Source of the DNA: Candidatus Omnitrophota bacterium
GTDB taxonomy: Bacteria > Omnitrophota > Gorgyraeia > Gygaellales > Profunditerraquicolaceae
Direction: 5' to 3'
Assembly: GCA_041651115.1 (NCBI GenBank)
Contig: JBAZJY010000004.1
Location: 14,114-78,113 of the forward strand
DNA length: 64,000 nucleotides
Shown: positions 1-64,000 of the stretch, one piece after another
How positions within the stretch are numbered: position 1 is the stretch's first letter
How the letters are laid out: the number at the start of each line of letters is the position of its first letter
Position numbers and translations under genes: made by a program
The notes under the pieces: generated by a model
Databases searched by the model: none
Told to the model about the DNA's origin: nothing
The model's input: only the letters and a program-made list of their open reading frames with translations

Positions 1-450
1 GCAAAAGAAATAAAGGATTTATGGAATATTAATCCCGATATACGTCAAGCCACCGCTGGCACCTTAATTAAATTAGGCTGGAAACCCAGCACTCCTGAAG
101 AAAAAGTAGCTTACTTAATTGCTAAAGAGGATGGCAAGGCTTTATTAGCAGATTGGGTGAATACAAAGAGGATTCTTATCGCCGACATTGGGAGTAATGA
201 TTATAGTGACTATAATAAAATAAAGATAGCGGTTGATGTTTTTGTGGCCTTGGGACAAGAAGAGATGATTGACTATTTGATAGATATTCTTAATAATTGC
301 GGAACAAAAGAAATGGCTGAAATCTATTTAAATTGTGGATATTATGAACTAGAAGAAGCAGCGATAACATGGGCGCATGATAATGGATATACGATTTATA
401 CTAAAACAGATAGTTATCCGGACGTTAGTTGGGGCAGTTGGCGTTCCGGT
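1..450 (+). other. HEAT or PBS-lyase-like helical repeats at the N-terminal part visible in the window
   Basis: The translation ...DIRQATAGTLIKLGWKPSTPEEKVAYLIAKEDGKALLADW... resembles the periodic 'd.VR..A..aLg.ig' pattern of these repeats. Confidence 0.3.
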
Positions 451-3400
451 GGTAGCTCGCCGGTTGAGTCTGTTGGATATTCACTGTTTCTCGTTGAACG
501 GTTCTTGAGGATCCGCGTCAGCAGGATAGGTTCAAAAATTTATAAGTGGGTCAGAGGGATCTTTACGGGCAGGCGGTTACAGATTAGGTCATATAGCCTG
601 CCGCAGCCATATAACGGTGGGTTTATCAGCAATATTGTGCTCAAGGCCGAACACTCCCGGCTGGGGAAATTCCTGGATATTTTTACCGCCGTCTGGAGCA
701 AGAGAGGAGATATCCCATGCTATGGACGGAGAATAGAATTCGTAGATGACATTGCCGCACGCCTGTATTACCTTACGGTTTATATGGAGAAAAGAGGAAG
801 CATCGGCCCAATCCTGAATTCTTTACAAAAAGTCAGAGATTACCCGAACAAGGAATTCAATGCCTTAAAGAAAGAACAATGGTTTATAGAGTGCGATATA
901 CCCAACACCAAAGAAGCGCGCGAGGCGTTAATCAGGATTCTGCCGGCGAATATGTTTATAATCAAAGAATTCCTTACTCCTCGTCCTCACTCCGGCAACC
1001 GCATGATGCGGATTACCATTGAGGCCGAAGCTCCTGCCGGCAGGTATACCAATATAGCTATACGCAGTATGCTGCATCAACCGCCGATAAGCGCAAGAAG
1101 GGTGCATATTGAATTGGATAAGCGCCTGATCAGCTATCTTGAGAATAATTTTATGGATAATCTTGTCAGGGCAGGAATGAGATTATCCCGAAGAGATAGC
1201 CGGCTTATCCGCGCGGCATTTACAGTCCTCTCCGGAAAGCTTAGCCTGTACAGGGAAGACCTGGAGAATTTTTACTTGAGCCATCCGATTGACGTAGCCC
1301 TGATGCTTGTCCGTCAATACGGGCTAAAGAGCATAAAATCTGTCCTGGGAGGTTTATTACACGATACAGTTGAAGAGGGCTTAAGCCTTGGGGAGATTGG
1401 GTCAATATTTGGCAAAAGCATAGCGCGTATGATTTTTTGGTTAAGCCGCAAGGGAGAGAAAAAGACTTTCCTTTCCGATTATAGGTATTTGAGAAGATAC
1501 CACCGGATGTTTATCAACAAAGCCGATATATCGCTGCAGGAAGCAATAATCGTTACCTTTATCAAAATGGCGGATAAGACGCAGAATTTAAGTAAATTGC
1601 CGCATGATGAGTTGACCCAGCTGAAGAATATTTATTCCGCCCTTGACCGTTTTCTGCCGTGTTTCCTGGAAGGCATTCCTCTTGATAAATTCCCACCTCG
1701 CCTAAGGGACAGATACTATAATGCAAACAATATATTTTTCAATACACTGATTTCTCAAGGCAGATCAATAGGGGCATTTGACGAGAATTTTATTATTAAT
1801 AAAGATAAGCTGGATTTGTATCTGGATAAAGTCATCCCTCCTGAGAAAAGAGAGAAATACGATCTAGAATTTTATCAAAATGCGCTCCTGCAAGTTAAGC
1901 AGCATTTGAGTTCACCTATCACAAATAAAATTTTCTCCGCGAAGAAAGCGATTTCTATTTTTCAACAGCAGGCTGTCAGCGGCAAAAGTATGAAGCGTTG
2001 GCTGGCCAGGCATTACCTTTTTTATGATTGCGCGCCAGCATATAACGATTATGAACATAGCGATGTCAGAATATTTGCGAGTTATATATATAAGCAAAAA
2101 ATTAAAGACATAAGAAGCACTTTGTTAAACTATGCGAAATATATAGGAAGAGGCAAGCGGATGGAACAGGTGCTTATCAGACGAAATACAAAAAAGAAGC
2201 TATATCCGCTTATCTTATGGATGGCCAGAGATAATAATATCAAGCAGGTAAGACAGAAAAGAGAAGGCAGGCTTTTTGGAGCCATTGACATTTCCGCAAT
2301 GGCTGCCGCAGACCTGCCTATATGGCCGGTGGACGAGCGAGGCAGTATTAGGCAGGACCTATTGGAATGGATATCAATAAAAGACAAGGCTCCGCCATGG
2401 GAATACTATAATGCAAAAAAGATATCCCTGTGTGAAACCCTCAAAGTCCAGCCGCAGCAATTGACTCTTGATTTCCAGTCTATTAGTTCTCCGGCAACGC
2501 AAATTAAAGAAGAAGAACTCTTGGAATTAGCGAAAGAAGGCATTTTAGAAAAGGTGATTACCAACCTTGGCCGCGGGCAATTAAGGCTTTCTCCGGAATT
2601 TTCGCGTTTTAAAGAGCACTACTACTTTGGCGGGATATGCGCCAATGAGGCAGACGGAGAAGCCCTGCTGCAGCGCGCCAGGGAGGCCATTAGCCTTTCC
2701 ATAGAGAGGATCTTTAAAAATACCGAAGTTTTCGGGCAGTTTAAGTCGGCGGTTTCCGTGGAAGACAAGTTGAAAAATACAATTATAGTTTTATTGGACA
2801 GGGCAAGGCAGGATAATTTAAGCAGTATGGAGATCTGGGAGATCGCATTGGAAATGTTACGCATGGTGATAGACGGCGATCCTGACGCGGAGATCAAACG
2901 GCAGTCAAGAGAAACAGGATTTTCTTTGTTGAATACATTGCAGCAGCAGGGAATAATCAAAGAAAAAGGCAACTCTTTGGAAACCTTGTTCAGAGTCGCA
3001 GCTTTAGGCAATACTCTGGATTTTACTAATAACCATATCGCAAGGAAATCCGCATCCGGCGAATTCATTCCGGAAGAGATACTGCTTGATCTGAACAACC
3101 CGGATTTCTTTAAGCAAAATGATATAACTAAAATTGAAAAGGAATTAAGAGAGGGAGATAAGACTATTCTTTACTGTTTTGATAATGCCGGGGAAGATAT
3201 CCTTGACCTGCCGTTTATCCGGGAAATGATAAACCTTGGCAATATTGTGTTTTTTGCAGGCAAGCCTCTGCCGGTGGCGAACGACGATACGGTTAGAGAC
3301 CTGAAAACTTTAAGGATAGACCAGCGGACCAGGCAGTTTATGGGCAGTTCCATGGATAAGATATGCGATATCGTATCTACAGGCACAAGAGGACTGGGCT

Positions 3401-6400
3401 TGGATCTGGCCCGCTTGGAAAAAGAAAGGGGTTTGGGTTATTGGTGGCCCATAGCCGATATTATTTTCTTAAAAGGCCATGCAAATTATATGACTGTCAG
3501 GCCGTTTATGCCTGTCACGGATTGCGTGTTTGTCGGCAAGGTAAAGTGGTCGCCTGAATTGAATAAAGGCGGGACAGTGAATTACGAAGACGGGGATTAT
3601 TTTGTGGAATATGTCCCTGCCAGCTCGCCTGTGAAGGAAGCTTATGAATGGGCGAGAAAATATGTTCAGGAATACCAACATAAAACAGAAAATAATGGAT
3701 CTTTTGATGGACTATATGGTAATCCCGAAAAGAAAAGAGCAGAGCTTTTGAGGCTTATAGAAAAACTCAAGAGCATAGGTAATGAAACACTTCGGAATGA
3801 GTTTAAGAATGAACTTTATAATGACATCATAAGCTCGCCGATGCAAATTGCCAAAAAGCCTTACTGCGCGGTATTCATTCCGGAATTTTCCGGCAGAAGC
3901 GCGATTATGGAAATGGTAGCGCAGGAAGTTAAATGGCAGAATATGTCATTGGTAAAATTGTGGGCTGACCATATGCGCTTTAGAATAGCGAATGGAAATA
4001 AAGACGAATTAAGCCTTAAGGAATTTTGTAATTTACCGCTCAAGGCCTATCTGGAAAATCTGTCCGTAAATAAAGGCCTTTTGGCAGGCCTGTCTTTCTT
4101 GAGCCATTATGATTCTTATATTTTCTATCATACTATGCAGCAGGCGGGTTTTGAGCTTAAGGCCGCGTTCTTTATTGATTTAAAAGAGGAAGATATTTGG
4201 AAACGCTATAATAAGAAATTATTGTCCAGCACCAGCGGCAGCGCTCATATAAACAGAGCAACTTTAGAACGGAGAATAGATAATTTTAAATATTTTTCGC
4301 TTCCGGAGAAAAAGAAACTGGAAAAAGCCGGGATAAAAGTAATTAATATTGAAGGTTTATTCAGCCGTAAAATAATAGTAGATAAAATTATCTCCGGGGT
4401 CAGGTCCGTCTCCAGCTCGCCTCTTGGATGCCGCGTATGTATCACAGGCCAACAGATAAGAAGGCTGCAGCCTGTCCTGAAGAATGTCCCCTCTGCAGTA
4501 AATTCCGGAATTAAATTAGTTATTTTTGACAACGGCAATGTAATAATGAATTTTAATTTTAGGCGGGCTGTGCAGGAACTTTCGCGGCGCTTTGCAGTAG
4601 AGCCGGGAGTCGTATCGGATTTTATAAGAAATGTTGATTGCGATAGCGGAAATCCGGTTACTAGATACGGCTCCAGGGAAATATCCAGAGAGCAATTAGT
4701 AGCTGCATTTAATCCGTGGCTGCGGAAACACAGCCGCTCGGCAGACGTGAGACAGGGCAGGAAAGTATTAAGCGTAGCCGAATTCACTGATATATGGAAC
4801 AGTATTTGGACAAGCATGAATGTAAGGGTCGTTATGCTGATGTATAGATTAAGGCAGCAGGGGTATAAAGTCCACGTACTTTCCAACTTATCCGAGCTGC
4901 ATTATGAATATGCTTCCGAAATCTATACCAGGTATCATGTTTTAGATGATTTCAAAAAAGATTTTTACTATAAGAAATACTGGAAAACTCAACCGGAAAG
5001 CTATCGTGAAGTGCTCAATGATGCAAATATGCTCCCCGGAGATACGTTGCTCATTGATGATTTGCCGCGTAACATAGAAGTAGCGCGAGCAGCCGGCCTG
5101 CATACATATTTATTCAATAAATATAATTCCCGGAATATACGCGATATCGTAAATATATTAGGAATATTTTCCAGCTCGCCGATTACTATTTTGGAACTGC
5201 AGCAGGCAGCGGAAAGGAACGCGCAACAGCCTTATGTCGGAGCGGCTTTACGCAGGTTAGCGGATATCGTCTTTAAAGTAAAAGCCCTTGGCGTAATCTT
5301 ACTCAAAAGCGGGTGGCTATTCAAAGAGCAACGGTTGAAGTTTAGCCCTGCCGATCTAGAGCGGCATCTGGGCCTGTTTTCTGACTCGGATAGGGTTTTT
5401 GTGTCTAAACTTAAAGACGGTTACGTCCTAACCAACAATAAATACTTGAGACCAGTACTTAAGGAGTGGGGCATACGTAAAGAAGAAATTAATTGGTTTA
5501 TCGGCCATTACCGCAAGGACAATATCGGAGAGATCGTACGTCAGCTTAAATATGAATATCCGGCCTGCCTTACTAAATTAGCAGGCCTTATTATGAACTG
5601 GAACCTTACGGTTTATTCGCTTTTCTTTAAACGTTCTGACTTACAAAGGGAAGGCCTGCCGGTTGATACCTTAGCCGAAGGACTTAAGCGGCTGATGAAT
5701 GATATTAACAGCGGAATAGAGGATTTTACCGGATTGGTTCCGCAGAACGCCATAGACCAGGTGAACAAAGCGGTAAAAAACCTAGAACCTGCCCTTTTGG
5801 CTTTAGAAGCAAACAAGAAGCCGGAATTTAACCTTCTTGAGTTGACTGTCTGTACTCAATTTGTTTCCGCGCTCCTGAACGTATTCAAGGAACAGAAGCG
5901 CCTGTTGGCTGAAAAGATAAAAAGCGACCGCGGAACGAATCGTTATTCCTTTGAGGCGCGCTATTTTTCTGTCTTGCAGCAGGGCTATGCCAGCGTGGGC
6001 CTCTGGGGCATCCAGGTGCTTTCCGACAGTCCTAAAAAGTATGATAATTTATTTGAATTTTTCCGTTCTATTGACCACCAGATAGATTCTGAACTGGATG
6101 ATATTGATCTTTTTGAAACAGTTAACCTACTGATCCGGCAGGTCCAGGAAGGCCTGGATAAGGAGGCTTTTGTTAAAGGCATGGATTCTCTATCCGGCAG
6201 CCTTAAGAAAGTCAAGGATCCCTATAAGATTATGGCGGCTATCCTGTTGGGCTATGCAAAGGGCTTGTTAGAGATTAACCGGCTTAAACAGGGGACTGGG
6301 CTTTTCGAATTTGCCCAGGAGATGCTGACTTTGAGAGTTAAAAACTGCTGGGGTATCATCAATACCCTTGACGGCGCCTGGGCTGAGGGGCTGCGCGGCC

Positions 6401-9400
6401 ACATCAAGAAGCGTAATGATTATCTTAAAGGTAAAACAATAAAGATCCTGCATGACTTAAAATTCAGGCATTATAAATTCGCCCGTAAGGTTCTGAAAGA
6501 GGATATTATAGACGAAGCGCATTTATCCTTTATCCGCGATCCAGAATTTGCTATGTTTGAAAAGCCCTTTGCACTATTAAATAAATCTTTTTATGAAGAT
6601 AGCACATTGAACAAACTTGAAATTGCGCGGGCGCACCAGTTATTCTCTCTTTTCTTTGATATGGTAATTATTAGTGAGTTGCGAGGTAAATTTATGATGG
6701 ATTACCGTAGGCTATTTGTGAATTCCCGTAAGCCCGGAGAAGCCCGTCTTTCCAGACAAGAAGCATTTAAGCAAACATATTTTAAATACCGCGATTCTTC
6801 CAGGGCGGTATTATCCAGGCCGGAGTTTTATTTTTATCTATTCTGGCAGGCGGCCTTTATCCCGGTGCATACTAAAGAAGATGATAAGCCGGTTAATCCC
6901 GTATTTTCAGCCCTGAACAGGTATGTCTTATCCGGCCAGATTAAAGAAAAAAGATATAGTAGGCTTACCCGGCCGGAAATGCCGAAATTAAGCGAAACGC
7001 AAGCAGCAGAATTTTCCGCAATAGGCGAGCTTTATAAGGAATGGTCGCAGGAGTATGGGATTACCAGGGCCGGGCCGCAAGCCAGCTCGCCGCTTGATTC
7101 TTTGGATTTCCCCGTGGTTATCATCGGCTCGTCAGACGGCGGGAAAGAAGCGATCCCCGCCATTTTAAATCCTGTTTTGAACAGCAAGCCCGATTTGGGT
7201 TTCAGCTGCATTCTTGCCGCCCATAATTTTAATACCAACTACTATCCTTATAAAAAGATCTCAAGAATAATATTGCAGAATATAGCAGATACCATCCAGG
7301 CAGACGTTACTGAAATATCCGATGGTATGCCGGTAGAAAATAACAGGATATATATTGTCCCTCCGATAAGCAATATTTCGCTTAGCAAGGAAGGAAAATT
7401 TGAAGTTTCCGGGATAAGGATTGATTTTATTAAACGCAATCCCAGTAAGAACATCATTAACATTGATTTCTTACTGGATAGCGCAGCCGAGTTCTTCCGA
7501 GATAGGCTGATTGCGGTTATAGCCAGCGGAAACGGCAGCGATGGCAGCAGAGGGTGTTCTTATGTGAAGCTTTATGGAGGCAAGATTTGGGCACAGCGCG
7601 ATGCGATAGAAAAGGCCATGCCTACCAGTGCCCTCAAAACATGCCTGGTTGATGAAATAAAGTTATCCAGTTCTCCGCTAAAAGCAAAAAACGCGATCTT
7701 CTGGTTATTTTTCGCAGCAATGATCACCTTAGCCTTTAAGCAGGCAAGGGCGCAGGAATGGAGCGCTTATCTTTTGGATAGTAACCATAAAGCCAGGGTA
7801 AGAAGCCTTAACTTGACTCACAGCGACATTGCCATAAGCGTGGCTCGGCTTTGGTCAGCGCAGACAGATATTACAACCGTTGATATACAAGACAGCAAGA
7901 AAAAGTATCACATTAATTACATGAAATATGCGGATGCGCTCCAAAAGATAGAAGAAGATCTTGCTGCCGGGAAGAAATTGATCGTAAATATGAATTTCGG
8001 CTCTTACCTTGATTTTTATTCTTTTGAGCATGCCATTTTGGACCTCTACCTTAAATATCCGCATACCTTAATCCTGGTTGCTCCCGCAGGTAACGGTAAT
8101 ACCGATTATCCGATGTATCCGGCAGCCTATGATTTTGTCTTTTCAGTTACCAGTGTTACGGCTGGCTCCGGCTGCTATGTTAAGACAGGCTATGGTAATT
8201 ATGGCGCTTTCGTGGACATAGCTGCCATTGCGCAATCAGAAGAAGGAATGAGCAAGAAAGAGAAACAATATATGCAAGCAACCTGTTTTGCCGCGCCGCA
8301 GGTCGTGGGATTGCTGCTTGAAATATTCGCCGTCAATCCCGTTTTAACTAAAGAAGAAGCCGTAAGGATCATCCAGGATACCGCTGATCCGATAGAAGGT
8401 TACGATTTTAAAGTAATGAATCCTGAGCGCGCTATTAACGAAGTTAAAGCAAGGCTGCTTGCCGCCAGCTCGCCGGTTGTTAGGTATGGCAGCCAAATTA
8501 CGGAATGCCGATTATTGAGAGAAGAGGAAGCAAGGAGCAGGCTTAAACAAGAATTTAATTTTGATTATCCGCTTGATTTAATGAAAACAAATAGGCCTGG
8601 CGGAGCAGCGCCTCGCCTAGCTTCAAATATTTATGCAAAATTAAGCGCCGTAGAGAAGGAATTTCCCGGTTTTAAAGTACCGAAAAAATGGCTCGGGTAT
8701 AACATTAGCAGGATTATTAATAATACAAAACGCAAACTGCAAGAACAGGTAGATAAGCCAAGGCGAGAACAAGAAGCGGTATTAAGGCTTAAGGCAGAAC
8801 TTGGTTTTATTTATCCGGACTCATTAAAACCAAGTGACAGACCAGGGGGGAGTAACTCTATTTCTGCTTCAAAAGTTTATGAAAAGCTAAGCGCTGTAGA
8901 AAAAGAGTTTCCCGGTTTCAAGGTACCTGCAAAATGGATCGGAAAATGGGATGTTTCAACTCTTGTAGAGAGAGTAAGAGACAGGATGTCAATAAAGGGC
9001 AAAGATGCAGTTAAGAGATTAAAGGACGCATTTGATTTTAATTATCCTGTTGATTTAGTGCCTACTCATCGTCATTATTTTAGCGCCACAGTTATTTATA
9101 TAAAATTTCTTGAAGTTAACAGCGAATTGCCTGGATGTAAGATATATAAGTCACTATTGAATTTATCTTCGGAGGCGATCATTTTTAAGTTATCTGCGAA
9201 TATGGCGGGAAAAACTTATGATAAGAAAATTGAATATATTAAATTACTCAATAAGGTATTCGGTTTCGCCTATGAAGAATTATCGCCTCGTATCAGGGCT
9301 GAATTTAAGCCAAGAACGATATTCCGTCGCCTTGTTTATATAGAAAAACGGTTATTAAAAGAGCCTGCCCTGAGAATACTCGGGATCAGATGGAAGAACA

Positions 9401-12400
9401 TACCATATAAGGTTATCTTTAAGAGATCCGCAGATGCCGATTTGCAGGATTATCTTGACGGATTGGCCGCGGGCAAGTTCACCCCTGTATCAACAAGCAA
9501 GGGGATAATAAGGTTCAAGATAAACATCAGCGAAGAAGAGGCAATAAAGAGGATTGCGGATGAATTTGGTTATATCTATCCATATAGCTTTCCTGTGAGG
9601 ATTTGGCCGGGCCAGAAGCGTTATTCGCCGCCTAGTAGTATCTATACTAAGTTAACGAAAATAAGAAAAATGTCTCCGGATTCTGAAATTTCCCTTTGGC
9701 TGCTTGAATATGGCCTGGATACTGCTATCAATAAAATCAAAGGTATAAATGACCGTAAAGCCGCAGCGCTAGAGTCGCGAGAACGCAAAAAAGCGCTGAT
9801 AGAACAATTTAAATTAGGTAAACGCTATTTTTCGCATTCTTTAGAAAAGGTAGCATATAAATCTTCGCTTCAGAATGAAAAAGAACAAAGAAAAGCGGAA
9901 AACAATAGGCAGAAATTAGAAAAAAAGAAGGCCAGGGAAGAAGCTAAAGAGGGAGCCAGGATAAAGAGAATGCTAATTATTAAAAAATACAACCTGCCCA
10001 TTTCATATTCTAACCGCAGCCTTGCTTTTATTGAAAAGCGGGTCCAAGAGTTAAAGGACAAAGAGTATAATTCTGCAAGTTATGAGAACTATGTAAATAA
10101 AATAATGCATAGATATTATCCCGGCCGCAATATAGACATAGAAATGCTTTGGCAAAAGATGAAGCAAGGAGAAGGAATGGCAAGAAAGACCATTATCGAA
10201 TACGTGCTTAATCTTGTTATAGAGATAGAACAAGGCAATAAAAGTAGGAAAGAGATCTTGAGGTCTGTGTATAAACTTCCTTCGCATAAACAGTATACCC
10301 GCGACGATTATATACAGGAAGGAAATTTGGCCGCGCTTCAGGCGTTGGATAAATGGAATCCTGCTTGGGGAATGAGCCTTGAATCATTCCTTAGGGATGA
10401 GATAGGGTCTGCGGTTAAGAGGTCTAGGGCGACAAAAATTAGAGATGACAAAAGGGCTATCTCCCTTCAACAACCCAAGGGTAATAAATCTAATAGCGGA
10501 AATTTTCGCACCGTAGAAGACCATCTTGCTAATCCGGATGATGAGCAGTATTTGCCTGGACCGGCTGAAAGGTTTGAGTTTATGTCTAAAAAGATACGCA
10601 GTAATGATTTCTTATTTCTTGCCGAGGCCGGATACCCTATTAACAAGGGTTTACTTATCAGCAATGAAGAAAAAAAAGCTTTTGCTAAAGCCTTCAACAA
10701 CCATCTAATAAACAGCGGAATGTTTAAAGATACTCCTTTTGATATTGCTGTATTGATCATCGGCAGTATGGGCAATATTGGGATCGCCCGCAGGAAAATA
10801 AATCCCAGCGACTTAAATCTTATTGTTCTTTCAGACGTTCATCAAAGTCAGTCTATAGATATACATCGCAGGCAGTGTCGGGAGGTAATGGCTAGGTTCA
10901 AAGACTGGATCGGAAGCGGTGATATCTATCATATGACTGAAGGCGGCGAAAGATTTACGCTTCAGGTAGAAAAGGATAGCACCGTTGAGTCTTCCAAATT
11001 GCTGTCATTGCTTCAAAGCTATGGCTTAAAGAGTAAGGTATCACTTGAATTAATTCCTCTTGACGGCAATATTAACGTTGTCAACAGGGCAGCTTGTCGC
11101 AGCCATATCCAAATAATGGAATACTTCTACCAACTAGGCGCAAACGGCATCCTTATTTTTGAGTCTAAAGAAGGATTTGCGGAAAATATACTGGATAAGC
11201 TATCAAAAGGTCTTGAAGCTGACGCCGTTGCATACGAACCGATTGCCGCCAAGTATATGCTGGATTTCTGCCTGAGGCAGATTGATAAGGTCGTCCGTCA
11301 GCAGGAAGCCGCGGTTGTCCAAGGCAGCTCGCCTCTCGGCTGCGTCGTGGCAACAAGGAGCAGCGCCTTTAATGTTCTTGCTAGCTCGCCGGTTGAGCGT
11401 TCCCGGCCGCAGAAGATGAGCCTCAACGCGTTCTTGGAGCGGGAAAACAACGAGTTATTAAAAAAATCCGTTAAGCCTTTAAGCAGGCTTAGATGGTCGG
11501 TAAGGGCGGTTGACTGGATATTCGCGTTTGTAAAATACCCGTTACTGTCCAGCGCTTCTCTGGGAACTTTGCTGCATAGCTTAGGAAAACTTGACCTCAC
11601 GATTTTTGGCAGCCATATCGGTTGGAAAATGGTCATCGGAGTTATCGGCAGCGCCTTGTTTATCGTTACGGTAAGACTGGCGCAGGTTTTTATCTTTAAA
11701 TATTTTTATCCTGAAGTTTCTCTTCCCAAATGGCGGCGCTTTATTCTTCCGCTGATAATGCCTGCTCCTATAGGCGGAGAATGGCTTATGTTCAGGATAT
11801 TAAGTCCGTTATCTGATGTAAAGGAAATGAAACTGCTGCGGGATATAGAATATTCTCTGCAAAATATTATTTATAGATCAGGGAAATCATTCTCCGCGCG
11901 GATAGAAGAATTATCTGAGGGATGCGTCCCGGAGATCGCCAGAAAAATACTGGATTATGGAAAATCAAGCATCGGGGAAGATTATCTCAAGCGCGCAAAT
12001 CGCAGATTGATCAGCAGTAGAAAATATATCTTGAAGCTTTTGAAGAGCAATTTCTCGGAAGACCCCAGGGTAAGGAAAGAATCACATTCTGATTTTATTA
12101 TAAAACTACCTACCGGATTTTCTCCGGAGATGGAGCGACAACTAGAGGCGTTCAGGAAAGAACATGAAAAAAACAGCGGAGAAGCCAGTTCGCCTGCCAT
12201 ATACGAAACTGACGACGGCTACCGGGTATATACGTTAGCCCTCAATCATAATTCCTATGTTTCTATAGCGGAATTAGGCGCTAATATCGTAGACCTGGTA
12301 ATCGCAGGCAAGCGCATAGTCTGGCACAAAGGCTTTGACCCTGCCGCAGGAAGAGTCACGCGTTTAAAAGATCCGGTTACCGGAGCTAATCTTCCCGGCG

Positions 12401-15400
12401 GCATACCTTTTATGTTCCCTTGGACCAGCCGCATTGATAAATCGCTAGCGTGCTTTTTTGGCAGAGCGATTGATCTTACTGATCCGAGCCTGACATTAGT
12501 GCGCCGCGTCCCGGATGCCAAAACCGGGCCGAATGTACTGCACGGGATGACCGATAAAGTAAAATGGCTTAATGAAAAAGTGCATCCGGAATTTATCAAA
12601 TTCTCCTGTTTTACGGGCGCATTCAATGAAATATCCAGCCGCTTCGGCTTGCTTAAGGCCGAGCTTGTTTTTCGTCTGGAGAAAAATACGCTTACGGTAC
12701 ATACAACCGTAGCCAATAAAGACACAAAATTACTTATTTTTAGCTTTGGCCATCACCCATTTTACTTTCTGCCCGATATCCGGCAATGGCAGGCGCAGGT
12801 CCCGGCAGAGATGTATTGGCAGACAGATGCGGCGCAAGTCCCGCTTTACCAGCAGCCGCTCGCAGTAGAAGGCCCTACTGACTTGCGTAAGCTTACTTCT
12901 ATAGACCGGCCGTTTGAACAGGGCTATACCGGGCTTAGAGTTGATAAGGGAGTAATAACTTCGTATTTCCATAATGATAATACCAAAGAAACTTTAACCG
13001 TTTCTCAAGGCTCGGGGTATACAAACCTAATGTTTTGGGTACCCTTAGGTAATCCTAATATTCCTGAAGGAGTAGCCAGTATCCAGCCGCTGGTTTCCGT
13101 AGCTAACGCTATTAATCTCTTTAGTCATGCCAGGCAATGCCGGGATCCTGTAATTGCTAAATATGCCAATCCGGTTATTCTCTTCCCGGGTGAGCAGATC
13201 AGTGTATGGTGGAGAGTAAGTCTTGACGCCGCTATCAGTTCACCGGTAACAGAAAGAAAAATCCTGTTGGCAAAAAGGGAAGAACGTAAAAGAAAAGAGT
13301 TATATAAGGAAATGGAAGCCAGGGGAATAGATATAGATGTTCCTCCCAGCCTGATTAGGCACCACAGTGTTACTACCGTCATTAAAAGATTAGAGAAGGA
13401 GATGGCAGCCGGTATCGAGAAAGAGAATAGAAGGAAATTAATCGCCAATCAGGCAAAAAAAGAACTCGAAGAGAGTCACGGGATTGTTTTGCCTGCCGGG
13501 TGCCTGCGCAGAGGCAAGAACTACGTTGATCCGGTAAAATTACTTAATAAAATAAAAGGAATAAAAACAGAGCTAAAACGCAGGGGCATTATTAAATATA
13601 CCATTACCAAGAAGCAGCTTTTCAATAATAATGCCGAACGCATAGTAGAGATCATCCAGGCGCGCTCCGCAGCAGGCAAATACCAATCGTCGTATCGCAA
13701 GGAATCCGTAAGCAATAAAAGGATTAAGGTGCGAAAATTTACCGAGGCAGAATACGCAGCCAAGCTTATTGATGATTTTCAGTTTGATTATGGAAATTCA
13801 AAAAAGATAAGCTTGGCCTCAAATCTGTATATAGCTTTGAGTAAAGTAAGAGAAGTTTTTCCTGATTTAAGAAGAGAAGAGCTTCCGGAAGGATCAATCT
13901 GGTACGGCCAAGCTAAAATCGTAGACGCAATTTCCAAGAAAAGAAATGCCCGGGAAAGGGGGAGCAAGAGAGAAGACGCTGAAGCAGCATACCAGAAGAA
14001 ACTCTCAGAAGAGTTCAATTTTATGTATCCGGATGGGCTGCCTGAAAGTAATCAGCCGGGCAACGGCCACTGTATAAGTGCTTATAAGGCGTACAGGGCT
14101 TTAATAAAGGTAAAAAGCCTACTGCAGGAAGCGGGATTTGAATTACCCGATGTAAACACATTTACATATATGTTGGGATGTACCCCGGAGTTTATCAGCA
14201 ACAGCTTAATAAAGACGCTCAAATTCAGGGAAAATAAAGCAGCCGAAGAAGAGAAGAATTCAGAGGCCAGGGAAAAGCTTTTTATTGATTTTGAGTTTAA
14301 CTATCCGCAAGATTTAGGGCATTTTGGCAGCGGGTATCCTGTTATTTCCGCATCGCGGTTATGCGCCAATCTTATAAAAGTAAAAAAAGAATTACCTGAT
14401 TTTAATTGGAAAAACCTCCCGTTAAAAGTGCTTATCAGGTATCCCTCAAAGATCATCATTTACCTGAAGTCAGTGCAGCAAAAGAAAGACCGGCAAGAAG
14501 CTGTGCGAATAAGCCTGAATAGGGACTTTGATATAACTAACCCCGAAACATTAAAGATTACTGCTTCCAAGGCGCGCAGTAATTTACTCGCCATTAAGCG
14601 GATATTAAAAAAGCGAAGACTGGCTCATCTACAAGTGCCGAAAAATATGCTTTCGCTTGCTCCGGCTACAGCCGCCAAATTGATCAGGGCGCAAGAATTG
14701 AGGAGGAGAGAAAGAAAGATGGCCGGGATTGCGTTGAAAGCGGAAAAACAAAAACTGATCAATGAACATCAATTACCCAAGGCCTACTTTTTACGCAGTA
14801 TATCTTTTATAAAAGAGATGATCAAACACGGGCCGCCGCGCCTGGATGCCTGTTATGGCGGTTATAACCGTTATGTCAATTATATCTTCAGTCATCCGTC
14901 TAAAGTTGAGGAAATGGAATTAGAGCTTCTTTGGCAAAAGATGAAAAAAGGCAACAACTCGGCATATTGCAAGTTGGCGGAATACTTCCTGCCGGTAGTG
15001 ATTGAAATGGTAGAGGGAGAAACCAAAAAAGGTATTCTGTCGCGGCCATCCAATTATTCGGAAGAACACCAGAAGGAAATGGACGATTATGTCGGCGAAG
15101 CCAATTTAGCTATGCTGGAAAGCATAAAAGAATGGGAACCTGGTCCAGGCAGCACGCTTGAAGCTTTTGTAAAAGAAAAGATCAAGGCTGCGGTCAATAA
15201 GTTAAGGTCTAAGAAATATGCCGAGAAAAGACGGAACGACGATAATATAGATTCGGCAAGGCGGCAGATTTTAGAATTTTCATCCCAGGATTACAGTCAG
15301 CATCCGGATAATGCCTTAGAGCGTTTTGAGATGATGAAAAAGGTAGTAGCGAGCATAAAGAAAGGTAATTTCGGCTTTCTGGCTGATGCCGGCTACCCTA

Positions 15401-18400
15401 TAAACCAGAAAGCGCTCTTTAGCCTTACGGATAAACTATCTATTAAGCAGGAACTGCGTAATTATCTCATCCGCAGCGGGATATTCAGCGCTATGCCGCT
15501 CAGGTTTGCGATGTGGATGATTGCCAGTATGGGCCAGATCGGGCTTGCGCGTAAGAACTTAAGCGACCTTAATCTCCTCATCATCTCTGATTCGCATCAG
15601 GAATCCTCTATGAACGAACATCAGGCCATTTGCCGTGAATCCATGGTTAATCTTAAAGAGCTCGTTGGAACCGGCAAACTCATTGAACAGAGGATAGATG
15701 GTAAAAGGCTGGTATTGGAAGTCGGAAAGGATAATTCTTATAAGAATAATAAACTTTATCAATCTGAATTTATATCTTTACTTAAAGACCATAAGATAGG
15801 AAGCCAGGAACGCGGGTTCGCTTCCATAGAGCTGGTTTCTTTGAACGGCAGTATTGAGCCCGGCAATAAAGCTCTATACCGCGGCGGTTTCCATGTCGCA
15901 GAAAACATCTATCAGATGGGTTCAAACGGGATCCTTATTTTAGAATCGGAAGACGGCGTTGCCCAGGAAATGGCCCAGGGGCTGCATCAGCAGTTACAGG
16001 CCGATCATAATGAATATCTCTATTTTATATGCAATTACCAGCTGGATTTCTTTGCCAAGCAAGTAGAAAAAGTAAGGCAGCAACAGGATGCGTTAATCGC
16101 GGCAAGCAGCTCGCCGGCAGATATCAGCAAGGCATACATTAAATATTTAGAGAATCCCCAAGCCATGATTGACGAAGATAAAACCCTGGTCCTTGCCTTT
16201 TGCCATAACAACACGGATATGGACGGTATGGCTTCCCTCATCGGACATGTTTATTATTGCCGGGAGATTGAAAGTAAGGATATCCTCATAATGCCGGTTA
16301 TCCCCCAGCAAGGGGCGCTTCCGTGGAATATAGTGCATATTTTGCAGCGCGGCGGGATCAATAAAGATGACTTCTTTTGTTTTGAAGACATAAAAAGTCA
16401 TCTTGAGAACATCGCAGCCAATCCCGCATTCATGGAACGCATATTGCTTGACCTGCTTGACCATAATGACCCGGAAGAAAAAAGCCTGGAGCAATTTGCA
16501 ATCCGCAATATCATTGACCACCATTCCCTGGAAAGGGAATTACCTTATAGGGGAGTACGCAATATCCAAAGGATAGGGGCAACTGCCACGGCCGTTACAA
16601 TGAATTATTTTAACCGCGGGATAGCTATGCCGTATGGCATAGCTTATATCCTGCTTGCCGCCATCTGCCTGGATACGGACAGTTTTTGTTCCAATACCGT
16701 AACCCGCAGGGACGGCAAGGTGGTCCAGGAATTGGCGCGCCTGGCTAAAATAGACGCAAATAAGCTGTTTGACGGCGTTTCAACAATTTCATATTGCACG
16801 CGCGCCTCTACCTGGGGAGAATGGCTTTATGACGTTAAAGAATACGGGGCGTTGATTTTCAGGCAAACAAAAATAAACGATATGGATGAATTAAAGAGCA
16901 TTACCAGGAGCATGATCATCAGCCATATCAAAGAGGAAGTGGAGAGCCGCCCTGAGATTCGCGCTCAAGTCTGGATGGTAACAAGCATGGATCAGAAATC
17001 GTACGGCAGCATGGTTTTTGTATATGCTAAGTCCGGAGTAGAATATGGCAACAGGATCATCAGGGCGATATCGGATTTAGAAATAACAAAGGCAGGCCTG
17101 GTTGAGGCGTTATGGATGAAGCCGGCCTTGAAAATGATCCAGGCGGGGATAAAAAAGGCAGACTTCAGATATATCGTGAATGTATCCGGAATGGGCCTTA
17201 GCGCCGATAACGGAAGGCTTAAGGCGTTCAGGCAGCTTGCCGCATCTTTGATCAAAAAGAACCATTTATCATTGAAAAATAACGGCCAGTTGAATATAAA
17301 AATTAATTCCCATCGCATCGCAAAAATCCTTTTAAAGTCCCTTTCGCAAGACGGTATAAAACTTGATTTATCTACGATTATGCGGATGCAACGCGATATT
17401 GACGGGGTCGTTATGCTTTATTTTTCCGGCTGCGGCTCGCGCAAGATGTGGAAGGATGCCGTGCAGGAAGTCATAAAAGAAACCATAAATAAGACGAGCT
17501 CGCCGGTGGCTGCGGAGATGTATTGGCTGCGGGATGCGGTATGGGTGATGGGCGGAGAAACTCTCTCTGCCTTGTTTAACGATAATAAGGAAACCTTTAA
17601 AAAGATATATGCGGTGGTAATTGCCTGGTGGCTTCAGGGGGTGCTTGCTTATGCGCTGGCTCGTATTTTTGGCGGGGATATCTTCACTGCCTGGGGCATA
17701 TTCCTGGCCGGGCATATGTTAGATTTCGTCCTGAATATTCTTCGTTCCAAGGGAGCCCGCGCGCCGCCGCTTAATATGCTTATCGCCGCTTTAATCGCAT
17801 CTGTCAGCCTGGCTATGGGTTGGTCAACGATCAATCTCTTATCCTGGGCTGTACAGGCAGGAGTTGCCCTTTTCTTCCTATCTCTTTCCTTAGTGTCTTC
17901 TTCAGTATGGCGCCGCCGCACGGTTGTTCTATTCAGCCTTATTCTCGTTTTAGCCTCTGTAAAAATCATTGATAATTCATTGCGTTATTACCGTATGGAC
18001 GATGAAGCAAAGGCCATAGCGCACAGTTATTCACTTCCAATAATACCGCAGGAGCAACACGGAACATACTGGCAGGATGAATTTAACAACATGGATCAAC
18101 TGCTTGATTTTATTTCCGACCCCGAGGTTATCAATGTTCCTTCTTTTGAGGCGCGCGAGCAGGCTTATCTGGCAAAGGTAAGGCTACTGGTGAACGCCCA
18201 AACCGTCTTTGCCGCGGATAAAATATATGCAGGGCAGCGATTGGGGCAGCTCGCAGCTAACTATCAGGAAATAGTTTCATTACCTGATACGGCATTCTGG
18301 TTTCGCTGCAGCGAAGCAGAAATGTTGACCGTGCTTTTACGCAACCGTATGGATGTTGCCTCTCGCCAATTATTATCAGCAGACGTGGATAAATTATTTT

Positions 18401-21400
18401 CCGATGAAGACTTCCCGGATCGTTTAGTCAACGATCCTATGTTTGGCTTGTATTACGAATATACCGTTTTATACGGCCATTTTGCTCAATTTAACGCTAA
18501 CATGAATTCAATTACGCAGGCGCGGGGAGATTCAGTGCATGCTATGCCGCTGGTATTGCTTGAGCCTATTCGCCAACTGCGGCAGGCTCCTCCGAAATTG
18601 GTTAAAGAATTGAAAGCAGCAGCAGATACATTTGGCTTAGATTGGGAGTTTACTGCCAGTCATCTTATCAATGTTGATGATGTCAGGTATTCCCTGCGTG
18701 CGGGATGGAGACATTACCGGATACGTAAATTTAACCAGGGAAACCCCATAGAAGATACTTATCGTTATGATCCAGAAGGGTTGGCGTTGCCTCGGTATGT
18801 TAACGATGCGTTAGGCGGTATAATCATTGGCGGCGGCAAGAATAGCACGGGTTCCTTTCAAATGCGCTCTTATGAAGTGCGCAGATACAATCTTTTTAAG
18901 AATCTGGGGATCGATGCCGCAAGCTTATCGGACCGCGAAATCAATATGTTATTGCTTAAGCCGGAATATGCTGCCTGGGCATGGGTAGCGTTTAACAGGG
19001 CGGCTATCAATGAAGTTGATTATTTACGTACTTCCAACCAACATGAGGTTAATGCAATCATCAAAGGATTAAATAAGAGCGCTACTGTAGGGGGCTCCTT
19101 CATTTTTGCATATCCAAAAGAGCTTTTCTCCATGCTTCCTTCAAAGGCGGACCTAGGCAGGGCCGATTGGATGCTGACTTTATACCATCCCCTATTTAAT
19201 GGAAAGCTGTTTAGTTCCTTATCATCGCAGTATATCGTCATTGTCTCCGGCATCGGCGACAATAAGCCGGGGATTTTTACCGGCATAAAAACGAATCAGG
19301 ATATCTTATCTTTACGATTATTATTGTCTGGTCGCGATGCCTATCTTAGGGATGCAGCCTGGCGTACCCTGGAAGCTTTAGCCAGGGATTCTACAAATAT
19401 TGACCTGCAGAAAGCATCCCGAAAAATATTACAGGAAGCTTCTGGTAGCTCGCCGGTTTCCGATAATCCGCCGCTTCCAGACAACCGTACCGCAGTTCCA
19501 GCGGGTTATGCGTTGATCAGCGATGCCCAGGGCGCCAGTTATTACGATCTTTCTGGCGATCGGAGGTCATGGAAAATTCTGCACCGTCGGATCAAGAATG
19601 CTCTCCAGACGCATTATCCGATTAATCCGCTTATTCAATTAATTAGTGAAAAGGAGTTGCACTTGTTGATTATGCCCGGAGTTATCCAACGTGGCCGCGC
19701 CTTAGTAAGATTTCTACAGGATATCTATTCCGGTGAATGGAAAGCAGTCAGAGATGGGGTTATACCCGAATCCGTAGTGCGCCGCGCTCTCAATAGCCAG
19801 GGTTTTGAAGAGCTTGTAGGCAGATTGCCTACGGAAAGCATAACCATTACTTATGGGCCGGATTTGAACTATGCCGCAGGATATGTATTTGATGATAATA
19901 TCGGTTCGCTGGGCGGAAGGGAGATAATCTTCCGCGGACAGGAAGCCTTGTTAAGGATTTTTCCGGGTATTGGCCTATATCATACCGTTAATATTTTCCG
20001 AAAATACATTAAGGAGCTGGAAAATGTCCTTTCCGGCCGGGAGGGCATTATTGCGGCCTGGCGGCATCCCTGTTTTAGCGAAGGCGGCAACCAGGAATTC
20101 CTAAATAATTTATATAAAGAGTGCGGTATCGCGGTTGTAGGATATGGCTTGCCTAATATGAACAGGTTTGAGGTCCGCCCGGGAGGATTATTTATTTTGG
20201 ACCGGAATAACCGGGAAAATAGAGTGAAATATTTGATCTACAATGATTATGATTTCTCTCTGGATCCGGGTTATCTTCCTTTTAAAAACCGCATGAAAAT
20301 TTTTGGTTACAAGGAGATTGTGAATGGTATTCCCGGCATAGTCGGTTTGATTGAAAGTGGAAAATTGCTGATCGGCCATCACCCGGGTTCTTCCATGGCT
20401 GACTCTAAGCTTGTCTATCCGTTCGTACGGAAATTTATTCGCTACTATCTTGGGGAAGATCCGCTTTTGAAGTCCAGTAGATGTTTTGCTTTAAAAGAAG
20501 GTTTTGGGTTGCCAATAATGCCTTTCGGCGACGCGCTGGCAAGGCAAAACGAGTTGGTGCTTAAACCTATTATGGGAGAGTGGGGCAAGGGAGTCCGTGT
20601 GGGTAAAAAGATCAGCCATGACCAATGGCGCAGATTTTTAGTGGAAGCGTATCTATGCCCCCATGATTATATTTTCGCTGAGCATATTCAGCCCATGATT
20701 TTAAGCGATTATATAGTTGTGCATAGAATAATCTGCGACATTATGGCTGATGGCAGGACAGTGGTCCAGCCCGGGATTTACGGGAGATCTAAGCGTAATG
20801 AAGAGGGTAATGGCGTAATCGGTTGCCCGGTGGATGGTGTTTACAGCCGCACTATGCTTACGATGGCAGAAGGCCTCACCTTCCCGATGCGTGCCAGTTC
20901 GCCGGTAGAAGATAAAAAAATAGCCGATACGATAACGGTCACTCTAAAATCTGAACGGATGGTCACATTAATAATTATGGTTTTAAAGGGTTTTCTCGTA
21001 ATGCTCTGTAGTTATTATATCTTTCTATCAATCCCGTTGGCTTATCTTATCATGTTTATATTTTGGATTGGCGGTTTAGATTATTCATTTTCAGAGACCT
21101 TCCGTTACGCCAATATTTTATCAGTGCTTATGCTTTTTTATATTCGGAAAGCCTTTCCGGAACTTCCGAAGCTAATAAAAAAAGAACGGATTGTTTTTGC
21201 AGACGGCAAAGGCCGTATTTATGAATATTCCGGTTCTACATATATATGTCATGGCGAGACTGAAAAAGGCAGGCATGTATTAGAGAATATTAATGTGATA
21301 GGCAAAGATCTGCACGAGCAAGGGGCGCCGGCTCTCCTGATAATCTCCTGTAATCCTAAAGGCGGGAAGATAGAAGAAAGATTGCCCCTTTATTATATAC

Positions 21401-24400
21401 ATGCATTATCTCGGGTCACAGGGGTGATTAAACTTCCCGGCATATTCAGAAGATTTTCTTTTTCATCCAACGGCTGGACTATTGTTTCTCCTTCCGGAGA
21501 AGAAATGCCTTTATACGAAGCCATTAAGGAATTTTCAGAAAATGGGAAGACCTTGAATTTTAACTTATGGGAACAACAAAAATGTCTTATCAGCTCGCCG
21601 GTAGACCTTAAAGAAATAGGCGGGGTTATACTTGCTCCTTCGCCGCTGGCGGTCAAGGATAAGAGCCGGCTTCCGGAAAAGATAAATGAATGTTTGGCGG
21701 CGCAGCGTAATTGCGGAATAATGTTGCCCTGGATACATTGGGACATTATTGAAGGCCATCGTTCGGATATAGTTGCTTGCGACAATCCCGAACCAACCGT
21801 AAATATACTTACGCCGGAATTATTGCAGGGTATATCCGGCGCAATCAAAGATGTGCACCTTATGTATACCCGGCCAAGTGAAAAATTCATTCAGAGATAT
21901 ATTAATGCCGGTGCCCACATTGTGACTTTGCATTGGGAATCTTTCAGGTATAAGAAGAGGCTTATTGAAAGGATCGAATATGTTAGAAAGCAGGGGTGCC
22001 TGGCGGGTTTGGCTTTCAATCCGAGTAGCGATTTAAATGCGATAATCAATTTTCTCCATGACCGCCGCCTGAGAGGGAAAGTGGACTTATTGCTGCCGAT
22101 GAGCATACTAGCCGGAGCGGCTAACCAAAAATTCATTGAGAGTGCCTTGATCAGTATCGCTAAGTTAAGAAGATTATTTCCGAAATTATTCATCCAGGCT
22201 GACGGCGGGGTAAACCTGGCAGAGCCAGAAGGAAGAGAAAGCACAGCTAAGAGGGTAATCCGGGCAGGCGGGCCGGATAAATTATTGTTAGTTACCGGCG
22301 GCGCTTTCTTCGGTAAGGGCGAACAGATCCAGGCAGAATTTGAGCAAGCCATCCGGGATTTTCAGGCTGTAATCAAGGAAAGCCGGGTGGAAGAAATCAA
22401 TATCAGTAAAGGCCAGGATTACTATTCCCAGGTAGAGGCAATATCCAAGCGTATATCTGCAAAAGAACTTGGCGGCGCCATTATCACTACCGATTCAGAA
22501 GTGACCAGCATGGCTGCCGGCGCTATTGCCAATAAATTTAAAGGAGTGCGCGCTTCGGTTTGTAGGAACGTCAATCAGGCGGAATTTACCCGTAAACATA
22601 ATAATTCAAATATTTTAATTGTAAGAAAAAAAGATCCCAAGAGAGAAGAAATAATTCTGGAATGGTTATTGGATGAATTTGAAGGCGGCAGGCACCAGCG
22701 CAGGGCGGAAAAGATTGAGCTGGATAAGGTTTCTGATGAGAAAATTGCAGGAGAGATAAACGCGGATATTATTCCTATAGCCTCTGATCATGGCGGTTTA
22801 GAATTAAAGGAGTTTGTAAAATCAGAATTAGAAGTCATGGGGTATAAAATATTTGATGCTGGTACCTATAATAATGAATCTTGCGACTATCCTGATTTTG
22901 GCAAAAAGGCGGCACGTTTAGTTTCCAGGGGCGTGGTAAAAAGAGGTATAGCGATCTGCACTACCGGAAGAGGCATAAATATGGTGGTGAACAGGTATCC
23001 CGGGGTGATTGCCGCTCAGTGCGATAATCCTTATCAAGCCAGGAAAGCGCGGCAGGAATTAGGCGCCAATATGCTGGTTATGGGGCAGAAATATTTGTTG
23101 GATGAGCAAGGTAACATCAACATTAAAGCTGTCCGAAGTATATTAACGGAGTTCCTTAGACAAAAATATAATTCTACCGAAGAAAGGAATAGAGAGGTTC
23201 GTGACGCGTTATCCTTCAGCTCGCCGGTAGGATATTATCCGGCAAGGCCGGTTGATTTCGGTGAAATCGGGCGGTTCCTTGGCCGCATCAAGAATAAAAC
23301 CAACGGGCTACGGCTGGAGGATTTTGTTTTTGAAAGATTCAGCGAGAAAACCCTTTTCTTGTTGCATTATCAAGGGCCCGCATATGAGGTGGTACGGCAG
23401 GCAGCTTACAATGCTCTGAACTCGCTGGATTATTGCCTGCGCACCCGGCCGGCTCATATTGCCTCCTCGCGTGTTTCCGGATTGAGCGGGGAAATATCCG
23501 GTATATACGAAATAATCAAAAGAGGCAGCGTCCTTACGCAAACAAAATTAGGAAAATTAGAGGCAATAAATCCCGTATTTCGCAGCAAGGATTTTACCGC
23601 CAAAGAGTTTGACGCTATCAGTACCAACAGCGTATTTGAATTTAAATTCCACCTTAGCCTGCATAAGCTTTACCAACAGGTGATCGGGATGGATTCGGCG
23701 AAACAGCCCCACTTAAAGGTCCTCAGCCGTCCCGAATTCAGCCATATAAGGAATTTGGTCTATTTCGGTGAGAATGATAACGGGCACGTGGTCAAGGCAA
23801 TTAACCTTTTTGTAGAAAAAAAGCCAAAAATTCTCCCGCGACTTTCTGTTTCTGAAGACGGCGGCGTAGCGCTAAAGCTATTTTTGCACGGCAGCGAGGT
23901 ATACGATTTCTTAAGTTCAAAGACGACGCTGGACCTGTTTAGCCGGGAACAAAACCGCAGATTCAGCAGGGGCTATCTCTCCGGGTATTTAAGGACAAAG
24001 CTGCCGTATATGCGCCAGATCATAAACGGGAAAATCAACCGTCTCGGCGTAGAAGATAAATTTGACGTGATCATTGCCGTTTCCAATACCTGTCCGGCGG
24101 ACTATCTCCGAGCCAAAACCCTTGCCAGTTCTCCGGTAGGAATACGCTTCCGCGTAGATAAGGTATTAAAAGAAGTAACGTTCGGAGAAGATATGCAAAA
24201 CGGCGCCCTGCGCGCCTGGGAAATAAAGTTATTTATTTCGTCGGTAATAAATATGGACAAAAGGCTGCATGACTATCTTGACTGGATAACCGATAATCCG
24301 GGGGAAGGCAGATACTATGTATGCGGATACTTTGATAATGAACCTGTGCCTGTGGGATTCATAAAGGAAAGCTATTTTGATTTTGGGAATATCGGTGCCG

Positions 24401-27400
24401 AATATAACCCTACTGGAAATGAAAAAACTTCTGTTAGGATGAGCGGGAAGATCCTGGTTAAAGAATTCACCAGTTTATTTGATACGGCTGATGCCGCAGT
24501 TTTTTTTGAGATTCTTGAGTCCGGATATTATCTGGGCTCACTCGGGGAAAGAGGCTTTATTTGCCAGGAGAGGCCTTTATATTATGAAGATGACCTGCTG
24601 TTCAGCGTTGAACAAGACAAACAGGACCGTAGTATTTTTACTCTTCAATTGCGCCTGCCTAATGGCGGCCGAATTAGTTCCCCGCTTTCTTTTGGGGCAG
24701 CGGCGCTTATATTCTGGTGTGCCTGTACGGCGATGGTGGTCCTTATTATTAATATTTCTTGTAACAATCCCCGTAAAGAAGCCAGAGTTCCGATACAGCC
24801 GGTAAAGAAAAAAGATGATGTTGAAGAGGCGCCGGCATTAGCTGCGGCAATATTCATCCTGGAAGGAGTTATTGCTGACACTAAACGGCTATACCGTAAA
24901 GCCTGGGAAGAGATGCTGGGTAAAAAAAGGGCAGGCTTGGTTACGGGGCTTAGCGACACAAAAATATCCGATGTTTATTCTAAGATCGCCCAGATTAAAA
25001 TACTGAATATTAATATTGATGATATGGAGTTCCTTTGCAGATTAGATAATTTAATTGATGAGAGAAGGTCTTGGGTTAAGCCTTACCAAGACGCTGTGGA
25101 TTTAATCAGGGATTTTAAAATCAGAAAGGTCAAATGCGGGGTGGCTTCGGAGGGAGGCTCGGCGCATAAAATACTGGAAAAACTCAAGGTTGCAAAGTTT
25201 ATAAATACAACCGTTACTGCCCGGGAGACTCTTCGTCCAGATTTGGTCCTGGCTGCTGCCAGAGAAATGGAGGCGCCTTTTGAAAAGACAGTAGTCATCA
25301 GTGATAATCCCATAGACATCCATGCAGGCAGAAAATACGGCTTTGGGCTTTTAGTCGGTGTTAACCGCAAGGGAATTTTTTACAAGAAGACGTTTTTGCG
25401 CAGCGGCGCAGACCTGGTCCTTAACGATCTTTCTTCCATGTCCACCATCAGCCTCGGCTATGAATTGAACCATAAGGTTAAGGCGGATAAATCCCGCCGT
25501 ATAGTTAGCTCACCGATTAGAAATTATAACCGCAGGGATTTTATCGGTTTATCTGTTATGGGCGCTTTAGGATTTATATTTGGAAGGCAGATGCGCGCTG
25601 CGGGTTATGGCCTTAAGGAAGAGATGTTCAGCTTGCCCAACCAGAAGAAGACCTACCTTTCTTATTTAAGCAAGCTGGCTTTTAAACAGTTAGATTTTGG
25701 CAGCGATGATGATTTTAACCGGCTGCAGTCATGGAGAATAGATCAGGAAAAATTATACAACTCCTATTTTATGTCCAATGCTCCAGAACCCGTAAGGCAA
25801 AGCATAAAAAATCTATCCTGGTTTTTCCCGGAAAATAACCCCGGTTATTATTCTGAGAAATCATATCAGCCGGGCACCGACCACCAGGCTTACGATATAT
25901 TTATTGATGAGAATATGCCGATTTCAGCTTTTTGCGGCGGTGTAGTCGTCACCGCCCTTGATGGCTGGCGTTATGAAAACAAAATATGGGTTGAAGGTAC
26001 TGGCCTTGGACAGAGGGCAGGCAATGGCGTCCTTATATATAATCCCATTATTAAAAGCTATACCTATTATGCGCACTTGAACAGGATAGATGTCGCGGCC
26101 GGAGATATAATTAACGCTTCATTCCCGATAGGCTTGATAGGTCAGACCGGGATCAATGCCCGCAGGAAACAGCCGCATCTACATTTTGAATATAAAGCAA
26201 TGCGGGGCAGGAAGCTGGTCTCCTTACGGTTTAATGAAATAGACGGAGCCGGTTTTACATCTGCTTTTAGAATCGGCAGCTCGCCGGTGGTATTCAAGTT
26301 TATGCCGCAGAAATCCTTAAAGAGCGGAGAGAAAGTTCATCTGGCCGGCGATTTTAATAATTGGAATCCCGATGAGTATAAGATGGTCTTTAATCCTGAT
26401 GATGGCCTGTGGGAGAAATCACTGGATATAGCCCCGGGAATTTACGAATATAAATATTTTATAGACGGACAATGGATTTCTTATCCCGAAGATATTTTTA
26501 ATCCTCGCAGGATAGAACTGGACTGGCATAAGAATTACTGGATAGAGGTAAGCGCTCAGCTTGATGAGCAAGAGGAGCCAGGCGCATATTTTGACCGCCG
26601 GGAACTGGGAATACCCCAAGAATATAGCAAAGAAGGGAATCTTTGGGGATTTTTTAACGAGCGGATGTTCGACAGTGGAATCGGCCACCCGCTTCATAAA
26701 TTTGGTTTATCCAAAGCGAAGGTTTGTGTTGATGCGGGATGTGGGACAGGTTATCAATTCATGCATATAATCAGGTGGTTTTGTCCCGAGACTCTTTACG
26801 CCGTAGAACTGGATAAGACGCGCCTTAAACAGGCAGAGCGCTGGCGTAAGTGGAGCAGCAAAACGAAAATGGTATTTCTGAATAAAGATATTTCCAGGTC
26901 ATTCCTGCCTAAGGGTGTTTTAGCCGATTTAATTATCTGTTCCCACGTTATTCAGCATGTCCCTACAGATATTGCCCTGGGGATCATTAAGACATTAGTT
27001 AATTCATTGCGCCCGCGGGGGATCCTGGTTATTTTAGCCGCGCATTCAACCAGCAGGCAGGATAATTATGTAGTGACATTTCCCGGCAAATCGTTTGCTT
27101 ATTTTACGCTGCCCGGAGTTAGTGAAGAATTTTTTAATCAGGTTGTCAGCAGTAAAATTGACAACTCAGGAATGCTTCCCACGCACCGGTTTCCTTATTT
27201 TTCTCTTAAAGGAATGTTTGAACAGACCGGTTTGGAAGTGTTATCTTTCGATACATACCATAGCGAAGGCCAATACGGGACACCTTCTGAACATAGGTTC
27301 GTTTATGGGATTGACCGATGGAGTAATGAAGAAAAGGATGCGCACGGTATGGATCTGGTGATGATCGGCAAAAAAATATCCAGCTCGCCGGTTAATCTTA

Positions 27401-29721
27401 AGGGTATCCGGGCCGTTTCTGGAAAATATGTCCAGGCGGTGTTTAACCTGTCTGAGGATAATTCTTTTGTATGGCCGTATTGGCGCAACAATAATCTTTT
27501 CGCATTATTTTTCGCCAGACTGTATTTCCCGAGAGAGAACCAAAAAGAAATCTTGGATGCGGCAATATCCGGCAAAAATAACTGCGCGTACAGCCTGGTT
27601 GGTTTTAAGGATGCCAGGTTTGAATTGATTTTGCCCCTGGCAATTTGCACGTCCGGGAAGAACCGGGCTCAAGAAAAATGGGTGAGTTTGCCCAATCGTC
27701 TTAGCATAGAGTGTGAGCGTGCCGCTTCTCTTCAGGCATGGTACCATCTTAATAATCTGGATATCGTCAACGGAATAACTCCGCCTTCATTTTTTCATGC
27801 GCGCGAATTCAGTATTTTCCCGTGCGCCGCGCAGGTAGAAGAGTCAGCCAAGAACGGCAGCGGAAAATTGATGATCCGTTTCCCCCATCTGAACACCGGC
27901 AGCTCTTTTATTAAAACCAGCTCGCCGGCAGGAGAAAATAAAAAAAGCATACCTTCAGCTTCATTGTTAGCGCAGGTTTTGCGTGATGCCGAATTAGCGG
28001 AACGTTTGTTAAGAGAAGGCAAATACTGGAAGGATGATGTTAAAGCGATAATAACGGCATTGGATTCGATTATTTCCAATCTAAACAAACTGAAGAAACT
28101 TGATTCAGCCTATAGCCTTAAAGAAGAAATCGCAAGGTTAGCTCGCGGGCAGTTAAGGAATCCCGGCGTTCCCGCCCAGCGCATCCGCAACGCAATAGCT
28201 GAAATGGTCAGCAGGATATCCAGCTCGCCGGCGGAAAATAGTGATCAAGGTTTTATAGAATACCTTAAAAAGCTTTATAGTTACAGCAAGCACGTCAGCG
28301 TAGAACTTATTGATGGCCGACACTACCTTCAGATAAGACATCCGGATATCTGTCCGAATATGAGATTTACTCATATGTATAAAAGCATACTCCATTTATT
28401 CGGCGACAAGGAAAAATATCTTCAGCAGGTAGCCAGTTTCTTCCTGTGCAGATACTATTTTGGAAAAGGATTCCGTATCGGCCTGGACGTAGTAAAAAAA
28501 TGGACAGAGACCAAGGACATTAATTCAGTAGAGACTAAGAGCTTTAAAGAAGGGGAAGAACATTCCTTACTGTTATGGACTTATATTGTCAGCAGCCCGG
28601 TTATGACAACCGGCGCCAGGGTGAGGACGCAGCTGGAGCAAAAAAGAGCGCTAGTATTATCCTCCCTGTTTTTAATATTCTTTTCTTTCTTCTTATTTTT
28701 CGTATCGGTTCCGGCGGCTCAAGCTCAACAGGCCAATATGCCTTCATCGGCTGCTGTAAAAATAGAAGCCGAGACCGTTAAGAGCCTGTCAGAGTCATTA
28801 AAGACAAGCGGTATCGGCATTAAGATAGTTTTTTCTATAGATGAATGGAAGGAAATCTGCGAAGATAAAAATTTAGATAGACCAGCAGCGTTTTACGACA
28901 GGCAGGAAGCATTGCTATATTTTTTTAGAGGGTATTATTGTCCGTTTACATTTTCCCATGAAATTACGCATGCCTTGAAGGATAAGTATTTTGGACAGTT
29001 AGAAGAAGATATATTTTTAAATACTGCCGATTCTTTGGGGCTACTGATTTTAAAAACCAAAGATTGGCAACTTATAGACATTTTTTCCAATATGTATGTC
29101 TATTATGCTTGCGATTATGATAATCCCGTTAAAGATGTTTGGTTTCAATATAATTTTATAGATAAAATGGCCCCGAGCAGTTTTTCCAACGCCGGGCAAG
29201 AGTTGAACAGGGTATTCGCTACGGAATTATCATTTGAGCAGGTTGGCTATATTTTAAACAGCGATGAATTGATGCTTAATAATTTACTGATAAGTTTTAC
29301 GGCCGTAGTTAATCATGCCTTTGATGAAATATTTGCCGGTATTTATAGCATATCTTTGGACATGGAGGGCCGGGGAGGAAAATTTTCTTTAACAAAAGAA
29401 GAATTTGATAAGTTTTTCGGCAAGCCCCTTGAATATCCATATAAAGATAGGATAGATTACAATAATGAAATAAGAAAATTTATTATCAGTATACAGAAAT
29501 ACCCGGGAATTAAAAAGTTCTTAAACAACTATTTTATTCGGTTGGGCTTACCGGCACGACAGGGCTTTCAAGTATTCAGTTCCCCGCTCAATATTCCTTC
29601 ATTAGGTGCCAGGGTGAATACGCAGCTTGAGCAATGGCTGTTGGGTAATGAAACTCTGGGCTTAAGAAGAAAATTTTGGAGCGGTATTTTTAGCGGTATT
29701 TTAGGCGGTATAAACCCGTAG
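1..29721 (+). CDS. Giant modular multidomain protein, 5'-partial. Frame 1 is open from nucleotide 1. The ORF caller's start at 157 is an internal GTG. At least 9,907 codons lie in the window. The stop codon is TAG at 29719-29721.
   Basis: The six-frame track shows one 9,854-aa ORF. I translated positions 1-156 in frame 1 and found no stop. The other five frames contain only short ORFs. Recognisable domains are listed as separate entries below. Confidence 0.7.
   Translation, partial: [9906 protein letters not shown]
1282..1460 (+). other. HD domain resembling the (p)ppGpp hydrolase domain of RelA/SpoT
   Basis: [51 protein letters not shown] matches the RelA/SpoT HD signature (HP..VA...L...aaLLHDvvEDt...I...FG..va.lV). 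Confidence 0.5.
3070..3540 (+). other. Possible DUF89 or ARMT1-like metal-dependent phosphatase domain
   Basis: [22 protein letters not shown]... is a DNAGE-type motif, and a ...KGHANYMTV... segment lies downstream. The similarity is weak. Confidence 0.2.
4414..5172 (+). other. HAD-superfamily hydrolase-like module 1
   Basis: The C-terminal HAD motif IV, [25 protein letters not shown], is present. Motif I reads IFDNGNV and lacks the second Asp. Confidence 0.45.
7084..7668 (+). other. CheB-type methylesterase-like module
   Basis: [18 protein letters not shown]...IYIVPP...[16 protein letters not shown]...GGKIWAQRD resembles the CheB catalytic-domain signatures (vvaIGaStGGpeAL ... GMGsDGa...Gg.tiAQd). 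Confidence 0.5.
7930..8466 (+). other. Subtilisin (peptidase S8)-like C-terminal half with the catalytic Ser replaced by Cys
   Basis: LIVNMNFGS...[28 protein letters not shown]...[19 protein letters not shown]. The subtilisin 'GTSMAAP' signature appears as ATCFAAP. I found no HGTHV-type His motif upstream. This module starts with the signal-peptide-like stretch [27 protein letters not shown]. Confidence 0.45.
8540..9700 (+). repeat. Protein-level repeat array A, with motif (E/D)FxFxYPxxL...PG....IS/SA..Y.KL..V.KEFP.FK.P..W. There are at least 4 copies.
   Basis: [18 protein letters not shown]...[40 protein letters not shown]...[32 protein letters not shown]... and [10 protein letters not shown]... 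Confidence 0.55.
9840..9990 (+). other. Lys/Glu-rich low-complexity or coiled-coil linker
   Basis: [32 protein letters not shown]. Confidence 0.4.
10130..10450 (+). other. Sigma-70 region-2-like segment A
   Basis: [32 protein letters not shown]...[40 protein letters not shown] matches the sigma-70 region 2 pattern (dLvQEGnlGLi.AvekFdp..G..FstYA...Ir.ai.r). Confidence 0.45.
12187..13236 (+). other. Aldose-1-epimerase (galactose mutarotase-fold) like module
   Basis: [35 protein letters not shown]...[10 protein letters not shown]...LHGM...[10 protein letters not shown]. This is the Gly-His-His-Pro-[FY]-[FY] motif typical of the YeaD/YihR epimerase-like family. Confidence 0.45.
13760..14460 (+). 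repeat. Protein-level repeat array B, of the same FxFxYP family as array A
   Basis: [67 protein letters not shown] and [41 protein letters not shown]. Confidence 0.5.
14920..15230 (+). other. Sigma-70 region-2-like segment B, a paralogue of segment A
   Basis: [34 protein letters not shown]...[44 protein letters not shown]. It is followed by a domain paralogous to 10700-11325 ([32 protein letters not shown]... versus [36 protein letters not shown]...). Confidence 0.45.
16108..17496 (+). other. DHH-family phosphoesterase-like module, of the NrnA or RecJ-like DHH fold
   Basis: [24 protein letters not shown]... and a DHH motif in NIIDHHSLE, ...ICLDTDSF. Confidence 0.45.
17497..18000 (+). other. 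Multi-pass hydrophobic (transmembrane-like) stretch inside the giant protein
   Basis: [21 protein letters not shown]...[12 protein letters not shown]...[14 protein letters not shown]...[13 protein letters not shown]. These are 4-5 hydrophobic helices. Confidence 0.4.
19447..20895 (+). other. Possible ATP-grasp module resembling glutathionylspermidine synthase or the circularly permuted type
   Basis: Similarity is weak: ...[17 protein letters not shown]...YIFAEHIQP...[24 protein letters not shown]... Confidence 0.25.
21592..22350 (+). other. Ribulose-phosphate 3-epimerase-like TIM-barrel module
   Basis: [15 protein letters not shown] (compare RPE 'laPSiLsaDf')...[10 protein letters not shown]...[11 protein letters not shown]...[10 protein letters not shown]...IQADGGVN. 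Confidence 0.45.
22440..22640 (+). other. Degenerate partial RpiB-like segment. The conserved His-Asn is retained and the Cys is replaced.
   Basis: [51 protein letters not shown] compared with the RpiB pattern iCGTGiGmsiaANKvpGiRAA...HNdaNvL. Confidence 0.3.
22768..23100 (+). other. Ribose-5-phosphate isomerase B or LacAB-like module
   Basis: [34 protein letters not shown]...[47 protein letters not shown]. The position of the RpiB His-Asn reads Glu-Leu. Confidence 0.55.
24676..25506 (+). other. HAD-like module 2, of the beta-phosphoglucomutase type, with a substituted nucleophile motif. It is preceded by a lipoprotein-like hydrophobic N-terminus.
   Basis: Motif I 'FDxDGV' appears as [13 protein letters not shown], with D changed to I and D changed to E. 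The C-terminus reads [18 protein letters not shown]. The module starts [26 protein letters not shown]. Confidence 0.4.
25507..26277 (+). other. M23 (LytM-type) metallopeptidase module with a Tat-like signal peptide at its own N-terminus
   Basis: Immediately after the SSP junction the sequence reads [23 protein letters not shown], a twin-arginine RRxF motif followed by an h-region. The M23 motifs are [10 protein letters not shown] (HxxxD) and [19 protein letters not shown] (HxH). Confidence 0.55.
26278..26500 (+). other. CBM48 or AMPK-beta glycogen-binding-domain-like module
   Basis: [69 protein letters not shown]. Confidence 0.5.
26700..27100 (+). other. Class I SAM-dependent methyltransferase module
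   Basis: Motif I is [12 protein letters not shown]. The post-I acidic residue is in AVELDK, and motif IV-like LRPRGILVI is present. Confidence 0.55.
28591..29577 (+). other. Module carrying its own Sec-type signal peptide followed by an HExxH zincin-like motif
   Basis: [30 protein letters not shown] has an n/h/c-region and an AxA cleavage site, at about 28640-28735. Downstream is ...[16 protein letters not shown], with the HExxH motif at 28956-28970. Confidence 0.45.
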
Positions 29722-37192: not shown

Positions 37193-38410
37193 GTGAAAAA
37201 ATATTTTTTTCCTGCTATTGTGTTGATTGCTGCGATCCTTATCGGGCTTTCCTGCAAGCCGGCTCCATCCCCTAAAGCATACATTAAAAAACTTAAAAAC
37301 AATCATTATCAACTGGTCGTAGACGCTAAGCCGTTTGTCGTCAAGGGCGTTTGCTATAATCCCGCGCCTATCGGCCAGAACCACGAATATGACTGGTGGT
37401 CTGATCCTAATAAGCCCTGGCTTGTAGACGGTAAATTGATGCAGGAGATGGGTATTAATGCCATCCGCGTTTATCAGCCGGGCGAAAACCCGGAAAGCGT
37501 AAAGCAGGTGATCCGCGACCTGTATAATCTTTACGGCATCCGCACGATACTGGGCAGCTGGCTGGGCTTCTGGGAATATCCCTGCCCGTTTTATGCCGAT
37601 AAGGATTTTCAAGACAGAGTGAAAAAGCAGGTATTGGAAATGGTCGGTTTATATAAAGACGAGCCCGGGGTCTTGATGTGGATCCTGGGCAATGAAAATA
37701 ACTATTCTTTTGCCGGCCGGGTCAATGCCTGGTCGTCGGAGGAAATAGACAAGGAACCTGATCTTTCCAAGCAGCGGGTGATGCGGGCAAAGATCTATTA
37801 TTCTTTTGTAAATGAGATCGCCAAAGAAATCCATAAGCTTGACCCAAATCATCCGGTTGCCCTTGGTAACGGCGAACTTGTGGGGCTTGATATCGCTTCC
37901 GGGCTTTGCCCGGACATTGACCTGATCGCCTGCATAATTTACCGGGGCAAGAGTTTCGGCAATATTTTTAATTCCCTGCGTACCACGTTTGACAAACCGA
38001 TACTATTGAGTGAATTCGGCGCCGACGCTTACGACGCCTCCAAGAATAAAGAAGACCAGAATATGCAGGCCTTCTTTTTAGAGGCGCAGTGGCGGCAGAT
38101 CTATAAAAACCTTGCTGGAAATAAGGAAGGGGCGGGAAATTGCATCGGCGGAGTAATGTTTGAATGGACTGATGAGTGGTGGAAGCACAATGAATCGGAC
38201 CCGTCCGCGTGGATAATCCATGACACAGGCTCTTACTGGTCTAACGGCAGCTACTACCTTGACATACAGGCCCCGGATAATAAAAATATGAACGAAGAAT
38301 GGTTCGGCATCGTAGCTTTATCTGAAGAGCAGGAAAGCGGCTTAAATAAGCGCACCCCCCGCAAGAGTTATTACGTGATCAGGGAACTTTGGAAGGAAAA
38401 ATCAAAATGA
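37193..38410 (+). CDS. Clan GH-A glycoside hydrolase lipoprotein, a paralogue of 33605-35914
   Basis: The lipobox is ...LIGLSC. VKGVCYNP...WILGNENNYSF...LLSEFGADAYD give the same catalytic NE and (S/T)E(F/Y)G motifs. Confidence 0.6.
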   Translation: MKKYFFPAIVLIAAILIGLSCKPAPSPKAYIKKLKNNHYQLVVDAKPFVVKGVCYNPAPIGQNHEYDWWSDPNKPWLVDGKLMQEMGINAIRVYQPGENPESVKQVIRDLYNLYGIRTILGSWLGFWEYPCPFYADKDFQDRVKKQVLEMVGLYKDEPGVLMWILGNENNYSFAGRVNAWSSEEIDKEPDLSKQRVMRAKIYYSFVNEIAKEIHKLDPNHPVALGNGELVGLDIASGLCPDIDLIACIIYRGKSFGNIFNSLRTTFDKPILLSEFGADAYDASKNKEDQNMQAFFLEAQWRQIYKNLAGNKEGAGNCIGGVMFEWTDEWWKHNESDPSAWIIHDTGSYWSNGSYYLDIQAPDNKNMNEEWFGIVALSEEQESGLNKRTPRKSYYVIRELWKEKSK

Positions 38411-39966
38411 AAAATCAAAAACAAAAAACAGCTTCGGTATTAACCTGTATCATCGCTTTTTTAATCTTTAATTTGGCCTCTTTGCATGCCGAAGACGATA
38501 AGATCCCTTACGATGCCCTGAAGGAAACCGCGGAAAAATATTTCAGCGAGCAGAAATATAATGAATGCGCCGAATATCTCGGCTCACTGGCAGAAAAAGA
38601 AATTGCCGCTCCGGCGGAGTTGGATTACCTTCTGGCGCTTACCCGCTACAACCAGCTTAAATACCTTGAAGAATCGCAGGACTGGAACGAATATTTCAGC
38701 AAGGGCAATGATTACCGCGGCGAGATCAAGTCATACGCCGAAGAAGCGATAAGCGGCACTTCTTCAAAGGACAAGGCCAATGTTTACAGCCGCCTTGTCT
38801 TGTGGAAACTTTATAAAGACCAGGAAGACGCCGGCCAGGATAAGGCGCTTACGGACCTGGCCAATGCCGCGCTTGAAAACGGCGATGCCGGCCTGCTTAA
38901 AGACGTTGCCGACTCGCTCATCGCGTATGGAGAAAGAATAAATTCCCGCAGGCTTTATAAAACTTACGTGGAAAAACTTGCCGCTTCCCGGATCAGCGAC
39001 GCGGAATTAAAGTCTTCGGCGGAATCTTTCTATAAGCAGCAGAATTTTGAGTTATCAGAGGCGCTTTACGACGCGTATATCGGCCGCATTGCCGCGTCAA
39101 TGCCCAAAGATGAATTGGCTACCGACTTGAAGGAAATCGCAAAGCAGTTCGCCTATGACCCGGCTATCGCAGGCGATCCGGCTTACGCGGAAAAGGTATT
39201 TGCCAAAATGGAGGAATCAGCCGGTAAGGAAAGTTTTGACGAAGAAACGCTTTATCTGCGCGCGTTCAACCTGGAAAAAGCGAAAGAATTTACCAGGGCA
39301 AGGGATGTTTATCGGGAGTTGATCAATCGTTTTCCCGAGGGCAGCCATATTAACGCAGCGCTTTATAAAACCGGCGTGTTTGATGTTTATGCGCTCCGCA
39401 GCCTGGATAGCGGCAGGGGATATTTTGAAAAATTAGCGGCAAAGGAAACTATTGACCCGCAGGTCATCTCGGCAATTTATCAGCTTGGGCTTTTAAACCA
39501 ATGGGAAGATAATGCGGTTAAGGCAAAAGAATATTATGATAAATTACTGGAACTTGCCAAAGACGGATACGCGGAAAAATCCGGCCTTGCAAAAATGCGG
39601 CTAAAAGAGATCAGCGAATCAAAACCGCTGGATTATAACTTGAAGCTTTTTCTTGATGTTTCGCTTAAAGAGGAAAATGCCGCGTTTGACTCCGGTAAGG
39701 CAGACCTGAAATTAACTCCCTATATCCTAAAGGTAAATGATAAATTGAATGCAGGCGTGTCCGCTTCAGCAGGCGAGAGCGGCTGCATGCCCATAGACCT
39801 GCAATACCTTTGGTCAGGGGACCTGGGCAACGCCGCGTTGACCCCGGAGCAGCATTCATTTGAAACTTCTTATTCCGACAGCGGTATTAAGCAGATAAAT
39901 CTTATAGTTGTTTCTCCTTCGGGCGTTGTCGGCCGCAGCATGAGCCTTGCCGACGTTAATAGTTAA
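38407..39966 (+). CDS. Secreted TPR-like helical-repeat protein. The start is the second ATG, which overlaps the previous stop as ATGA.
   Basis: The signal-like N-terminus is KTASVLTCIIAFLIFNLASLHA. The rest is helical-repeat-rich (LALTRYNQLKYLEESQDW..., YKTGVFDVYALRS...). Confidence 0.5.
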   Translation: MKNQKQKTASVLTCIIAFLIFNLASLHAEDDKIPYDALKETAEKYFSEQKYNECAEYLGSLAEKEIAAPAELDYLLALTRYNQLKYLEESQDWNEYFSKGNDYRGEIKSYAEEAISGTSSKDKANVYSRLVLWKLYKDQEDAGQDKALTDLANAALENGDAGLLKDVADSLIAYGERINSRRLYKTYVEKLAASRISDAELKSSAESFYKQQNFELSEALYDAYIGRIAASMPKDELATDLKEIAKQFAYDPAIAGDPAYAEKVFAKMEESAGKESFDEETLYLRAFNLEKAKEFTRARDVYRELINRFPEGSHINAALYKTGVFDVYALRSLDSGRGYFEKLAAKETIDPQVISAIYQLGLLNQWEDNAVKAKEYYDKLLELAKDGYAEKSGLAKMRLKEISESKPLDYNLKLFLDVSLKEENAAFDSGKADLKLTPYILKVNDKLNAGVSASAGESGCMPIDLQYLWSGDLGNAALTPEQHSFETSYSDSGIKQINLIVVSPSGVVGRSMSLADVNS

Positions 39967-39972
39967 AAATAC

Positions 39973-40001
39973 TTGACTTATATCTTTATTAGTAGTATAA
40001 A
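39973..40001 (+). promoter_or_regulatory. Sigma-70-like promoter TTGACT-N17-TATAAA upstream of the ROK regulator gene
   Basis: TTGACT at 39973-39978, a 17-nt spacer, and TATAAA at 39996-40001. Confidence 0.4.
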
Positions 40002-40063
40002 GAATTCATAAATTATTGTCCCTAAAATTTATTAGTGCCACGGAGAAAGGCCTTATCCCGGCT

Positions 40064-41299
40064 ATGCGATCAGCAGATTTTAAGCACGAAGAGCTTACCG
40101 AAAAAGAAAGGCGCAATGTCGATATTTTGGAAATCCTAAGGAAGCACGGGCCGATCAGCAGGCCGGATATTTCCAAAGAAATGGGGATCAACGTGGTTAC
40201 CATTTCTAATTATATCGACGAGTTCATCAAGCACGACCTGGTTTTTGAGAAAGAGCTTGATGTATCCGAAGGCGGCAGGCGGCCCACTCTCCTTGACTTG
40301 AATCCCAAGGCCGGATATGTCATTGGCGTCGGCCTGAACCTGACGAACATGGTCGGGCTTTTGGTGGACTTAAAAGGCAATATCATCACCAAGACCCAGC
40401 TGCCCAGGCCCCAGGCTTCGGTAAAAGAGATCACCGAGTGCCTGCTTGAGATCATCCGTGAAATATTACGGCGCTCAAAAGAATTCACTTCCGGCATAAG
40501 GGGCATCGGCATCGGCATCGCCGGCCTCGTGAATAAGGATGACGGGTCCATTCATTGGCCGCAGAAAATGGATCATTATTATACCTACGCTTCCGTTGAC
40601 CTTCCGCTCAAAGAGCTTATTGAAAAAGAATTTAACCTCCCGGCCTTGATTGAAAATGACGCCACCAGCGCCTGTTTCGGCGAGCATTGGCTGGACCTTG
40701 ACCGCGGATACAAAAACGTTATCTATATGTTTTCCGGCGTGGGTTGCGGCATAATGATCAACGGCGAGATTTACACCGGTTCAAGCGGCTATGCCGGGGA
40801 AGTATCGGTCTATAATTTTAAAGAGCAGGATTCGTTTAATTGCCCCGCGGCAAATGGCTGTTTTATCAAGCGTTGGGAAACGGATTTAGGAATAGTTGAC
40901 AGCGTTAAAAAGGCGCTGGCGCAGGACAAAGAAGCGGCAGAAAAATTTTTCCGTATTACCTCTTCAGGGATGGACAGCGTCGATTTAAAGGCGGTTTTTG
41001 TCGCGGCCAGGGCAAATGAGCCCTTAGCAACGCAAGCTTTGGATGAAGCGGCAAAGCGGCTGGGAATAAAGATCGCGCAGCTGGTAAATTTATTAAACCC
41101 GCAGGTCGTAGTTATCGGCGGAGGATTAGAAGAGGCAGGAGATGTTTTTCTTAACCGGGTAAGCTCCACGGTAAAAGAATGGGCATTCCGGGAAATCACC
41201 GAAGACTTGAAAGTGACGTATTCGCAGTTGAGGGAAAACGCCGTAGCATTGGGAGCGGCAAGCCTTGTGATGCAGCGATTATTTGCGCAGGTGTGGTAA
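40064..41299 (+). CDS. ROK-family transcriptional regulator of the NagC/XylR type
   Basis: The N-terminal wHTH is RRNVDILEILRKHGPISRPDISKEMGINVVTISNYIDEFIK. The ROK sugar-kinase-like fold is marked by GVGLNLTNMVGLLVDLKGN...GIGIGIAGLVN...CFGEHW. The ATG at 40064 is chosen over the in-frame TTG at 40016. Confidence 0.7.
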   Translation: MRSADFKHEELTEKERRNVDILEILRKHGPISRPDISKEMGINVVTISNYIDEFIKHDLVFEKELDVSEGGRRPTLLDLNPKAGYVIGVGLNLTNMVGLLVDLKGNIITKTQLPRPQASVKEITECLLEIIREILRRSKEFTSGIRGIGIGIAGLVNKDDGSIHWPQKMDHYYTYASVDLPLKELIEKEFNLPALIENDATSACFGEHWLDLDRGYKNVIYMFSGVGCGIMINGEIYTGSSGYAGEVSVYNFKEQDSFNCPAANGCFIKRWETDLGIVDSVKKALAQDKEAAEKFFRITSSGMDSVDLKAVFVAARANEPLATQALDEAAKRLGIKIAQLVNLLNPQVVVIGGGLEEAGDVFLNRVSSTVKEWAFREITEDLKVTYSQLRENAVALGAASLVMQRLFAQVW

Positions 41300-41318
41300 A
41301 ATATAAAAGGGAGCGGTA

Positions 41319-42506
41319 ATGGAGCAGAAAATCAAAATTGCCATAATCGGACTGGTGGTTTTGCTGTTTGTCAGTTTCGTGATCATCTTGGGGGCGCTTG
41401 GTTCTAAACAGGCCCTGGAACGCGAAATTACGCAGGTTACCAACGAAAGGAACGTGCTGCGCAAACAGGCCGATGATATTGCCTTGCAAAGGCGGCAGTT
41501 GGAAGAAAGATTCAATGCCCTGAATAACGATATGCGGAGATTGTCTCAGGAAAAAGAAGAGCTGCAGGGCAGGTATAACTTGTTAGATAAAACCAGGGAA
41601 GACCTGCTTGGACAGATAAAAGCGCTTAAGGAAAGGCCGGCCCCTGCTCCGGCTTATTCAGCGCCCTCGGCCAGAACAACCGCGCCTGCCGCGGCAGTTG
41701 TTTCCGTGCCGCCGGAAGCTGACGCGTATTGGGGCGGAATACTGCAGGCAAAAACCGACCTTGAATTTCAGCTTACTGCCGTGCGCAATGAGCTCAGGAA
41801 CTACCAGATAAATAGCGAACAACTGCAGCGGGAAAAGGCGAATTTAGAAATGGATCTTACCAGTTTAACCCGCGATAATCAGGACTTAAGGCGGCAGATG
41901 GAATATAACCAGAAAATAATGGACAGCGTTACCGCGGAGCTTGTGCGGGAGAAGAACGATAAAGGGCTTATACAGGAAAGCGTTAAAGTGATCAAGACCG
42001 AGAACGCCGTGCTTAAACGCCAGGTTAAGGCTTTAAGCGGCCGCAAGATCGTCCTTGAGAAAAAACTGACAGAGGTGCAGGAAAAGAACAATACTCTTGA
42101 AAAAAGATTTGAAGAGATGGAAGTGCTTTTAAAGGACAAGATGTCGCAGGTTGAGACGATAAAGAACCAGATGCTTATGCCTGATGTTGCTACCGGCGGC
42201 AAGACACAAGACGATTCAGTCCAGCTTCCTCCGATCACCGTCCGCCCGCAGGAAGACTCAAGCGCAGCGCAGCCGGACGTGCTTTCAGCTTATCGCGGTA
42301 AGGTCGCCGCGGTAAACCGCGACAATAATTTCGTAGTGATCGATATCGGCCAGGACACCGGAGTTAATATTGGGGATACGTTCCAGGTGTACCGCGACGA
42401 TAAGTTGATCGCCAGATTGGAAACTATACAGGTGCGCCAGAACATCGCCGCCTGCGACATAAAGAAAGAACTTTCGCCGATAAAAGTCGGCGATAACGTC
42501 AGGTAA
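41319..42506 (+). CDS. Membrane-anchored coiled-coil protein of unknown function
   Basis: It has an N-terminal TM helix (IAIIGLVVLLFVSFVIILGAL), a long heptad-rich region, an Ala/Pro-rich linker and a C-terminal small beta-rich domain. Confidence 0.5.
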   Translation: MEQKIKIAIIGLVVLLFVSFVIILGALGSKQALEREITQVTNERNVLRKQADDIALQRRQLEERFNALNNDMRRLSQEKEELQGRYNLLDKTREDLLGQIKALKERPAPAPAYSAPSARTTAPAAAVVSVPPEADAYWGGILQAKTDLEFQLTAVRNELRNYQINSEQLQREKANLEMDLTSLTRDNQDLRRQMEYNQKIMDSVTAELVREKNDKGLIQESVKVIKTENAVLKRQVKALSGRKIVLEKKLTEVQEKNNTLEKRFEEMEVLLKDKMSQVETIKNQMLMPDVATGGKTQDDSVQLPPITVRPQEDSSAAQPDVLSAYRGKVAAVNRDNNFVVIDIGQDTGVNIGDTFQVYRDDKLIARLETIQVRQNIAACDIKKELSPIKVGDNVR

Positions 42507-42519
42507 CAGATTTTTTTAA

Positions 42520-43545
42520 ATGGTGCGGACCAAGAAGACTTCCTCGAAGACTGTTTCTATAGAAGATGTTGCCCGCCTTGCCGGAGTTTCCATAACTACG
42601 GTTTCCCGCGTGATCAACAAACTCTCGTCGGTAAAAGAAAAGAACCGCAGACTTGTGCTTGACGCGGTAAAACAGCTTAATTTTCAGCCGTCGGTATTTG
42701 CCCAGCGCCTGGCAACCGGCAGGAGCAATGTCGTTGCCCTGGTCATCCCGCGCTATGAAGGCGTGTTTTATTCTTTTTACGCGATGGAGATCATCCGCGG
42801 CATCGGTACGCTTTGCGAAGAACTGAAATTAGACCTGCTTTTGCATCTTACGGACAGCCGTTCGGTGCTGAATTTAAAAGGCACAGGAGGCATAATTTTT
42901 TCCGACATTATCGGGAACCGTCATCAGCTTGAGCAATCGCTGCGCGACGGCTCTCCCTGCGTAGTGCTCAACCATTACATGGAAGATATGGACGTCAATT
43001 GCGTTGCCGTGGATAACCGCAGCGGCGCCGAAGAAGCGGTAAATTACCTTATCAGCCTCGGCCATAAAAAGATCGCGCATATTACCGGCGACCTTGTGAC
43101 GCAGGCAGCAGCGTGGCGTTTTGAAGGGTATAAGCGCGCCCTGAAAAAACATAATATAGAATTGCGCGAAGATTATGTCTTTAAGACGAACTATTCGCGC
43201 GGCCAGGCACGGCAGGCGGCAGAAGACCTGATGAACATGCCCGATGCTTCCCGGCCCACGGCGGTATTTGTCGCCTCTGATTCCATGGCCCTTGAAGTCA
43301 TGGCAGTGGTAAGGGAGCGCAGCAAAGAAGTACCGCGCGACCTTTCTATCGTCGGATTTGATGATGACCCTGCCGGGCTATACGGCCACGTCGGGCTTAC
43401 CACGGTCAGGCAGCCATTGATAAAAATGGCGGAAGAAGGCGTTAAATTACTGAACAAATTAATGAACCCAAAGGATAAGCTGAAGGTAAATAAACTGCTC
43501 CTTCCCGCGGAGCTGGTCATCCGGGAGTCCTGCCGGACGATTTAG
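42520..43545 (+). CDS. LacI-family transcriptional regulator
   Basis: The HTH is VSIEDVARLAGVSITTVSRVINK, followed by a periplasmic-binding-protein-like sugar-binding core. Confidence 0.8.
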   Translation: MVRTKKTSSKTVSIEDVARLAGVSITTVSRVINKLSSVKEKNRRLVLDAVKQLNFQPSVFAQRLATGRSNVVALVIPRYEGVFYSFYAMEIIRGIGTLCEELKLDLLLHLTDSRSVLNLKGTGGIIFSDIIGNRHQLEQSLRDGSPCVVLNHYMEDMDVNCVAVDNRSGAEEAVNYLISLGHKKIAHITGDLVTQAAAWRFEGYKRALKKHNIELREDYVFKTNYSRGQARQAAEDLMNMPDASRPTAVFVASDSMALEVMAVVRERSKEVPRDLSIVGFDDDPAGLYGHVGLTTVRQPLIKMAEEGVKLLNKLMNPKDKLKVNKLLLPAELVIRESCRTI

Positions 43546-43606
43546 CGCCTGCATACAATTTATTGTGGATAAAAAATTTCCTCATACAACATCTTGTATT
43601 TTTTTG

Positions 43607-43635
43607 TTGACAAACATTTTGCCGCTTGCTATACT
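43607..43635 (+). promoter_or_regulatory. Consensus-like sigma-70 promoter TTGACA-N17-TATACT upstream of nrdJ
   Basis: TTGACA at 43607-43612, a 17-nt spacer, and TATACT at 43630-43635. An imperfect palindrome ACAA-CATC-TTGT lies at about 43585-43597 just upstream. Confidence 0.45.
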
Positions 43636-43680
43636 CGGTCTATCAAAAATCAACCGTCATTTAACTTCCTGAGGTGAGAA

Positions 43681-45981
43681 ATGGCACTGAAGCTCTCCGA
43701 GAATGCTCTAAAAGTCCTGCAGCGCAGATATCTTAAAAAAGACGAAACAGGAAAAGTCGTTGAGACGCCGGAAGAAATGTTCCGCCGCGTAGCTAAGGCT
43801 ATCGCTGCCGCGGACAAACAATACGGCAGGCCGCTTAAGGACGTTGCGGAACTTGAAGAAAAATTTTATCGCGTAATGACCAACCTTGATTTCGTGCCGA
43901 ATTCGCCCTGCCTGATGAATGCCGGCAAGGAGCTCGGCCAGCTCTCCGCGTGTTTTACCCTGCCGATCAACGATTCAATGGAATCCATTTTTGAGACATT
44001 AAAGGCTACGGCGATCATCCATAAATCCGGCGGCGGCACGGGATTTTCTTTTTCCCGGCTGCGGGCAAAGAATTCGGTGGTTAAGACAACCGGCGGCGTT
44101 GCCTCCGGCCCGGTTTCGTTCATGAAAGTATATGATTCCGCGACGGAAGCGGTAAAACAGGGCGGCACGCGCCGCGGCGCGAATATGGGAATACTGCGCA
44201 CCGACCATCCCGACATCATGGAATTTATCGCCTGCAAAGAAAACAATAAAGAGATAAATAATTTCAATATTTCCGTCGCTATTACCGACGATTTTATGCA
44301 GAAGCTGGAAAGCGGTGAGCCATACGATTTAATCGACCCGCATTCGCATAAAGTAGTGGAACGGCTTAATACTAAAGACGTTTTTGAGCTGATCGTTAAA
44401 CAGGCGCATAAGAACGGCGAGCCGGGAGTGATTTTCATTGACCGGATCAACCAGCATAATCCTACGCCTAAATTAGGAAATATTGAAAGCACTAATCCTT
44501 GCGGCGAACAGCCGCTCTTGCCTTATGAAAGCTGCGACTTGGGGTCAATAAACTTGGCCCAGATGTGCAAACCGTCGGTCAGGGGCGGCTTTGAGGTTGA
44601 CTGGCAAAAATTAAAAGAGACCACCCGCCTGGCAGTGCATTTCCTTGATAATCTTATTGACGTAAATAAATTCCCGCTTCCTGAAATAGAGAAATCAACA
44701 AAGGCAACGCGCAAGGTCGGCTTAGGCGTGATGGGCTGGGCAAGCCTTTTGATACGCCTGGGCATTCCTTATAATTCGGAAGACGCGGTCAGCCTGGCTG
44801 AAAAAATGATGTCGTTTATTTTGACCGAAGCAACTGCCAGGTCGCAGGAATTGGCAAAAGAAAAAGGCGTATTCCCGGCATTCCCCGGATGCACCTATGA
44901 TAAGAAAGACGGCGGCATGCGGCTGCGCAACGCAACGCTGACGACGATCGCGCCGACAGGAACGATCAGTATTATTGCCGGGCCGTGCTCATCGGGGATA
45001 GAGCCGTTGTTTGCCATTTCTTATTACCGCAACGTAATGGATAACGATAAATTAGTCGAGGTAGAGCCCTTGTTTGAAGAAGTGGCGCGCGAGCGCGGGT
45101 TTTACAGCCGGAAATTAATGGAAAAGATCGCCGAATCCCCCTCTTTAAAAAACATTGAGGGCGTGCCTGAAGACGTAAAAAGGATTTTTGTCACTGCCCA
45201 CGATATTACTCCTGAATGGCACGTGCGCATGCAGGCAGCCTTCCAGCGTTATACCCATAATGCCGTCAGCAAAACGATAAATTTTCCGCACGAGGCTACG
45301 CTTGAGGACGTGCGCAAGGCATACCTGATGGCTTATCAGCTGGACTGCAAGGGGATCACGATCTACCGCGACCGCAGCCGCGAAGAACAGGTTTTGAATG
45401 TGGCGCATAAAGAAGCTCCGGCGCAGCAGCAGCCGCTTGAGCCGGGAAAGATCGCCCCCCGTCCGCGGCCGGAAGTGGTTACCGGCACGACCACAAAAGT
45501 CGCTACCGGATGCGGCAACCTTTATGTTACCATTAACGGCGATGAGGAAGGCAGGCCGTTTGAGCTTTTTACGCAGATGGGCAAAGCCGGTGGATGCGCC
45601 GGTTCGCAGCTTGAGGCAGTGGGCCGCCTCGCTTCCCTTGCCTTTCGTTCAGGTATTGAAGTAAAAGCGATCATTGAGCAGCTGCGCAATATCCGCTGCC
45701 CCAGCCCTTCATGGGAAAAAGGCCAAAGGATATTTTCCTGCGCCGACGCGATCGCGCGCGTGATTGAAAAACGGCTGATGAGCGAGGCTAGCGCGTCCGT
45801 GCCTGCGGCGGAAGCGGCAGTTGAATTGGCAATGAAACATTCGCATAACGATCATATGGCGGCAGTCCCTGAAATAGACGCCCACGGAAATATTATCGGA
45901 GTTTGCCCGGATTGCGGCGGAGCCCTGCGCCACGAGGAAGGCTGCGTCAAATGCCAGGCCTGCGGTTATTCCAAGTGTTAG
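43681..45981 (+). CDS. nrdJ: Adenosylcobalamin-dependent (class II) ribonucleotide reductase
   Basis: It shows NrdJ N-terminal homology (LSENALKVLQRRYL...), the active-site motif TNPCGEQPL, and a C-terminal Cys-rich zinc ribbon CPDCGG...CVKCQACG. Confidence 0.85.
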   Translation: MALKLSENALKVLQRRYLKKDETGKVVETPEEMFRRVAKAIAAADKQYGRPLKDVAELEEKFYRVMTNLDFVPNSPCLMNAGKELGQLSACFTLPINDSMESIFETLKATAIIHKSGGGTGFSFSRLRAKNSVVKTTGGVASGPVSFMKVYDSATEAVKQGGTRRGANMGILRTDHPDIMEFIACKENNKEINNFNISVAITDDFMQKLESGEPYDLIDPHSHKVVERLNTKDVFELIVKQAHKNGEPGVIFIDRINQHNPTPKLGNIESTNPCGEQPLLPYESCDLGSINLAQMCKPSVRGGFEVDWQKLKETTRLAVHFLDNLIDVNKFPLPEIEKSTKATRKVGLGVMGWASLLIRLGIPYNSEDAVSLAEKMMSFILTEATARSQELAKEKGVFPAFPGCTYDKKDGGMRLRNATLTTIAPTGTISIIAGPCSSGIEPLFAISYYRNVMDNDKLVEVEPLFEEVARERGFYSRKLMEKIAESPSLKNIEGVPEDVKRIFVTAHDITPEWHVRMQAAFQRYTHNAVSKTINFPHEATLEDVRKAYLMAYQLDCKGITIYRDRSREEQVLNVAHKEAPAQQQPLEPGKIAPRPRPEVVTGTTTKVATGCGNLYVTINGDEEGRPFELFTQMGKAGGCAGSQLEAVGRLASLAFRSGIEVKAIIEQLRNIRCPSPSWEKGQRIFSCADAIARVIEKRLMSEASASVPAAEAAVELAMKHSHNDHMAAVPEIDAHGNIIGVCPDCGGALRHEEGCVKCQACGYSKC

Positions 45982-46612
45982 TTTAGGGACGGTTCTCAAC
46001 TCAAAGCTAAAGTGTCCCCTAAAAAGAGAACAAATTGTCTAAAAGTTTATTGTTCTCAGCTCTAAATTTGTAACTGCTCCAAGGGTATTGGCTCACATAA
46101 GATACTAATGAAGCTCTTACCGGGTTGCCCTCTATATAGTCGATACATTCCAAGAGATAGCTGTCTTTTTCAATAACCTTACTCTTAAATCTATCCTGCC
46201 AAAGGTGTCCAATCTTTTTGTTCTTATTATTAAAATAGAGAGTGTAACTTAAGTTTATTCCTCTCATAATTTTATTTAGTTTAATGGGGTTGCTTACTTC
46301 TATAATAAGATGGATGTGGTTAGGCATCAGGCAGAAAGCAAAGAGCCGAAATTTATGTTTATCTTTGTATTTTTTTAATATAGATAAATATACTTCGTAA
46401 TCCGTCGAATTGATAAAAACCAATTGTTTCTGGTTTCCCCTTGTGATAATATGGTAACAAGCATTTTCTATCGTAACTCTTGCCGTTCTAGGCATATCAA
46501 TCACCTCCTAACTAATAGACGAATAAAGAGTAATTTTCTAACAATAAATATACACATTTTTTTGAAGCGGAGGGGACACTTTAGCTTCAGCTTAAGAACC
46601 GTCCCTAAACTA
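45982..46612 (-). mobile_element. IS200/IS605-family (RAYT-like) insertion sequence. Its HUH Y1 transposase is flanked by inverted about-45-bp hairpin-forming ends.
   Basis: The left end is tttagggacggttctcaactcaaagctaaagtgtcccctaaaaag. The right end is ggggacactttagcttcagcttaagaaccgtccctaaa and is the reverse complement of the left end. The element lies exactly between the nrdJ stop and the mnmG start. Confidence 0.65.
46019..46504 (-). CDS. tnpA: IS200-like HUH tyrosine (Y1) transposase TnpA, REP-associated transposase-like
   Basis: YHIITRGN...CLMPNHIHLIIE (HuH)...GHLWQDRF...YIEGNPVRASLV...YPWSSY. A GGAGGTGA ribosome-binding site precedes the ATG on the minus strand. Confidence 0.8.
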   Translation of the reverse strand: MIDMPRTARVTIENACYHIITRGNQKQLVFINSTDYEVYLSILKKYKDKHKFRLFAFCLMPNHIHLIIEVSNPIKLNKIMRGINLSYTLYFNNKNKKIGHLWQDRFKSKVIEKDSYLLECIDYIEGNPVRASLVSYVSQYPWSSYKFRAENNKLLDNLFSF

Positions 46613-46614
46613 AA

Positions 46615-48531
46615 ATGTATGATGTTATAGTTATCGGAGCAGGGCATGCCGGAATCGAAGCGGCGCTGGCAGCAAGCCGTATAGGTTGTAAAACCCTGAT
46701 TGTGACTTTGCGGCTGGATAGTATCGGCGCCTTAAGCTGTAATCCGGCTATTGGCGGCGTGGGTAAGGGCCAGCTGGTAAAAGAGATTGATGCCTTAGGC
46801 GGTGAAATGGCAAAGGCAGCAGACAGCTGCGGCATACAATTCAGGGTGCTTAATGCTTCTAAGGGCGCTGCCGTGCAATCATCCCGGGCGCAGATTGATA
46901 TGGAACTGTATAAGAAATATATGCAATCGCTTTTAGCTGCCGCGCCAAACCTCTCCATAAAAGAAGCGGAAATAAAAAGCATGGCCGTGCGGGATGGACG
47001 CGTATGCGGCGTAATCACCGATAAAAAAGAAGAGATCATCTGCGGCTGCGTTGTGATCGCCCCGGGCACGTTCCTTGACGGCTTGATCCACGTCGGCCTG
47101 GATCATTTTTCCGGAGGCAGGATCAATGAGCCGGCAGCTTCCGGCCTTGCGCAAGATCTACGGCAGCTTGGATTTAACCTCCTGCGTTTTAAAACCGGCA
47201 CTTGTCCGCGGCTTGACGCTAAAACCATTGATTTCATTCGGCTAAAAATCCAGCAAGGCGATGATCCCGCAGCGCCGTTTTCTTTTTCCACGGAAAAGAT
47301 CAAACAAAAACAAGTCCCCTGTTACATTACCTATACGAACAATAAAACGCATAAGATCATCCTTAATAACCTGAATCGTTCTCCGCTTTATGCCGGGTTG
47401 ATAAAAGCAACCGGAGTAAGGTACTGCCCATCAATTGAAGATAAGGTAGTGAAATTCTCTGAACGGCCAAGGCATCAGGTATTCTTAGAGCCTCAAGGGT
47501 ATGACACGGATGAGATCTACCCCAACGGCCTCTCAACCAGCCTGCCTGAAGATGTGCAACTGGAAATGCTGCATTCTATTGAAGGGCTGGAACAGGCGCG
47601 GGTGATCCGTTTTGGCTATGGCATAGAGCATACGGTGGTTGAGCCTACCCAGCTTTATCCAAGCCTTGAAACGAAGCGCATAAAAAATCTTTTTCTTGCC
47701 GGCCAGATCAACGGCACAACCGGTTATGAGGAAGCAGCTGCGCAGGGATTGATCGCAGGCATAAATGCGGGGCTGGCCGTAAAAAATAAAGAGCCGCTGA
47801 TCTTAGATCGCTCATCCAGCTACATCGGCGTATTGCTGGATGACCTTACTACTAAGGGCACGCTTGAGCCTTACCGTATGTTCACTTCGCGCGTGGAATA
47901 CCGTTTACTTTTAAGAGAAGACAACGCCGACACTCGTCTCAGGCAGATCGGCAGCCGGTTGGGGCTGGTTTCAGACGAGGATTTACGTAAGACGAAAGAT
48001 AAGATCAAGGCAATTGATGCCGGGATAAATTATTTAAGGAAAACACGGGTAAGGCCCGGGCCGGAAGTGAATAAATTTTTACAAAACCTGGGGACTGCCG
48101 GCTTAAAAAAATCCGTTACCTTAGAGGAGATCTTAAAAAGGCCGCAGATAAATTTAAAGAACTTAATCGACCCCTGCCTGGGCGCAGGCTTGGAGATTGA
48201 AGAATGCGCTTTTCGACAGGTAGAAATCGAGGTAAAATATTCAGGGTTTATCCAAAGGCAGCTTAAGGAAATAGAAAGATTCACGCATCTTGAAAAGATA
48301 AAACTACCTGCGGTTATTGATTTCGCGGCGATTCCCGGGATTTCACGGGAGATCAAGGAAAAGCTTAAAGCTTTCCGGCCGCTTAACCTTGGCCAGGCAT
48401 CGCGCATCTCCGGAGTAACCCCGGCAGCGATATCGATTCTGATGGTATATTTGAAGAAATTCACGGTTAGGGACGGTTCTCAGCCAAGGAGAAAAATGTC
48501 CCCGAATGGGGACACTTTTCCCTTGGGCTGA
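46615..48531 (+). CDS. mnmG: tRNA uridine-5-carboxymethylaminomethyl modification enzyme MnmG (GidA). Its last about 20 codons are encoded by a palindromic repeat element.
   Basis: The FAD motif is MYDVIVIGAGHAGIEAALAASRIG, with GidA-family homology throughout. The C-terminal tail ...TVRDGSQPRRKMSPNGDTFPLG is read from the repeat at 48465-48546. Confidence 0.85.
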   Translation: MYDVIVIGAGHAGIEAALAASRIGCKTLIVTLRLDSIGALSCNPAIGGVGKGQLVKEIDALGGEMAKAADSCGIQFRVLNASKGAAVQSSRAQIDMELYKKYMQSLLAAAPNLSIKEAEIKSMAVRDGRVCGVITDKKEEIICGCVVIAPGTFLDGLIHVGLDHFSGGRINEPAASGLAQDLRQLGFNLLRFKTGTCPRLDAKTIDFIRLKIQQGDDPAAPFSFSTEKIKQKQVPCYITYTNNKTHKIILNNLNRSPLYAGLIKATGVRYCPSIEDKVVKFSERPRHQVFLEPQGYDTDEIYPNGLSTSLPEDVQLEMLHSIEGLEQARVIRFGYGIEHTVVEPTQLYPSLETKRIKNLFLAGQINGTTGYEEAAAQGLIAGINAGLAVKNKEPLILDRSSSYIGVLLDDLTTKGTLEPYRMFTSRVEYRLLLREDNADTRLRQIGSRLGLVSDEDLRKTKDKIKAIDAGINYLRKTRVRPGPEVNKFLQNLGTAGLKKSVTLEEILKRPQINLKNLIDPCLGAGLEIEECAFRQVEIEVKYSGFIQRQLKEIERFTHLEKIKLPAVIDFAAIPGISREIKEKLKAFRPLNLGQASRISGVTPAAISILMVYLKKFTVRDGSQPRRKMSPNGDTFPLG

Positions 48532-48546
48532 GAACCGTCCCTAAGC
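48465..48546. repeat. Solo about-80-bp palindromic (MITE/REP-like) element made of the two IS ends head-to-head: ttagggacggttctcagcc...ggggaca...ggctgagaaccgtccctaa
   Basis: Its arms are the same as the IS200-like element ends at 45982-46612, and it forms an imperfect hairpin about 80 nt long. Confidence 0.65.
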
Positions 48547-48549
48547 AAT

Positions 48550-49215
48550 ATGACTGATAATTACCTTTCGTTAAAAAAGTTCTGCCTTGAGGCGGGCGCC
48601 GACCTATTCGGCGTTGCTGACATTAAAGCTGTGCGCGATGAATTTATGCTCTCAAAAGAGGGCAGGGAAAAGCTTAGCCGCGCAGTATGCATTGCCGCAA
48701 GGTTATCGCCGGCAGTTTTAGAAGAGATAAAAGACGCGCCCACGCGGTTATATTTTCACCACTATAAAACCGCGAATGCATTCCTGGACCAGCTGGCGTT
48801 TAAAACAGCAAGCTTTATCCAGAAAAAAGGGTTTCTGGCCATACCCATACCCGCATCGCAGATCGTTGATTGGCAAAAACAAACAGCGCACTTATCGCAT
48901 AAAAAGATCAGCCTGCTGGCAGGGCTTGGCTGGATCGGCAGGAATAATTTATTGGTGAATAAAAGATTAGGCAGCCGGATGCGCCTGGCAACCATCCTGA
49001 CGGATATGCCGCTTAAAACCGATAAGCCAACTAAAGATAATTGCGGTAACTGCCGATTGTGCCTCAAGCTTTGTCCTGCCGGAGCGATAAAAGATGACCC
49101 GGCTGATTTTGACCATATTAAATGTTTTGAAAAATTAAAAGAATTCCAGAAGCAGCGTTTAGTGGACCAGTATGTCTGCGGGGTCTGCGTTAATGCCTGC
49201 GGAGCGAAAAAATAA
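48550..49215 (+). CDS. 4Fe-4S ferredoxin-domain protein, possibly QueG-like (epoxyqueuosine reductase type)
   Basis: The Cys motif is CGNCRLCLKLCPAGAI and a second Cys cluster is CGVCVNACG. ...LLVNKRLGSRMRLATILTD resembles a QueG core segment. Confidence 0.35.
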   Translation: MTDNYLSLKKFCLEAGADLFGVADIKAVRDEFMLSKEGREKLSRAVCIAARLSPAVLEEIKDAPTRLYFHHYKTANAFLDQLAFKTASFIQKKGFLAIPIPASQIVDWQKQTAHLSHKKISLLAGLGWIGRNNLLVNKRLGSRMRLATILTDMPLKTDKPTKDNCGNCRLCLKLCPAGAIKDDPADFDHIKCFEKLKEFQKQRLVDQYVCGVCVNACGAKK

Positions 49216-49252
49216 GCCACAGGTTTCTTGACATAGCGGTATAATAGGATAT

Positions 49253-50239
49253 ATGTATATTTTTCTGGTTGGCGTTACTTTATTAATGGGTATTGCCGTT
49301 GGCTGGTCAATCGGCGCCAATGACGCCGCTAATTCATTAGGCACGGCAGTTGGTTCGCGCGTGCTTAACCTGAAACAGGCAATCGTCTTAATCTGTATTT
49401 TTGGCTTTCTGGGCGCGTATTTTCAGGGGTCGCATGTTGTCAATACCATTGGAAAAGGTATTGTGCCGATGGACCAACTGGATAAACCTCTGGCCATATA
49501 CCTTGCCTTGGTAGCTTCTTTTGCCGCCTGCGCATGGGTAGTCCTGGCTACCTATTGGAAAATGCCGATCTCTACCAGCCATTCCATTGTCGGTGCAGTT
49601 GCCGGAGCGGGCTTGGCAATAAGCGCGCCGGTTAGATGGAAGATCCTTTTGGATATATTTATCTGTTGGTTGTTCACGCCTATCGGCGCGGCTGTTCTAG
49701 GTTATATTTTTTACCGCGTCTTCAAGAACATTTTTTACCGTATTGTTCCCCGAAAATACTTAAGGCCCGTATTAGCGGGTTTGATTATTACCAGCGGATG
49801 TTATGTCGCTTATACCTGGGGCGCCAACGACGTTGCTAATGCCGTAGGCGTGATCTCCGGCTCGGGTATTATTTCCGTGAATATAAGCACGATTATCGGG
49901 GGCGCGGCAATACTTTTGGGCATTGTGACATGGGGCTATAAAGTTATTGAAACAGTCGGCTCGGAGATAGCCCATTTGCTGCCGATCATGGCGTTTTCCG
50001 TACAGCTGGCCAGCGCCATAAACGTCCATGTTTATACGGGGTTCGGTATCCCGGTTTCTACCAGCCATTCCATTGTCGGCGCGATCTTTGGGGTCGGCCT
50101 GGTAAGGGGCGTGCATGTTTTAAACTTGCGCATTATCAGGGAAATAGTTTTTTGTTGGTTGGCTACGCCGTTTATTTCCGGCGTGATCGGTTTTCTTATC
50201 CTTAAAGGGCTTATGGTTTTTCTAAAAATAGGAGGTTAA
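49253..50239 (+). CDS. Inorganic phosphate transporter of the PiT family
   Basis: The duplicated PiT signature GANDxAN is present as IGANDAANSLGTAVGS and WGANDVANAVGVISGS, and the whole protein is multi-TM. Confidence 0.8.
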   Translation: MYIFLVGVTLLMGIAVGWSIGANDAANSLGTAVGSRVLNLKQAIVLICIFGFLGAYFQGSHVVNTIGKGIVPMDQLDKPLAIYLALVASFAACAWVVLATYWKMPISTSHSIVGAVAGAGLAISAPVRWKILLDIFICWLFTPIGAAVLGYIFYRVFKNIFYRIVPRKYLRPVLAGLIITSGCYVAYTWGANDVANAVGVISGSGIISVNISTIIGGAAILLGIVTWGYKVIETVGSEIAHLLPIMAFSVQLASAINVHVYTGFGIPVSTSHSIVGAIFGVGLVRGVHVLNLRIIREIVFCWLATPFISGVIGFLILKGLMVFLKIGG

Positions 50240-50241
50240 CG

Positions 50242-50910
50242 ATGAAAGAGATGCGTAATATTTTAGGGTGGCTGGGCATGGCAGAAGAAGAATCAATCCT
50301 GCAGGACGCGCAAAAGCATGTTGAGGAAACTTATAAAACGGTTACTTATTTTGCCGAAGCGGTAAAGGCTTTTATCGGAGGAGATTTGGAGGCTAAGACC
50401 GTAGCGATTGAAAAAGTGAGGGAAAGCGAGCACCAGGCGGATATCTTAAGGTCAAAAATGGTCAATGAGCTATCGGAGAGCCTGTTGCTTCCTCCGGACA
50501 GGGAAGACCTTATGCATTTCGTGAAGACTTTGGATAAGATCGCGGACTGGACTAACGGCGCAGCGCGACTGCTGGGTTTTATTGAACAAAAACTTCCGGA
50601 GAATGTTTTGAAAAATATCTCGCTGGCTACCGAGCTGATCGTTTCTTCGGTTTCTAAATTGAAAGAAGGCATCCAGGCAGTGATCAAAAATGACCTTAAG
50701 AAGGCGCTTGCCGATTCCGAGGCTGTAGGCCGCTTGGAACATGACGCCGATGACCAGAAAAAAACGCTGATCGAGGCGATCATACATACCAAGCTTGAGC
50801 CGGCAACGCTCTTGTTATCTTATCAGTTGGCAGAATACCTTGAAGGCGTAACCGATAAAATAGAAGACGCCGCTGATTTTATCAAAGTAGTGGCGATCAA
50901 AGCCAGGTAA
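50242..50910 (+). CDS. DUF47 (PhoU-like, Pit accessory) protein
   Basis: It shows the DUF47/TIGR00153-type helical-bundle pattern, lies directly downstream of the PiT gene in the conserved pairing, and has an ATGA start-stop overlap with the next gene. Confidence 0.6.
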   Translation: MKEMRNILGWLGMAEEESILQDAQKHVEETYKTVTYFAEAVKAFIGGDLEAKTVAIEKVRESEHQADILRSKMVNELSESLLLPPDREDLMHFVKTLDKIADWTNGAARLLGFIEQKLPENVLKNISLATELIVSSVSKLKEGIQAVIKNDLKKALADSEAVGRLEHDADDQKKTLIEAIIHTKLEPATLLLSYQLAEYLEGVTDKIEDAADFIKVVAIKAR

Positions 50911-50911
50911 G

Positions 50912-51601
50912 ATGAAAGAAAAGATCCTGATCGTTGATGATGAAAAAGACATAGCCAGAATGATCGACTATAACCTTAAAAAAGAAGGTTTCCGGACCGC
51001 GCTTGCCTATGACGGCGAAGAAGCCTTAAGGTCGGCAAACAGGGGCGGCATAGATCTGATACTTTTAGATCTGATGCTTCCCGGCAAGGATGGCCTGGAA
51101 GTATGCAAAGCGCTTAAGAATGACGCTAAAACCGCTTCTGTCCCGGTAATCATGCTGACTGCCAAATCTCATGAAGCGGATAAGATTGTTGGTTTAGAGT
51201 TGGGCGCCGATGATTATATTACCAAGCCATTCAGCCCGAAAGAACTGATCGCACGCATCAAGGCGGTGTTGCGCCGCGTAAAAGGCAAGCAGGAATTGCC
51301 CGAAATATTAAAGATCGGCAGCCTAATGATAGATTTTTCCAAGATCGGCGTAAGCGTAGGTAACAAGCCGGTGGAATTAACGGCAAAAGAATTTGAGCTG
51401 CTTAAGGCGCTGGTTAAGTCAAGGGGTAGGGTAATGTCCCGCGACAGCCTTTTGGATGCAGTCTGGGGTTTTGAAAACGCGCTGGAAATCCAGACCCGTA
51501 CCGTAGACGTGCATATAAGGACTTTACGCAAAAAATTAAAAAAAGAATCAGGGCGGATAATCACCGTCAAGAATTACGGCTACCGGTTTGAGGCCGGGTA
51601 A
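50912..51601 (+). CDS. phoB: OmpR/PhoB-family response regulator
   Basis: REC domain (ILIVDDE...[14 protein letters not shown]...) plus a winged-helix trans-regulatory domain (...[14 protein letters not shown]...GYRF). Confidence 0.8.
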
Positions 51602-51620
51602 GTAACGCCGTTACTAACAT

Positions 51621-53396
51621 ATGTTTATCAAAAATAGCCTTAGATTAAGATTAACTCTTTCCTATGCTAGCGTCATAATCATTTCCTTCGGTCTGCTCGC
51701 TTTTTTCCTCTACAAAAATCTGGAAGAACGGTCTTTAAAAAATACAGCCTCTTTGCTTACGGCTCAAGGGCGGTTGATCGAATCTTATATTATTCCCGGT
51801 AATTTAAGCACTGAAGATAGCGCCTACCTGGATTCTTTTATCAGGAAATTAGGGCAGCAGATAAATTATCGGGTAACGATCATTGATGCAAACGGTAGAG
51901 TGTTAGCTGATTCTCAGGAGGCACGGGAAGCCGCATTAAATATGGAAAATCATGGCAACAGGCCGGAAGTAAAAAGCGCCATGTCAGGCTCAATTGGCCA
52001 AGCAATACGCTATTCTTCTACATTAAAAAGAGAAATGCTTTATATTGCCCTGCCTTTAAAGGCAGGGGATAAGATCTCGGGAGTTTTAAGGCTTTCACTG
52101 CCGCTGGAAGGCGCGAAACAGGAATGGTTCGCGGTCAGGAATTCGCTTATCCGCGGATTATTCTTTGCATTAGGATTCGCCTTTGTCCTAGGCTCGGCAT
52201 TAGCCGGAACGACGGTAAAGCCGATCAAAAAAATGGTTAAAATTTCCCGTCGGTTCTCGCAAGGGGATTTTAGCCAGAGGATGCCGTGGTATTCGCCGAA
52301 TGAGATCGGAGAACTGGCAGTTGCGTTGAATGCTATGGCGCAAGAAATAGAAGATAAAATGCGTAAAATACAGCTGCAGGGCCAGCAGCTGGAAGTTATA
52401 TTTAACAGCATGGTTGAGGGGGTGATCGCAACCGATAGATCCGGCCGCATAATTTCCCTGAATTCCGCCGTAAAAAAAATATTCGGGATTACCGGCGAAG
52501 AAGCCCAGGGAAAATTATTCCTTGAGGCGATACGCAATAATGATATCTCTGAAATAATAAACAGTGCGTTGAAGACGGGGGCTTTTGTATCCCGGGAGTT
52601 GAATCTCGCTTGGCCCGTAGAAGGCATATTTGAGGCCAGTGCCTCGCCGGTCTTTGATAAGGCGGGAGTGAACGGTTGCCTTCTGGTGTTGCATGATATA
52701 ACCAAGATGAGAAGACTTGAAACCATCCGCAGGGACTTTGTCGCCAATGTTTCCCACGAGTTAAAAACTCCGCTTACTTCGATCAAGGGCTTTGTGGAAA
52801 CGCTGCTTGAGGGCGCGATAGAAGATAAAAATAATGCCCGGCAGTTTTTAGAAATAATCCGCGAGCACGCTAACAGGCTCAATAACCTGATTAATGACCT
52901 GTTGGAATTGTCGCATATTGAATCCAGGGGGATCAAATTAGATATAACGCAGGTAAACTTGAAAAACCTTACGGATAAGGTAGTTTCCGGCTTTGCCACA
53001 CAATTGAAGAAAAAATCGCTTATCTTCTATAACGAATTACCCGTTGGGCTTACGGTTAAAGCCGATAACGAAAAAATAGAGCAGGTTTTTACCAACCTTA
53101 TCGATAACGCGATTAAATTCAATAAAGAAAACGGGTTCGTAAGTGTTTCTTCCGAAGTTCGGGATAATAAGATGAAAATCATGGTTGAGGATTCCGGCAC
53201 CGGGATTCCCGCTAAGGACCTCCCGCGTATTTTTGAGCGGTTTTACCGCGTAGATAAGGCGCGTTCGCGCGAATTAGGCGGTACAGGCCTCGGCCTTTCT
53301 ATAGTTAAGCATATCATTGAGCTGCATTCGGGAAAAGTAGGGGTAGAAAGCCTTGAAGGCGCCGGTTCAAAATTCTGGTTTATCCTGCCGCTCTGA
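51621..53396 (+). CDS. phoR: PhoR-like sensor histidine kinase
   Basis: Two TM segments, HAMP, PAS, a HisKA H-box (VANVSHELKTPLTSI), and HATPase_c N, G1 and G2 boxes (NLIDNAIKF, DSGTGIP, GGTGLGLSIVKHI). Confidence 0.8.
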   Translation: MFIKNSLRLRLTLSYASVIIISFGLLAFFLYKNLEERSLKNTASLLTAQGRLIESYIIPGNLSTEDSAYLDSFIRKLGQQINYRVTIIDANGRVLADSQEAREAALNMENHGNRPEVKSAMSGSIGQAIRYSSTLKREMLYIALPLKAGDKISGVLRLSLPLEGAKQEWFAVRNSLIRGLFFALGFAFVLGSALAGTTVKPIKKMVKISRRFSQGDFSQRMPWYSPNEIGELAVALNAMAQEIEDKMRKIQLQGQQLEVIFNSMVEGVIATDRSGRIISLNSAVKKIFGITGEEAQGKLFLEAIRNNDISEIINSALKTGAFVSRELNLAWPVEGIFEASASPVFDKAGVNGCLLVLHDITKMRRLETIRRDFVANVSHELKTPLTSIKGFVETLLEGAIEDKNNARQFLEIIREHANRLNNLINDLLELSHIESRGIKLDITQVNLKNLTDKVVSGFATQLKKKSLIFYNELPVGLTVKADNEKIEQVFTNLIDNAIKFNKENGFVSVSSEVRDNKMKIMVEDSGTGIPAKDLPRIFERFYRVDKARSRELGGTGLGLSIVKHIIELHSGKVGVESLEGAGSKFWFILPL

Positions 53397-53408
53397 TCAC
53401 CGTAGGCT

Positions 53409-53461
53409 TTACACAGATTTTACATTAACTTAATACAGCCATAACATAATACAGGTATAAT
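53409..53461 (+). promoter_or_regulatory. Candidate Pho-box promoter for pstS: TTACAC-N5-TTACAT at 53409-53425 and a -10 TATAAT at 53456-53461
   Basis: These are direct hexamer repeats with 11-bp periodicity in the style of the Bacillus PhoP TT(A/T/C)ACA boxes, plus TAATACAG...TAATACAG direct repeats at 53431-53454. Confidence 0.35.
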
Positions 53462-53470
53462 AATGGCTAG

Positions 53471-53550
53471 TTAGGGACGGTTCTCAAGCTAATCGTAAAG
53501 TGTCCCTAAAAAGGGGACACTTTAGCTTTAAGTTGAGAACCGTCCCTAAA
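53471..53550. repeat. Solo about-80-bp palindromic (MITE/REP-like) element in the pstS 5' leader: ttagggacggttctcaagctaatcgtaaagtgtcccctaaaaaggggacactttagctttaagttgagaaccgtccctaaa
   Basis: It is almost perfectly self-complementary, and its arms are the same as the IS ends at 45982-46612. Confidence 0.65.
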
Positions 53551-53567
53551 ATAAGAAAGGAGAAACT

Positions 53568-54419
53568 ATGCTTAAGCGGTTAATCGTATTATTCTTTGCA
53601 TTCTCATTTTCTGGAAGCGCTATGGCCGCGCCGTCTAAAAATATGGTTCAGATTAAGGGTTCGGATACGATGGTTAACCTTGCCCAGGCCTGGGCAGAAA
53701 AGCAAATGGAAGATAACCCCGGGGATTTTATTGCCGTTACCGGCGGAGGCTCGGGTACCGGGCTTTCCAGCCTGATCAGCGGGACTTGCGATATCGCAAT
53801 GAGTTCAAGGGATATCAAGGAAAAAGAAATTGCTTTGGCCCGGCAAAAGGGCATAGAGCCGTATGAGATCAAAGTCGCCCTGGACGGTTTGGCAGTAGTG
53901 GTTAATCCCAATAATCCAGTAACAAATTTAACCGTCAGCCAATTGGCAGATATTTTTACAGGAAAAGTTACTAATTGGAAAGAAGTCGGCGGCAGCGACT
54001 TAAGGATCGTGATATTATCGCGCGAAGTAAATTCCGGCACGCATGTTTATTTTAAAGAGCATGTTTTAAGGAACAATGACCCGGCTTCAAAAGAAGAATT
54101 CGCTCCCGGAGCGCTGTTGCTTTCTTCTTCGCAGGCAATTGCCGATGAAGTAGCGCAGAATTCTTCGGCAATCGGTTATTACGGTATGGGTTATGTTTCA
54201 GCAAAACAAAAAGCAGTGCATGTGGCCAAAGATGAAAAATCGGAGTTTGTTGCGCCGGTGATTGAGAACGTAATAAACGGCAAATATCCCATTTCCCGGC
54301 CGCTGTTTATTTATACTAACGGCCAGCCCCAGGGATTGGTGAAAAAGTTCGTGGATTTTATCCTTTCCAAAGAAGGCCAGGAAATCGTCCTGAAGACGGA
54401 TTTTGTCCCTATAAAATAA
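53568..54419 (+). CDS. pstS: Phosphate ABC transporter substrate-binding protein PstS
   Basis: A signal peptide plus the PstS-family motifs IKGSDTMVNLAQAWAE...GGGSGTG... Confidence 0.85.
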   Translation: MLKRLIVLFFAFSFSGSAMAAPSKNMVQIKGSDTMVNLAQAWAEKQMEDNPGDFIAVTGGGSGTGLSSLISGTCDIAMSSRDIKEKEIALARQKGIEPYEIKVALDGLAVVVNPNNPVTNLTVSQLADIFTGKVTNWKEVGGSDLRIVILSREVNSGTHVYFKEHVLRNNDPASKEEFAPGALLLSSSQAIADEVAQNSSAIGYYGMGYVSAKQKAVHVAKDEKSEFVAPVIENVINGKYPISRPLFIYTNGQPQGLVKKFVDFILSKEGQEIVLKTDFVPIK

Positions 54420-54426
54420 ACTTGCA

Positions 54427-55290
54427 ATGCGCAAAATAAAAGAATTCATCATTGAAAAGTTGATCCTCATCTGCGGATTGGCTTCAATATTTTTCGTGGT
54501 GCTGATCTTTCTGTTTTTACTGAAGGAAGGCCTTGCGGTATTCAAGTTTACCGGCGTATTTGATTTCCTCGGCGGCAAGAGCTGGTATCCGATATCCGAA
54601 CCTCCGCAATTGGGCATCCTGCCTTTGATCATGGGCTCGCTGCTGGTTACTCTGGGGGCGGCGATAATTTCCATCCCTATTGGAGTTGCCTGCGCAGTAT
54701 ATATTGCCGAGATCGCTCCCGGTAAGATCAAGGAAGTGCTTAAGGCCGGCATTGAGCTCCTGGCTGCCATCCCTAGCGTTGTCCTGGGTTTTATCGGCAT
54801 GGTTACGCTTGTGCCGTGGGTAAAGAATATCTTTCATCTTCCCACCGGTTTGACCGCCTTATCCGGCTCAATTATGCTGGCATTTATGGCAATGCCTACG
54901 ATTGTCTCCATTGCAGAAGACGCGCTTTATTCTGTGCCCAAATCATATAAAGAAGGTGCATTGGCATTGGGTGCAACTCAGTGGCAGGCGATCTACCGGG
55001 TAATGCTTCCGGCAGCTTCTTCGGGAATAGTAGCGGCAGTAATGCTTGGTATCGGCAGGGTGATCGGCGAAACAATGGCAGTAATGATGATTACCGGGAA
55101 TGCCGCGGTCATGCCGCAGAGTATTTTGCAGCCGGTGCGCACGTTGACCGCGACCATTGCCGCGGAAATGGGCGAAGCGGTAGTGGGCAGCGAACATTAT
55201 TTTGCGCTTTTTGCCATCGGTATAGTTTTATTCGTGATAAGCTTTATCATCAACGTAACCGCAGACCTGTTCCTGCACAAAAGGCAATAA
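54427..55290 (+). CDS. pstC: Phosphate ABC transporter permease PstC
   Basis: It shows the PstC TM topology and the EAA-like loop ...EGALALGATQWQAIYRVMLPAA. Confidence 0.85.
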   Translation: MRKIKEFIIEKLILICGLASIFFVVLIFLFLLKEGLAVFKFTGVFDFLGGKSWYPISEPPQLGILPLIMGSLLVTLGAAIISIPIGVACAVYIAEIAPGKIKEVLKAGIELLAAIPSVVLGFIGMVTLVPWVKNIFHLPTGLTALSGSIMLAFMAMPTIVSIAEDALYSVPKSYKEGALALGATQWQAIYRVMLPAASSGIVAAVMLGIGRVIGETMAVMMITGNAAVMPQSILQPVRTLTATIAAEMGEAVVGSEHYFALFAIGIVLFVISFIINVTADLFLHKRQ

Positions 55291-56138
55291 TGGCTAATCC
55301 GCAGCGCACGCAAAAAATCGCTTTTGCCTTTTTATTCCTTGCCACAGTCCTAATCGTTGTGCCGGTAGGATTGATCGTGGTAGTGATCATCCAGAAAGGC
55401 CTGCCGGCGATCAATTGGCAGTTCTTAAGTGATATGCCCAGGCAAGGCATGCGCGCAGGCGGTATCTTTCCGGCGATCGTAGGGACACTGTATCTGGTAA
55501 GCGGGGCGATTATCTTTGCCCTGCCCATCGGCCTAATGGCAGCAATATATCTTAGCGAATACAGCCGGGATAATTTTCTCACCCGGATCATTAAACTGGC
55601 GATTGTTAACCTTGCAGGCGTGCCCTCTGTGGTTTACGGGCTTTTTGGCCTTGCGCTTTTTGTCGTATTTTTTAAATTCGGGGCGTCAATACTTTCCGGG
55701 TCGCTTACTTTAGGGATCATGATCCTGCCGCTGATTATTACCACTTCCCGCGAAGCATTAGAGAGCGTGCCGCAGGTCTTTAGGGAAGTAAGCCTTTCTT
55801 TGGGCGCAAGTAAATGGCAGACCATTAGGCATATTGTCCTGCCCAACGCGGTTTCCGGCATTCTTACCGGCACAATACTGGGTTTAGGCAGGGCAGCGGG
55901 TGAAACTGCGCCTATACTTTTTACGGTCGCGGCATTTTACCTACCGCAGCTGCCTAGTTCTATTTTTGACCAGGCAATGGCTTTGCCGTATCATCTTTAT
56001 GTCATTTCCACGCAGGTGCCCAATGTAGATGAGAAGATAAGGTACGGTACGGCGTTAGTATTGCTGGTGATGGTTTTATTTGTGAACCTGGTGGCAATAC
56101 TTATCCGTTATAAATTCAGGAAGAAAAAGAAATGGTAA
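55290..56138 (+). CDS. pstA: Phosphate ABC transporter permease PstA. Its start overlaps the pstC stop as TAATG.
   Basis: MANPQRTQKIAFAFLFL... shows PstA homology (...SLGASKWQTIRHIVLP...). The upstream in-frame extension from 54981 overlaps pstC and is rejected. Confidence 0.8.
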   Translation: MANPQRTQKIAFAFLFLATVLIVVPVGLIVVVIIQKGLPAINWQFLSDMPRQGMRAGGIFPAIVGTLYLVSGAIIFALPIGLMAAIYLSEYSRDNFLTRIIKLAIVNLAGVPSVVYGLFGLALFVVFFKFGASILSGSLTLGIMILPLIITTSREALESVPQVFREVSLSLGASKWQTIRHIVLPNAVSGILTGTILGLGRAAGETAPILFTVAAFYLPQLPSSIFDQAMALPYHLYVISTQVPNVDEKIRYGTALVLLVMVLFVNLVAILIRYKFRKKKKW

Positions 56139-56878
56139 AAATAAGCGCAAAAGGCCTTAGTATCTGGTTTGGCAGCGTATACGCTTTGAAAAACGTTTCG
56201 CTGGATATCGCTGCCAATGAGATCTTAAGCGTGATCGGCCCGGCAAACAGCGGAAAGACTACCTTTTTACGTATGCTTAACCGGCTCAATGAACTCCAGC
56301 CGCATTTCCGCATGAGCGGTGAGATTAAATTTGATTCCGGAGATTTGACAAAGATTGATGTAGAGCAGGTGCGCAAAAAAGTCGGCATGGTCTTTGCCAT
56401 GCCTTCGCCGTTGCCGCTATCCATATTTGATAATGTTGCCTACGGAGCAAAAATGCACGGTATCAGCCAAAAGCAGAGGCAGCAGGAGATCGTAGAAAAG
56501 GCTTTAAAGAGCGCCTATCTCTGGGAAGAGGTAAAGGATAGGCTATTCGAATCGGCGTTTAAGTTATCCGGCGGACAGCAGCAGCGACTTTGTATTGCCA
56601 GGACCTTGGCGGTTGAACCGGAGGTTATTTTGTTTGACGAGCCCTGCTCCGGGCTTGACCCGATCTCTACCGCGAAAGTAGAAGACGCGATGCTTAAGCT
56701 TAAAAAAGAATATACCATCATTCTGGTGACTAATAACGTAAAACAGGCAGCGCGCGTGGGAGACCGCACGGCATTTTTTCTCTCGGGCGAGCTGATTGAG
56801 GTAGATAAGACGGATAAAATATTTACTGCGCCCGCGGACCAGCGCACAGATGGTTATATACGGGGAAAGTTCGGTTAG
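56132..56878 (+). CDS. pstB: Phosphate ABC transporter ATP-binding protein PstB, copy 1
   Basis: Walker A GPANSGKTT, the ABC signature LSGGQQQRLCIAR, and Walker B ILFDEP. Confidence 0.85.
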   Translation: MVKISAKGLSIWFGSVYALKNVSLDIAANEILSVIGPANSGKTTFLRMLNRLNELQPHFRMSGEIKFDSGDLTKIDVEQVRKKVGMVFAMPSPLPLSIFDNVAYGAKMHGISQKQRQQEIVEKALKSAYLWEEVKDRLFESAFKLSGGQQQRLCIARTLAVEPEVILFDEPCSGLDPISTAKVEDAMLKLKKEYTIILVTNNVKQAARVGDRTAFFLSGELIEVDKTDKIFTAPADQRTDGYIRGKFG

Positions 56879-56881
56879 CAT

Positions 56882-57637
56882 ATGTCAAAAATAATAACCA
56901 AAAGCCTTAATTTATGGTATGGCGATTTTCAGGCGCTGGAAAACATAAATTCTTCTTTCAGCGAAAAGAAGATCACTGCGATCATCGGGCCTTCAGGATG
57001 CGGCAAATCAACGCTGCTTCGGGTGTTTAACCGGATGAATGACCTTGTAGAAGGAGTGCGCGTAAAAGGCGAGGTCTTGATCGGCGGAGAAAATATCGTT
57101 TCTACCGAGGCAGATTTGGTTGGCTTGCGCAAAAAAGTGGGAATGGTTTTCCAGAGGCCGAATCCTTTCCCTTTATCGGTTTGTGAAAATATTGTTTTTG
57201 GGCCTAAGATCCATGGTATCATCAAGACCAGGGAACAGATGGAAGGCCTTGTTGAGGAAAGCCTGAAATCCGTGCTGCTTTGGGATGAATTGAAGGATAG
57301 GCTTGATAAGCCCGCGCTGCGCCTGTCGCTTGAACAAAAGCAAAGGCTTTGCATTGCCAGGCTTATCGCAGTCAAGCCGGATATTTTATTGATGGATGAG
57401 CCTTGTTCGTCGCTTGATCCCCAGGCAACCGGCCGCATTGAGGAATTAATGCGTGAACTTAAAAACAATTATACTATAATAATAGTTACCCATAACATGC
57501 AGCAGGCAGCGCGCATTTCCGATGATACGGGATTTATGCTTTTGGGAGAGTTGGTTGAGTTTGGCAGGACAGAAAATATTTTTACCGCGCCGCAAGATAA
57601 GCGCACTGAAGATTATATAACTGGAAGGTATGGATAA
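56882..57637 (+). CDS. pstB: Phosphate ABC transporter ATP-binding protein PstB, copy 2
   Basis: Walker [10 protein letters not shown], the signature [13 protein letters not shown], and Walker B LLMDEP. Confidence 0.85.
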
Positions 57638-57649
57638 AGGCGGGAGGCA

Positions 57650-58321
57650 ATGATGCAGAGGCATTTAGATGAAGAATTGAAAGAGTTACATAAAGATATC
57701 CTGAAAATGGGAGTTATGGTCCAGGAAGAAATTTATAAATCCGTAGAGGCGCTTAAAGACCGCGAAAGGCAAAAGGCCCAGGAAGTGATCAGCGCAGACT
57801 CAAGGATTGACGAATTGGAACTGGTAATTGACGAGAAATGCATTGATCTGATCGCCCGTTACCAGCCGATGGCAGGCGACTTGCGGTTTATTACGACAGG
57901 CATGAAGATAAACGCCGAACTTGAACGTATTGCCGATATTGCCGTGGATATTTCGCAGCGCGTTCTGGAATTGGTGGATAAGCCGCTCTTAAAGCCGCTT
58001 GTTGACATACCGAAATTATCGGCAATTGCCCAAAGAATGGTTGCTGAAGCAATAGACGCCTTTGTGAATAAAGACGCGGAGCTTGCCAAGAATGTGGTCT
58101 TATCCGATTCCGAAGCAGACAAACTCAAAGATTCAGTGCAGGATGAGCTTATTAATGATTATCTGGCAAAAGATGCCAAAACCGCTGACCGCGCAGTGCC
58201 GCTGCTTTTGATCTGCCGGTATCTTGAGCGTATCTGCGATCACGCCACAAATATCGCCGAAGATGTGATCTATATGGTCCAGGCAAAAGTTGTGCGCCAT
58301 CATCCCGAGCAGCTAAAATAA
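57650..58321 (+). CDS. phoU: Phosphate signalling regulator PhoU
   Basis: A duplicated PhoU helical-bundle repeat with the metal-site-like motifs E..DxxxD (ERIADIAVD and ERICDHATNIAED). Confidence 0.8.
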   Translation: MMQRHLDEELKELHKDILKMGVMVQEEIYKSVEALKDRERQKAQEVISADSRIDELELVIDEKCIDLIARYQPMAGDLRFITTGMKINAELERIADIAVDISQRVLELVDKPLLKPLVDIPKLSAIAQRMVAEAIDAFVNKDAELAKNVVLSDSEADKLKDSVQDELINDYLAKDAKTADRAVPLLLICRYLERICDHATNIAEDVIYMVQAKVVRHHPEQLK

Positions 58322-58350
58322 CTTCATTCTCGGGATCAGTGGAGTTGAAA

Positions 58351-59043
58351 ATGTCTCAGGAAAGAATATTGGTAGTTGAAGACGACAAACATATTATCAA
58401 GCTGCTTAAATATAATTTAGAAAAAGCAGGTTTTTCCTGTTTTACGGTAGAGAATGGTGAAGCGGCATTGGATCTTTTATCCGGCAAACAGGTTGATTTG
58501 GTTATTTTGGATATCATGCTGCCCAAAATGGACGGTTTTGAGGCCTGCCGCATGATAAAACAAAATATAAAGCTTAAGAGTATACCTATTATTATGCTTA
58601 CTGCCAAAGGAGAAGAAGTGGACCGGGTTGTCGGCCTTGAGTTGGGAGCGGATGATTATGTGGTAAAGCCGTTCAGCCCAAGAGAGCTTATTCTGCGCAT
58701 CAAGGCAATCTTAAAGAGGGGGACAGCTCCGCAACACCTGCCGGAAGAGATTATAAAGAAAGGCGAGCTTGCCATTGACGTTCCTAAACATCGGGTCATG
58801 GTTTCCGGAAAAGAAATTGAGCTTACCCCTATGGAATTTAAGCTCTTGGTTACGCTTGTTGAAAGGGCAGGCCGCGTGCAGCAGCGCGACCGCCTGCTTT
58901 CCGATATTTGGGACCTGCATTCCGGGGTATATACCCGCACCGTAGATACTCATATTAAGCGCCTAAGAGAAAAACTTGGGCGTGCCGGCAGCCACATTGA
59001 AACAGTCCGTGGCCTGGGCTACCGTTTCAAAATCCGGCCTTAA
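58351..59043 (+). CDS. OmpR-family response regulator, paralogue 2. The start is taken at the ATG that has a GGAG-N6 ribosome-binding site.
   Basis: REC domain (ILVVEDD...DLVILDIMLPKMDG) plus a winged-helix domain (...RTVDTHIKRLREKL...GYRF). Confidence 0.75.
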   Translation: MSQERILVVEDDKHIIKLLKYNLEKAGFSCFTVENGEAALDLLSGKQVDLVILDIMLPKMDGFEACRMIKQNIKLKSIPIIMLTAKGEEVDRVVGLELGADDYVVKPFSPRELILRIKAILKRGTAPQHLPEEIIKKGELAIDVPKHRVMVSGKEIELTPMEFKLLVTLVERAGRVQQRDRLLSDIWDLHSGVYTRTVDTHIKRLREKLGRAGSHIETVRGLGYRFKIRP

Positions 59044-59065
59044 GATCCTTTCGCGGAGTTTAAAG

Positions 59066-59119
59066 TTCACAGAAAATTCACATTACCTTAATGATTTTGT
59101 AACCTTCCTGCAGTATACT
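59066..59119 (+). promoter_or_regulatory. Candidate Pho-box promoter: TTCACA-GAAAA-TTCACA at 59066-59082 and a -10 TATACT at 59114-59119
   Basis: It is a perfect hexamer direct repeat with a 5-nt spacer, and the -10 lies about 30 bp downstream. Confidence 0.4.
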
Positions 59120-59156
59120 CCTCTTGAAGATGGAAAAACAATTCAAGAGGAGCCAC

Positions 59157-59861
59157 ATGCCTTCTTCCATCACCAAGAAAAAAATCCTGATTGTCGACGA
59201 TGAAAAGGAATTAGTAAGGCTGATCTCTTTTCATATGGGTATTGCCGGATACGCGGTGGTTGCCGCATATGACGGCATAGAGGCGCTTGAAGTTTGTAAG
59301 CGTCATAAACCCGACTTGGTGGTCCTGGATGTTTTGCTGCCCCGCATTGACGGCTGGGAAGTTTGTCGCCGCCTTAGAAATGACCCCAAAACGAGGAATA
59401 TTCCCATTATCATGCTTAGCGCGCTTTCAGAAGTGAATAACAAATTAAAGGGCTTTGGCCTGGGCGCGGATGATTATGTAACCAAACCCTTTAGCCCAAG
59501 AGAACTGGTAGCGCGGGTAAAAAGGGTGCTTTTGCGCAGCCAGTCCGGCCCGGCTGCTGTAAAAAGCATCGCGGCCGGACAGGCGCGGATTAATATGGAA
59601 GATTTTAGCGTGTGGCGAGCCGGCCGGCAGGTTGCCTTAACAGAAAAAGAAACAAGTATCCTTAAGTTGTTGGTTAGTGAACCAGGCAGGGTATTTAGCC
59701 ACAGCCAGATACTGGACGCAGTCTGGGGCGAGGACAATATCGTGGAATACGCTAATATTGACGTGCATATAAGCCATTTAAGGGAGAAGATCGAGAAGGA
59801 CCCGCAGAACCCGCGGGCGATTAAGACGGTTAAGGGGGAAGGGTACAAATTTGAAGGGTGA
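59157..59861 (+). CDS. OmpR-family response regulator, paralogue 3
   Basis: REC domain ([18 protein letters not shown]...DLVVLDVLLPRIDG) plus a winged-helix domain. The ATG has an AAGAGGAG ribosome-binding site. The in-frame upstream ATG at 59124 is less well supported. Confidence 0.7.
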   Translation: MPSSITKKKILIVDDEKELVRLISFHMGIAGYAVVAAYDGIEALEVCKRHKPDLVVLDVLLPRIDGWEVCRRLRNDPKTRNIPIIMLSALSEVNNKLKGFGLGADDYVTKPFSPRELVARVKRVLLRSQSGPAAVKSIAAGQARINMEDFSVWRAGRQVALTEKETSILKLLVSEPGRVFSHSQILDAVWGEDNIVEYANIDVHISHLREKIEKDPQNPRAIKTVKGEGYKFEG

Positions 59862-59924
59862 TATCCTTTCGCGGAGCTCAAGGATCAATCAAATGCGAAG
59901 CGCCGGAGGCCGCATTTGATTGAG

Positions 59925-59941
59925 TTCACAGAAAGTTCACG
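59925..59941 (+). promoter_or_regulatory. Third copy of the hexamer direct repeat, TTCACA-GAAAG-TTCACG, upstream of the receiver, porin and pstS2 unit
   Basis: Read from the sequence. It lies in an intergenic region that is a diverged duplicate of 59044-59123. Confidence 0.35.
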
Positions 59942-60154
59942 TTGCTTTAAGGATTTTGTCACACGCTTATTGTAGACTTTGATTGAATAAAAGAAAGCTT
60001 GCCCGCCTACGGCGGGGAGAGGGAGAGAGAAAATGAAGAAAGCAATCCGGAAGTTATTCAAGAATATCGTAAACAAACTAATGGCGGCTATTGACGAAGA
60101 AATAACGGTGATGGACGCATTTTATCAACAATACGCTTAGCGGACGGGTAGATT

Positions 60155-60613
60155 ATGGATACAAATATTATTAAGGAAAGAAAAAACCGGATAATGGTTG
60201 TTGAGGATGATGCCGATATCAATCGCCTTATTTCTTACAACCTTTCTAGAAGCGGCTTTAATTCCGAAGCGGCTTATGACGGTAACGAGGCCAAGGAAAA
60301 ACTCAATAACGAAGTCTTTGATGTCGTAATCCTGGATATTATGCTTCCGGGTATAGACGGCTTCCGTATTTGCAAGGCGATTAAGGAAAATCCCGCTGCC
60401 TTTAAGACATTTGTGGTGATGCTTACTGCGCGGGTTGAGCCGCAGGATAAGATCTATGCCAATCTTATCGGCGCGGACTGCTATCTTACCAAGCCGTTCA
60501 ACGTAACGGAGCTTATGGAAACCATCAAGGGCTTGGTGGACTTGAGAGAGAGGCAGTATTCTATCTGCCCGGATAAAACAATGCAAAAGTATGTAAAGCG
60601 TATCAACAACTAA
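60155..60613 (+). CDS. Single-domain response-regulator receiver protein resembling CheY
   Basis: IMVVEDDADINRLISYNL...DVVILDIMLPGIDGFRICK...KPF. There is no output domain. Confidence 0.7.
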   Translation: MDTNIIKERKNRIMVVEDDADINRLISYNLSRSGFNSEAAYDGNEAKEKLNNEVFDVVILDIMLPGIDGFRICKAIKENPAAFKTFVVMLTARVEPQDKIYANLIGADCYLTKPFNVTELMETIKGLVDLRERQYSICPDKTMQKYVKRINN

Positions 60614-60631
60614 GAAAGGAGAGGAGTAGAG

Positions 60632-61891
60632 ATGAAAAAGTTTTTTGCAATAATGCTAATAGCCGTAATGCTCGCATCCATATCAGGGGTGCGTCTTTCT
60701 TATGCCGGCGAGATTGATCTTTTGCTGCAAAAATTAGTGGAAAAAGGAGTGCTCACTCCCGGTGAAGCGCAACAAATCGGCACGGAAACTAAAGAACAGG
60801 TGAAAAAAGAAATTGCCGAAGGAAAATATTCTTCGCTTCCGTCCTGGGCGCAGAATATAAAGCTAAAAGGCGATTTCCGTTTAAGGTTCCAGAGCCTCCA
60901 CGAAAAAAACACCCGCGATATCGGTAAAGATACCACTATCGGGCGTATCCGCGTGCGCCTTGGTTTAGAAGGCAAAGTAAATGATAAGCTTAAAGTAGGC
61001 GTTGGTATAGCTACAGGCAGCGGAGACCCCCGTTCCACGAATATCACCCTTGGCGGATCTCAGGCAAAGAAAACAGTAATCCTGGATTATGCCTATGCCA
61101 AGTATGACCATCGGCCATGGCTTAGCCTTGCCGGCGGTAAAATGCTCTTAAGTGACGTACTCTGGGAGCCTACTGATTTGATCTGGGATACGGATATAAC
61201 TCCGGAAGGCGCCAGCATCGGGCTTCAAAAGGCATTGGGCCCTGATACATCGGTATTTTTGAAAACCGGGCCGCTGGTGATAGTTGAAGATACCAGCACT
61301 ATCTCAGGCGCTATGGCATACCTTGCGCAGCCGGGGATAACACACAATTTTAGCAGTAATCTTTCGTTAAAGGCTGCTCTTACCTATGCATATTTCCAAA
61401 TGAAAGATTCAGTCGCATCAAGCTATTCTAAAGGCCAAAATACCAAAAACGGCACAAGCTACAGGTATAATTACAGCATACTTAATCCTGCTTTAGAGTT
61501 TTCATTAAAAGAACCTTTTAAGGCAGTAGGGTTAAACGTGGAAAGCCTGAAGCTGTTTGGCGAATATGTGAATAACCTGCAGGTTGCCAAGAAAAATACC
61601 GGTCTTTCCGCCGGGCTGCAGTTTGGAAATGCCAAGGTCGAAAAATGGGGCGATTGGCAATTCAGGTACGTATATGCCATGCTGGAAAAGGACTCTGTAT
61701 TGGATATTCTGCCGGATTCCGATCGCTATAGTGGCAAAACCGGTATGAGAAGCCATGAGGCCAGTATCAATTTCGGGTTGGCCAAGAACACATCTATAGG
61801 GGTGGATGTCTATCGTTCATGGAATATCGTAGGGACAGCAACAAAGGCCCCGGAAACCCTGGTCCAGGTTGACTGGAATATGAAGTTCTAG
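60632..61891 (+). CDS. Outer-membrane beta-barrel porin, possibly a phosphate-selective porin of the OprO/OprP type
   Basis: A signal peptide, an N-terminal helical segment, alternating amphipathic beta-strands and a C-terminal ...NMKF. It is embedded between Pho-regulon genes. Confidence 0.4.
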   Translation: MKKFFAIMLIAVMLASISGVRLSYAGEIDLLLQKLVEKGVLTPGEAQQIGTETKEQVKKEIAEGKYSSLPSWAQNIKLKGDFRLRFQSLHEKNTRDIGKDTTIGRIRVRLGLEGKVNDKLKVGVGIATGSGDPRSTNITLGGSQAKKTVILDYAYAKYDHRPWLSLAGGKMLLSDVLWEPTDLIWDTDITPEGASIGLQKALGPDTSVFLKTGPLVIVEDTSTISGAMAYLAQPGITHNFSSNLSLKAALTYAYFQMKDSVASSYSKGQNTKNGTSYRYNYSILNPALEFSLKEPFKAVGLNVESLKLFGEYVNNLQVAKKNTGLSAGLQFGNAKVEKWGDWQFRYVYAMLEKDSVLDILPDSDRYSGKTGMRSHEASINFGLAKNTSIGVDVYRSWNIVGTATKAPETLVQVDWNMKF

Positions 61892-61906
61892 AAGAGAGGA
61901 GATGCA

Positions 61907-62719
61907 ATGAAAGTTTTTGGTAAAGTATGGGTATTAACGTTGCTGGCGCTGGGTTTTGCCCTGCCCTGCTATGCAGAAAAGATTGTAGTTGCAGGATCAA
62001 CTACGGTCCTGCCTATCGCGCAGAAAGCAGCGGAAGTGTTTATGGATAAGAATTCGTCTGCCGATATATCAGTGCGCGGCGGCGGATCAAGCGTAGGCAT
62101 TGCTTCTTTGATCGACGGCACCTGCGATATTGCCGATGCTTCCCGCGCGATCAAGGATGCGGAACTTGATAAAGCAGTATCCAACGGCAGGAGCCCAAAG
62201 GCGCATGTTGTTGCCATGGACGGTATCTGTGTAGTCGTGCATCCGTCAAATGATATAAGCGCATTAAGCAGTAAGCAGATCAAGGATATTTTTACCGGAG
62301 CTGTTTCTAACTGGAAAGATGTCGGAGGCTCCGATGAAAAGATCGTGGTGATTGCCCGCGACAGTGCAAGCGGTACTTTTGAGGCCTTTGGAGAACTGGT
62401 GTTAAAGGGAGGCAAGACCAGGCCTGACGCGCTCTTACAGGCTTCCAATCAGGCAGTTGCTTCTACGGTCTCCCGGACCACCGGTGCCATCGGTTATATT
62501 GGATTAGGATATGTGACTTCTGCTGTTAAGGCGCTTGTGGTTGATGGCGTTGAAGCGAGCAAAAAGACCGTGCTTACCGGAGAATATCCTGTCGGCAGGC
62601 CGCTATTCATGTATACCAACGGCGCACCTAAGGGCTTGATAAAGGAGTTTATTGATTTTATCTTGAGCCAGGAAGGCCAGAAATTAGCCGAAGAAGAAGG
62701 GTTTGTGGGACTGAAATAG
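61907..62719 (+). CDS. pstS: Phosphate ABC transporter substrate-binding protein PstS, copy 2
   Basis: Paralogous to 53568-54419 (VAGSTTVLPIAQKAAE...GGGSSVG...DGTCDIA). Confidence 0.8.
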   Translation: MKVFGKVWVLTLLALGFALPCYAEKIVVAGSTTVLPIAQKAAEVFMDKNSSADISVRGGGSSVGIASLIDGTCDIADASRAIKDAELDKAVSNGRSPKAHVVAMDGICVVVHPSNDISALSSKQIKDIFTGAVSNWKDVGGSDEKIVVIARDSASGTFEAFGELVLKGGKTRPDALLQASNQAVASTVSRTTGAIGYIGLGYVTSAVKALVVDGVEASKKTVLTGEYPVGRPLFMYTNGAPKGLIKEFIDFILSQEGQKLAEEEGFVGLK

Positions 62720-63609
62720 TGACAAAAGGACAGGTAAAAGAAAAAGCATATAAATGGACATTCACGATCCTGGCATTTTCATCATTGGTATTCCTCACCG
62801 GGATCGTGATTGTCCTTTTTAAAGAAGGCTTGCCGATATTTAAAAAAATAAGCGTATTGCAATTTTTAGGCGGCCGCGCGTGGTATCCTACATATTCGAC
62901 TCCGGAATTCGGCATCCTGCCTTTAATATCGGCATCGGCATTGGTAACGCTGGGCGCGGCATTTGTTTGCGTGCCTTTAGGCGTAGGAAGCGCCCTGTAT
63001 CTGCACGAATTGGCAAGCCACAGGCAGCGCGCGATCCTCAAGCCTTTGATCGAACTGTTGGCAAGCATCCCTTCTGTTGTCTATGGTTTTTTCGGCATGG
63101 TTGTGCTTACTCCGATATTACAGGACATCTTCCATCTACCTACCGGGCTTTGCGCTTTGAACGCGAGCATCGTATTGGGGATAATGGCAACTCCTACAGT
63201 ATGCAGTTTAGCAGACGATGCTTTGAATTATGTGCCTAAGGCATTCCGCGAGGCATCTTTTGCCGTAGGCGCGAACCGCTGGCAAACCCTGACACGGGTA
63301 GTGATCCCGGCGGCAGGCTCAGGGATCTCTACTGCCATAATTTTAGGGATGAGCCGGGCAATCGGAGAGACTATGACCGTATTAATGGTTGCCGGAGGAG
63401 CGGCAATGATCCCGCATTCCTTTTTCGAACCGGTCAGGCCGATGACTGCTACGATCGCCGCGGAAATGGGCGAGGCGCCGATGGGAGGGGACCATTACCA
63501 CGCTTTATTTGCCATTGCCCTGGTTTTATTTATGGTGACTTTCATTTTTAACATTGCCGCAGAAATGATCAGCCGGCGTTTCCGCATAAAGTTAGGATTG
63601 AGCGGATGA
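62719..63609 (+). CDS. pstC: Phosphate ABC transporter permease PstC, copy 2
   Basis: Paralogous to 54427-55290. An ATGA overlap joins it to the next gene. Confidence 0.8.
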
Positions 63610-64000
63610 GGGCCAAGCTTACGCAAAAACTGGGATTCTTTCTGCTATTCTTTTGTATAGCAGCTACGCTTTTATGTTTGGGATCAATCATTTATTTTAT
63701 TGCCTCCAGAGGGATTAAGGTAATATCATGGGAATTTCTTACTCAAGGGCCGCGGATGAGCATGACGCAGGGAGGGGTTGCCCCGGCAATCGTCGGCACG
63801 CTTTATTTGACGCTGGGCGCGATCATCTTCGCCCTTCCGTTAGGTTTAGCCTGCGCAATATACCTCTGTGAATATTCACCTAAAGGCTTTGTGGTCAATA
63901 TTATCAGGATCAGCATTAATAATCTTGCCGGAGTGCCGTCCGTAGTATTCGGTTTATTCGGCTTAGCGGTATTCGTGAAATTCTTTGGGTTCGGGGTATC
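63606..64000 (+). CDS. pstA: Phosphate ABC transporter permease PstA, copy 2. It is 3'-truncated by the window end.
   Basis: [23 protein letters not shown]...[26 protein letters not shown]... is paralogous to the 55290 PstA. The frame is open to position 64000. Confidence 0.7.

What the first reader, a model, noticed from the sequence alone, without database searches (positions are those of the whole stretch)
1..29721. A reading frame longer than 29.7 kb with no stop codon, open past the window edge, that encodes a chimera of enzyme modules
Frame 1 has no stop in any of its 9,907 codons, and I checked that positions 1-156 are also open, so the gene continues upstream. The other five frames over the same interval carry only ORFs of 60-213 aa. 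Known giant bacterial proteins are usually arrays of structural repeats. This one instead concatenates unrelated globular enzyme folds: HD, HAD twice, CheB, S8, mutarotase, DHH, ATP-grasp, RPE, RpiB, M23, CBM48, methyltransferase and an HExxH module. It also carries sigma-factor-like segments and membrane-spanning stretches. It is either a new kind of megaprotein or polyprotein, or a chimeric or engineered concatenation.
Basis: partly seen in the sequence, partly recalled or inferred. Interest (0 to 1): 0.9.

Follow-up and report, generated by a model that had tools for sequence, protein, structure and literature searches.

The report
Omnitrophota giant gene with junction code
The 29.7-kb open frame is real and is the tail of a giant gene (at least 72 kb) of a kind already known in Omnitrophota bacteria, but its enzyme-sized modules are separated by a fixed four-residue junction, apparently undescribed, that may mark where the giant protein is cut.

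Summary
**Observation confirmed.** Frame +1 is open from base 1 to a TAG at 29719-29721 (9,906 codons; chance about 10^-275). On the source contig the gene is called at 23,923 aa and still runs off the end.

**Identity.** It is an Omnitrophota giant gene of the published "multi-enzyme" class, in conserved synteny with a PilZ gene and a sugar ABC importer. It is not chimeric or engineered. The gene itself is a new member of a known kind.

**What appears to be new.**
- The chain is punctuated 29 times (about 2 expected) by [small]-S-P-[V/L/I/A], encoded mostly as AGC-TCG-CCG, always in frame.
- Junctions never fall inside a Pfam domain and separate 12 of 14 neighbouring domain pairs.
- Segments match whole free-standing proteins, and some begin with Sec- or Tat-type signals.
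- There are no internal start signals.
- The same code, with lineage-specific variants, occurs in about half of the related Omnitrophota giant-gene tails and in an independent NCBI protein.
- Module content is replaced wholesale between sister genomes, with one breakpoint exactly on a junction.

**Best reading (about 45%).** A cellular polyprotein cleaved at the junctions. An uncleaved scaffold or a nucleotide-level signal remain open. Published work states that cleavage points are unknown, so this makes the question testable.

The parts
1..29721 (+). 3' 9,906 codons plus TAG stop of a giant ORF (at least 23,923 aa on the source contig)
454..462 (+). junction 1, AGCTCGCCG (GG-SSP-V)
1909..1917 (+). 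junction 2, AGTTCACCT (SSP-I)
2485..2493 (+). junction 3, AGTTCTCCG (SSP-A)
3622..3630 (+). junction 4, AGCTCGCCT (SSP-V)
3832..3840 (+). junction 5, AGCTCGCCG (SSP-M)
4414..4422 (+). junction 6, AGCTCGCCT (SSP-L)
5173..5181 (+). junction 7, AGCTCGCCG (SSP-I)
7084..7092 (+). junction 8, AGCTCGCCG (SSP-L); the CheB domain starts 9 residues later at profile position 1
7669..7677 (+). junction 9, AGTTCTCCG (SSP-L); followed by a Sec-type signal
8467..8475 (+). junction 10, AGCTCGCCG (SSP-V)
11326..11334 (+). junction 11, AGCTCGCCT (SSP-L); orthologous boundary shared with P0002 and P0013
11383..11391 (+). junction 12, AGCTCGCCG (SSP-V); closes a 19-aa spacer
12187..12195 (+). junction 13, AGTTCGCCT (SSP-A)
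13237..13245 (+). junction 14, AGTTCACCG (SSP-V)
16108..16116 (+). junction 15, AGCTCGCCG (SSP-A); orthologous boundary shared with P0002 and P0013
17497..17505 (+). junction 16, AGCTCGCCG (SSP-V)
19447..19455 (+). junction 17, AGCTCGCCG (SSP-V)
20896..20904 (+). junction 18, AGTTCGCCG (SSP-V)
21592..21600 (+). junction 19, AGCTCGCCG (SSP-V)
23218..23226 (+). junction 20, AGCTCGCCG (SSP-V); at the RpiB C-terminus, as in L037
24127..24135 (+). junction 21, AGTTCTCCG (SSP-V)
24676..24684 (+). junction 22, AGTTCCCCG (SSP-L); followed by a TM anchor
25507..25515 (+). junction 23, AGCTCACCG (SSP-I); followed by a Tat-like RRDFIGL signal
26278..26286 (+). junction 24, AGCTCGCCG (SSP-V)
27382..27390 (+). 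junction 25, AGCTCGCCG (SSP-V)
27919..27927 (+). junction 26, AGCTCGCCG (SSP-A)
28222..28230 (+). junction 27, AGCTCGCCG (SSP-A)
28591..28599 (+). junction 28, AGCAGCCCG (SSP-V), the only AGC-AGC variant; followed by a Sec-type signal
29578..29586 (+). junction 29, AGTTCCCCG (SSP-L)
2494..3630 (+). segment 4: ARMT1-like damage-control phosphatase module
   Evidence: E 7e-25
4423..5181 (+). segment 7: HAD hydrolase-like module (profile 1-191 of 191)
7093..7677 (+). segment 9: CheB methylesterase-like module
   Evidence: E 4e-23
7678..8475 (+). segment 10: signal peptide plus S8 subtilase-like module (Cys in place of the nucleophile Ser)
8476..11334 (+). segment 11: 953-aa giant-gene-specific module with weak Sigma70_r2 similarity (paralogue A)
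12196..13245 (+). segment 14: aldose 1-epimerase module
13246..16116 (+). segment 15: 957-aa paralogue B of segment 11 (34% identity)
16117..17505 (+). segment 16: DHH phosphoesterase module
17506..19455 (+). segment 17: module with three TM-like helices, no family match
19456..20904 (+). segment 18: circularly permuted ATP-grasp module; free-standing 537-577-aa homologues in other Omnitrophota
21601..23226 (+). segment 20: ribulose-phosphate 3-epimerase plus tandem RpiB/LacAB halves
24685..25515 (+). segment 23: N-terminal TM anchor plus HAD-like module
25516..26286 (+). segment 24: Tat-like signal plus M23 peptidase (HxxxD and HxH intact)
26287..27390 (+). segment 25: CBM48 plus SAM-methyltransferase module
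28600..29586 (+). segment 29: Sec-type signal (…VPAAQA|QQ) plus HEITH-motif module, no family match
29762..30448 (+). PilZ-domain gene immediately downstream; a ~230-aa frame at this position is conserved in related genomes
30530..33608 (+). sugar ABC importer (binding protein plus two permeases), 70-80% identical to 80 Omnitrophota loci

Best explanation
The window holds the last 9,906 codons of an Omnitrophota giant gene (at least 72 kb) of the multi-enzyme class.

The gene is built as an in-frame string of gene-sized cassettes: 30 segments in the window, median about 260 aa. Each is equivalent to a whole ordinary protein. The cassettes are joined by one fixed junction, [A/S/G/T/I]-S-P-[V/L/I/A/M], preferentially encoded as C-TCG-CCG.

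The modules have no start codons or ribosome-binding sites of their own, so the chain is translated as one polypeptide from an upstream start.

Most likely the junctions are processing sites at which a protease not yet identified cuts the chain, during or after translation. That would release individual cytoplasmic enzymes, and proteins whose Sec or Tat signals become N-terminal and usable. This is a cellular polyprotein, as in RNA viruses.

The junction is also the boundary at which modules are gained, lost and swapped in evolution.

**Shown:** the open frame, the phylum and synteny, the motif and its statistics, its coincidence with module boundaries, its recurrence in other genomes, the lack of internal starts, and module turnover.

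**Inferred:** that the junction is cleaved, by what, and at which bond.
For: **Identity**
- The source contig,923 aa.
- The adjacent binding-protein gene finds 80 syntenic loci, nearly all Candidatus Omnitrophota, at 70-80% identity.
- About 26 of 34 loci with enough flank show giant frame, then a ~230-aa frame, then the ABC importer.
- The published classes match.

**Motif**
- SSP occurs 29 times against 2.1 expected. It is the top tripeptide, and all 28 matches to AGYTCNCCK inside the ORF are in frame 1. The exact AGCTCGCCG occurs 15 times inside the ORF and 0 times elsewhere on either strand.
- Information content is confined to about 13 nt.

**Module boundaries**
- 0 of 29 junctions lie inside Pfam domains (P = 2e-4). 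12 of 14 adjacent domain pairs are separated by a junction. Joint permutation P < 5e-5.
- Pfam matches start at profile position 1-2 just after junctions.
- A free-standing 577-aa homologue of segment 18, with its own start and stop, sits among ordinary genes in GCA_018817585.1. Its homology spans junction to junction.

**N-terminal signals directly after junctions**
- Sec-type in segments 10 and 29, Tat-like RRDFIGL in segment 24, TM anchor in segment 23.
- A textbook SRRDFLK directly after a junction in P0002.
- Uncleaved, the M23 peptidase and the adjacent SAM-methyltransferase would sit on the same side of the membrane (inference).

**No internal initiation**
- 3 of 29 junctions have a start codon plus SD-like sequence nearby, against 20% at random positions.

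**Generality**
- The motif is enriched 10-27-fold in about 13 of 26 related tails, with lineage-specific variants SSPV, SSPA and ASPL.
- In NCBI MFC1709684.1 (P0002), SSP occurs 38 times against 1.9 expected, with all 6 Pfam domains inside single segments.
- The motif sits at the same alignment offset at an orthologous boundary in four copies that are 33-41% identical.
- Density is 2.34 per 1,000 aa in giant frames against 0.11 in ordinary ORFs.

**Protein-level constraint**
- L023 and L077 keep SSP with scrambled codons.
- Short spacer peptides bounded by junctions resemble viral polyprotein spacers.

**Literature**
Against: - No direct evidence of cleavage.
- No candidate protease is shared among junction-bearing giants. 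The proteases visible in the window (S8-like, M23, HExxH) all carry export signals.
- Enrichment of signal-like N-termini after junctions is weak and not significant when pooled over genomes.
- About half of the syntenic giant tails have no such motif yet still embed whole proteins such as sigma-70.
- The strong nucleotide-level bias (TCG 71-74% against 14-16%; CCG 67-83% against 34-42%) is not needed for a protease site and points to an additional or different function.
- Several modules have altered catalytic motifs, so 'ordinary enzymes' may overstate their activity.
- Nielsen & Lui read such proteins as single membrane-anchored polypeptides.
Confidence: 0.45

Rival explanations
1. Uncleaved mega-scaffold. 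The chain stays intact as a membrane-anchored assembly line of enzymes and pseudo-enzymes. The junction is then a conserved inter-module hinge and/or a programmed translational pause: two slow NCG codons followed by proline, giving each module time to fold.
For: - This is the published reading of the multi-enzyme class.
- Many TM-like segments.
- Codon-specific bias for UCG and CCG while the preceding AGY wobble is neutral.
- No protease identified.
- Motif-less giants embed whole proteins without any junction.
Against: - A hinge does not need a strict four-residue motif with lineage-specific variants.
- Tat and Sec signals placed just after junctions cannot work internally.
- Topology conflict between the M23 and methyltransferase modules.
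- Spacer peptides of 5-49 aa bounded by junctions make little sense as hinges.
- A pause at the junction codon comes while the last 30-40 residues of the module are still in the ribosome tunnel (established knowledge).
Confidence: 0.28
2. The primary function is at the nucleotide level. The roughly 12-nt core (yC-TCG-CCG-[GC]T) would be an in-frame recombination or cassette-exchange site, or a periodic transcription signal needed to finish a transcript of 70 kb or more. S-S-P would then be mainly its translation.
For: - Junction-specific codon bias across genomes whose flanking modules are unrelated. In ASPL lineages all four wobble positions are fixed (GCC-TCG-CCG-CTG).
- Junction-rich tails are replaced wholesale between sister genomes whose flanking DNA is 80-88% identical.
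- The L034/L039 homology breakpoint lies exactly on the shared junction core.
- Modules are re-ordered between L037 and the window, always bounded by junctions.
- Duplicated modules and spacers occur within one gene.
Against: - Some genomes keep the amino-acid motif with scrambled codons.
- The residues flanking S-P vary only within physicochemical classes, through many codons.
- No inverted repeats or structure around the core, no extended site as tyrosine or serine recombinases need, and no recombinase in the window.
- Not exclusive of cleavage: both layers may coexist.
Confidence: 0.2
3. Ribosomal peptide-bond skipping (2A/StopGo-like) at S-S|P releases the modules during translation without a protease.
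For: Proline at the critical position; specific codons and tRNAs are favoured; no protease found.
Against: There is no conserved peptide upstream of the junction (information about 0 beyond position -2), whereas 2A needs about 18 conserved residues. 2A is known not to work on bacterial ribosomes (own knowledge).
Confidence: 0.03
4. Artefact: a mis-assembled, chimeric or engineered concatenation, or a recoded genetic code that hides the stops.
For: Single short-read metagenome contig; the giant gene is slightly more AT-rich than its neighbours.
Against: - The same architecture and synteny occur in about 26 independent MAGs and in an NCBI protein.
- Homogeneous composition and codon usage.
- The motif is far shorter than k = 141.
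- There are no in-frame TAA, TAG or TGA at all, so no recoding is needed, and the downstream genes end in normal stops.
- Complete long-read genomes with such genes are published.
Confidence: 0.01

Closest known systems
Omnitrophota giant proteins, class 1 'multi-enzyme metabolic clusters' (Nielsen & Lui 2026, bioRxiv 10.64898/2026.06.07.730766)
   Same: Phylum; ORF of tens of kb; many distinct Pfam families tiling one polypeptide with none dominating; the same family repertoire (methyltransferase, HAD, HD, sugar-metabolism enzymes); TM segments; sequence-unique between genomes.
   Different: That work describes no junction motif, no cleavage and no module-boundary grammar (0 hits for 'cleav', 'motif', 'junction'), and reads the proteins as single membrane-anchored chains.
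'Archaeovorin' giant genes (West-Roberts et al. 2023, bioRxiv 10.1101/2023.11.21.568195; type sequence from Velamenicoccus archaeovorus, 39,678 aa)
   Same: Omnitrophota; methyltransferases and peptidases (including S8) inside the giant ORF; many TM regions; a neighbouring carbohydrate import system; cleavage into several products was proposed.
   Different: No SecA-DEAD, glycosyltransferase, glycoside hydrolase or NUDIX domain in the visible 9.9 kaa. The N-terminus (C39) is outside the window. The authors state that cleavage points are unknown. Here a candidate site is defined.
Viral polyproteins (picorna-, flavi-, nido-, retroviruses)
   Same: One ORF encoding many unrelated mature-protein-sized units; a short conserved junction motif with small residues and a proline or aliphatic residue; short spacer peptides between sites; no internal initiation signals.
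   Different: Cellular chromosome, 10-100 times longer; no embedded protease identified; cleavage not demonstrated; the junction is also conserved at the codon level; the units turn over like cassettes.
Integron gene-cassette arrays
   Same: A hypervariable string of unrelated gene-sized units at a fixed chromosomal position, differing between close relatives, with a short conserved core at every boundary.
   Different: No integrase, attI or attC hairpins. The units are fused in one reading frame instead of being separate promoterless genes.

Membership tests
Omnitrophota giant ORF (Seymour 2023: ORF > 20 kb in an Omnitrophota genome) | Encoded in an Omnitrophota genome | tested here: met
   The adjacent SBP gene is 70-80% identical to 80 loci, nearly all titled Candidatus Omnitrophota/Omnitrophica. 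Module homologues are annotated Omnitrophota.
Omnitrophota giant ORF (Seymour 2023: ORF > 20 kb in an Omnitrophota genome) | Single uninterrupted ORF longer than 20 kb | tested here: met
   29.7 kb in the window; 71.8 kb called on the contig.
Multi-enzyme metabolic cluster class (Nielsen & Lui 2026) | Many distinct Pfam families tile the polypeptide, none dominating by copy number | tested here: met
   About 15 distinct families in 9.9 kaa, at most 2 copies each. The only internal paralogy is segment 11 with segment 15.
Archaeovorin type (West-Roberts 2023) | Gene longer than 90 kb (their survey threshold) | tested here: inconclusive
   At least 71.8 kb, truncated by the contig end.
Archaeovorin type (West-Roberts 2023) | [quoted passage not shown] | tested here: inconclusive
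   Methyltransferase and peptidases are present. No GT, GH or NUDIX in the visible third. The upstream 14 kaa could not be read.
Archaeovorin type (West-Roberts 2023) | Divergent SecA DEAD / preprotein-binding domains | tested here: inconclusive
   None in the window's 9.9 kaa at E < 0.01. The rest of the gene is outside the window.
Archaeovorin type (West-Roberts 2023) | Numerous transmembrane regions | tested here: met
   At least 7 strongly hydrophobic 19-mers by Kyte-Doolittle. This is a crude predictor.
Archaeovorin type (West-Roberts 2023) | N-terminal C39 or S8 peptidase near a signal peptide | not testable with these tools
   The N-terminus lies off the window and off the contig. An internal S8-like module with a signal peptide exists.
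Archaeovorin type (West-Roberts 2023) | Proximity to carbohydrate import or type II secretion genes | tested here: met
   A sugar ABC importer starts 800 nt downstream, followed by GH-like TIM-barrel genes, ROK and LacI.
Polyprotein (viral sense) | One ORF containing several units each equivalent to a complete protein | tested here: met
Polyprotein (viral sense) | Conserved short site at every unit boundary | tested here: met
Polyprotein (viral sense) | Proteolytic release of the units, with a cognate protease | not testable with these tools
   Needs proteomics or biochemistry. No shared protease module was found.
Integron cassette array | attC recombination sites (imperfect inverted repeats of 60-140 bp) between cassettes, plus an intI integrase | tested here: not met
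   Conservation is limited to about 13 nt. No inverted repeats or excess structure. No integrase among the annotated genes.
2A/StopGo peptide | Conserved D(V/I)ExNPG|P with about 18 constrained upstream residues | tested here: not met
   No conservation upstream of position -2.
Repeat-type giant adhesin / NRPS-PKS megasynthase | Tandem structural repeats, or repeated C-A-T / KS-AT-ACP modules | tested here: not met
   No such Pfam families. Self-BLAST finds only one paralogous pair.

The most novel reading that the evidence does not exclude
A large clade of Omnitrophota encodes a sizeable share of its proteome, including central-metabolism enzymes, sigma factors and exported hydrolases, as a cellular polyprotein with a defined cleavage code ([small]-S-P-[aliphatic]).

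The same junction, conserved as a roughly 12-nt core, would also serve as an in-frame cassette-exchange site. Whole proteins could then be inserted, deleted and shuffled without breaking the frame. That would be a combination of viral polyprotein logic and integron-like modular evolution that has not been described for any cell.
Probability: 0.25. Interest if true: 0.92.

Novelty: new variant of a known kind. Interest (0 to 1): 0.68.

Why it matters
Giant Omnitrophota genes (up to 147,155 aa) are among the strangest genes known. The papers that describe them name two open questions: whether the products act as one chain or are cut, and where.

A short junction motif that is statistically overwhelming and tied to module boundaries gives concrete, checkable predictions:
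- Exact neo-termini to look for in existing or new proteomes.
- A rule for cutting giant ORFs informatically into units that can be folded and annotated.
- A handle for finding the protease by phylogenetic profiling.

If cleavage is confirmed, this would be a polyprotein strategy on a scale I know of in no other cellular organism (my own assessment, not a literature search). If instead the nucleotide core drives in-frame module exchange, it would explain how such genes are assembled and why they are unique to each genome. If neither holds, the gene is an ordinary member of a known, if exotic, class.

Tried and rejected
1. A word-indexed homologue search with the sigma-like module returned nothing, not even the query's own protein. 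Giant or truncated proteins seem absent from that index.
2. A genome scan with the alignment of the two paralogous modules found 277 pattern matches but no relative.
3. The metagenome scan with segments 18-20 gave only an ordinary stand-alone RpiB locus (L082). No close relative was available, so the test of synonymous rates at junctions could not be run.
4. Idea: ordinary proteins avoid the motif, as expected for a protease site. Observed/expected is 0.57, but control motifs range from 0.22 to 1.99, so this is not informative. Rejected.
5. Idea: signal peptides are generally enriched after junctions. The trend is weak (7% after, 3.7% random, 1.8% before) and not significant when pooled. Kept only as case evidence.
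6. Internal translation starts at modules: not supported.
7. RNA or DNA hairpins, attC-like repeats, ribozymes, introns and tRNAs at junctions: none.
8. A protease module shared by junction-bearing giants: none found.
9. An alternative junction motif in the motif-less tails: none detected by k-mer enrichment.
10. Chimera of different genomes: rejected by composition and codon usage.
11. Pure common descent of the junction with slow synonymous decay: disfavoured, because the AGY wobble is at background while the TCG and CCG wobbles are strongly biased.
12. The Kizina et al. 2022 paper (PMC9004380) is not held.
Full report
**1. The observation**

Frame +1 is free of stop codons from base 1 to a TAG at 29719-29721, which is 9,906 sense codons. 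With a stop frequency of 0.062 per random codon, the chance of this is about 10^-275. The other five frames over the same interval reach at most 218 codons.

The window is only part of the gene. An exact look-up of the neighbouring gene places the window on ENA contig ERZ27247363:k141_2001242 (99,565 bp). There the gene caller gives this ORF 23,923 residues, and it runs to the contig end.

HD and Sigma70_r2 are below the curated cut-offs, and 'HExxH' is a bare HEITH motif.

**2. Where it comes from**

Downstream lies an ordinary co-directional bacterial gene array, every gene ending in a normal stop:
- a PilZ gene
- a sugar ABC importer
- GH-like TIM-barrel/TPR genes
- ROK and LacI regulators
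- B12-dependent ribonucleotide reductase
- MnmG
- a Pho regulon with two Pst systems

The sugar-binding protein finds 80 loci in species-representative genomes at 70-80% identity, nearly all titled Candidatus Omnitrophota. In about 26 of the 34 loci with enough upstream flank, a stop-free + frame of 1,500 to more than 3,000 codons runs off the 5' end of the locus. It stops shortly before a ~230-aa frame and the binding-protein gene.

So the window is the 3' third of an Omnitrophota giant gene in a conserved neighbourhood. Such genes are published:
- ORFs over 20 kb are common in the phylum (PMC10066038).
- 'Archaeovorins' reach 85,804 aa and lie next to carbohydrate importers (10.1101/2023.11.21.568195).
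- Three architectural classes, including 'multi-enzyme metabolic clusters', reach 147,155 aa (10.64898/2026.06.07.730766).

The artefact and engineering alternatives fail for these reasons:
- Modules are compositionally homogeneous (GC3 0.46 +/- 0.05) and share the codon usage of the flanking genes (RSCU r = 0.82), though they are slightly more AT-rich.
- There are no in-frame stops that a recoding would need to hide.
- Independent assemblies show the same architecture.

**3. The junction motif**

The tripeptide SSP occurs 29 times against 2.1 expected and is the most frequent tripeptide in the protein. It is always followed by V, L, A, I or M and preceded by a small or aliphatic residue, at spacings of 19-957 aa.

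At the DNA level the motif is AGY-TCN-CCK. The exact 9-mer AGCTCGCCG occurs 15 times, always in frame 1 and only inside the giant ORF, with none elsewhere on either strand of the 64 kb. Conservation covers about 13 nt (yC-AGC-TCG-CCG-GT) and falls to zero on both sides. The 10.4 kaa of downstream proteins contain one SSP.

**4. Junctions delimit whole proteins**

- None of the 29 junctions falls inside a Pfam domain match (25% of the residues are covered; P = 2e-4). 12 of 14 neighbouring domain pairs are separated by a junction. No random placement in 20,000 permutations did as well.
- Domain matches begin at profile position 1-2 within a few residues of a junction: CheB, DHH, aldose epimerase and HAD.
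- Several segments open with N-terminal targeting signals:
  - Sec-type in segment 10 (…LAFKQARA|QE).
  - Sec-type in segment 29 (…VPAAQA|QQ).
  - A twin-arginine-like NRRDFIGL ahead of the M23 peptidase.
  - A TM anchor ahead of the second HAD.
- For the ATP-grasp segment, the best homologues are free-standing 537-577-aa Omnitrophota proteins (43-45% identity). One lies on a 31-kb contig of GCA_018817585.1 among ordinary genes, with its own start, signal peptide and stop. Its homology to the window begins about 30 residues after the upstream junction and ends about 5 residues before the downstream one.
- The modules have no translation signals of their own. Only 3 of 29 junctions have an in-frame start codon with an SD-like sequence within -3 to +25 codons (20% at random positions), and only 4 of 29 segments begin with ATG, GTG or TTG.
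- No tRNA, Rfam family, hairpin or inverted repeat is associated with the junctions.

**5. The code is general but not universal**

In the related giant-gene tails, [ASGT]-S-P-[VLIAM] is enriched 10-27-fold in about 13 of 26 genomes. Variants follow lineage: SSPV, SSPA in L036, and ASPL(A) in the sisters L034 and L039 and in L042. About 11 tails have none.

An exhaustive HMMER search with the giant-specific 957-aa module found only 29 relatives among 1.84 billion representatives, nearly all inside proteins of 1,300-7,000 aa.
- P0002 is NCBI MFC1709684.1 from Candidatus Omnitrophota and fills its 21-kb contig. It has SSP 38 times against 1.9 expected and SSSP 22 times against 0.16. It has a textbook Tat signal directly after a junction (KKSSSP|ISRRDFLKALPF). 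It also has clusters of 5-49-aa spacers bounded by junctions. All six of its Pfam domains (HD, M48, methyltransferase, FBPase N and C, metallophosphoesterase) lie inside single segments, and FBPase_C ends 6 residues before a junction.
- At the orthologous C-terminal boundary of the shared module, the motif sits at the same alignment offset in both window paralogues, P0002 and P0013 (33-41% local identity). P0008 has ASSA there.
- Another protein (P0015) carries a different recurrent motif, S[SP][AS][HR]F[AG]E.

Motif density is 2.34 per 1,000 aa in giant frames against 0.11 in ordinary ORFs of the same loci.

**6. Two layers of constraint**

*Protein level.* The flanking positions vary only within residue classes, through many codons. 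Genomes such as L023 and L077 keep S-S-P with scrambled codons.

*Nucleotide or codon level.*
- The central Ser is TCG in 63% of junctions against 14% of non-junction Ser-Pro dipeptides in the same genes (Fisher 1e-25). Pro is CCG in 70% against 30% (1e-15).
- Against synonymous backgrounds, TCG among TCN is 0.71-0.74 against 0.14-0.16 (p down to 2e-47), and CCG is 0.67-0.83 against 0.34-0.42.
- In the ASPL lineages, GCC (0.80 against 0.26) and CTG (0.64 against 0.14) are also favoured.
- The wobble of the preceding AGY codon is at background.

This asymmetry argues against mere shared ancestry with slow decay. It points to selection on specific codons or nucleotides. I cannot explain this layer with confidence.

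**7. Modules are units of evolutionary exchange**

Junction-rich tails share almost no homology with one another, even between sister genomes. L034 and L039 have 70 alignable residues out of about 3,050. Their binding proteins are 87-95% identical and their flanking DNA 80-88% identical.

Detectable DNA homology starts at the 3' end of the giant gene, and the roughly 9 kb inside are unrelated. That means replacement, not divergence.

In L034/L039 the homology breakpoint lies exactly on a junction. The shared core CCTCGCCGCTGG marks the start of a conserved terminal module. L037 shares three modules with the window in a different order, each bounded by junctions. RpiB is free-standing there but joined to RPE here.

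Junction-poor tails, by contrast, share 600-1,500-aa homologous stretches.

**8. How it most likely works**

*Shown:* one continuous translation unit with no internal starts; a string of protein-equivalent cassettes; and a short boundary motif conserved at the protein level.

*Inferred:* the motif is a processing site, so the product is a polyprotein. The arguments are:
- A strict four-residue motif with lineage-specific variants is typical of protease recognition, not of linkers.
- Sec and Tat signals placed right after junctions work only at a free N-terminus.
- Cytoplasm-type modules (RPE/RpiB, ATP-grasp, SAM-methyltransferase, sigma-like) alternate with export-type modules (M23, S8-like, HExxH) without the TM segments an uncleaved topology would need.
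- Short junction-bounded spacers resemble those of viral polyproteins.
- Co-translational release would make a gene of 24,000-147,000 codons productive even if ribosomes rarely reach the end.

Which bond is cut (after Pro, or between Ser and Pro) and by what enzyme is unknown.

I put this at about 0.45. An uncleaved scaffold with the junction as a hinge or pause gets about 0.28. A primarily nucleotide-level role (in-frame recombination core or transcription signal) gets about 0.2 and is not exclusive of cleavage. StopGo-like skipping gets about 0.03, and artefact about 0.01.

Caveats:
- No protease candidate is shared.
- Pooled enrichment of signal-like starts is not significant.
- Half of the related giants lack the motif but still embed whole proteins such as complete sigma-70 factors.
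- Some modules have altered catalytic motifs: Cys for Ser in the S8-like module, and 'FILEG' for the HAD nucleophile motif. M23 is intact.

**9. Novelty and verdict**

The giant multi-enzyme ORF is known biology. The junction code, its codon-level conservation and the junction-delimited module turnover are not mentioned in any of the held papers. Searches for 'polyprotein', 'motif', 'junction', 'cleav', 'boundar' and 'recombin' found nothing relevant. West-Roberts et al. state that missing cleavage-point information blocked their analysis.

I rate it a new variant of a known kind. Interest is 0.68, because it turns a stated open question into concrete, cheap tests. The literature check is limited to open-access and bioRxiv texts, and the key proteomics paper (Kizina 2022) could not be read.

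Noticed in passing
window 21601-23226 (segment 20): RPE is followed by two tandem RpiB/LacAB-like halves with complementary motifs. The first keeps 'RKHNNSN' and 'GGRHQRR' but lacks the Cys-x-Thr motif. The second keeps 'SDHGG' and 'ICTTGRG' but has 'QELGAN'. This looks like a fused pseudo-heterodimer with one complete active site, as in LacA/LacB.
   Followed up: partly
window 7678-8475 (segment 10): The S8 subtilase-like module has 'ATCFAAP' where subtilases have G-T-S-x-A-x-P, so Cys replaces the nucleophile Ser. It carries its own Sec-type signal peptide.
   Followed up: no
window 24685-25515 and 4423-5181: HAD-like modules have degenerate motif I: 'FILEG' (nucleophile Asp missing) and 'FDNGN'. 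By contrast the M23 module keeps HxxxD and HxH. Some modules may be pseudo-enzymes.
   Followed up: no
window 11335-11391; also aa 1472 and 3776: A 19-aa mini-segment (LGCVVATRSSAFNVLASSP) lies between two junctions. The hexapeptide SSPLGC recurs at two junctions. P0002 has many such 5-49-aa spacers, two of them duplicated (TVAGVGELT[ND]PVVAAKITTTQISSP).
   Followed up: partly
window 29587-29718: The last 44 codons repeat the N-terminus of the preceding module (GARVxTQLEQ… followed by a basic and then a hydrophobic stretch), then stop. This looks like a truncated duplicate module.
   Followed up: no
P0015 (JGI, 3,947 aa, on an 85.7-kb contig): A relative of the sigma-like module sits in a protein with a different recurrent motif, S-[SP]-[AS]-[HR]-F-[AG]-E, about 12 times (FAE 9 against 1.15 expected). 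It may be another lineage's junction code.
   Followed up: partly
L047:3-9473 (+); L077 C-terminus; L080: Giant frames without the SSP code still embed complete sigma-70 factors (regions 2, 3 and 4, each twice, E about 1e-21 to 1e-23 in L047). L077's giant frame ends in a Sigma70_r4 domain.
   Followed up: partly
L034 and L039 last ~60 codons; P0008 C-terminus: A conserved terminal peptide follows the last junction (IGxRNVPRL…SLLG…GS…FSL..LDD..IRNF.LRYKYARP). It is shared by giants whose upstream content is unrelated.
   Followed up: partly
window 8476-11334 and 13246-16116: The two 955-aa paralogous modules contain ~90-aa internal repeats (…EF.F.YP…) and a weak sigma-70 region 2. Their C-terminal half has a G-S-x10-S-D-x-N-L pattern reminiscent of Pol-beta-type nucleotidyltransferases (from memory, not tested). 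Some relatives (P0001, P0006, P0007) appear to begin with a Met and a signal-like N-terminus and carry many GG[ND] repeats.
   Followed up: partly
window 50912-63609: Unusually rich phosphate module: PhoB/PhoR, PstS-C-A-B-B, PhoU, three further PhoB-like response regulators in a row (58339-60613), then a second PstS-PstC.
   Followed up: no
window 1-29721 versus 29762-63609: The giant gene is consistently more AT-rich than its neighbours (GC3 0.46 against 0.54).
   Followed up: partly
tools: Neither protein search returned the window's own 23,923-aa product, and the longest hit was 7,051 aa. Very long or contig-truncated proteins appear to be missing from these libraries, which limits any survey of giant genes with them.
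   Followed up: no

What the first reader, a model, noticed from the sequence alone, without database searches (positions are those of the whole stretch)
8467..16107. Two paralogous supermodules of about 955 aa with identical architecture
The modules at 8467-11325 (953 aa) and 13237-16107 (957 aa) each contain, in the same order, an array of FxFxYP repeats, a sigma-70 region-2-like stretch, and a shared C-terminal domain. Both C-terminal domains contain GSMGxIGxARxxxxxSDLNLxxxSDxHQ and ...QxGxNGILIxES.... Sequence identity between them is moderate, so this is an old internal duplication of a large cassette, and the lengths are preserved to within 4 residues.
Basis: seen in the sequence. Interest (0 to 1): 0.65.

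Follow-up and report, generated by a model that had tools for sequence, protein, structure and literature searches.

The report
Duplicated sigma-like/nucleotidyltransferase-like cassette in giant gene
Two ~955-residue stretches of a single 9,854-codon gene from an uncultured Omnitrophota bacterium are old duplicates of a rare, undescribed protein unit (helical repeats, then a sigma-factor-like domain, then a nucleotidyltransferase-like domain). They are two of about thirty units that a recurring Ser-Ser-Pro motif marks off like the pieces of a polyprotein.

Summary
Nt 8467-11325 and 13237-16107 are two segments (953 and 957 aa) of one 9,854-aa ORF (157-29721). Their C-terminal ~470 aa align collinearly (34-37% identity, E=2e-81). 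Their N-terminal halves carry 5 and 4 copies of a ~80-aa three-helix repeat found nowhere else in the ORF.

The shared core has two domains. One is a sigma-70 region 1.2-2 homologue (family profile vs PDB: SigK E=1e-6). The other has the fold of Pol-beta-type nucleotidyltransferases. Its motif is GS..D-x-N..E, with the second catalytic carboxylate always Asn.

Only 36 relatives exist among 1.84 billion representative proteins. All those with a source name are Omnitrophota, and most sit inside very long ORFs. A metagenome contig holds the orthologue of module 2 (58% core identity, bootstrap 100%), so the duplication is old.

Both modules are bounded exactly by SSP motifs. The ORF has 29 (2 expected), none interrupts a Pfam domain, and they share a nucleotide consensus (C)AGCTCGCCG(G). 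Other lineages use other junction peptides.

Function is inferred: a cassette, possibly released by cleavage, that docks on RNA polymerase and binds or transfers a nucleotide. The giant-ORF class is published; I found neither the cassette nor the junction motif described.

The parts
157..29721 (+). Giant ORF (9,854 aa, GTG start) that contains both modules. It is a chain of 30 segments delimited by 29 in-frame SSP[VLAIM] motifs.
8467..11325 (+). Module 1 (segment 10, 953 aa): repeats, then a K/E-rich linker, then the sigma2-like domain, then the NTase-like domain.
8518..9756 (+). Module 1 repeat array: 5 units of ~70-100 aa, each ending in an 'F.F.YP'-like element. Re-phased units run 8572-9582, with a weaker fifth unit after them.
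   Evidence: unit model has three helices, pLDDT 79
10126..10455 (+). Module 1 sigma-70 region 1.2-2-like helical domain. It includes 'DDYIQEGNLAALQALDKW', which resembles region 2.2.
10663..11322 (+). Module 1 nucleotidyltransferase-fold domain (alpha/beta core plus helical tail).
10762..10818 (+). Module 1 G-S-x-G-x2-G ... S-D-x-N motif (G240, S241, D256, N258 in core numbering). The putative third carboxylate, E335, lies at nt 11047-11049.
13237..16107 (+). Module 2 (segment 14, 957 aa): same domain order as module 1.
13735..14700 (+). Module 2 repeat array: 4 clear units, with 1-2 degenerate units upstream at about nt 13339-13791.
14908..15234 (+). Module 2 sigma-70 region 1.2-2-like domain.
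15424..16104 (+). Module 2 nucleotidyltransferase-fold domain. The motif reads A-S-M-G..S-D-L-N at nt 15523-15573; E336 lies at nt 15829.
8467..8475 (+). SSP junction opening module 1 (AGCTCGCCG).
11326..11334 (+). SSP junction closing module 1 (AGCTCGCCT). It opens the 19-aa mini-segment 11326-11382.
13237..13245 (+). SSP junction opening module 2 (AGTTCACCG).
16108..16116 (+). SSP junction closing module 2 (AGCTCGCCG).

Best explanation
SHOWN. The two modules are anciently duplicated copies of an Omnitrophota-restricted protein cassette. The cassette has three parts:
- a variable array of ~80-aa three-helix repeats;
- a domain homologous to sigma-70 regions 1.2-2. It keeps the region-2.2 residues that in sigma-70 contact the RNA polymerase beta-prime clamp helices (Q/E/N of 'QEGN' in m1; E and N in m2). 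It lacks the aromatic -10-melting residues and any region 3 or 4;
- a domain with the Pol-beta nucleotidyltransferase fold (OAS/Cid1/TdT-like) whose motif is hGS-x-G..[S]D-x-N..E. The second catalytic carboxylate is invariantly Asn.

The cassettes are two of ~30 independently folding units strung in frame in one 29.6-kb ORF. Every unit boundary is the peptide SSP followed by an aliphatic residue.

INFERRED.
- The giant product is a polyprotein, or at least a string of autonomous units. The cassette is probably released by cleavage at the SSP junctions.
- The released cassette docks through its sigma2-like domain on RNA polymerase core, either the cell's own or that of a bacterial host/prey.
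- Its NTase-like domain binds a nucleotide, with altered or lost transfer chemistry.
- The helical repeat array binds a polymeric partner, which may be nucleic acid.
- After duplication the two copies diverged to different partners or specificities.
For: Paralogy: E=2e-81, collinear over ~470 aa. Repeats are cross-detected between the modules and occur only in them.

Age of the duplication: an orthologue of m2 lies on L086, 49% identical over 817 aa against 36% to m1. Tree bootstraps are 100% and 79%.

Sigma2 homology: family profile vs PDB gives SigK 9.7e-7, SigF 3.7e-6 and dozens of other sigma factors. Pfam Sigma70_r2 matches 4 of 17 members. Foldseek gives sigma factors at probability 0.99-1.0.

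NTase fold:
- AF2 model pLDDT 75.8, with the secondary-structure order alpha, beta1, GS loop, beta2 (D256/N258), alpha, beta, beta, alpha, beta (E335).
- Foldseek top non-sigma hits are OAS2, TdT, Pol lambda, OASL, Cid1, FAM46 and NF90.
- One member hits DUF294, a putative NTase family.
- Conserved columns are S241, G243, G246, D256, N258, R352, N367, plus an acidic residue at 335 in 16 of 17 members.

Rarity and taxonomy: 36 hits in 1.84e9 representatives. All five with a source name (5 of the 10 looked up) are Candidatus Omnitrophota. The window's MnmG is ~71% identical to those of Omnitrophota MAGs.

Cassette autonomy:
- 29 SSP against 2.07 expected; the maximum in 1,000 shuffles was 7.
- No Pfam domain is interrupted by an SSP.
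- The sigma2-NTase core ends exactly at a junction motif in four lineages: the window (x2), P0002, P0013 and L086.
- In other lineages the same cassette is a separately terminated gene: P0003 (1,318 aa) and P0001 (3,538 aa).
- Cassette order differs between the window and L086.
- An S8-like peptidase segment lies immediately upstream of m1.
Against: - No experimental or proteomic evidence of cleavage. SSP could be only an inter-domain linker.
- D-x-N instead of D-x-[DE] suggests the domain may be catalytically inactive.
- m1 has Gln at the near-invariant His, and m2 has Ala for the first Gly of the G-S motif.
- RNA polymerase binding is inferred only from retention of region-2.2 residues, which I recognised from my own knowledge of sigma-70.
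- The window repeats show no detectable sequence homology to the 'GG[DN]' repeats that occupy the same position in most homologues.
- The repeat-unit model has no structural neighbour.
Confidence: 0.5

Rival explanations
1. The giant ORF product is never cleaved. SSP is just a short conserved linker between domains of one membrane-associated multi-enzyme protein. The two modules act in cis as regulatory or scaffolding domains of that single polypeptide.
For: Published work on Omnitrophota giant ORFs treats them as single giant proteins with many TM helices and has no cleavage data. About 11 TM-like stretches occur along this ORF. The S8-like segment has Cys where subtilases have the catalytic Ser (by eye) and may be inactive.
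Against: - A passive linker does not explain an invariant tripeptide plus an aliphatic residue at 29 of 29 boundaries.
- It does not explain lineage-specific alternative junction peptides.
- It does not explain signal-peptide-like stretches placed directly after junctions.
- The same cassette exists as a separate gene elsewhere.
Confidence: 0.3
2. The cassette acts on nucleic acid rather than on RNA polymerase. The helical repeats (HTH-like in homologues) and the sigma2-like domain bind DNA or RNA, and the NTase-like domain adds nucleotides to 3' ends, as Cid1 and TdT do.
For: Homologue repeats weakly hit HTH_Tnp_IS630 and HTH_psq. The structural neighbours include the template-independent polymerases TdT, Cid1 and FAM46. 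In true sigma factors the sigma2 domain also binds single-stranded -10 DNA (established knowledge).
Against: The aromatic residues that bind -10 DNA are missing (alignments). D-x-N argues against efficient two-metal catalysis. The window's own repeats give no HTH hit.
Confidence: 0.15
3. The modules are bona fide alternative sigma factors embedded in the giant protein.
For: Sigma70_r2 similarity. One homologue-bearing protein (P0019) is annotated as a sigma-70 family sigma factor.
Against: - No region 3 or region 4 is detected in either module by Pfam (E <= 0.01) or NCBIfam (E <= 0.1).
- NCBIfam sigma models score 16-20 bits against cut-offs of 43-394.
- The region 2.3 aromatic residues are absent.
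- The P0019 and P0016 annotations come from separate, complete sigma factors elsewhere in those giant ORFs.
Confidence: 0.03
4. The similarity is an artefact: an assembly duplication, low-complexity matching, or chance motifs.
For: The N-terminal halves are K/E-rich and give off-diagonal matches.
Against: 34-37% identity, not near-identity, excludes an assembly repeat. E=2e-81 stands with SEG filtering. An independent orthologue exists in another sample.
Confidence: 0.01

Closest known systems
Omnitrophota giant 'multi-enzyme' ORFs (Archaeovorin-type; West-Roberts et al. 2023 bioRxiv 10.1101/2023.11.21.568195; Nielsen & Lui 2026 bioRxiv 10.64898/2026.06.07.730766; Seymour et al. 2023 PMC10066038)
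   Same: Omnitrophota host. ORF longer than 20 kb, tiled by many unrelated enzyme domains (HAD, methyltransferase, peptidases, sugar-phosphate enzymes). TM helices and signal-like segments. An S8 peptidase domain is present.
   Different: This ORF is at the small end of the range (9.9 kaa). [quoted passage not shown] In term searches of them, the 2023 and 2026 giant-ORF preprints returned no 'SSP', linker or polyprotein and no junction motif, and none of the three mentions a sigma-like or nucleotidyltransferase-like module.
Sigma-70 family sigma factors (sigma2 domain; e.g. SigK 8vjl, SigF 1l0o)
   Same: Homologous helical domain covering regions 1.2-2.4. Region 2.2 'QEGN'-type residues are retained.
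   Different: No region 3 or 4. The -10-melting aromatic residues are absent. The domain is fused to an NTase-fold domain and preceded by long repeat arrays.
Pol-beta superfamily nucleotidyltransferases of the OAS / Cid1 / TdT / FAM46 type (and DUF294)
   Same: The alpha/beta core with a G-S loop, an acidic residue at the start of beta2, a later acidic residue on a beta-strand, and a helical C-terminal subdomain.
   Different: The signature is D-x-N, not [DE]-x-[DE], in all 17 aligned members. No sequence-level match to any solved NTase. No PADLOC (CD-NTase/defence) hit.
Viral polyproteins with a conserved junction motif and a cis-encoded protease (e.g. picornavirus or potyvirus polyproteins)
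   Same: One ORF, many autonomous proteins, a short conserved peptide at every boundary, and a protease-like domain in the same ORF.
   Different: Cellular chromosomal gene. Processing is unproven. The junction also shows a nucleotide-level consensus. Units include exported and membrane proteins.

Membership tests
Sigma-70 family sigma factor | Sigma2 domain (regions 1.2-2.4) | tested here: met
   Family profile vs PDB: SigK 9.7e-7, SigF 3.7e-6. Pfam Sigma70_r2 24.1 bits vs cut-off 24 for the m1 core; m2 is below.
Sigma-70 family sigma factor | Sigma4 domain (region 4.2 HTH, -35 recognition) | tested here: not met
   No Sigma70_r4 or r3 hit in either module (Pfam E<=0.01; NCBIfam E<=0.1). Whole-protein sigma models score 16-20 bits against cut-offs of 43-394.
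Sigma-70 family sigma factor | Conserved aromatic residues of region 2.3 for -10 melting | tested here: not met
   By inspection of the alignments: 'LESFLRDEIGSAV' and 'LEAFVKEKIKAAV' stand in place of 'FSTYATWWIRQAI' (the sigma-70 sequence is from my own knowledge).
Pol-beta-like nucleotidyltransferase superfamily | Alpha/beta NTase core fold | tested here: inconclusive
Pol-beta-like nucleotidyltransferase superfamily | hG[GS] motif before helix 2 | tested here: met
   S241 is near-invariant; G243 and G246 are conserved. m2 has A-S instead of G-S.
Pol-beta-like nucleotidyltransferase superfamily | [DE]h[DE]h catalytic pair on beta2 | tested here: not met
   D256 is near-invariant, but the second position is Asn in 17 of 17 members.
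Pol-beta-like nucleotidyltransferase superfamily | Third catalytic carboxylate on a later beta-strand | tested here: inconclusive
   The acidic residue of 'ASIE' (E335) is conserved in 16 of 17 members and lies on predicted strand 332-339. Its spatial position could not be checked because no coordinates were available.
Omnitrophota giant multi-enzyme ORFs | Omnitrophota genome; ORF longer than 20 kb tiled by many unrelated Pfam domains, with TM or signal segments | tested here: met
   MnmG is ~71% identical to those of Omnitrophota MAGs. The ORF is 29.6 kb. About 14 distinct enzyme or binding domains are present. There are 11 TM-like windows.
Polyprotein (proteolytically processed) | Conserved junction motif at unit boundaries | tested here: met
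   29 SSP[VLAIM] against 2.07 expected. None falls inside a Pfam domain.
Polyprotein (proteolytically processed) | Actual cleavage into mature products by a dedicated protease | not testable with these tools
   Only an S8-like segment (nt 7669-8466) is present. No proteomic data were accessible.

The most novel reading that the evidence does not exclude
The SSP junctions are functional joints of a cellular 'cassette polyprotein'. They would be protease cleavage sites that release ~30 autonomous proteins. Through their shared nucleotide consensus (C)AGCTCGCCG(G) they would also be recombination joints that let whole cassettes be duplicated, inserted and reordered in frame. This would explain both the m1/m2 duplication and the different cassette order in L086. 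Within this system, the sigma2-NTase cassette would be an RNA-polymerase-targeting effector or regulator of a kind not described before.
Probability: 0.15. Interest if true: 0.9.

Novelty: new variant of a known kind. Interest (0 to 1): 0.62.

Why it matters
Giant ORFs are a hallmark of Omnitrophota, and the literature calls their function poorly understood. One study explicitly could not subdivide them for lack of cleavage or boundary information.

This finding contributes three things:
- It isolates a conserved, phylum-restricted cassette with an unprecedented domain pairing: a sigma-factor core-binding domain fused to a variant nucleotidyltransferase fold. That gives a concrete hypothesis, RNA-polymerase docking, for at least one part of these proteins.
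- It shows that cassettes duplicate and reshuffle as units.
- It brings out a simple rule (SSP plus an aliphatic residue, with lineage-specific equivalents) that predicts unit boundaries. The polyprotein question thereby becomes directly testable by proteomics, and the giant proteins become tractable for structure prediction piece by piece.

Tried and rejected
- Word-indexed homologue search with whole module 1: no hits, not even the protein itself.
- Pfam, NCBIfam and PADLOC on the modules: only sub-threshold or borderline sigma hits and no defence-NTase hit.
- Two-sequence profile vs PDB: only weak sigma hits, which became significant once 17 sequences were used.
- NTase-domain-only profile vs PDB: nothing.
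- Homology between the window's repeats and the homologues' 'GG[DN]' repeats, tested in two phases by hmmsearch, phmmer and hhalign: not significant. I claim positional equivalence only.
- Repeat-unit model vs PDB: no meaningful neighbour.
- The first attempt at a two-unit alignment was staggered by MAFFT and discarded.
- Genome-collection scan for the module: no relative.
- First metagenome scan: none.
- TAT-signal model on segment 23: no hit, so the 'RRDF' twin-arginine look is unverified.
- Strict site-wise nucleotide conservation of junctions, rejected: orthologous junction pairs (window vs L086) differ at 2-3 of 3 third positions, while the background third-base identity is 53%. What exists is a shared bias toward one 9-mer.
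- Rfam: no RNA family anywhere in the window.
- Alternative genetic code, rejected: the 34 kb of downstream genes translate normally with table 11.


Full report
**Context**

The finding lies inside a single ORF, 157..29721 on the + strand, 9,854 aa with no in-frame stop under table 11. Downstream (29.7-64 kb) are ordinary co-directional bacterial genes. They include a PilZ protein, a sugar ABC transporter, glycoside hydrolases, ROK and LacI regulators, class II ribonucleotide reductase, MnmG, Pst/PhoR genes and a porin.

MnmG is ~71-73% identical to MnmG of many Candidatus Omnitrophota MAGs and much less similar to other phyla. The window therefore comes from an uncultured Omnitrophota bacterium without a close species representative in the collection. 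Giant ORFs tiled by unrelated enzyme domains are a published hallmark of this phylum.

**Checking the observation**

The stated coordinates correspond to giant-protein residues 2771-3723 (953 aa) and 4361-5317 (957 aa).

- BLASTP gives one long collinear match of the C-terminal halves (m1 486-951 vs m2 489-955, 34% identity, E=2.3e-81) plus several off-diagonal matches among the N-terminal halves.
- MAFFT gives 36% identity for the C-terminal halves and 37% on the trimmed core.
- A repeat HMM finds five units in m1 and four in m2, and none in the other 7,900 residues.
- HMMs trained on one module alone find the units of the other (E down to 3e-5), again nowhere else.
- The literal FxFxYP string holds for only four of nine units.
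- Comparison with homologues suggests this element is the end, not the start, of each ~80-aa unit.
- The quoted 'GSMG...SDLNL...SDxHQ' string is literal only in m1. m2 reads ASMGQIGLARKNLSDLNL, with a spacer two residues shorter. 'QxGxNGILIxES' is literal in both.
- A self-BLAST of all 30 segments of the ORF shows these two are the only paralogous pair.

**What the shared parts are**

Pfam alone gives only a borderline Sigma70_r2 hit in m1 (22.7-24.1 bits vs cut-off 24) and nothing in m2.

An exhaustive HMMER search with a profile of the two C-terminal halves found only 36 proteins at E<=1e-3 among 1.84 billion representatives (13 at E<=1e-30). Almost all are 1,300-7,000 aa long. The five with source names, out of the ten looked up, are Candidatus Omnitrophota.

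A 17-sequence alignment of the core (A3) hits solved sigma factors significantly over regions 1.2-2.4 (SigK 8vjl 9.7e-7, SigF 1l0o 3.7e-6, and many more). The sigma-like stretch is therefore a real sigma2 homologue.

- m1 keeps 'DDYIQEGNLAALQALDKW', close to sigma-70 region 2.2 'DLIQEGNIGLMKAVDKF' (recalled from my own knowledge). That is the beta-prime clamp-helix contact.
- The aromatic 'YATWW' of region 2.3 is missing.
- No region 3 or 4 is detectable.

It is not a sigma factor.

AlphaFold2 on A3 gave a model with pLDDT 75.8. It has a helical domain (residues ~12-137), a disordered linker, and an alpha/beta domain (207-426). The element order of the second domain fits the Pol-beta nucleotidyltransferase core: alpha, beta1, G-S loop, beta2 starting at D256/N258, alpha, two strands, alpha, then a strand carrying E335.

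Foldseek against the PDB returned exactly two kinds of neighbour:
- sigma factors, at probability 0.99-1.0;
- nucleotidyltransferases (OAS2, TdT, Pol lambda/beta, OASL, Cid1, FAM46, NF90), at E = 2e-3 to 5e-2.

The viral library again gave sigma factors. One family member touches Pfam DUF294, a putative NTase.

The conserved columns are K210, S241, G243, G246, D256, N258, G290, R352, H356, G365, N367 and Q412, with an acidic residue at 335 in 16 of 17 members. The signature is thus hGS...D-x-N...E: the classical NTase motif with the second carboxylate invariantly replaced by Asn.

A model of one repeat unit (pLDDT 79) is a three-helix unit with no structural neighbour. In most homologues the equivalent position holds arrays of 1 to >20 'GG[DN]..LL.A..F.I.LP' repeats of ~57-63 aa with faint HTH similarity. 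I could not demonstrate sequence homology between these and the window's repeats.

**Age and mode of the duplication**

A metagenome contig (L086, GC 37.7%) carries an ORF whose module is 49% identical to m2 over 817 aa but only 36% identical to m1. On the trimmed core, m2-L086 is 58% identical, m1-m2 37% and m1-L086 35%. NJ bootstraps are 100% for (m2, L086) and 79% for (m1,(m2,L086)).

The duplication therefore predates the split of these two lineages but postdates the split from P0002, P0003 and P0004. P0001 shows an independent tandem duplication (44% identity between its two copies).

The near-equal lengths are probably coincidental:
- the N-terminal halves are organised differently;
- homologous cassettes elsewhere are 1,109 aa (P0002), 1,157 aa (L086) and ~1,184 aa (P0013).

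**The frame around the modules**

Both modules begin and end exactly at the tripeptide SSP.

- The ORF has 29 SSP against 2.07 expected from composition; the maximum in 1,000 shuffles was 7.
- Every SSP is followed by V, L, A, I or M.
- The 30 resulting segments (19-957 aa) each hold whole Pfam domains. By arithmetic, none of the ~14 domain hits is interrupted. These are HD, ARMT1-like, HAD x2, CheB methylesterase, S8, aldose epimerase, DHH, circularly permuted ATP-grasp, RPE plus RpiB x2, M23, and CBM48 plus methyltransferase. Most start 10-45 residues after a junction.
- Several segments open with signal-peptide- or TM-like stretches directly after SSP (nt 7669, 24676, 25507, 28591). One looks like a twin-arginine signal ('NRRDFIG'), although the NCBIfam TAT model did not fire.

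The sigma2-NTase core ends at a junction in every lineage examined:
- window: '...AAVVQG|SSPL' and '...LIAAS|SSPA';
- P0002: '...DDAS|SSPV';
- P0013: '...ILSA|SSPV';
- L086: '...ATVS|SSPV'.

P0002 has 38 SSP against 1.9 expected. P0016 instead uses 'S[SP][SA][RH]F[AG]E', with 12 observed against 0.12 expected. In other lineages the same cassette is a stand-alone gene with an N-terminal signal peptide, inside arrays of long co-directional genes (P0001, P0003).

Cassette order differs between lineages. L086 runs TM segment | RpiB | unknown | m2-like | 13-aa mini-segment | segment-28-like, and the window's order is quite different.

Together these facts argue that SSP-delimited segments are autonomous units, a polyprotein-like organisation. 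Neither Omnitrophota giant-ORF preprint mentions such a motif, and one states that cleavage points are unknown. No paper in the library combines 'Omnitrophota' and 'polyprotein'.

**An unexplained extra: a nucleotide-level bias at the junction**

- The first Ser is AGY in 29 of 29 junctions. AGY makes up 40% of other Ser codons, so P=3e-12.
- The second Ser is TCG in 20 of 29, although TCG is the rarest Ser codon elsewhere (8.5%).
- Pro is CCG or CCT in 29 of 29.
- The base before the motif is C in 20 of 29, despite varied preceding residues.
- All 15 exact AGCTCGCCG strings in the 64-kb window are in-frame junctions of this ORF.
- L086, with different GC content and codon usage, uses AGCTCGCC[GA] at 4 of its 5 junctions.
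- More distant lineages use other codons.
- Orthologous junction pairs (window vs L086) differ at 2-3 of their 3 third positions, against a background third-base identity of 53%.

So there is a shared bias toward one 9-12-mer rather than site-wise conservation. Possible causes are inheritance of junctions by copying (AGY and TCN serine codons cannot interconvert without passing through non-Ser), homogenisation, or a nucleic-acid-level role such as a recombination joint or an RNA signal. I could not decide among these.

**Most likely mechanism**

Shown: two old paralogues of an Omnitrophota-specific cassette (helical repeats, sigma2-like domain, variant NTase-fold domain), embedded as autonomous units in a polyprotein-like ORF.

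Inferred, in decreasing confidence:
- The cassette is a self-contained protein that is released at the SSP junctions, or at least functions independently. An S8-like peptidase segment sits just upstream of m1.
- The sigma2-like domain docks on RNA polymerase core via the retained region-2.2 surface, without acting as a promoter-melting sigma.
- The NTase-like domain binds a nucleotide, with modified or lost transferase chemistry.
- The repeats bind a polymeric partner.

Signal peptides on the stand-alone homologues, together with the predatory/episymbiotic lifestyle proposed for the phylum, make an exported, host-directed role conceivable. That is speculation.

**Novelty and verdict**

The giant-ORF class is known. 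The sigma2-NTase cassette, its duplication history and the junction rule were not found in the literature I could search. I rate it a new variant of a known kind, with interest 0.62. The duplication itself is a solid but modest fact. Its value is that it exposes a conserved cassette and a boundary code that make the long-open question 'one protein or many?' directly testable.

Noticed in passing
window 157-29721 (29 sites; e.g. 454, 1909, 2485, 3622 ... 29578): The whole 9,854-aa ORF is cut into 30 segments by in-frame SSP followed by V/L/A/I/M (29 observed, 2.07 expected). No Pfam domain is interrupted, so the ORF is organised like a polyprotein. I did not find this in the Omnitrophota giant-gene papers I searched.
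   Followed up: yes
window, the 29 SSP junctions; L086 nt 655, 1120, 1816, 5326: The junction has a nucleotide-level consensus, (C)AGC-TCG-CCG(G). The first Ser is AGY in 29/29 (P=3e-12). The rare codon TCG is used in 20/29. All 15 exact AGCTCGCCG strings in the window are in-frame junctions. The same 9-mer dominates in L086, yet orthologous junctions differ at their third positions. The cause is unexplained: inheritance by copying, homogenisation, or a DNA/RNA-level role.
   Followed up: partly
L086 nt 1-6312 vs window segments 14, 19, 28: Homologous cassettes (RpiB, m2-like module, segment-28-like) occur in a different order and adjacency in L086 than in the window. This suggests that cassettes are reshuffled at their junctions.
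   Followed up: partly
L088 nt 10001-21844 (P0016); also P0023/P0025, P0012, P0022: Other Omnitrophota giant ORFs carry different recurring junction-like peptides. P0016 has 'S[SP][SA][RH]F[AG]E' 12 times (0.12 expected). 'ITAAGQFAA' in P0023/P0025 and hydrophobic 'MLP(L/I)VP'-type motifs in P0012 were seen by eye only.
   Followed up: partly
window 7669-8466 (segment 9): This is an S8 subtilase-like segment directly upstream of module 1. It starts with a signal-peptide-like stretch and reads 'ATCFAAP' where subtilases have 'GTSMAxP'. It may therefore have Cys in place of the catalytic Ser. It is a candidate processing protease or a pseudo-protease.
   Followed up: no
window 25507-25600 (segment 23), 24676, 28591, 7669: Segments open with export-signal-like sequences immediately after SSP. 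Examples are 'SSPIRNYNRRDFIGLSVMGALGF' before an M23 peptidase (twin-arginine-like) and 'SSPVMTTGARV...LFLIFFSFFLFFVSVPAAQAQQ'. The NCBIfam TAT model gave no hit.
   Followed up: partly
window 11326-11382; also 4414-4431; L086 aa 1763-1775: A 19-aa mini-segment, 'SSPLGCVVATRSSAFNVLA', follows module 1. A similar 13-aa one ('SSPVGAVVAIRGV') follows the m2 orthologue in L086. 'SSPLGC' also opens segment 6. P0002 has many such 5-30-aa mini-segments. Their role is unknown.
   Followed up: no
window 28591-28650 and 29578-29640: The last two segments begin with a shared motif after SSP: 'GARVRTQLEQ' and 'GARVNTQLEQ'.
   Followed up: no
window 21592-23217 (segment 19): One segment fuses ribulose-phosphate 3-epimerase with two tandem RpiB domains. 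These are pentose-phosphate enzymes in a single unit.
   Followed up: no
L081 nt 16667-17338; L088 nt 5507-6019: IS200/IS605-type Y1 transposase genes (PF01797) lie within ~4-6 kb of the giant ORFs in two unrelated relatives.
   Followed up: no
L082 nt 1-140 and 7254-7261: In this relative, neighbouring long ORFs are separated by only 6 nt. The upstream ORF ends '...SASPVWE*', so a stop codon falls just after a junction-like motif. This may be a split version of the polyprotein arrangement.
   Followed up: no

What the first reader, a model, noticed from the sequence alone, without database searches (positions are those of the whole stretch)
7930..8466. Subtilisin-like module with Ser changed to Cys and no His motif, one of several catalytically degenerate modules
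The S8 'GTSMAAP' serine motif reads ATCFAAP, and the region where the HGTHV histidine motif should lie has no match. Other modules are degenerate too. HAD module 2 has FDxDGV changed to FILEGV. HAD module 1 lacks the second Asp. RpiB copy 1 has the catalytic Cys changed to Thr and keeps His-Asn, while copy 2 keeps Cys but has His-Asn changed to Glu-Leu. Several modules therefore look like pseudo-enzymes with scaffold or binding roles, or like decaying captured genes. The RpiB pair could be complementary half-sites.
Basis: partly seen in the sequence, partly recalled or inferred. Interest (0 to 1): 0.55.

Follow-up and report, generated by a model that had tools for sequence, protein, structure and literature searches.

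The report
Cysteine-nucleophile subtilase inside giant polyprotein

Summary
The window's first 29.7 kb is the C-terminal 9,854 codons of one Candidatus Omnitrophota gene, called at 23,923 aa on its source contig. It is built of about 30 enzyme-like modules separated by a fixed SSP[VLIAM] delimiter (29 copies, about 2 expected).

Module 9 (nt 7669-8466) is a compact S8 subtilase. The Ser-to-Cys change is real: ATCFAAP, Cys codon at 8284-8286, against Ser in 158 of 165 homologue domains and Cys in none. The claim of "no His motif" is wrong.

A 64%-identical orthologue in a second SSP-delimited giant keeps Asp, His, Asn and Cys. dN/dS is at most about 0.08.

Of the other "degenerate" modules, only HAD-2 has truly lost its nucleophile (Asp to Ile). 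HAD-1 has the motif of the active phosphatase YihX. The RpiB pair splits the residues exactly as LacA and LacB do, giving one composite site. The CheB-like, M23 and RPE modules are intact.

Verdict: a conserved thiol variant of a subtilase, probably active. The pseudo-enzyme and decay reading is largely rejected. Its substrate, possibly the delimiters, is unknown.

The parts
1..29721 (+). C-terminal 9,854+ codons of one giant gene. The frame is open from window base 1. The gene is called at 23,923 aa and runs to the end of its 99.6-kb source contig.
7669..8466 (+). Module 9: compact S8 subtilase-fold module, 266 aa, bounded by SSPL (7669-7680) and by the next SSPV (8467-8478).
   Evidence: Pfam PF00082 at 32.5 bits against a cut-off of 21.8. 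AF2 pLDDT 86.2, pTM 0.87. Foldseek to subtilisins at E 6e-13, TM 0.73.
7690..7737 (+). Hydrophobic segment NAIFWLFFAAMITLAF directly after the delimiter, followed by KQARA|QE. It is a signal peptide or a signal anchor, and it is present in the orthologue too.
7765..7788 (+). Asp motif AYLLDSNH (catalytic Asp37 at nt 7777-7779).
7816..7842 (+). His motif THSDIAISV (catalytic His51 at nt 7819-7821).
8080..8100 (+). Oxyanion-hole motif APAGNGN (Asn142 at nt 8092-8094).
8278..8298 (+). Nucleophile motif ATCFAAP (Cys206, TGT, nt 8284-8286). Pro is retained at Cys+4.
4414..5172 (+). Module 6: YihX-type HAD phosphatase-like module. Motif I IFDNGNV is at 4522-4542. The nucleophile Asp is present and the second Asp is absent, as in YihX.
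24676..25506 (+). Module 22: beta-phosphoglucomutase-like HAD behind a hydrophobic anchor. Motif I IFILEGVIADT is at 24850-24882, with the nucleophile Asp changed to Ile. It is catalytically dead as a HAD.
21592..22350 (+). Ribulose-phosphate 3-epimerase part of module 19. HWD, DVHLM and QADGG are intact.
22384..22746 (+). RpiB/LacA-like copy 1. It is N-terminally truncated and has Thr at the Cys position (22471-22500). It keeps KHNN (22591-22611) and GGRHQRR (22684-22704).
22762..23217 (+). RpiB/LacB-like copy 2. It keeps SDHGG (22783-22797) and ICTTG (22954-22968). His-Asn is changed to Glu-Leu (23050-23070) and GGRHQRR to STEERNR (23173-23193).
7084..7668 (+). Module 8: CheB-methylesterase-like, with Ser (GSSDGG), His and Asp (GSDG) retained.
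25507..26277 (+). Module 23: M23 peptidase with HxxxD and HxH intact. The twin-arginine-like motif NRRDFIG (25528-25548) lies 6 residues after the delimiter.
28591..29577 (+). Module 28: Sec-type signal (ending AQA|QQ) right after the delimiter, plus a conserved HEITH (28957-28971). It is a putative secreted metallopeptidase.

Best explanation
Module 9 is a compact member of the subtilase (S8) fold, and the catalytic nucleophile has been exchanged from Ser to Cys. The rest of the machinery is intact: Asp37, His51 and the oxyanion-hole Asn142.

It is one module of a Candidatus Omnitrophota 'multi-enzyme' giant protein of at least 23,923 aa. The modules of that protein are separated by a fixed SSP[VLIAM] delimiter.

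The most likely mechanism is that His51, oriented by Asp37, activates Cys206. Cys206 attacks a peptide (or ester) carbonyl to form a thioester acyl-enzyme, which Asn142 stabilises and which water or an amine then resolves. That makes it a thiol-subtilase acting as a peptidase or a transpeptidase.

The module carries its own hydrophobic N-terminal segment right after the delimiter. It therefore probably works at or beyond the cytoplasmic membrane once it is released or anchored.

The wider claim of 'several degenerate modules' collapses. Only HAD-2 is dead. HAD-1 is YihX-type. The RpiB pair is a fused LacA/LacB-like pseudo-heterodimer with one composite active site.

Shown: the residues, the fold, conservation and purifying selection. 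Inferred: catalytic activity, topology and substrate.
For: 1. Cys sits on the Ser221 column. No homologue among 165 aligned domains has Cys there.
2. Asp37 and His51 align with the Asp and His motifs of a compact S8 subfamily and occupy the canonical secondary-structure positions in a confident model. Foldseek's top hits are subtilisins and the engineered S221C peptiligases.
3. The orthologue L002 is 64% identical and keeps AYLLDSNH, HSDIA, APAGNGN and QATCFAAPQV.
4. pN is 0.21 against pS of 0.74, so dN/dS is at most about 0.08. Identity is 76% within 7 residues of the catalytic residues and 63% elsewhere.
5. Cys206 has no conserved Cys partner, so it is not a structural disulfide.
6. S8-Cys is the best conserved of the five modules the two giants share.
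7. Other modules keep their catalytic residues, which argues that the gene encodes working enzymes.
8. Thiol-subtilisin chemistry is established: a thioester intermediate that favours aminolysis (PMC7921005).
Against: - There is no biochemical evidence.
- Only two sequences of this Cys clade were found. Two metagenome scans found none, and the word-index protein search found none.
- Engineered S221C subtilisin that keeps Pro225 is a poor catalyst, and module 9 keeps Pro at Cys+4.
- Pseudo-proteases can also be under purifying selection.
- dS is saturated, so the dN/dS value is only approximate.
- The topology prediction rests on hydropathy and charge inspection only.
- The module scores far below NCBIfam equivalog cut-offs, so no specific subfamily function transfers to it.
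Confidence: 0.6

Rival explanations
1. Module 9 is specifically the maturation enzyme of the polyprotein. It recognises the SSP[VLIAM] delimiters and cuts, or transpeptidates, the giant chain into about 30 or more separate proteins. This would be analogous to the Cys-for-Ser chymotrypsin-fold 3C proteases of viral polyproteins.
For: - There are 29 delimiters against about 2 expected, and 25 in the orthologous giant.
- Orthologous modules start exactly at the delimiter and are shuffled in order.
- Tat-like and Sec-like signals sit directly after delimiters and are conserved, which implies that free N-termini are generated there.
- Compact S8 modules recur in other Omnitrophota giant fragments that also carry SSP delimiters: P0018 has 11 SSP in 1,796 aa and P0007 has 6.
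- West-Roberts et al. proposed that S8/C39 domains cleave the giants but had no cleavage sites.
- S8-Cys is the most conserved shared module.
Against: - Module 9 has its own signal or anchor and is probably extracytoplasmic. A Tat-exported M23 module would require cleavage in the cytoplasm.
- The S8 modules of the other SSP-bearing giants use Ser, so Cys is not needed for that role.
- 59% of the gene (about 14,000 aa) lies outside the window and may hold other proteases, such as C39.
- Cleavage itself has not been shown, and no Tat HMM hit was obtained.
- The co-occurrence sample is biased because it was found through an S8 search.
Confidence: 0.2
2. One reading: module 9 is a pseudo-enzyme, a catalytically inert subtilase fold kept for binding or scaffolding. 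The Ser-to-Cys change would be one step of inactivation.
For: - S221C in subtilisin drastically lowers activity when Pro225 is kept, and Pro is kept here.
- Gly at -2 is changed to Ala.
- A conserved C-terminal GxLGxG segment of the compact subfamily is deleted.
- At least one other module (HAD-2) is dead.
- Inactive subtilase homologues are known (own knowledge: the CspA/CspC pseudoproteases of Clostridioides difficile).
Against: - All three other catalytic residues are retained, and the four motifs are the most conserved parts of the module across 36% divergence.
- Loss of function normally frees Asp, His and Asn to drift.
- Cys is the one substitution that preserves nucleophilic catalysis.
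- 'No His motif', the main support for this view, was an error of coordinates.
Confidence: 0.17
3. The module is a decaying captured gene, or the Cys is a sequencing or assembly error in a metagenome contig.
For: - Cys TGT is one substitution away from the Ser codons AGT and TCT.
- There is a single metagenome assembly.
- Inside a polyprotein, only nonsense and frameshift mutations are purged by selection on downstream modules, so missense decay is conceivable.
Against: - The same Cys in the same QATCFAAPQV context occurs in an independent MAG from a different assembly.
- dN/dS is at most about 0.08.
- The frame is open for 71 kb.
Confidence: 0.03

Closest known systems
Subtilisin/thermitase-type S8 peptidases (clan SB), e.g. 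AK.1 protease 1dbi, thermitase 1thm, subtilisin BPN'
   Same: Same fold (Foldseek E about 1e-12, TM 0.7). Same order Asp-His-Asn-nucleophile. The motifs NxSxG, AGN and GT[S]xAxP are recognisable.
   Different: The nucleophile is Cys, not Ser. The Asp-His loop is very short (14 aa against about 32). No I9 propeptide was detected. The module is embedded in a giant multi-module protein behind a hydrophobic segment. Identity is only about 17-20% to solved structures and 30-40% to the best database homologues.
Engineered thiol-subtilisin, subtiligase, peptiligase and omniligase (S221C variants; PDB 7am6, 7am7, 5ox2, 8h7o)
   Same: The same Ser-to-Cys exchange at the same position. These are the top structural hits. 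The chemistry is documented: a thioester acyl-enzyme that is more prone to aminolysis (PMC7921005).
   Different: Those enzymes are man-made and need P225A/N or another small residue to recover activity. Module 9 is natural and keeps Pro at Cys+4, and has Ala in place of Gly at -2. Ligase activity here is pure conjecture.
Compact S8 modules of other Omnitrophota giant proteins (P0007 = MCF7892147.1, P0011 = MCF7877498.1, P0013 = MDP2940627.1, P0018 = TRZ94487.1)
   Same: The same compact architecture: VVFILDS, then 8-25 aa, then HGxIV. They are embedded in partial giant ORFs from Omnitrophota MAGs. Some of these ORFs carry SSP delimiters.
   Different: All use Ser (GTSFAAP). Most lack the preceding hydrophobic segment. 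They are 24-30% identical to module 9.
LacAB galactose-6-phosphate isomerase (PDB 4lfk) and the RpiB homodimer
   Same: Copy 1 keeps the LacA-side residues (His-Asn, Arg-His-x-x-Arg) and copy 2 keeps the LacB-side residues (Asp-His, Cys, Thr). LacAB has one composite site where RpiB has two.
   Different: Here the two halves are fused in one chain downstream of an RPE domain. Copy 1 lacks the first beta-alpha-beta unit. No tandem of this kind appeared among the 120 best homologues. The dimer-like packing was not resolved by AF2 (pTM 0.55).
E. coli YihX alpha-D-glucose-1-phosphate phosphatase (PDB 2b0c, 8pno)
   Same: HAD-1 motif I, IFDNGNVIMNFNF, resembles YihX IFDLGNVIVDIDF. Motif II (VLSN) and motif IV (DD) are shared.
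   Different: The motif III Lys aligns with Gln in module 6. The match is E 1.7e-13 over the C-terminal half only.
Omnitrophota giant proteins: 'Archaeovorins' (West-Roberts et al. 2023) and 'multi-enzyme metabolic clusters' (2026 preprint)
   Same: Omnitrophota origin. Length above 10 kaa. Many unrelated Pfam domains, including HAD, HD, methyltransferase and peptidases. TM segments. An adjacent sugar ABC importer.
   Different: Neither paper, as far as I read them, describes a delimiter motif, module shuffling or a Cys-nucleophile S8.

Membership tests
Peptidase S8 (subtilase), clan SB | Subtilisin alpha/beta fold and significant match to the family profile | tested here: met
   PF00082 at 32.5 bits against a cut-off of 21.8. 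AF2 model pLDDT 86. Foldseek E 6e-13 to subtilisin variants.
Peptidase S8 (subtilase), clan SB | Catalytic Asp and His in the order Asp-His-(Asn)-nucleophile | tested here: met
   Asp37 and His51 align with the subfamily motifs. His aligns in 12 of 13 HMMER alignments. Both are conserved in the orthologue.
Peptidase S8 (subtilase), clan SB | Oxyanion-hole Asn | tested here: met
   Asn142 lies in AGN. That column is Asn in 160 of 165 domains.
Peptidase S8 (subtilase), clan SB | Serine nucleophile (GTSxAxP) | tested here: not met
   Cys206 (ATCFAAP), also in the orthologue. The module is therefore a homologue of S8 by descent and fold, but it is not a serine peptidase.
Peptidase S8 (subtilase), clan SB | Peptide-bond hydrolysis | not testable with these tools
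   Needs an enzyme assay.
RpiB/LacAB sugar-phosphate isomerases | Complete set of pocket residues (Asp-His, Cys, Thr from one subunit; His-Asn, Arg-His-x-x-Arg from the other) | tested here: met
   Met only by combining copy 2 (SDHGG, ICTTG) with copy 1 (KHNN, GGRHQRR). Residue roles are taken from PMC3755991.
RpiB/LacAB sugar-phosphate isomerases | Dimer-type packing that brings the two half-sites together | tested here: inconclusive
   The AF2 tandem model has pLDDT 82 but pTM 0.55, and the GGRHQRR/linker region has pLDDT below 50. No coordinates were available to measure distances.
HAD phosphatase superfamily (module 6, HAD-1) | Motif I nucleophile Asp, motif II Ser/Thr, motif IV acidic pair | tested here: met
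   IFDNGNV, VLSN and LIDD are present. The second Asp is absent, as in active YihX. The motif III Lys aligns with Gln.
HAD phosphatase superfamily (module 22, HAD-2) | Motif I nucleophile Asp | tested here: not met
   IFILEGVIADT against beta-PGM FDLDGVITDT, so Asp is changed to Ile. The fold match is kept (TIGR02009 E 7e-13, below its cut-off).
Omnitrophota giant multi-enzyme proteins | Length above 10,000 aa, Omnitrophota genome, many unrelated enzyme domains in one ORF | tested here: met
   23,923 aa. MnmG is 100% identical to a Ca. Omnitrophota MAG protein. At least 15 different Pfam families are present.
Proteolytically processed polyprotein with a cis-encoded protease (viral type) | Recurrent short junction motif between functional units | tested here: met
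   29 SSP[VLIAM] sites against 2.07 expected, with a maximum of 7 in 500 shuffles. All are in frame and specific to the gene. The motif is conserved in L002.
Proteolytically processed polyprotein with a cis-encoded protease (viral type) | Demonstrated cleavage at the junctions by the encoded protease | not testable with these tools
   There is only indirect support: Tat-like and Sec-like signals directly after delimiters.

The most novel reading that the evidence does not exclude
The Cys-subtilase is a natural counterpart of thiol-subtilisin and serves as the maturation enzyme of a bacterial polyprotein. It would recognise the SSP[VLIAM] junctions, form a thioester, and either hydrolyse or transpeptidate. 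That would release, or re-attach to the envelope, dozens of independent enzymes from one chain of more than 23,900 aa, some of which are then exported by Sec or Tat. This would be a cellular analogue of viral polyprotein processing by Cys-for-Ser 3C proteases, and it would supply the missing cleavage map for Omnitrophota giant proteins.
Probability: 0.2. Interest if true: 0.9.

Novelty: new variant of a known kind. Interest (0 to 1): 0.62.

Why it matters
I found no report of a natural Ser-to-Cys exchange in the subtilase fold, with the rest of the triad conserved and under purifying selection. The only counterparts I found are engineered thiol-subtilisin and peptide ligases. If it is active, it is a second case, after the chymotrypsin-fold 3C proteases, of a serine-protease fold recruited to thiol chemistry, and a possible natural template for peptide ligases.

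It also changes how Omnitrophota giant genes should be read. The modules look like working enzymes, including a LacAB-type single-site isomerase fusion, not debris. The fixed SSP[VLIAM] junctions, followed directly by conserved Sec-like and Tat-like signals, give explicit and testable cleavage points. The main paper on these genes says such points were lacking.

Tried and rejected
1. The word-indexed protein search with module 9 found nothing. Only the exhaustive HMMER search did.
2. MAFFT over all 147 mixed S8 segments put His40 (DSNH), not His51, into the His column. I rejected this because it is an artefact of the long Asp-His loop in most S8s. The compact-subfamily alignment, HMMER's local alignments and the helix start in the AF2 model all favour His51.
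Two metagenome scans found no further Cys-clade members.
4. NCBIfam gave no Tat-signal hit for the M23 module, so 'Tat-like' rests on motif inspection of two orthologues.
5. AF2 of the RpiB tandem did not resolve the inter-domain packing (pTM 0.55).
6. A nucleotide-level role for the delimiter (AGCTCGCCG) was considered. The motif is strictly in frame and gene-specific. The fixed AGY-then-TCN pattern is explained by common ancestry plus selection for Ser, because the two Ser codon families cannot interconvert without a non-Ser intermediate. The third-position bias (TCG, CCG) remains unexplained.
7. Structural disulfide role for Cys206: rejected, because there is no conserved partner Cys.
8. 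The aldose-epimerase module had no PDB sequence match, so its catalytic residues were not audited. The DHH, methyltransferase and ARMT1 motifs (DHH, DAGCGTG, DNAGED) were seen by eye only.
9. Literature searches for natural Cys subtilases and for 'Omnitrophota polyprotein' returned nothing relevant.
10. I could not reach the N-terminal ~14,000 residues of the gene. The product is over the 5,000-aa look-up limit, and flanks are capped at 10 kb.
Full report
CONTEXT. The finding (nt 7930-8466) lies inside one enormous open reading frame. In the window the frame is open from base 1 to 29721, which is 9,854 codons from the first possible start. An exact-protein look-up of a downstream gene placed the window on ENA metagenome contig ERZ27247363:k141_2001242 (99,565 bp). 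There the same gene is called at 23,923 aa and runs to the contig end. MnmG, encoded downstream in the window, is 100% identical to a protein of an NCBI 'Candidatus Omnitrophota' MAG, and its nearest relatives are all Omnitrophota. Downstream genes are ordinary chromosomal ones: PilZ, a sugar ABC importer, GH-like genes, ROK, LacI, ribonucleotide reductase, MnmG and a Pho/Pst cluster. This is therefore one of the Omnitrophota giant genes described by West-Roberts et al. 2023. It belongs to the 'multi-enzyme metabolic cluster' class of a 2026 preprint.

MODULAR ANATOMY. The translated ORF contains 29 SSP tripeptides, where composition predicts 2.07 (mean 2.05 and maximum 7 in 500 shuffles). Each is followed by V, L, I, A or M. 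They cut the visible part into 30 modules. Pfam assigns these modules to unrelated families: HD_4, ARMT1-like, HAD, CheB methylesterase, Peptidase_S8, Sigma70_r2 (weak), aldose epimerase, DHH, circularly permuted ATP-grasp, ribulose-phosphate 3-epimerase, RpiB (twice), HAD_2, Peptidase_M23, CBM48 and methyltransferase.

THE S8 MODULE: WHAT IS CONFIRMED. HMMER alignments to solved subtilases (AK.1 protease 1dbi, thermitase, KerA, subtilisin Carlsberg) put ATCFAAP on GTSMAsP, with Cys on the catalytic Ser, and PAGN on AAGN, the oxyanion Asn. An exhaustive HMMER search of 1.84 billion representatives gave 3,836 hits at E of 1e-3 or better, with the best at 8.5e-17. In the 165 aligned domains of the best 150, the nucleophile column is Ser 158 times and Cys never. 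The substitution is real and unusual.

THE S8 MODULE: WHAT IS NOT CONFIRMED. The Asp and His motifs were not missing. Thirteen homologue alignments extend to module residue about 50, and 12 of them place His (followed by Gly) on His51. Those homologues define a compact S8 subfamily: VVVFILD[ST], then 8-25 residues, then HG[SDG][IL]V. Module 9 fits it as AYLLDSNH, then 14 residues, then THSDIAISV. A mixed alignment of 147 S8 segments instead pulled His40 into the His column. I regard this as a gap-penalty artefact. In the AlphaFold2 model (pLDDT 86.2, pTM 0.87) strand 1 ends at Asp37, a helix starts exactly at His51, and the long helix starts at Thr205/Cys206. These are the positions of Asp32, His64 and Ser221 in subtilisin. 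Foldseek's best PDB matches are subtilisins, led by the engineered S221C 'peptiligase' variants (E 6e-13, TM 0.73). The catalytic set is Asp37 (nt 7777-7779), His51 (7819-7821), Asn142 (8092-8094) and Cys206 (8284-8286, TGT).

CONSERVATION. A scan of species-representative genomes found one close relative, L002, on a 345,694-bp contig of a MAG labelled Planctomycetales (64% identity, E 1e-108). All 20,750 bp fetched are one open frame with 25 SSP[VLIA] delimiters, so this is a second giant of the same kind. Its S8 module keeps AYLLDSNH, HSDIA, APAGNGN and QATCFAAPQV, and it has the same hydrophobic segment right after its delimiter. Nei-Gojobori counts give pN 0.21 and pS 0.74. Synonymous sites are saturated, so dN/dS is at most about 0.08. 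Identity is 76% within 7 residues of the four catalytic residues and 63% elsewhere. Cys206 has no conserved Cys partner. An assembly error, a fresh mutation and free decay are therefore all excluded. The simplest reading is selection for a Cys-based active site.

THE OTHER 'DEGENERATE' MODULES.
- HAD-1 (module 6). Its best solved relative is E. coli YihX, named in the PDB as alpha-D-glucose-1-phosphate phosphatase. YihX's own motif I is IFDLGNVIVDIDF, against IFDNGNVIMNFNF here. The missing second Asp is therefore a subfamily trait. Motifs II and IV are present, and the motif III Lys aligns with Gln.
- HAD-2 (module 22). Against beta-phosphoglucomutase, FDLDGVITDT has become FILEGVIADT, so the nucleophile Asp is Ile. 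This module is dead as a HAD enzyme, and it sits behind a strongly hydrophobic segment.
- RpiB pair. Copy 2 aligns to RpiB at E 2e-31. It keeps SDHGG and ICTTG, but it reads QEL where the consensus has EHN and STEERNR where it has GGRHQRR. Copy 1 keeps KHNN and GGRHQRR, has Thr at the Cys position, and lacks the first beta-alpha-beta unit. The LacAB structure paper lists the single LacAB pocket as His96, Asn97, Arg130, His131 and Arg134 from LacA, plus Asp8, His9, Cys65 and Thr67 from LacB, and contrasts this one site with the two sites of RpiB homodimers (PMC3755991). The two copies divide the residues in exactly that way. In the PDB search copy 1 matched LacA (4lfk_A) and copy 2 matched LacB (4lfk_B). 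AF2 of the tandem folded both domains (pLDDT 82) but did not fix their mutual orientation (pTM 0.55). None of the 120 best RpiB homologues has such a tandem.
The CheB-like module has Ser, His and Asp. M23 has HxxxD and HxH. RPE has H-x-D, DVHLM and QADGG. By eye, the DHH, SAM-binding and DUF89 motifs are also present.
- Net result: one dead module among those audited.

IS THE CHAIN CUT AT THE DELIMITERS? This was not shown, but several observations point that way. Five modules are shared between the two giants (identity 64, 52, 49, 39 and 35%), and they occur in a different order. Orthologous modules begin exactly at the delimiter even though their upstream neighbours differ. Hydrophobic segments cluster within 3-37 residues after delimiters in modules 9, 16, 18, 22, 23 and 28. 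The M23 module starts SSPIRNYNRRDFIG... and its orthologue SSPVSRRIFLIKST..., which is close to the twin-arginine consensus. Module 28 and its orthologue start with Sec-type signals ending AQA|QQ and ASA|QI, and they share an HExxH motif. A Tat signal is expected to work only at a free N-terminus (established knowledge of the Tat pathway). No Tat HMM hit was obtained, however. The delimiter is strictly in frame and gene-specific. All 15 AGCTCGCCG copies are in-frame delimiters, and the 10,812 residues of downstream proteins hold only one SSP. West-Roberts et al. state that missing information on cleavage points blocked their analysis, and they speculate that S8 or C39 domains cut the giants. 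The 2026 preprint does not discuss cleavage, linkers or motifs at all.

WHAT THE CYS-SUBTILASE DOES. Compact S8 modules recur in other Omnitrophota giant fragments: P0007, P0011 and P0013 are from Omnitrophota MAGs, and P0018 is from an unclassified bacterium. Two of these fragments are SSP-rich: P0018 has 11 SSP where 0.6 are expected, and P0007 has 6. That makes the S8 module a candidate maturation protease. Three points argue against it. Those relatives use Ser. Module 9 has its own signal or anchor and is probably extracytoplasmic, whereas Tat export of M23 would need cytoplasmic cleavage. And about 14,000 residues of the gene are unseen. Three of the five shared modules (S8-Cys, M23 and the HExxH module) are peptidase-like and carry signals, which fits the published idea of secreted effectors against prey envelopes equally well. 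From engineered enzymes it is known that S221C gives a thioester that favours aminolysis, and that activity is low unless Pro225 is replaced (PMC7921005). Module 9 keeps that Pro, and both orthologues have Ala instead of Gly at -2. My confidences are as follows. Best explanation, an active thiol-subtilase with substrate unresolved: 0.6. Delimiter-processing enzyme specifically: 0.2. Inert pseudo-protease: about 0.17. Decay or sequencing error: about 0.03.

NOVELTY AND SCORE. The module is a homologue of family S8 by profile, fold, Asp, His and Asn. It fails the defining 'serine nucleophile' test, so it is a new variant of a known kind. The two literature searches I ran for natural Cys subtilases found no report of one, and the searched library is incomplete. 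Interest is 0.62. The exchange itself would moderately surprise protease specialists. The context (fixed junctions with conserved export signals, module shuffling, a LacAB-type fused isomerase) makes the open question of how giant bacterial proteins are processed directly testable.

Noticed in passing
window 157-29721 (delimiters at nt 454, 1909, 2485 ... 29578; full list); L002 1-20750: A fixed SSP[VLIAM] junction separates all modules: 29 copies against about 2 expected in the window, and 25 in the orthologous giant. It is strictly in frame and absent from neighbouring genes. Codons are biased: AGY in 29 of 29, TCG in 20 of 29 (TCG is about 11% of Ser codons overall), and CCG in 24 of 29. 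I did not find it described in the two Omnitrophota giant-gene papers I read.
   Followed up: partly
window modules 9, 14, 21, 23, 28 against L002 modules 14, 18, 11, 1, 10: The two giants share five modules at 35-64% identity, but in a different order. Orthologous modules start exactly at the delimiter, which suggests shuffling by recombination at the junctions.
   Followed up: partly
window 25507-25560 and 28591-28730; L002 protein positions 194 and 2383: Export signals sit directly after delimiters and are conserved between orthologues. The M23 module has twin-arginine-like NRRDFIG / SRRIFLIK. Module 28 has Sec-type signals ending AQA|QQ / ASA|QI. No Tat HMM hit was obtained.
   Followed up: partly
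window 28591-29577 (HEITH at 28957-28971): Module 28 has no Pfam hit, but it has a conserved HExxH (HEITH; HEAVH in the orthologue) behind a signal peptide. It may be a novel secreted metallopeptidase.
   Followed up: no
window 11326-11382 (aa 3724-3742); L002 protein positions 3300-3312 and 5912-5915: Tiny 'modules' of 19, 13 and 4 residues lie between adjacent delimiters. The 19-aa one begins SSPLGC, like module 6. They may be scars of module excision.
   Followed up: no
window 8467-11325 and 13237-16107: Modules 10 and 14 (953 and 957 aa) are paralogues, 34% identical over 479 aa (E 2e-80). They have internal F-x-F-x-YP repeats and a weak Sigma70_r2-like region that scores below Pfam's cut-off.
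   Followed up: partly
window 1-156 and source contig k141_2001242: The giant ORF continues off the left edge of the window. The full call is 23,923 aa and itself hits the contig end, so the true gene is longer still. A 161,957-bp NCBI contig carries the same MnmG and may hold the whole gene.
   Followed up: partly
window 29762-43545: Immediately downstream of the giant gene are PilZ, a sugar ABC importer (SBP plus two permeases), GH2/GH72-like proteins, a ROK kinase and a LacI regulator. This matches the published association of Omnitrophota giant genes with carbohydrate import systems.
   Followed up: no
L002 (CAZYCL010000002.1, 277832-298581): The orthologous giant sits in a MAG labelled 'uncultured Planctomycetales bacterium', whereas the window's organism is Omnitrophota by MnmG. 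Either the label is loose or this gene type spans PVC phyla.
   Followed up: no

What the first reader, a model, noticed from the sequence alone, without database searches (positions are those of the whole stretch)
10130..15230. Sigma-70 region-2-like segments embedded inside a giant, apparently non-regulatory protein
The stretches DYIQEGNLAALQALDKWNPAWGMSLESFLRDEIGSAVKRS (about 10300-10430) and YVGEANLAMLESIKEWEPGPGSTLEAFVKEKIKAAVNKLRS (about 15090-15220) each follow a ...LWQKMK... helix, like sigma region 1.2/2.1, and fit the sigma-70 region 2.1-2.3 consensus. Neither is followed by an obvious region 4 HTH. Sigma-factor core-binding elements inside a polyprotein would be unusual. They may be a released module or a decoy.
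Basis: partly seen in the sequence, partly recalled or inferred. Interest (0 to 1): 0.55.

Follow-up and report, generated by a model that had tools for sequence, protein, structure and literature searches.

The report
Sigma-factor-derived modules inside a giant protein
Two real but incomplete copies of a bacterial sigma factor's RNA-polymerase-binding domain, each fused to a nucleotidyltransferase-like domain instead of the usual DNA-binding end, sit inside a giant (at least 23,900-residue) multi-enzyme protein of an Omnitrophota-type bacterium, an arrangement not described in the papers searched.

Summary
Both stretches (nt 10306-10425 and 15088-15210) are true homologues of sigma-70 region 1.2-2.4. 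Pfam Sigma70_r2 scores sit at or near threshold. A 15-member family profile hits solved sigma factors (sigma-K E=6e-6; 44 of 48 hits are sigma). Profile-profile probability is 98.8%, and Foldseek probability to SigA, RpoS and RpoH is 0.99-1.00.

No region 3 or region 4 follows. After a sigma-type post-region-2 linker (SLxxPxG...T[VL]ED) comes a 250-residue domain. Its confident model (pLDDT 88.6) matches only Pol-beta-superfamily nucleotidyltransferases, weakly (TM about 0.3). Its second catalytic Asp is an invariant Asn.

Each sigma2-NTase pair ends a roughly 955-residue unit bounded by Ser-Ser-Pro-[VLAIM] motifs. The window's open frame has 29 such motifs (about 2 expected), and no Pfam domain crosses one. 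The frame is the C-terminal part of a gene of at least 23,923 residues. All 26 close relatives lie inside other very long proteins or fragments, and every named one is Candidatus Omnitrophota.

Most likely this is an RNA-polymerase-core docking module, not a promoter-specificity sigma. RNAP binding, release by cleavage and enzyme activity are all untested. I rate it a new variant of a known kind, of moderately high interest.

The parts
1..29721 (+). C-terminal 9,906 codons of one giant open reading frame. It is open from the first base of the window and the stop codon is at 29719-29721. The same gene is called as 23,923 residues, running to the contig end, on ENA contig ERZ27247363 k141_2001242.
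   Evidence: Pfam tiling with HD, ARMT1, HAD, CheB, S8, aldose epimerase, DHH, ATP-grasp, RPE, RpiB, M23, CBM48 and methyltransferase domains.
8467..11325 (+). Unit A (953 residues) between two Ser-Ser-Pro junctions. It comprises N-terminal repeats of about 90 residues, a Lys/Glu-rich helix, a sigma2-like domain, a linker and an NTase-like domain.
   Evidence: SSP sites at nt 8467 and 11326. Paralogy with unit B.
8467..9921 (+). Unit A N-terminal half: about five degenerate repeats (consensus RLKxEFNFxYP...RPGG...IYxKLxxVxKEFPGF). Fold and function unknown.
   Evidence: Internal and A-versus-B BLASTP repeat alignments. No Pfam hit at E<=1.
10126..10443 (+). Sigma2-like domain, copy A (regions 1.2-2.4). 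The LWQKMK helix is at 10147-10164 and the region 2.1-2.2 motif DDYIQEGNLAAL starts at 10300.
   Evidence: Pfam Sigma70_r2 24.1 bits; PDB profile hits; hhalign 98.8%; model pLDDT 87-93; Foldseek hits to sigma factors; BLASTP to sigma factor P0029 E=2e-13.
10444..10563 (+). Low-complexity linker, copy A (ISLQQPKGNKSNSGNFRTVEDHL...). It aligns with the post-region-2 linker of small sigma factors (SLDEPAGDEEEGDGDRTLHNIV), but the acidic run is replaced by Asn/Lys/Gly.
   Evidence: Predicted disordered, pLDDT below 50 at model residues 139-171.
10564..11325 (+). Pol-beta-fold nucleotidyltransferase-like domain, copy A. The GSMGNIGIARRKINPSDLNL motif is at 10759-10836 and the third-acid strand VSLELIPL at 11038-11061.
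   Evidence: Model pLDDT 88.6, pTM 0.87. All top 50 Foldseek PDB hits are Pol-beta-superfamily NTases. Invariant and near-invariant residues. Motif coordinates.
13237..16107 (+). Unit B (957 residues) between Ser-Ser-Pro junctions, with the same architecture as unit A.
14908..15234 (+). Sigma2-like domain, copy B. LWQKMK is at 14929-14946 and DDYVGEANLAML starts at 15082.
   Evidence: Pfam Sigma70_r2 E=0.016. 36% identical to copy A across the C-terminal half. Family HMM envelope 14827-16095.
15316..16107 (+). NTase-like domain, copy B. The ASMGQIGLARKNLSDLNL motif is at 15520-15591 and ASIELVSL at 15820-15843.
11326..11334 (+). Ser-Ser-Pro junction codons (AGC TCG CCT) that close unit A. Equivalent junctions are at 8467, 13237 and 16108, out of 29 in the frame.
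7921..8385 (+). Subtilase (Peptidase_S8) domain in the segment immediately upstream of unit A. It is a candidate processing protease; this is inference only.
   Evidence: Pfam E=7.3e-8. S8/C39 cleavage was suggested for Omnitrophota giant proteins in 10.1101/2023.11.21.568195.

Best explanation
Each flagged stretch is the sigma2 domain (regions 1.2-2.4) of a sigma-70-family protein that has lost regions 3 and 4. It keeps the flexible linker that follows region 2 in small sigma factors. In place of sigma4 it carries a divergent Pol-beta-fold nucleotidyltransferase-like domain, with motif GSxGxxGxA-x(7-9)-[SC]DxN, a later Glu, and an invariant Asn where the second catalytic Asp should be.

This sigma2-linker-NTase piece is the C-terminal half of a discrete unit of about 955 residues, bounded by Ser-Ser-Pro-[VLAIM] junctions. 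The unit occurs twice in the window's part of an Omnitrophota-type giant multi-enzyme gene.

Shown here: the homology, the fold, the lack of sigma3 and sigma4, the unit boundaries, the family and its host taxon.

Inferred: the sigma2 part still docks on the beta-prime clamp helices of RNA polymerase core. This brings the NTase-like domain to the polymerase, roughly where sigma4 would sit near the flap and RNA exit. The module therefore acts as a polymerase-bound accessory or regulatory factor rather than as a promoter-specificity sigma. It could act as part of the giant chain or after cleavage at the SSP junctions.
For: Homology to sigma2:
- Pfam at or near threshold.
- PDB profile search: sigma-K E=6.1e-6, 44 of 48 hits are sigma factors.
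- An exhaustive 1.8-billion-protein search returns Pfam-verified small sigma factors at E 5e-5 to 6e-4.
- hhalign 98.8%.
- BLASTP to sigma factor P0029: 28% over 137 residues, E=2e-13, running through the linker.
- Foldseek probability 0.99-1.00 to SigA, RpoS and RpoH, and to phage sigma factors.

Copy A keeps D-x-x-Q-E-G-N of region 2.2, and the helix stays acidic across the family. Acidic residues on the equivalent helix of T4 gp55 contact the clamp helices (PMC7892883).

No sigma4: no r4 hit in 15 members, and hhalign stops at region 2.

NTase fold: model pLDDT 88.6, and all top 50 PDB hits are Pol-beta-superfamily enzymes or pseudo-enzymes (OAS2 E=2.4e-3, probability 0.97; TdT; Cid1; TENT5; CdnD; OASL; NF45/NF90). 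There is a GS...DxN motif and a DUF294 NTase hit in one member.

Discrete unit: SSP junctions flank both units. In other lineages the module's C-terminus lies just upstream of that lineage's own punctuation motif.

Conservation: 36 library hits, 19 at E<=1e-10. All strong hits lie inside other very long proteins or fragments, several with 2-4 copies.
Against: - RNA-polymerase binding was not tested.
- Across the family the region 2.2 contact residues are only partly kept. The Gln position is mostly Gly or Ser, and the Glu position is Glu in 5 of 15.
- The Trp-Trp dyad of region 2.3 is replaced by charged residues, so sigma-like DNA melting is unlikely.
- NTase fold matches are unanimous but weak (TM 0.25-0.33, best E=2.4e-3). 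No sequence-profile match to any solved NTase was found.
- The invariant Asn in the catalytic DxD position argues against ordinary two-metal catalysis, so what the domain does is unknown.
- The A4 sigma set used for hhalign was itself retrieved with the family profile, so that test is partly circular. The PDB search is not.
- The N-terminal half of each unit is unexplained.
Confidence: 0.45

Rival explanations
1. Exapted scaffold. The sigma2 fold is an evolutionary relic kept only as a helical accessory domain of the NTase-like enzyme or pseudo-enzyme. It no longer touches RNA polymerase.
For: Family-wide loss of the Gln/Glu contact residues of region 2.2 and of the Trp-Trp dyad. The strictly invariant positions lie mostly in the NTase-like domain (K212, S243, G245, G248, N260, R354, G367, N369), with only W38 in the sigma part. 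Many Pol-beta NTases carry helical accessory domains (established knowledge).
Against: The sigma-type disordered linker of 30-60 residues is retained between the two domains. That fits two separately docking domains better than one compact enzyme. Copy A retains the full D-Q-E-G-N signature. pTM of 0.58 for the two-domain model against 0.87 for the C-domain alone suggests no fixed interdomain packing.
Confidence: 0.25
2. A true alternative sigma factor. Once released, the unit directs promoter-specific initiation. The N-terminal repeats or the C-terminal domain would substitute for sigma4, as in T4 gp55 with gp33, or in sigma-I with its non-sigma4 C-terminal domain.
For: The sigma2 domain plus finger-like linker is what minimal sigma factors keep. 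gp55 works with a sigma2-like domain alone (PMC7892883). SigI6 8i24_F is among the PDB hits. Related Omnitrophota giant proteins embed complete sigma factors, so transcription factors are encoded in this way.
Against: Region 2.3/2.4 residues for -10 recognition and melting are not conserved, and the Trp-Trp dyad is replaced by Asp-Glu in copy A and Glu-Lys in copy B (inspection). No HTH was detected anywhere in the unit. The acidic sigma-finger run is replaced by Asn/Lys/Gly.
Confidence: 0.15
3. A decoy or effector. The module is delivered to, or acts on, a prey or host cell's RNA polymerase. It occupies the sigma-binding site and modifies or blocks the enzyme through the NTase-like domain.
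For: Omnitrophota giant proteins have been linked to predation (10.1101/2023.11.21.568195). Sigma2 without promoter-recognition residues is what a competitive blocker would look like.
Against: The units have no signal or translocation feature. The units are cytoplasmic-type sequence, and their neighbours are ordinary sugar-metabolism enzymes. There is no evidence of export.
Confidence: 0.1
4. Chance resemblance: an unrelated helical bundle that happens to fit a loose consensus.
For: Single-sequence Pfam scores lie at or just below the curated threshold.
Against: Profile, profile-profile, pairwise and fold evidence all converge on sigma factors.
Confidence: 0.02

Closest known systems
Sigma-70 family, small group 3/4-type sigma factors (solved examples sigma-K 8vjl, sigma-F 1l0o; library proteins P0029, P0033)
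   Same: Regions 1.2-2.4 share sequence and fold. The D-x-x-Q-E-G-N helix is present in copy A. The SLxxPxG...T[LV]xD linker comes directly after region 2.
   Different: There is no region 3 or region 4 HTH. The Trp-Trp melting dyad is absent. The acidic finger is replaced by Asn/Lys/Gly. The C-terminus is an NTase-like domain. The module is embedded in a giant frame rather than being a 20-30 kDa protein.
Bacteriophage T4 gp55 (with gp33)
   Same: A sigma-family protein reduced to a sigma2 homology domain that binds the beta-prime clamp helices through acidic residues. The sigma4 role is filled by something unrelated (PMC7892883).
   Different: gp55 still recognises a -10-like element. It is a free small protein, and its partner gp33 is a separate polypeptide, not a fused NTase-like domain.
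Pol-beta-superfamily nucleotidyltransferases of the OAS / CD-NTase / TENT / Cid1 type, and their pseudo-enzyme relatives OASL and NF45/NF90
   Same: An alpha/beta core carries the GS-x(9-13)-D motif on strands 1-2 and an acidic residue on the next strand. All top 50 fold matches belong to this superfamily.
   Different: TM is only 0.25-0.33. There is no sequence-level match to any solved member. The second catalytic Asp is an invariant Asn. The N-terminal partner is a sigma2 domain.
Omnitrophota giant proteins ('Archaeovorins'; 'multi-enzyme metabolic clusters')
   Same: The gene is at least 23,923 residues and tiled with unrelated enzymes, including an S8 peptidase. It lies next to a sugar ABC transporter. 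Relatives are named Candidatus Omnitrophota.
   Different: Neither preprint contains the words sigma or nucleotidyltransferase, the 2026 one also lacks 'SSP' and 'motif', and reading the sections retrieved showed no punctuation motif. One of them states that cleavage points are unknown.

Membership tests
Sigma-70 family RNA polymerase sigma factor | Sigma2 domain (regions 1.2-2.4) recognisable by sequence and fold | tested here: met
Sigma-70 family RNA polymerase sigma factor | Region 2.2 core-binding signature (D-x-x-Q-E-G-N) | tested here: inconclusive
   Intact in copy A. Copy B has D-x-x-G-E-A-N. Across the family the Gln position is mostly Gly or Ser, and Asn is kept in 9 of 15.
Sigma-70 family RNA polymerase sigma factor | Region 2.3/2.4 aromatic and basic residues for -10 melting and recognition | tested here: not met
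   The Trp-Trp position is Asp-Glu in copy A and Glu-Lys in copy B. Only the preceding Phe/Tyr is kept. The numbering of the sigma-70 residues comes from my own knowledge.
Sigma-70 family RNA polymerase sigma factor | Sigma4 domain with HTH for the -35 element and the beta-flap | tested here: not met
   No Sigma70_r4 or r4_2 hit at E<=1 in 15 members. hhalign ends at region 2. The model shows an alpha/beta domain instead.
Sigma-70 family RNA polymerase sigma factor | Binds RNA polymerase core and confers promoter-specific initiation | not testable with these tools
   Needs biochemistry.
Pol-beta-superfamily nucleotidyltransferase | Alpha/beta NTase core fold | tested here: met
   Model pLDDT 88.6. 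All top 50 Foldseek hits are from this superfamily, with probability up to 0.98 but TM about 0.3.
Pol-beta-superfamily nucleotidyltransferase | hG[GS]x9-13Dh[DE]h motif plus a third carboxylate (two-metal catalytic triad) | tested here: not met
   G67, S68 and D83 are present, and E162 is a candidate third acid. The second carboxylate is an invariant Asn (N85) in 30 of 30 sequences.
Omnitrophota giant multi-enzyme protein ('Archaeovorin' / class 1 of 10.64898/2026.06.07.730766) | Frame longer than 10,000 residues, tiled by many distinct enzyme domains, in an Omnitrophota genome | tested here: met
   At least 23,923 residues. At least 14 different Pfam families in the window part. The taxon is inferred only from relatives: L002, P0002, P0012 and P0019 are all Candidatus Omnitrophota. 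The window's own genome was not placed.
Polyprotein (post-translationally cleaved) | Recurrent junction motif at module boundaries | tested here: met
   29 SSP[VLAIM] sites against 2.1 expected. No Pfam domain crosses a site.
Polyprotein (post-translationally cleaved) | Actual proteolytic cleavage at the junctions | not testable with these tools
   Needs proteomics with N- and C-terminal peptides.

The most novel reading that the evidence does not exclude
The giant gene is a true bacterial polyprotein, or a co-translationally acting chain. Its embedded sigma2 modules grab the beta-prime clamp helices of the very RNA polymerase that is still transcribing the gene of more than 70 kb. This is the site that NusG, RfaH and sigma compete for. 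The tether would couple polymerase and lead ribosome repeatedly, with one module every ~5 kb here. The NTase-like domain would be parked at the RNA exit. The result would be a self-encoded, cis-acting processivity and coupling device for giant genes.
Probability: 0.05. Interest if true: 0.9.

Novelty: new variant of a known kind. Interest (0 to 1): 0.62.

Why it matters
Sigma factors are the textbook free, exchangeable subunit of bacterial RNA polymerase. Here the polymerase-docking half of a sigma has been cut away from its DNA-reading parts and welded to a nucleotidyltransferase-like domain. It is then repeated inside the largest class of bacterial proteins known.

If the module binds polymerase, it defines a new class of polymerase-associated factor. 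It would also tie the unexplained Omnitrophota giant genes to transcription.

Separately, the Ser-Ser-Pro punctuation gives concrete, testable candidate cleavage points. The literature on these proteins explicitly says such points are missing (10.1101/2023.11.21.568195). It also gives a principled way to cut giant proteins into units for structure prediction.

Tried and rejected
- The word-index protein search found nothing, either with copy A or with the 15-member alignment. Only the exhaustive representative search found relatives.
- The first genome scan with A1 found no relative. The A2 alignment was too divergent to derive patterns. The A3 alignment found a single Omnitrophota locus.
- A PDB sequence-profile search with the C-terminal domain alone returned nothing.
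- A profile of the GGD-type repeats that precede the module in relatives matched nothing meaningful in the PDB, only designed helical repeats at E>=0.07. It did not detect the window's own N-terminal repeats. Pfam was also silent on them.
- I considered region 4 hidden in the ERFExM helix after the linker. This was rejected because there is no r4 hit, no hhalign extension, and the model folds that helix into the NTase-like domain.
- I considered that the long frame is an artefact of a reassigned stop codon. This was rejected because the frame is already open under the standard code, and the downstream genes are of normal size.
- I considered that SSP is a purely nucleotide-level signal. The relative L002 keeps the peptide with mixed Ser codons, so the conserved feature is the peptide. 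The strong codon bias within this gene remains unexplained.
- Literature searches for Omnitrophota with polyprotein, and for sigma with nucleotidyltransferase fusions, returned nothing relevant.

Full report
**What is at the coordinates.**
The window's + strand carries one uninterrupted reading frame from its first base to a stop at nt 29719-29721. Each is preceded by an LWQKMK helix, at nt 10147-10164 and 14929-14946. On an ENA metagenome contig (ERZ27247363, k141_2001242, 99.6 kb) the same gene is called as 23,923 residues and still runs to the contig end. The window therefore holds only the last 9,906 codons. Downstream lie ordinary chromosomal genes of normal size: a PilZ protein, a sugar ABC transporter, a glycosidase, a ROK kinase, NrdJ, MnmG and the Pst system.

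**Is the sigma resemblance real?**
Yes, on several lines of evidence.
- Pfam Sigma70_r2 scores E=9.2e-5 (22.6 bits) for the first copy and E=0.016 for the second. The trimmed first copy scores 24.1 bits against a gathering score of 24.
- The two copies are paralogues, 34% identical over 479 residues, E=2e-81.
- An exhaustive HMM search of 1.8 billion representative proteins with the two-copy profile gave 36 hits. The strong hits are segments of other very long proteins or fragments.
- The weak tail of that search (E 5e-5 to 6e-4, library-wide) consists of small proteins. I verified seven of these with Pfam as genuine sigma factors: Sigma70_r2 scored 27.8-57.6 bits in all seven, and r3 or r4 was also found in four.
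- A profile of 15 family members searched against all PDB sequences returned 48 hits, 44 of them sigma factors. The best were sigma-K 8vjl_B (E=6.1e-6) and sigma-F 1l0o_C (E=6.3e-5), aligned over regions 1.2-2.4.
- hhalign against the seven sigma factors gave 98.8% probability, E=7e-17, over 102 columns. This test is partly circular, because those sigma factors were retrieved with the family profile. The PDB search is not circular.
- Pairwise BLASTP of copy A against sigma factor P0029 gave 28% identity over 137 residues, E=2e-13.
- An AlphaFold model of the copy-A C-terminal half (429 residues, mean pLDDT 76.8) has pLDDT 87-93 in the helical part. It gave Foldseek probability 0.99-1.00 to SigA, RpoS and RpoH in the PDB, and to phage sigma factors in BFVD.

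**What the sigma part keeps and what it lacks.**
The hhalign alignment stops at the end of region 2. No member of the family has a Sigma70_r3 or r4 match even at E<=1.
- Copy A keeps the D-x-x-Q-E-G-N signature of region 2.2. Copy B and most relatives keep only part of it.
- That helix stays acidic across the family. The equivalent helix of T4 gp55 contacts the beta-prime clamp helices through acidic residues (PMC7892883).
- The Trp-Trp dyad of region 2.3 is Asp-Glu in copy A and Glu-Lys in copy B (sigma-70 numbering from my own knowledge).
- Directly after region 2 comes a predicted-disordered linker, ISLQQPKGNKSNSGNFRTVEDHL. It aligns with the post-region-2 linker of small sigma factors (SLDEPAGDEEEGDGDRTLHNIV in P0029). 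Its acidic run is replaced by Asn/Lys/Gly.

So this is a sigma-derived domain, not a complete sigma factor.

**What follows instead of region 4.**
About 250 residues downstream are conserved in all relatives.
- A 30-sequence alignment has invariant K37, G70, N85 and N194. Near-invariant positions are G67, S68, G73, A75, D83, G136, E162, R179 and S201.
- This gives the motif GSxGxxGxA-x(7-9)-[SC]DxN, followed by a later strand with Glu.
- The domain-only AlphaFold model is confident (pLDDT 88.6, pTM 0.87).
- All top 50 Foldseek PDB matches are Pol-beta-superfamily nucleotidyltransferases or their pseudo-enzyme relatives: OAS2, TdT, a CCA-type enzyme, CutA, Cid1, TUT7, TENT5/FAM46, CdnD, Pol beta/lambda/mu, OASL and NF45/NF90.
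- The matches are weak. The best E is 2.4e-3 and TM is 0.25-0.33. No solved NTase matches at sequence-profile level. One member gives a marginal DUF294 NTase hit.

I therefore assign the fold class with moderate confidence. The second catalytic Asp is an invariant Asn, so ordinary two-metal catalysis is doubtful.

**The unit and its host.**
The frame contains 29 Ser-Ser-Pro motifs, always followed by Val, Leu, Ala, Ile or Met.
- Shuffling predicts 2.1 +/- 1.4 such motifs.
- The 10,397 residues of downstream normal proteins contain one, not followed by a hydrophobic residue.
- No Pfam domain crosses a site. Several domains fill the space between two sites almost exactly; CheB, for example, lies at nt 7117-7659 between sites at 7084 and 7669.
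- The two sigma-bearing units are bounded by such sites at nt 8467/11326 and 13237/16108. They are 953 and 957 residues long.
- Each unit consists of about five degenerate repeats of roughly 90 residues with unknown fold, a Lys/Glu-rich helix, the sigma2 domain, the linker and the NTase-like domain.
- Only these two copies occur in the window.

**Relatives.**
The only hit among GTDB species genomes is a Candidatus Omnitrophota single-cell genome (L002 = P0002). Its contig is filled by one frame of 6,862 codons, open at its 5' end. That frame has 38 SSP motifs, and its module ends ...DDASSSPVTLE. All named relatives are Candidatus Omnitrophota.

Other lineages use other recurring motifs, and the module's C-terminus lies just upstream of them:
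- P0016 has twelve copies of [SP]x[AS][RH]F[AG]E.
- P0012 has four copies of a G.GP.AMA.MLP transmembrane motif.

Two relatives (P0016, P0019) also embed complete sigma factors in addition to the sigma2-NTase module. In P0016 both r2 and r4 score above the Pfam threshold. NCBI already names P0019 a sigma-70 family protein for this reason.

**Comparison with the literature.**
The gene fits the Omnitrophota giant proteins called 'Archaeovorins' (10.1101/2023.11.21.568195) and the 'multi-enzyme metabolic cluster' class (10.64898/2026.06.07.730766). These have many unrelated enzyme domains and S8 or C39 peptidases suspected of cleaving the chain. Carbohydrate import genes lie nearby. The first preprint states that information on cleavage points is absent. 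Term searches found no occurrence of 'sigma' or 'nucleotidyltransferase' in either preprint, nor of 'SSP' or 'motif' in the 2026 one; the only 'motif' hit in the 2023 preprint is a title in its reference list, and the sections I read describe no junction motif. Searches for sigma-NTase fusions or Omnitrophota polyproteins returned nothing relevant.

**How it most likely works.**
Shown here:
- a sigma2 domain plus sigma-type linker fused to a Pol-beta-fold domain;
- a discrete, repeated, conserved unit;
- no sigma3 or sigma4, and no melting dyad.

Inferred: the sigma2 part docks on the beta-prime clamp helices of RNA polymerase core and brings the NTase-like domain to the enzyme. It would act as an accessory or regulatory factor, not a promoter selector. 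It might act after release at the SSP junctions. I give this 0.45.

The rivals are:
- a sigma-derived scaffold with no polymerase contact (0.25);
- a true minimal sigma in the manner of gp55 or sigma-I (0.15);
- a decoy or effector aimed at another cell's polymerase (0.10);
- chance resemblance (0.02, effectively refuted).

**Verdict.**
The finding is a new variant of a known kind: a sigma-family domain in an undescribed fusion and context. Interest is 0.62. A specialist would be surprised by a sigma2-NTase module repeated inside giant proteins, and the junction motif makes the open question of giant-protein processing directly testable. The function, however, remains inference.

Noticed in passing
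window 454-29578 (29 sites, e.g. 8467, 11326, 11383, 13237, 16108): There is Ser-Ser-Pro-[V/L/A/I/M] punctuation throughout the giant frame: 29 sites against about 2 expected by shuffling, and 1 in 10,397 residues of the downstream normal proteins. No Pfam domain crosses a site. The segments (19-957 residues) look like separate proteins. These are candidate polyprotein cleavage or junction sites. I found no such motif in the two Omnitrophota giant-protein preprints I checked by term search and partial reading.
   Followed up: partly
window, same 29 sites: Codon choice at the junctions is far from the frame's own usage. The first Ser is AGY at 29 of 29 sites (p=3e-12). The second is TCN at 28 of 29, with TCG at 20 (p=1e-11 given 14% usage among TCN). 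Pro is CCG at 24 of 29. The consensus is C-AGC-TCG-CCG-GT. The relative L002 keeps the peptide but with mixed Ser codons. So either the junctions in this gene share recent ancestry or are homogenised, or there is an added nucleotide-level constraint.
   Followed up: partly
window 1-156 and upstream (outside the window): The frame is open from base 1. The '157 GTG' start in the ORF list is an artefact of the window edge. On ENA contig ERZ27247363 k141_2001242 the gene is called at 23,923 residues and still runs off the contig end. A further 42 kb of this gene was not examined.
   Followed up: partly
P0016 residues 57-3747; P0012 residues 1026, 2104, 3568, 4810; P0023/P0025: Other giant proteins carrying the same module use different recurrent punctuation motifs. 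These are [SP]x[AS][RH]F[AG]E (12 copies in P0016), a G.GP.AMA.MLP..P.L transmembrane motif (4 copies in P0012) and H.ITAAGQF (P0023, P0025). This suggests lineage-specific junction signals.
   Followed up: partly
P0016 about residues 700-1100; P0019 about residues 1900-2120: Complete sigma-70-type factors are embedded inside two related Omnitrophota giant proteins. In P0016, r2 scores 33.4 bits and r4 scores 28.6 bits. In P0019, r2 scores 31.9 bits. NCBI names P0019 a 'sigma-70 family RNA polymerase sigma factor'.
   Followed up: yes
window 8467-9921 and 13237-14700: The N-terminal halves of both units are about five degenerate repeats of roughly 90 residues (RLKxEFNFxYP...RPGG...IYxKL...FPGF). 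They have no Pfam or PDB match. By eye they resemble the YPTxExA..AL..RP..RT...L....GGD..L..AC..F.I.LP repeats that precede the module in relatives (more than 30 copies in P0001), but an HMM of those repeats does not detect them.
   Followed up: partly
window 11326-11382 and 4414-4440: A 19-residue mini-segment lies between two SSP sites (SSPLGCVVATRSSAFNVLA|SSPV). The opening SSPLGC[RV]V recurs at nt 4414. Its purpose is unknown.
   Followed up: no
window 7921-8385: A subtilase (Peptidase_S8) domain occupies the SSP-bounded segment immediately upstream of unit A. It is an obvious candidate for a self-processing protease.
   Followed up: no
window 21592-23217: Ribulose-phosphate 3-epimerase and RpiB lie together in one SSP-bounded segment, with a second partial RpiB-like stretch. 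This would be a fused pentose-phosphate pair inside the giant frame.
   Followed up: no
window 29762-33608: A PilZ-domain protein and a sugar ABC transporter (substrate-binding protein plus two permeases) directly follow the giant gene. This matches the reported proximity of carbohydrate import systems to Omnitrophota giant genes.
   Followed up: no
The word-indexed 5.8-billion-protein search returned no hit for this family, even with a 15-member alignment. The exhaustive HMM search found 36 hits. Giant-protein segments seem to escape the indexed search.
   Followed up: no
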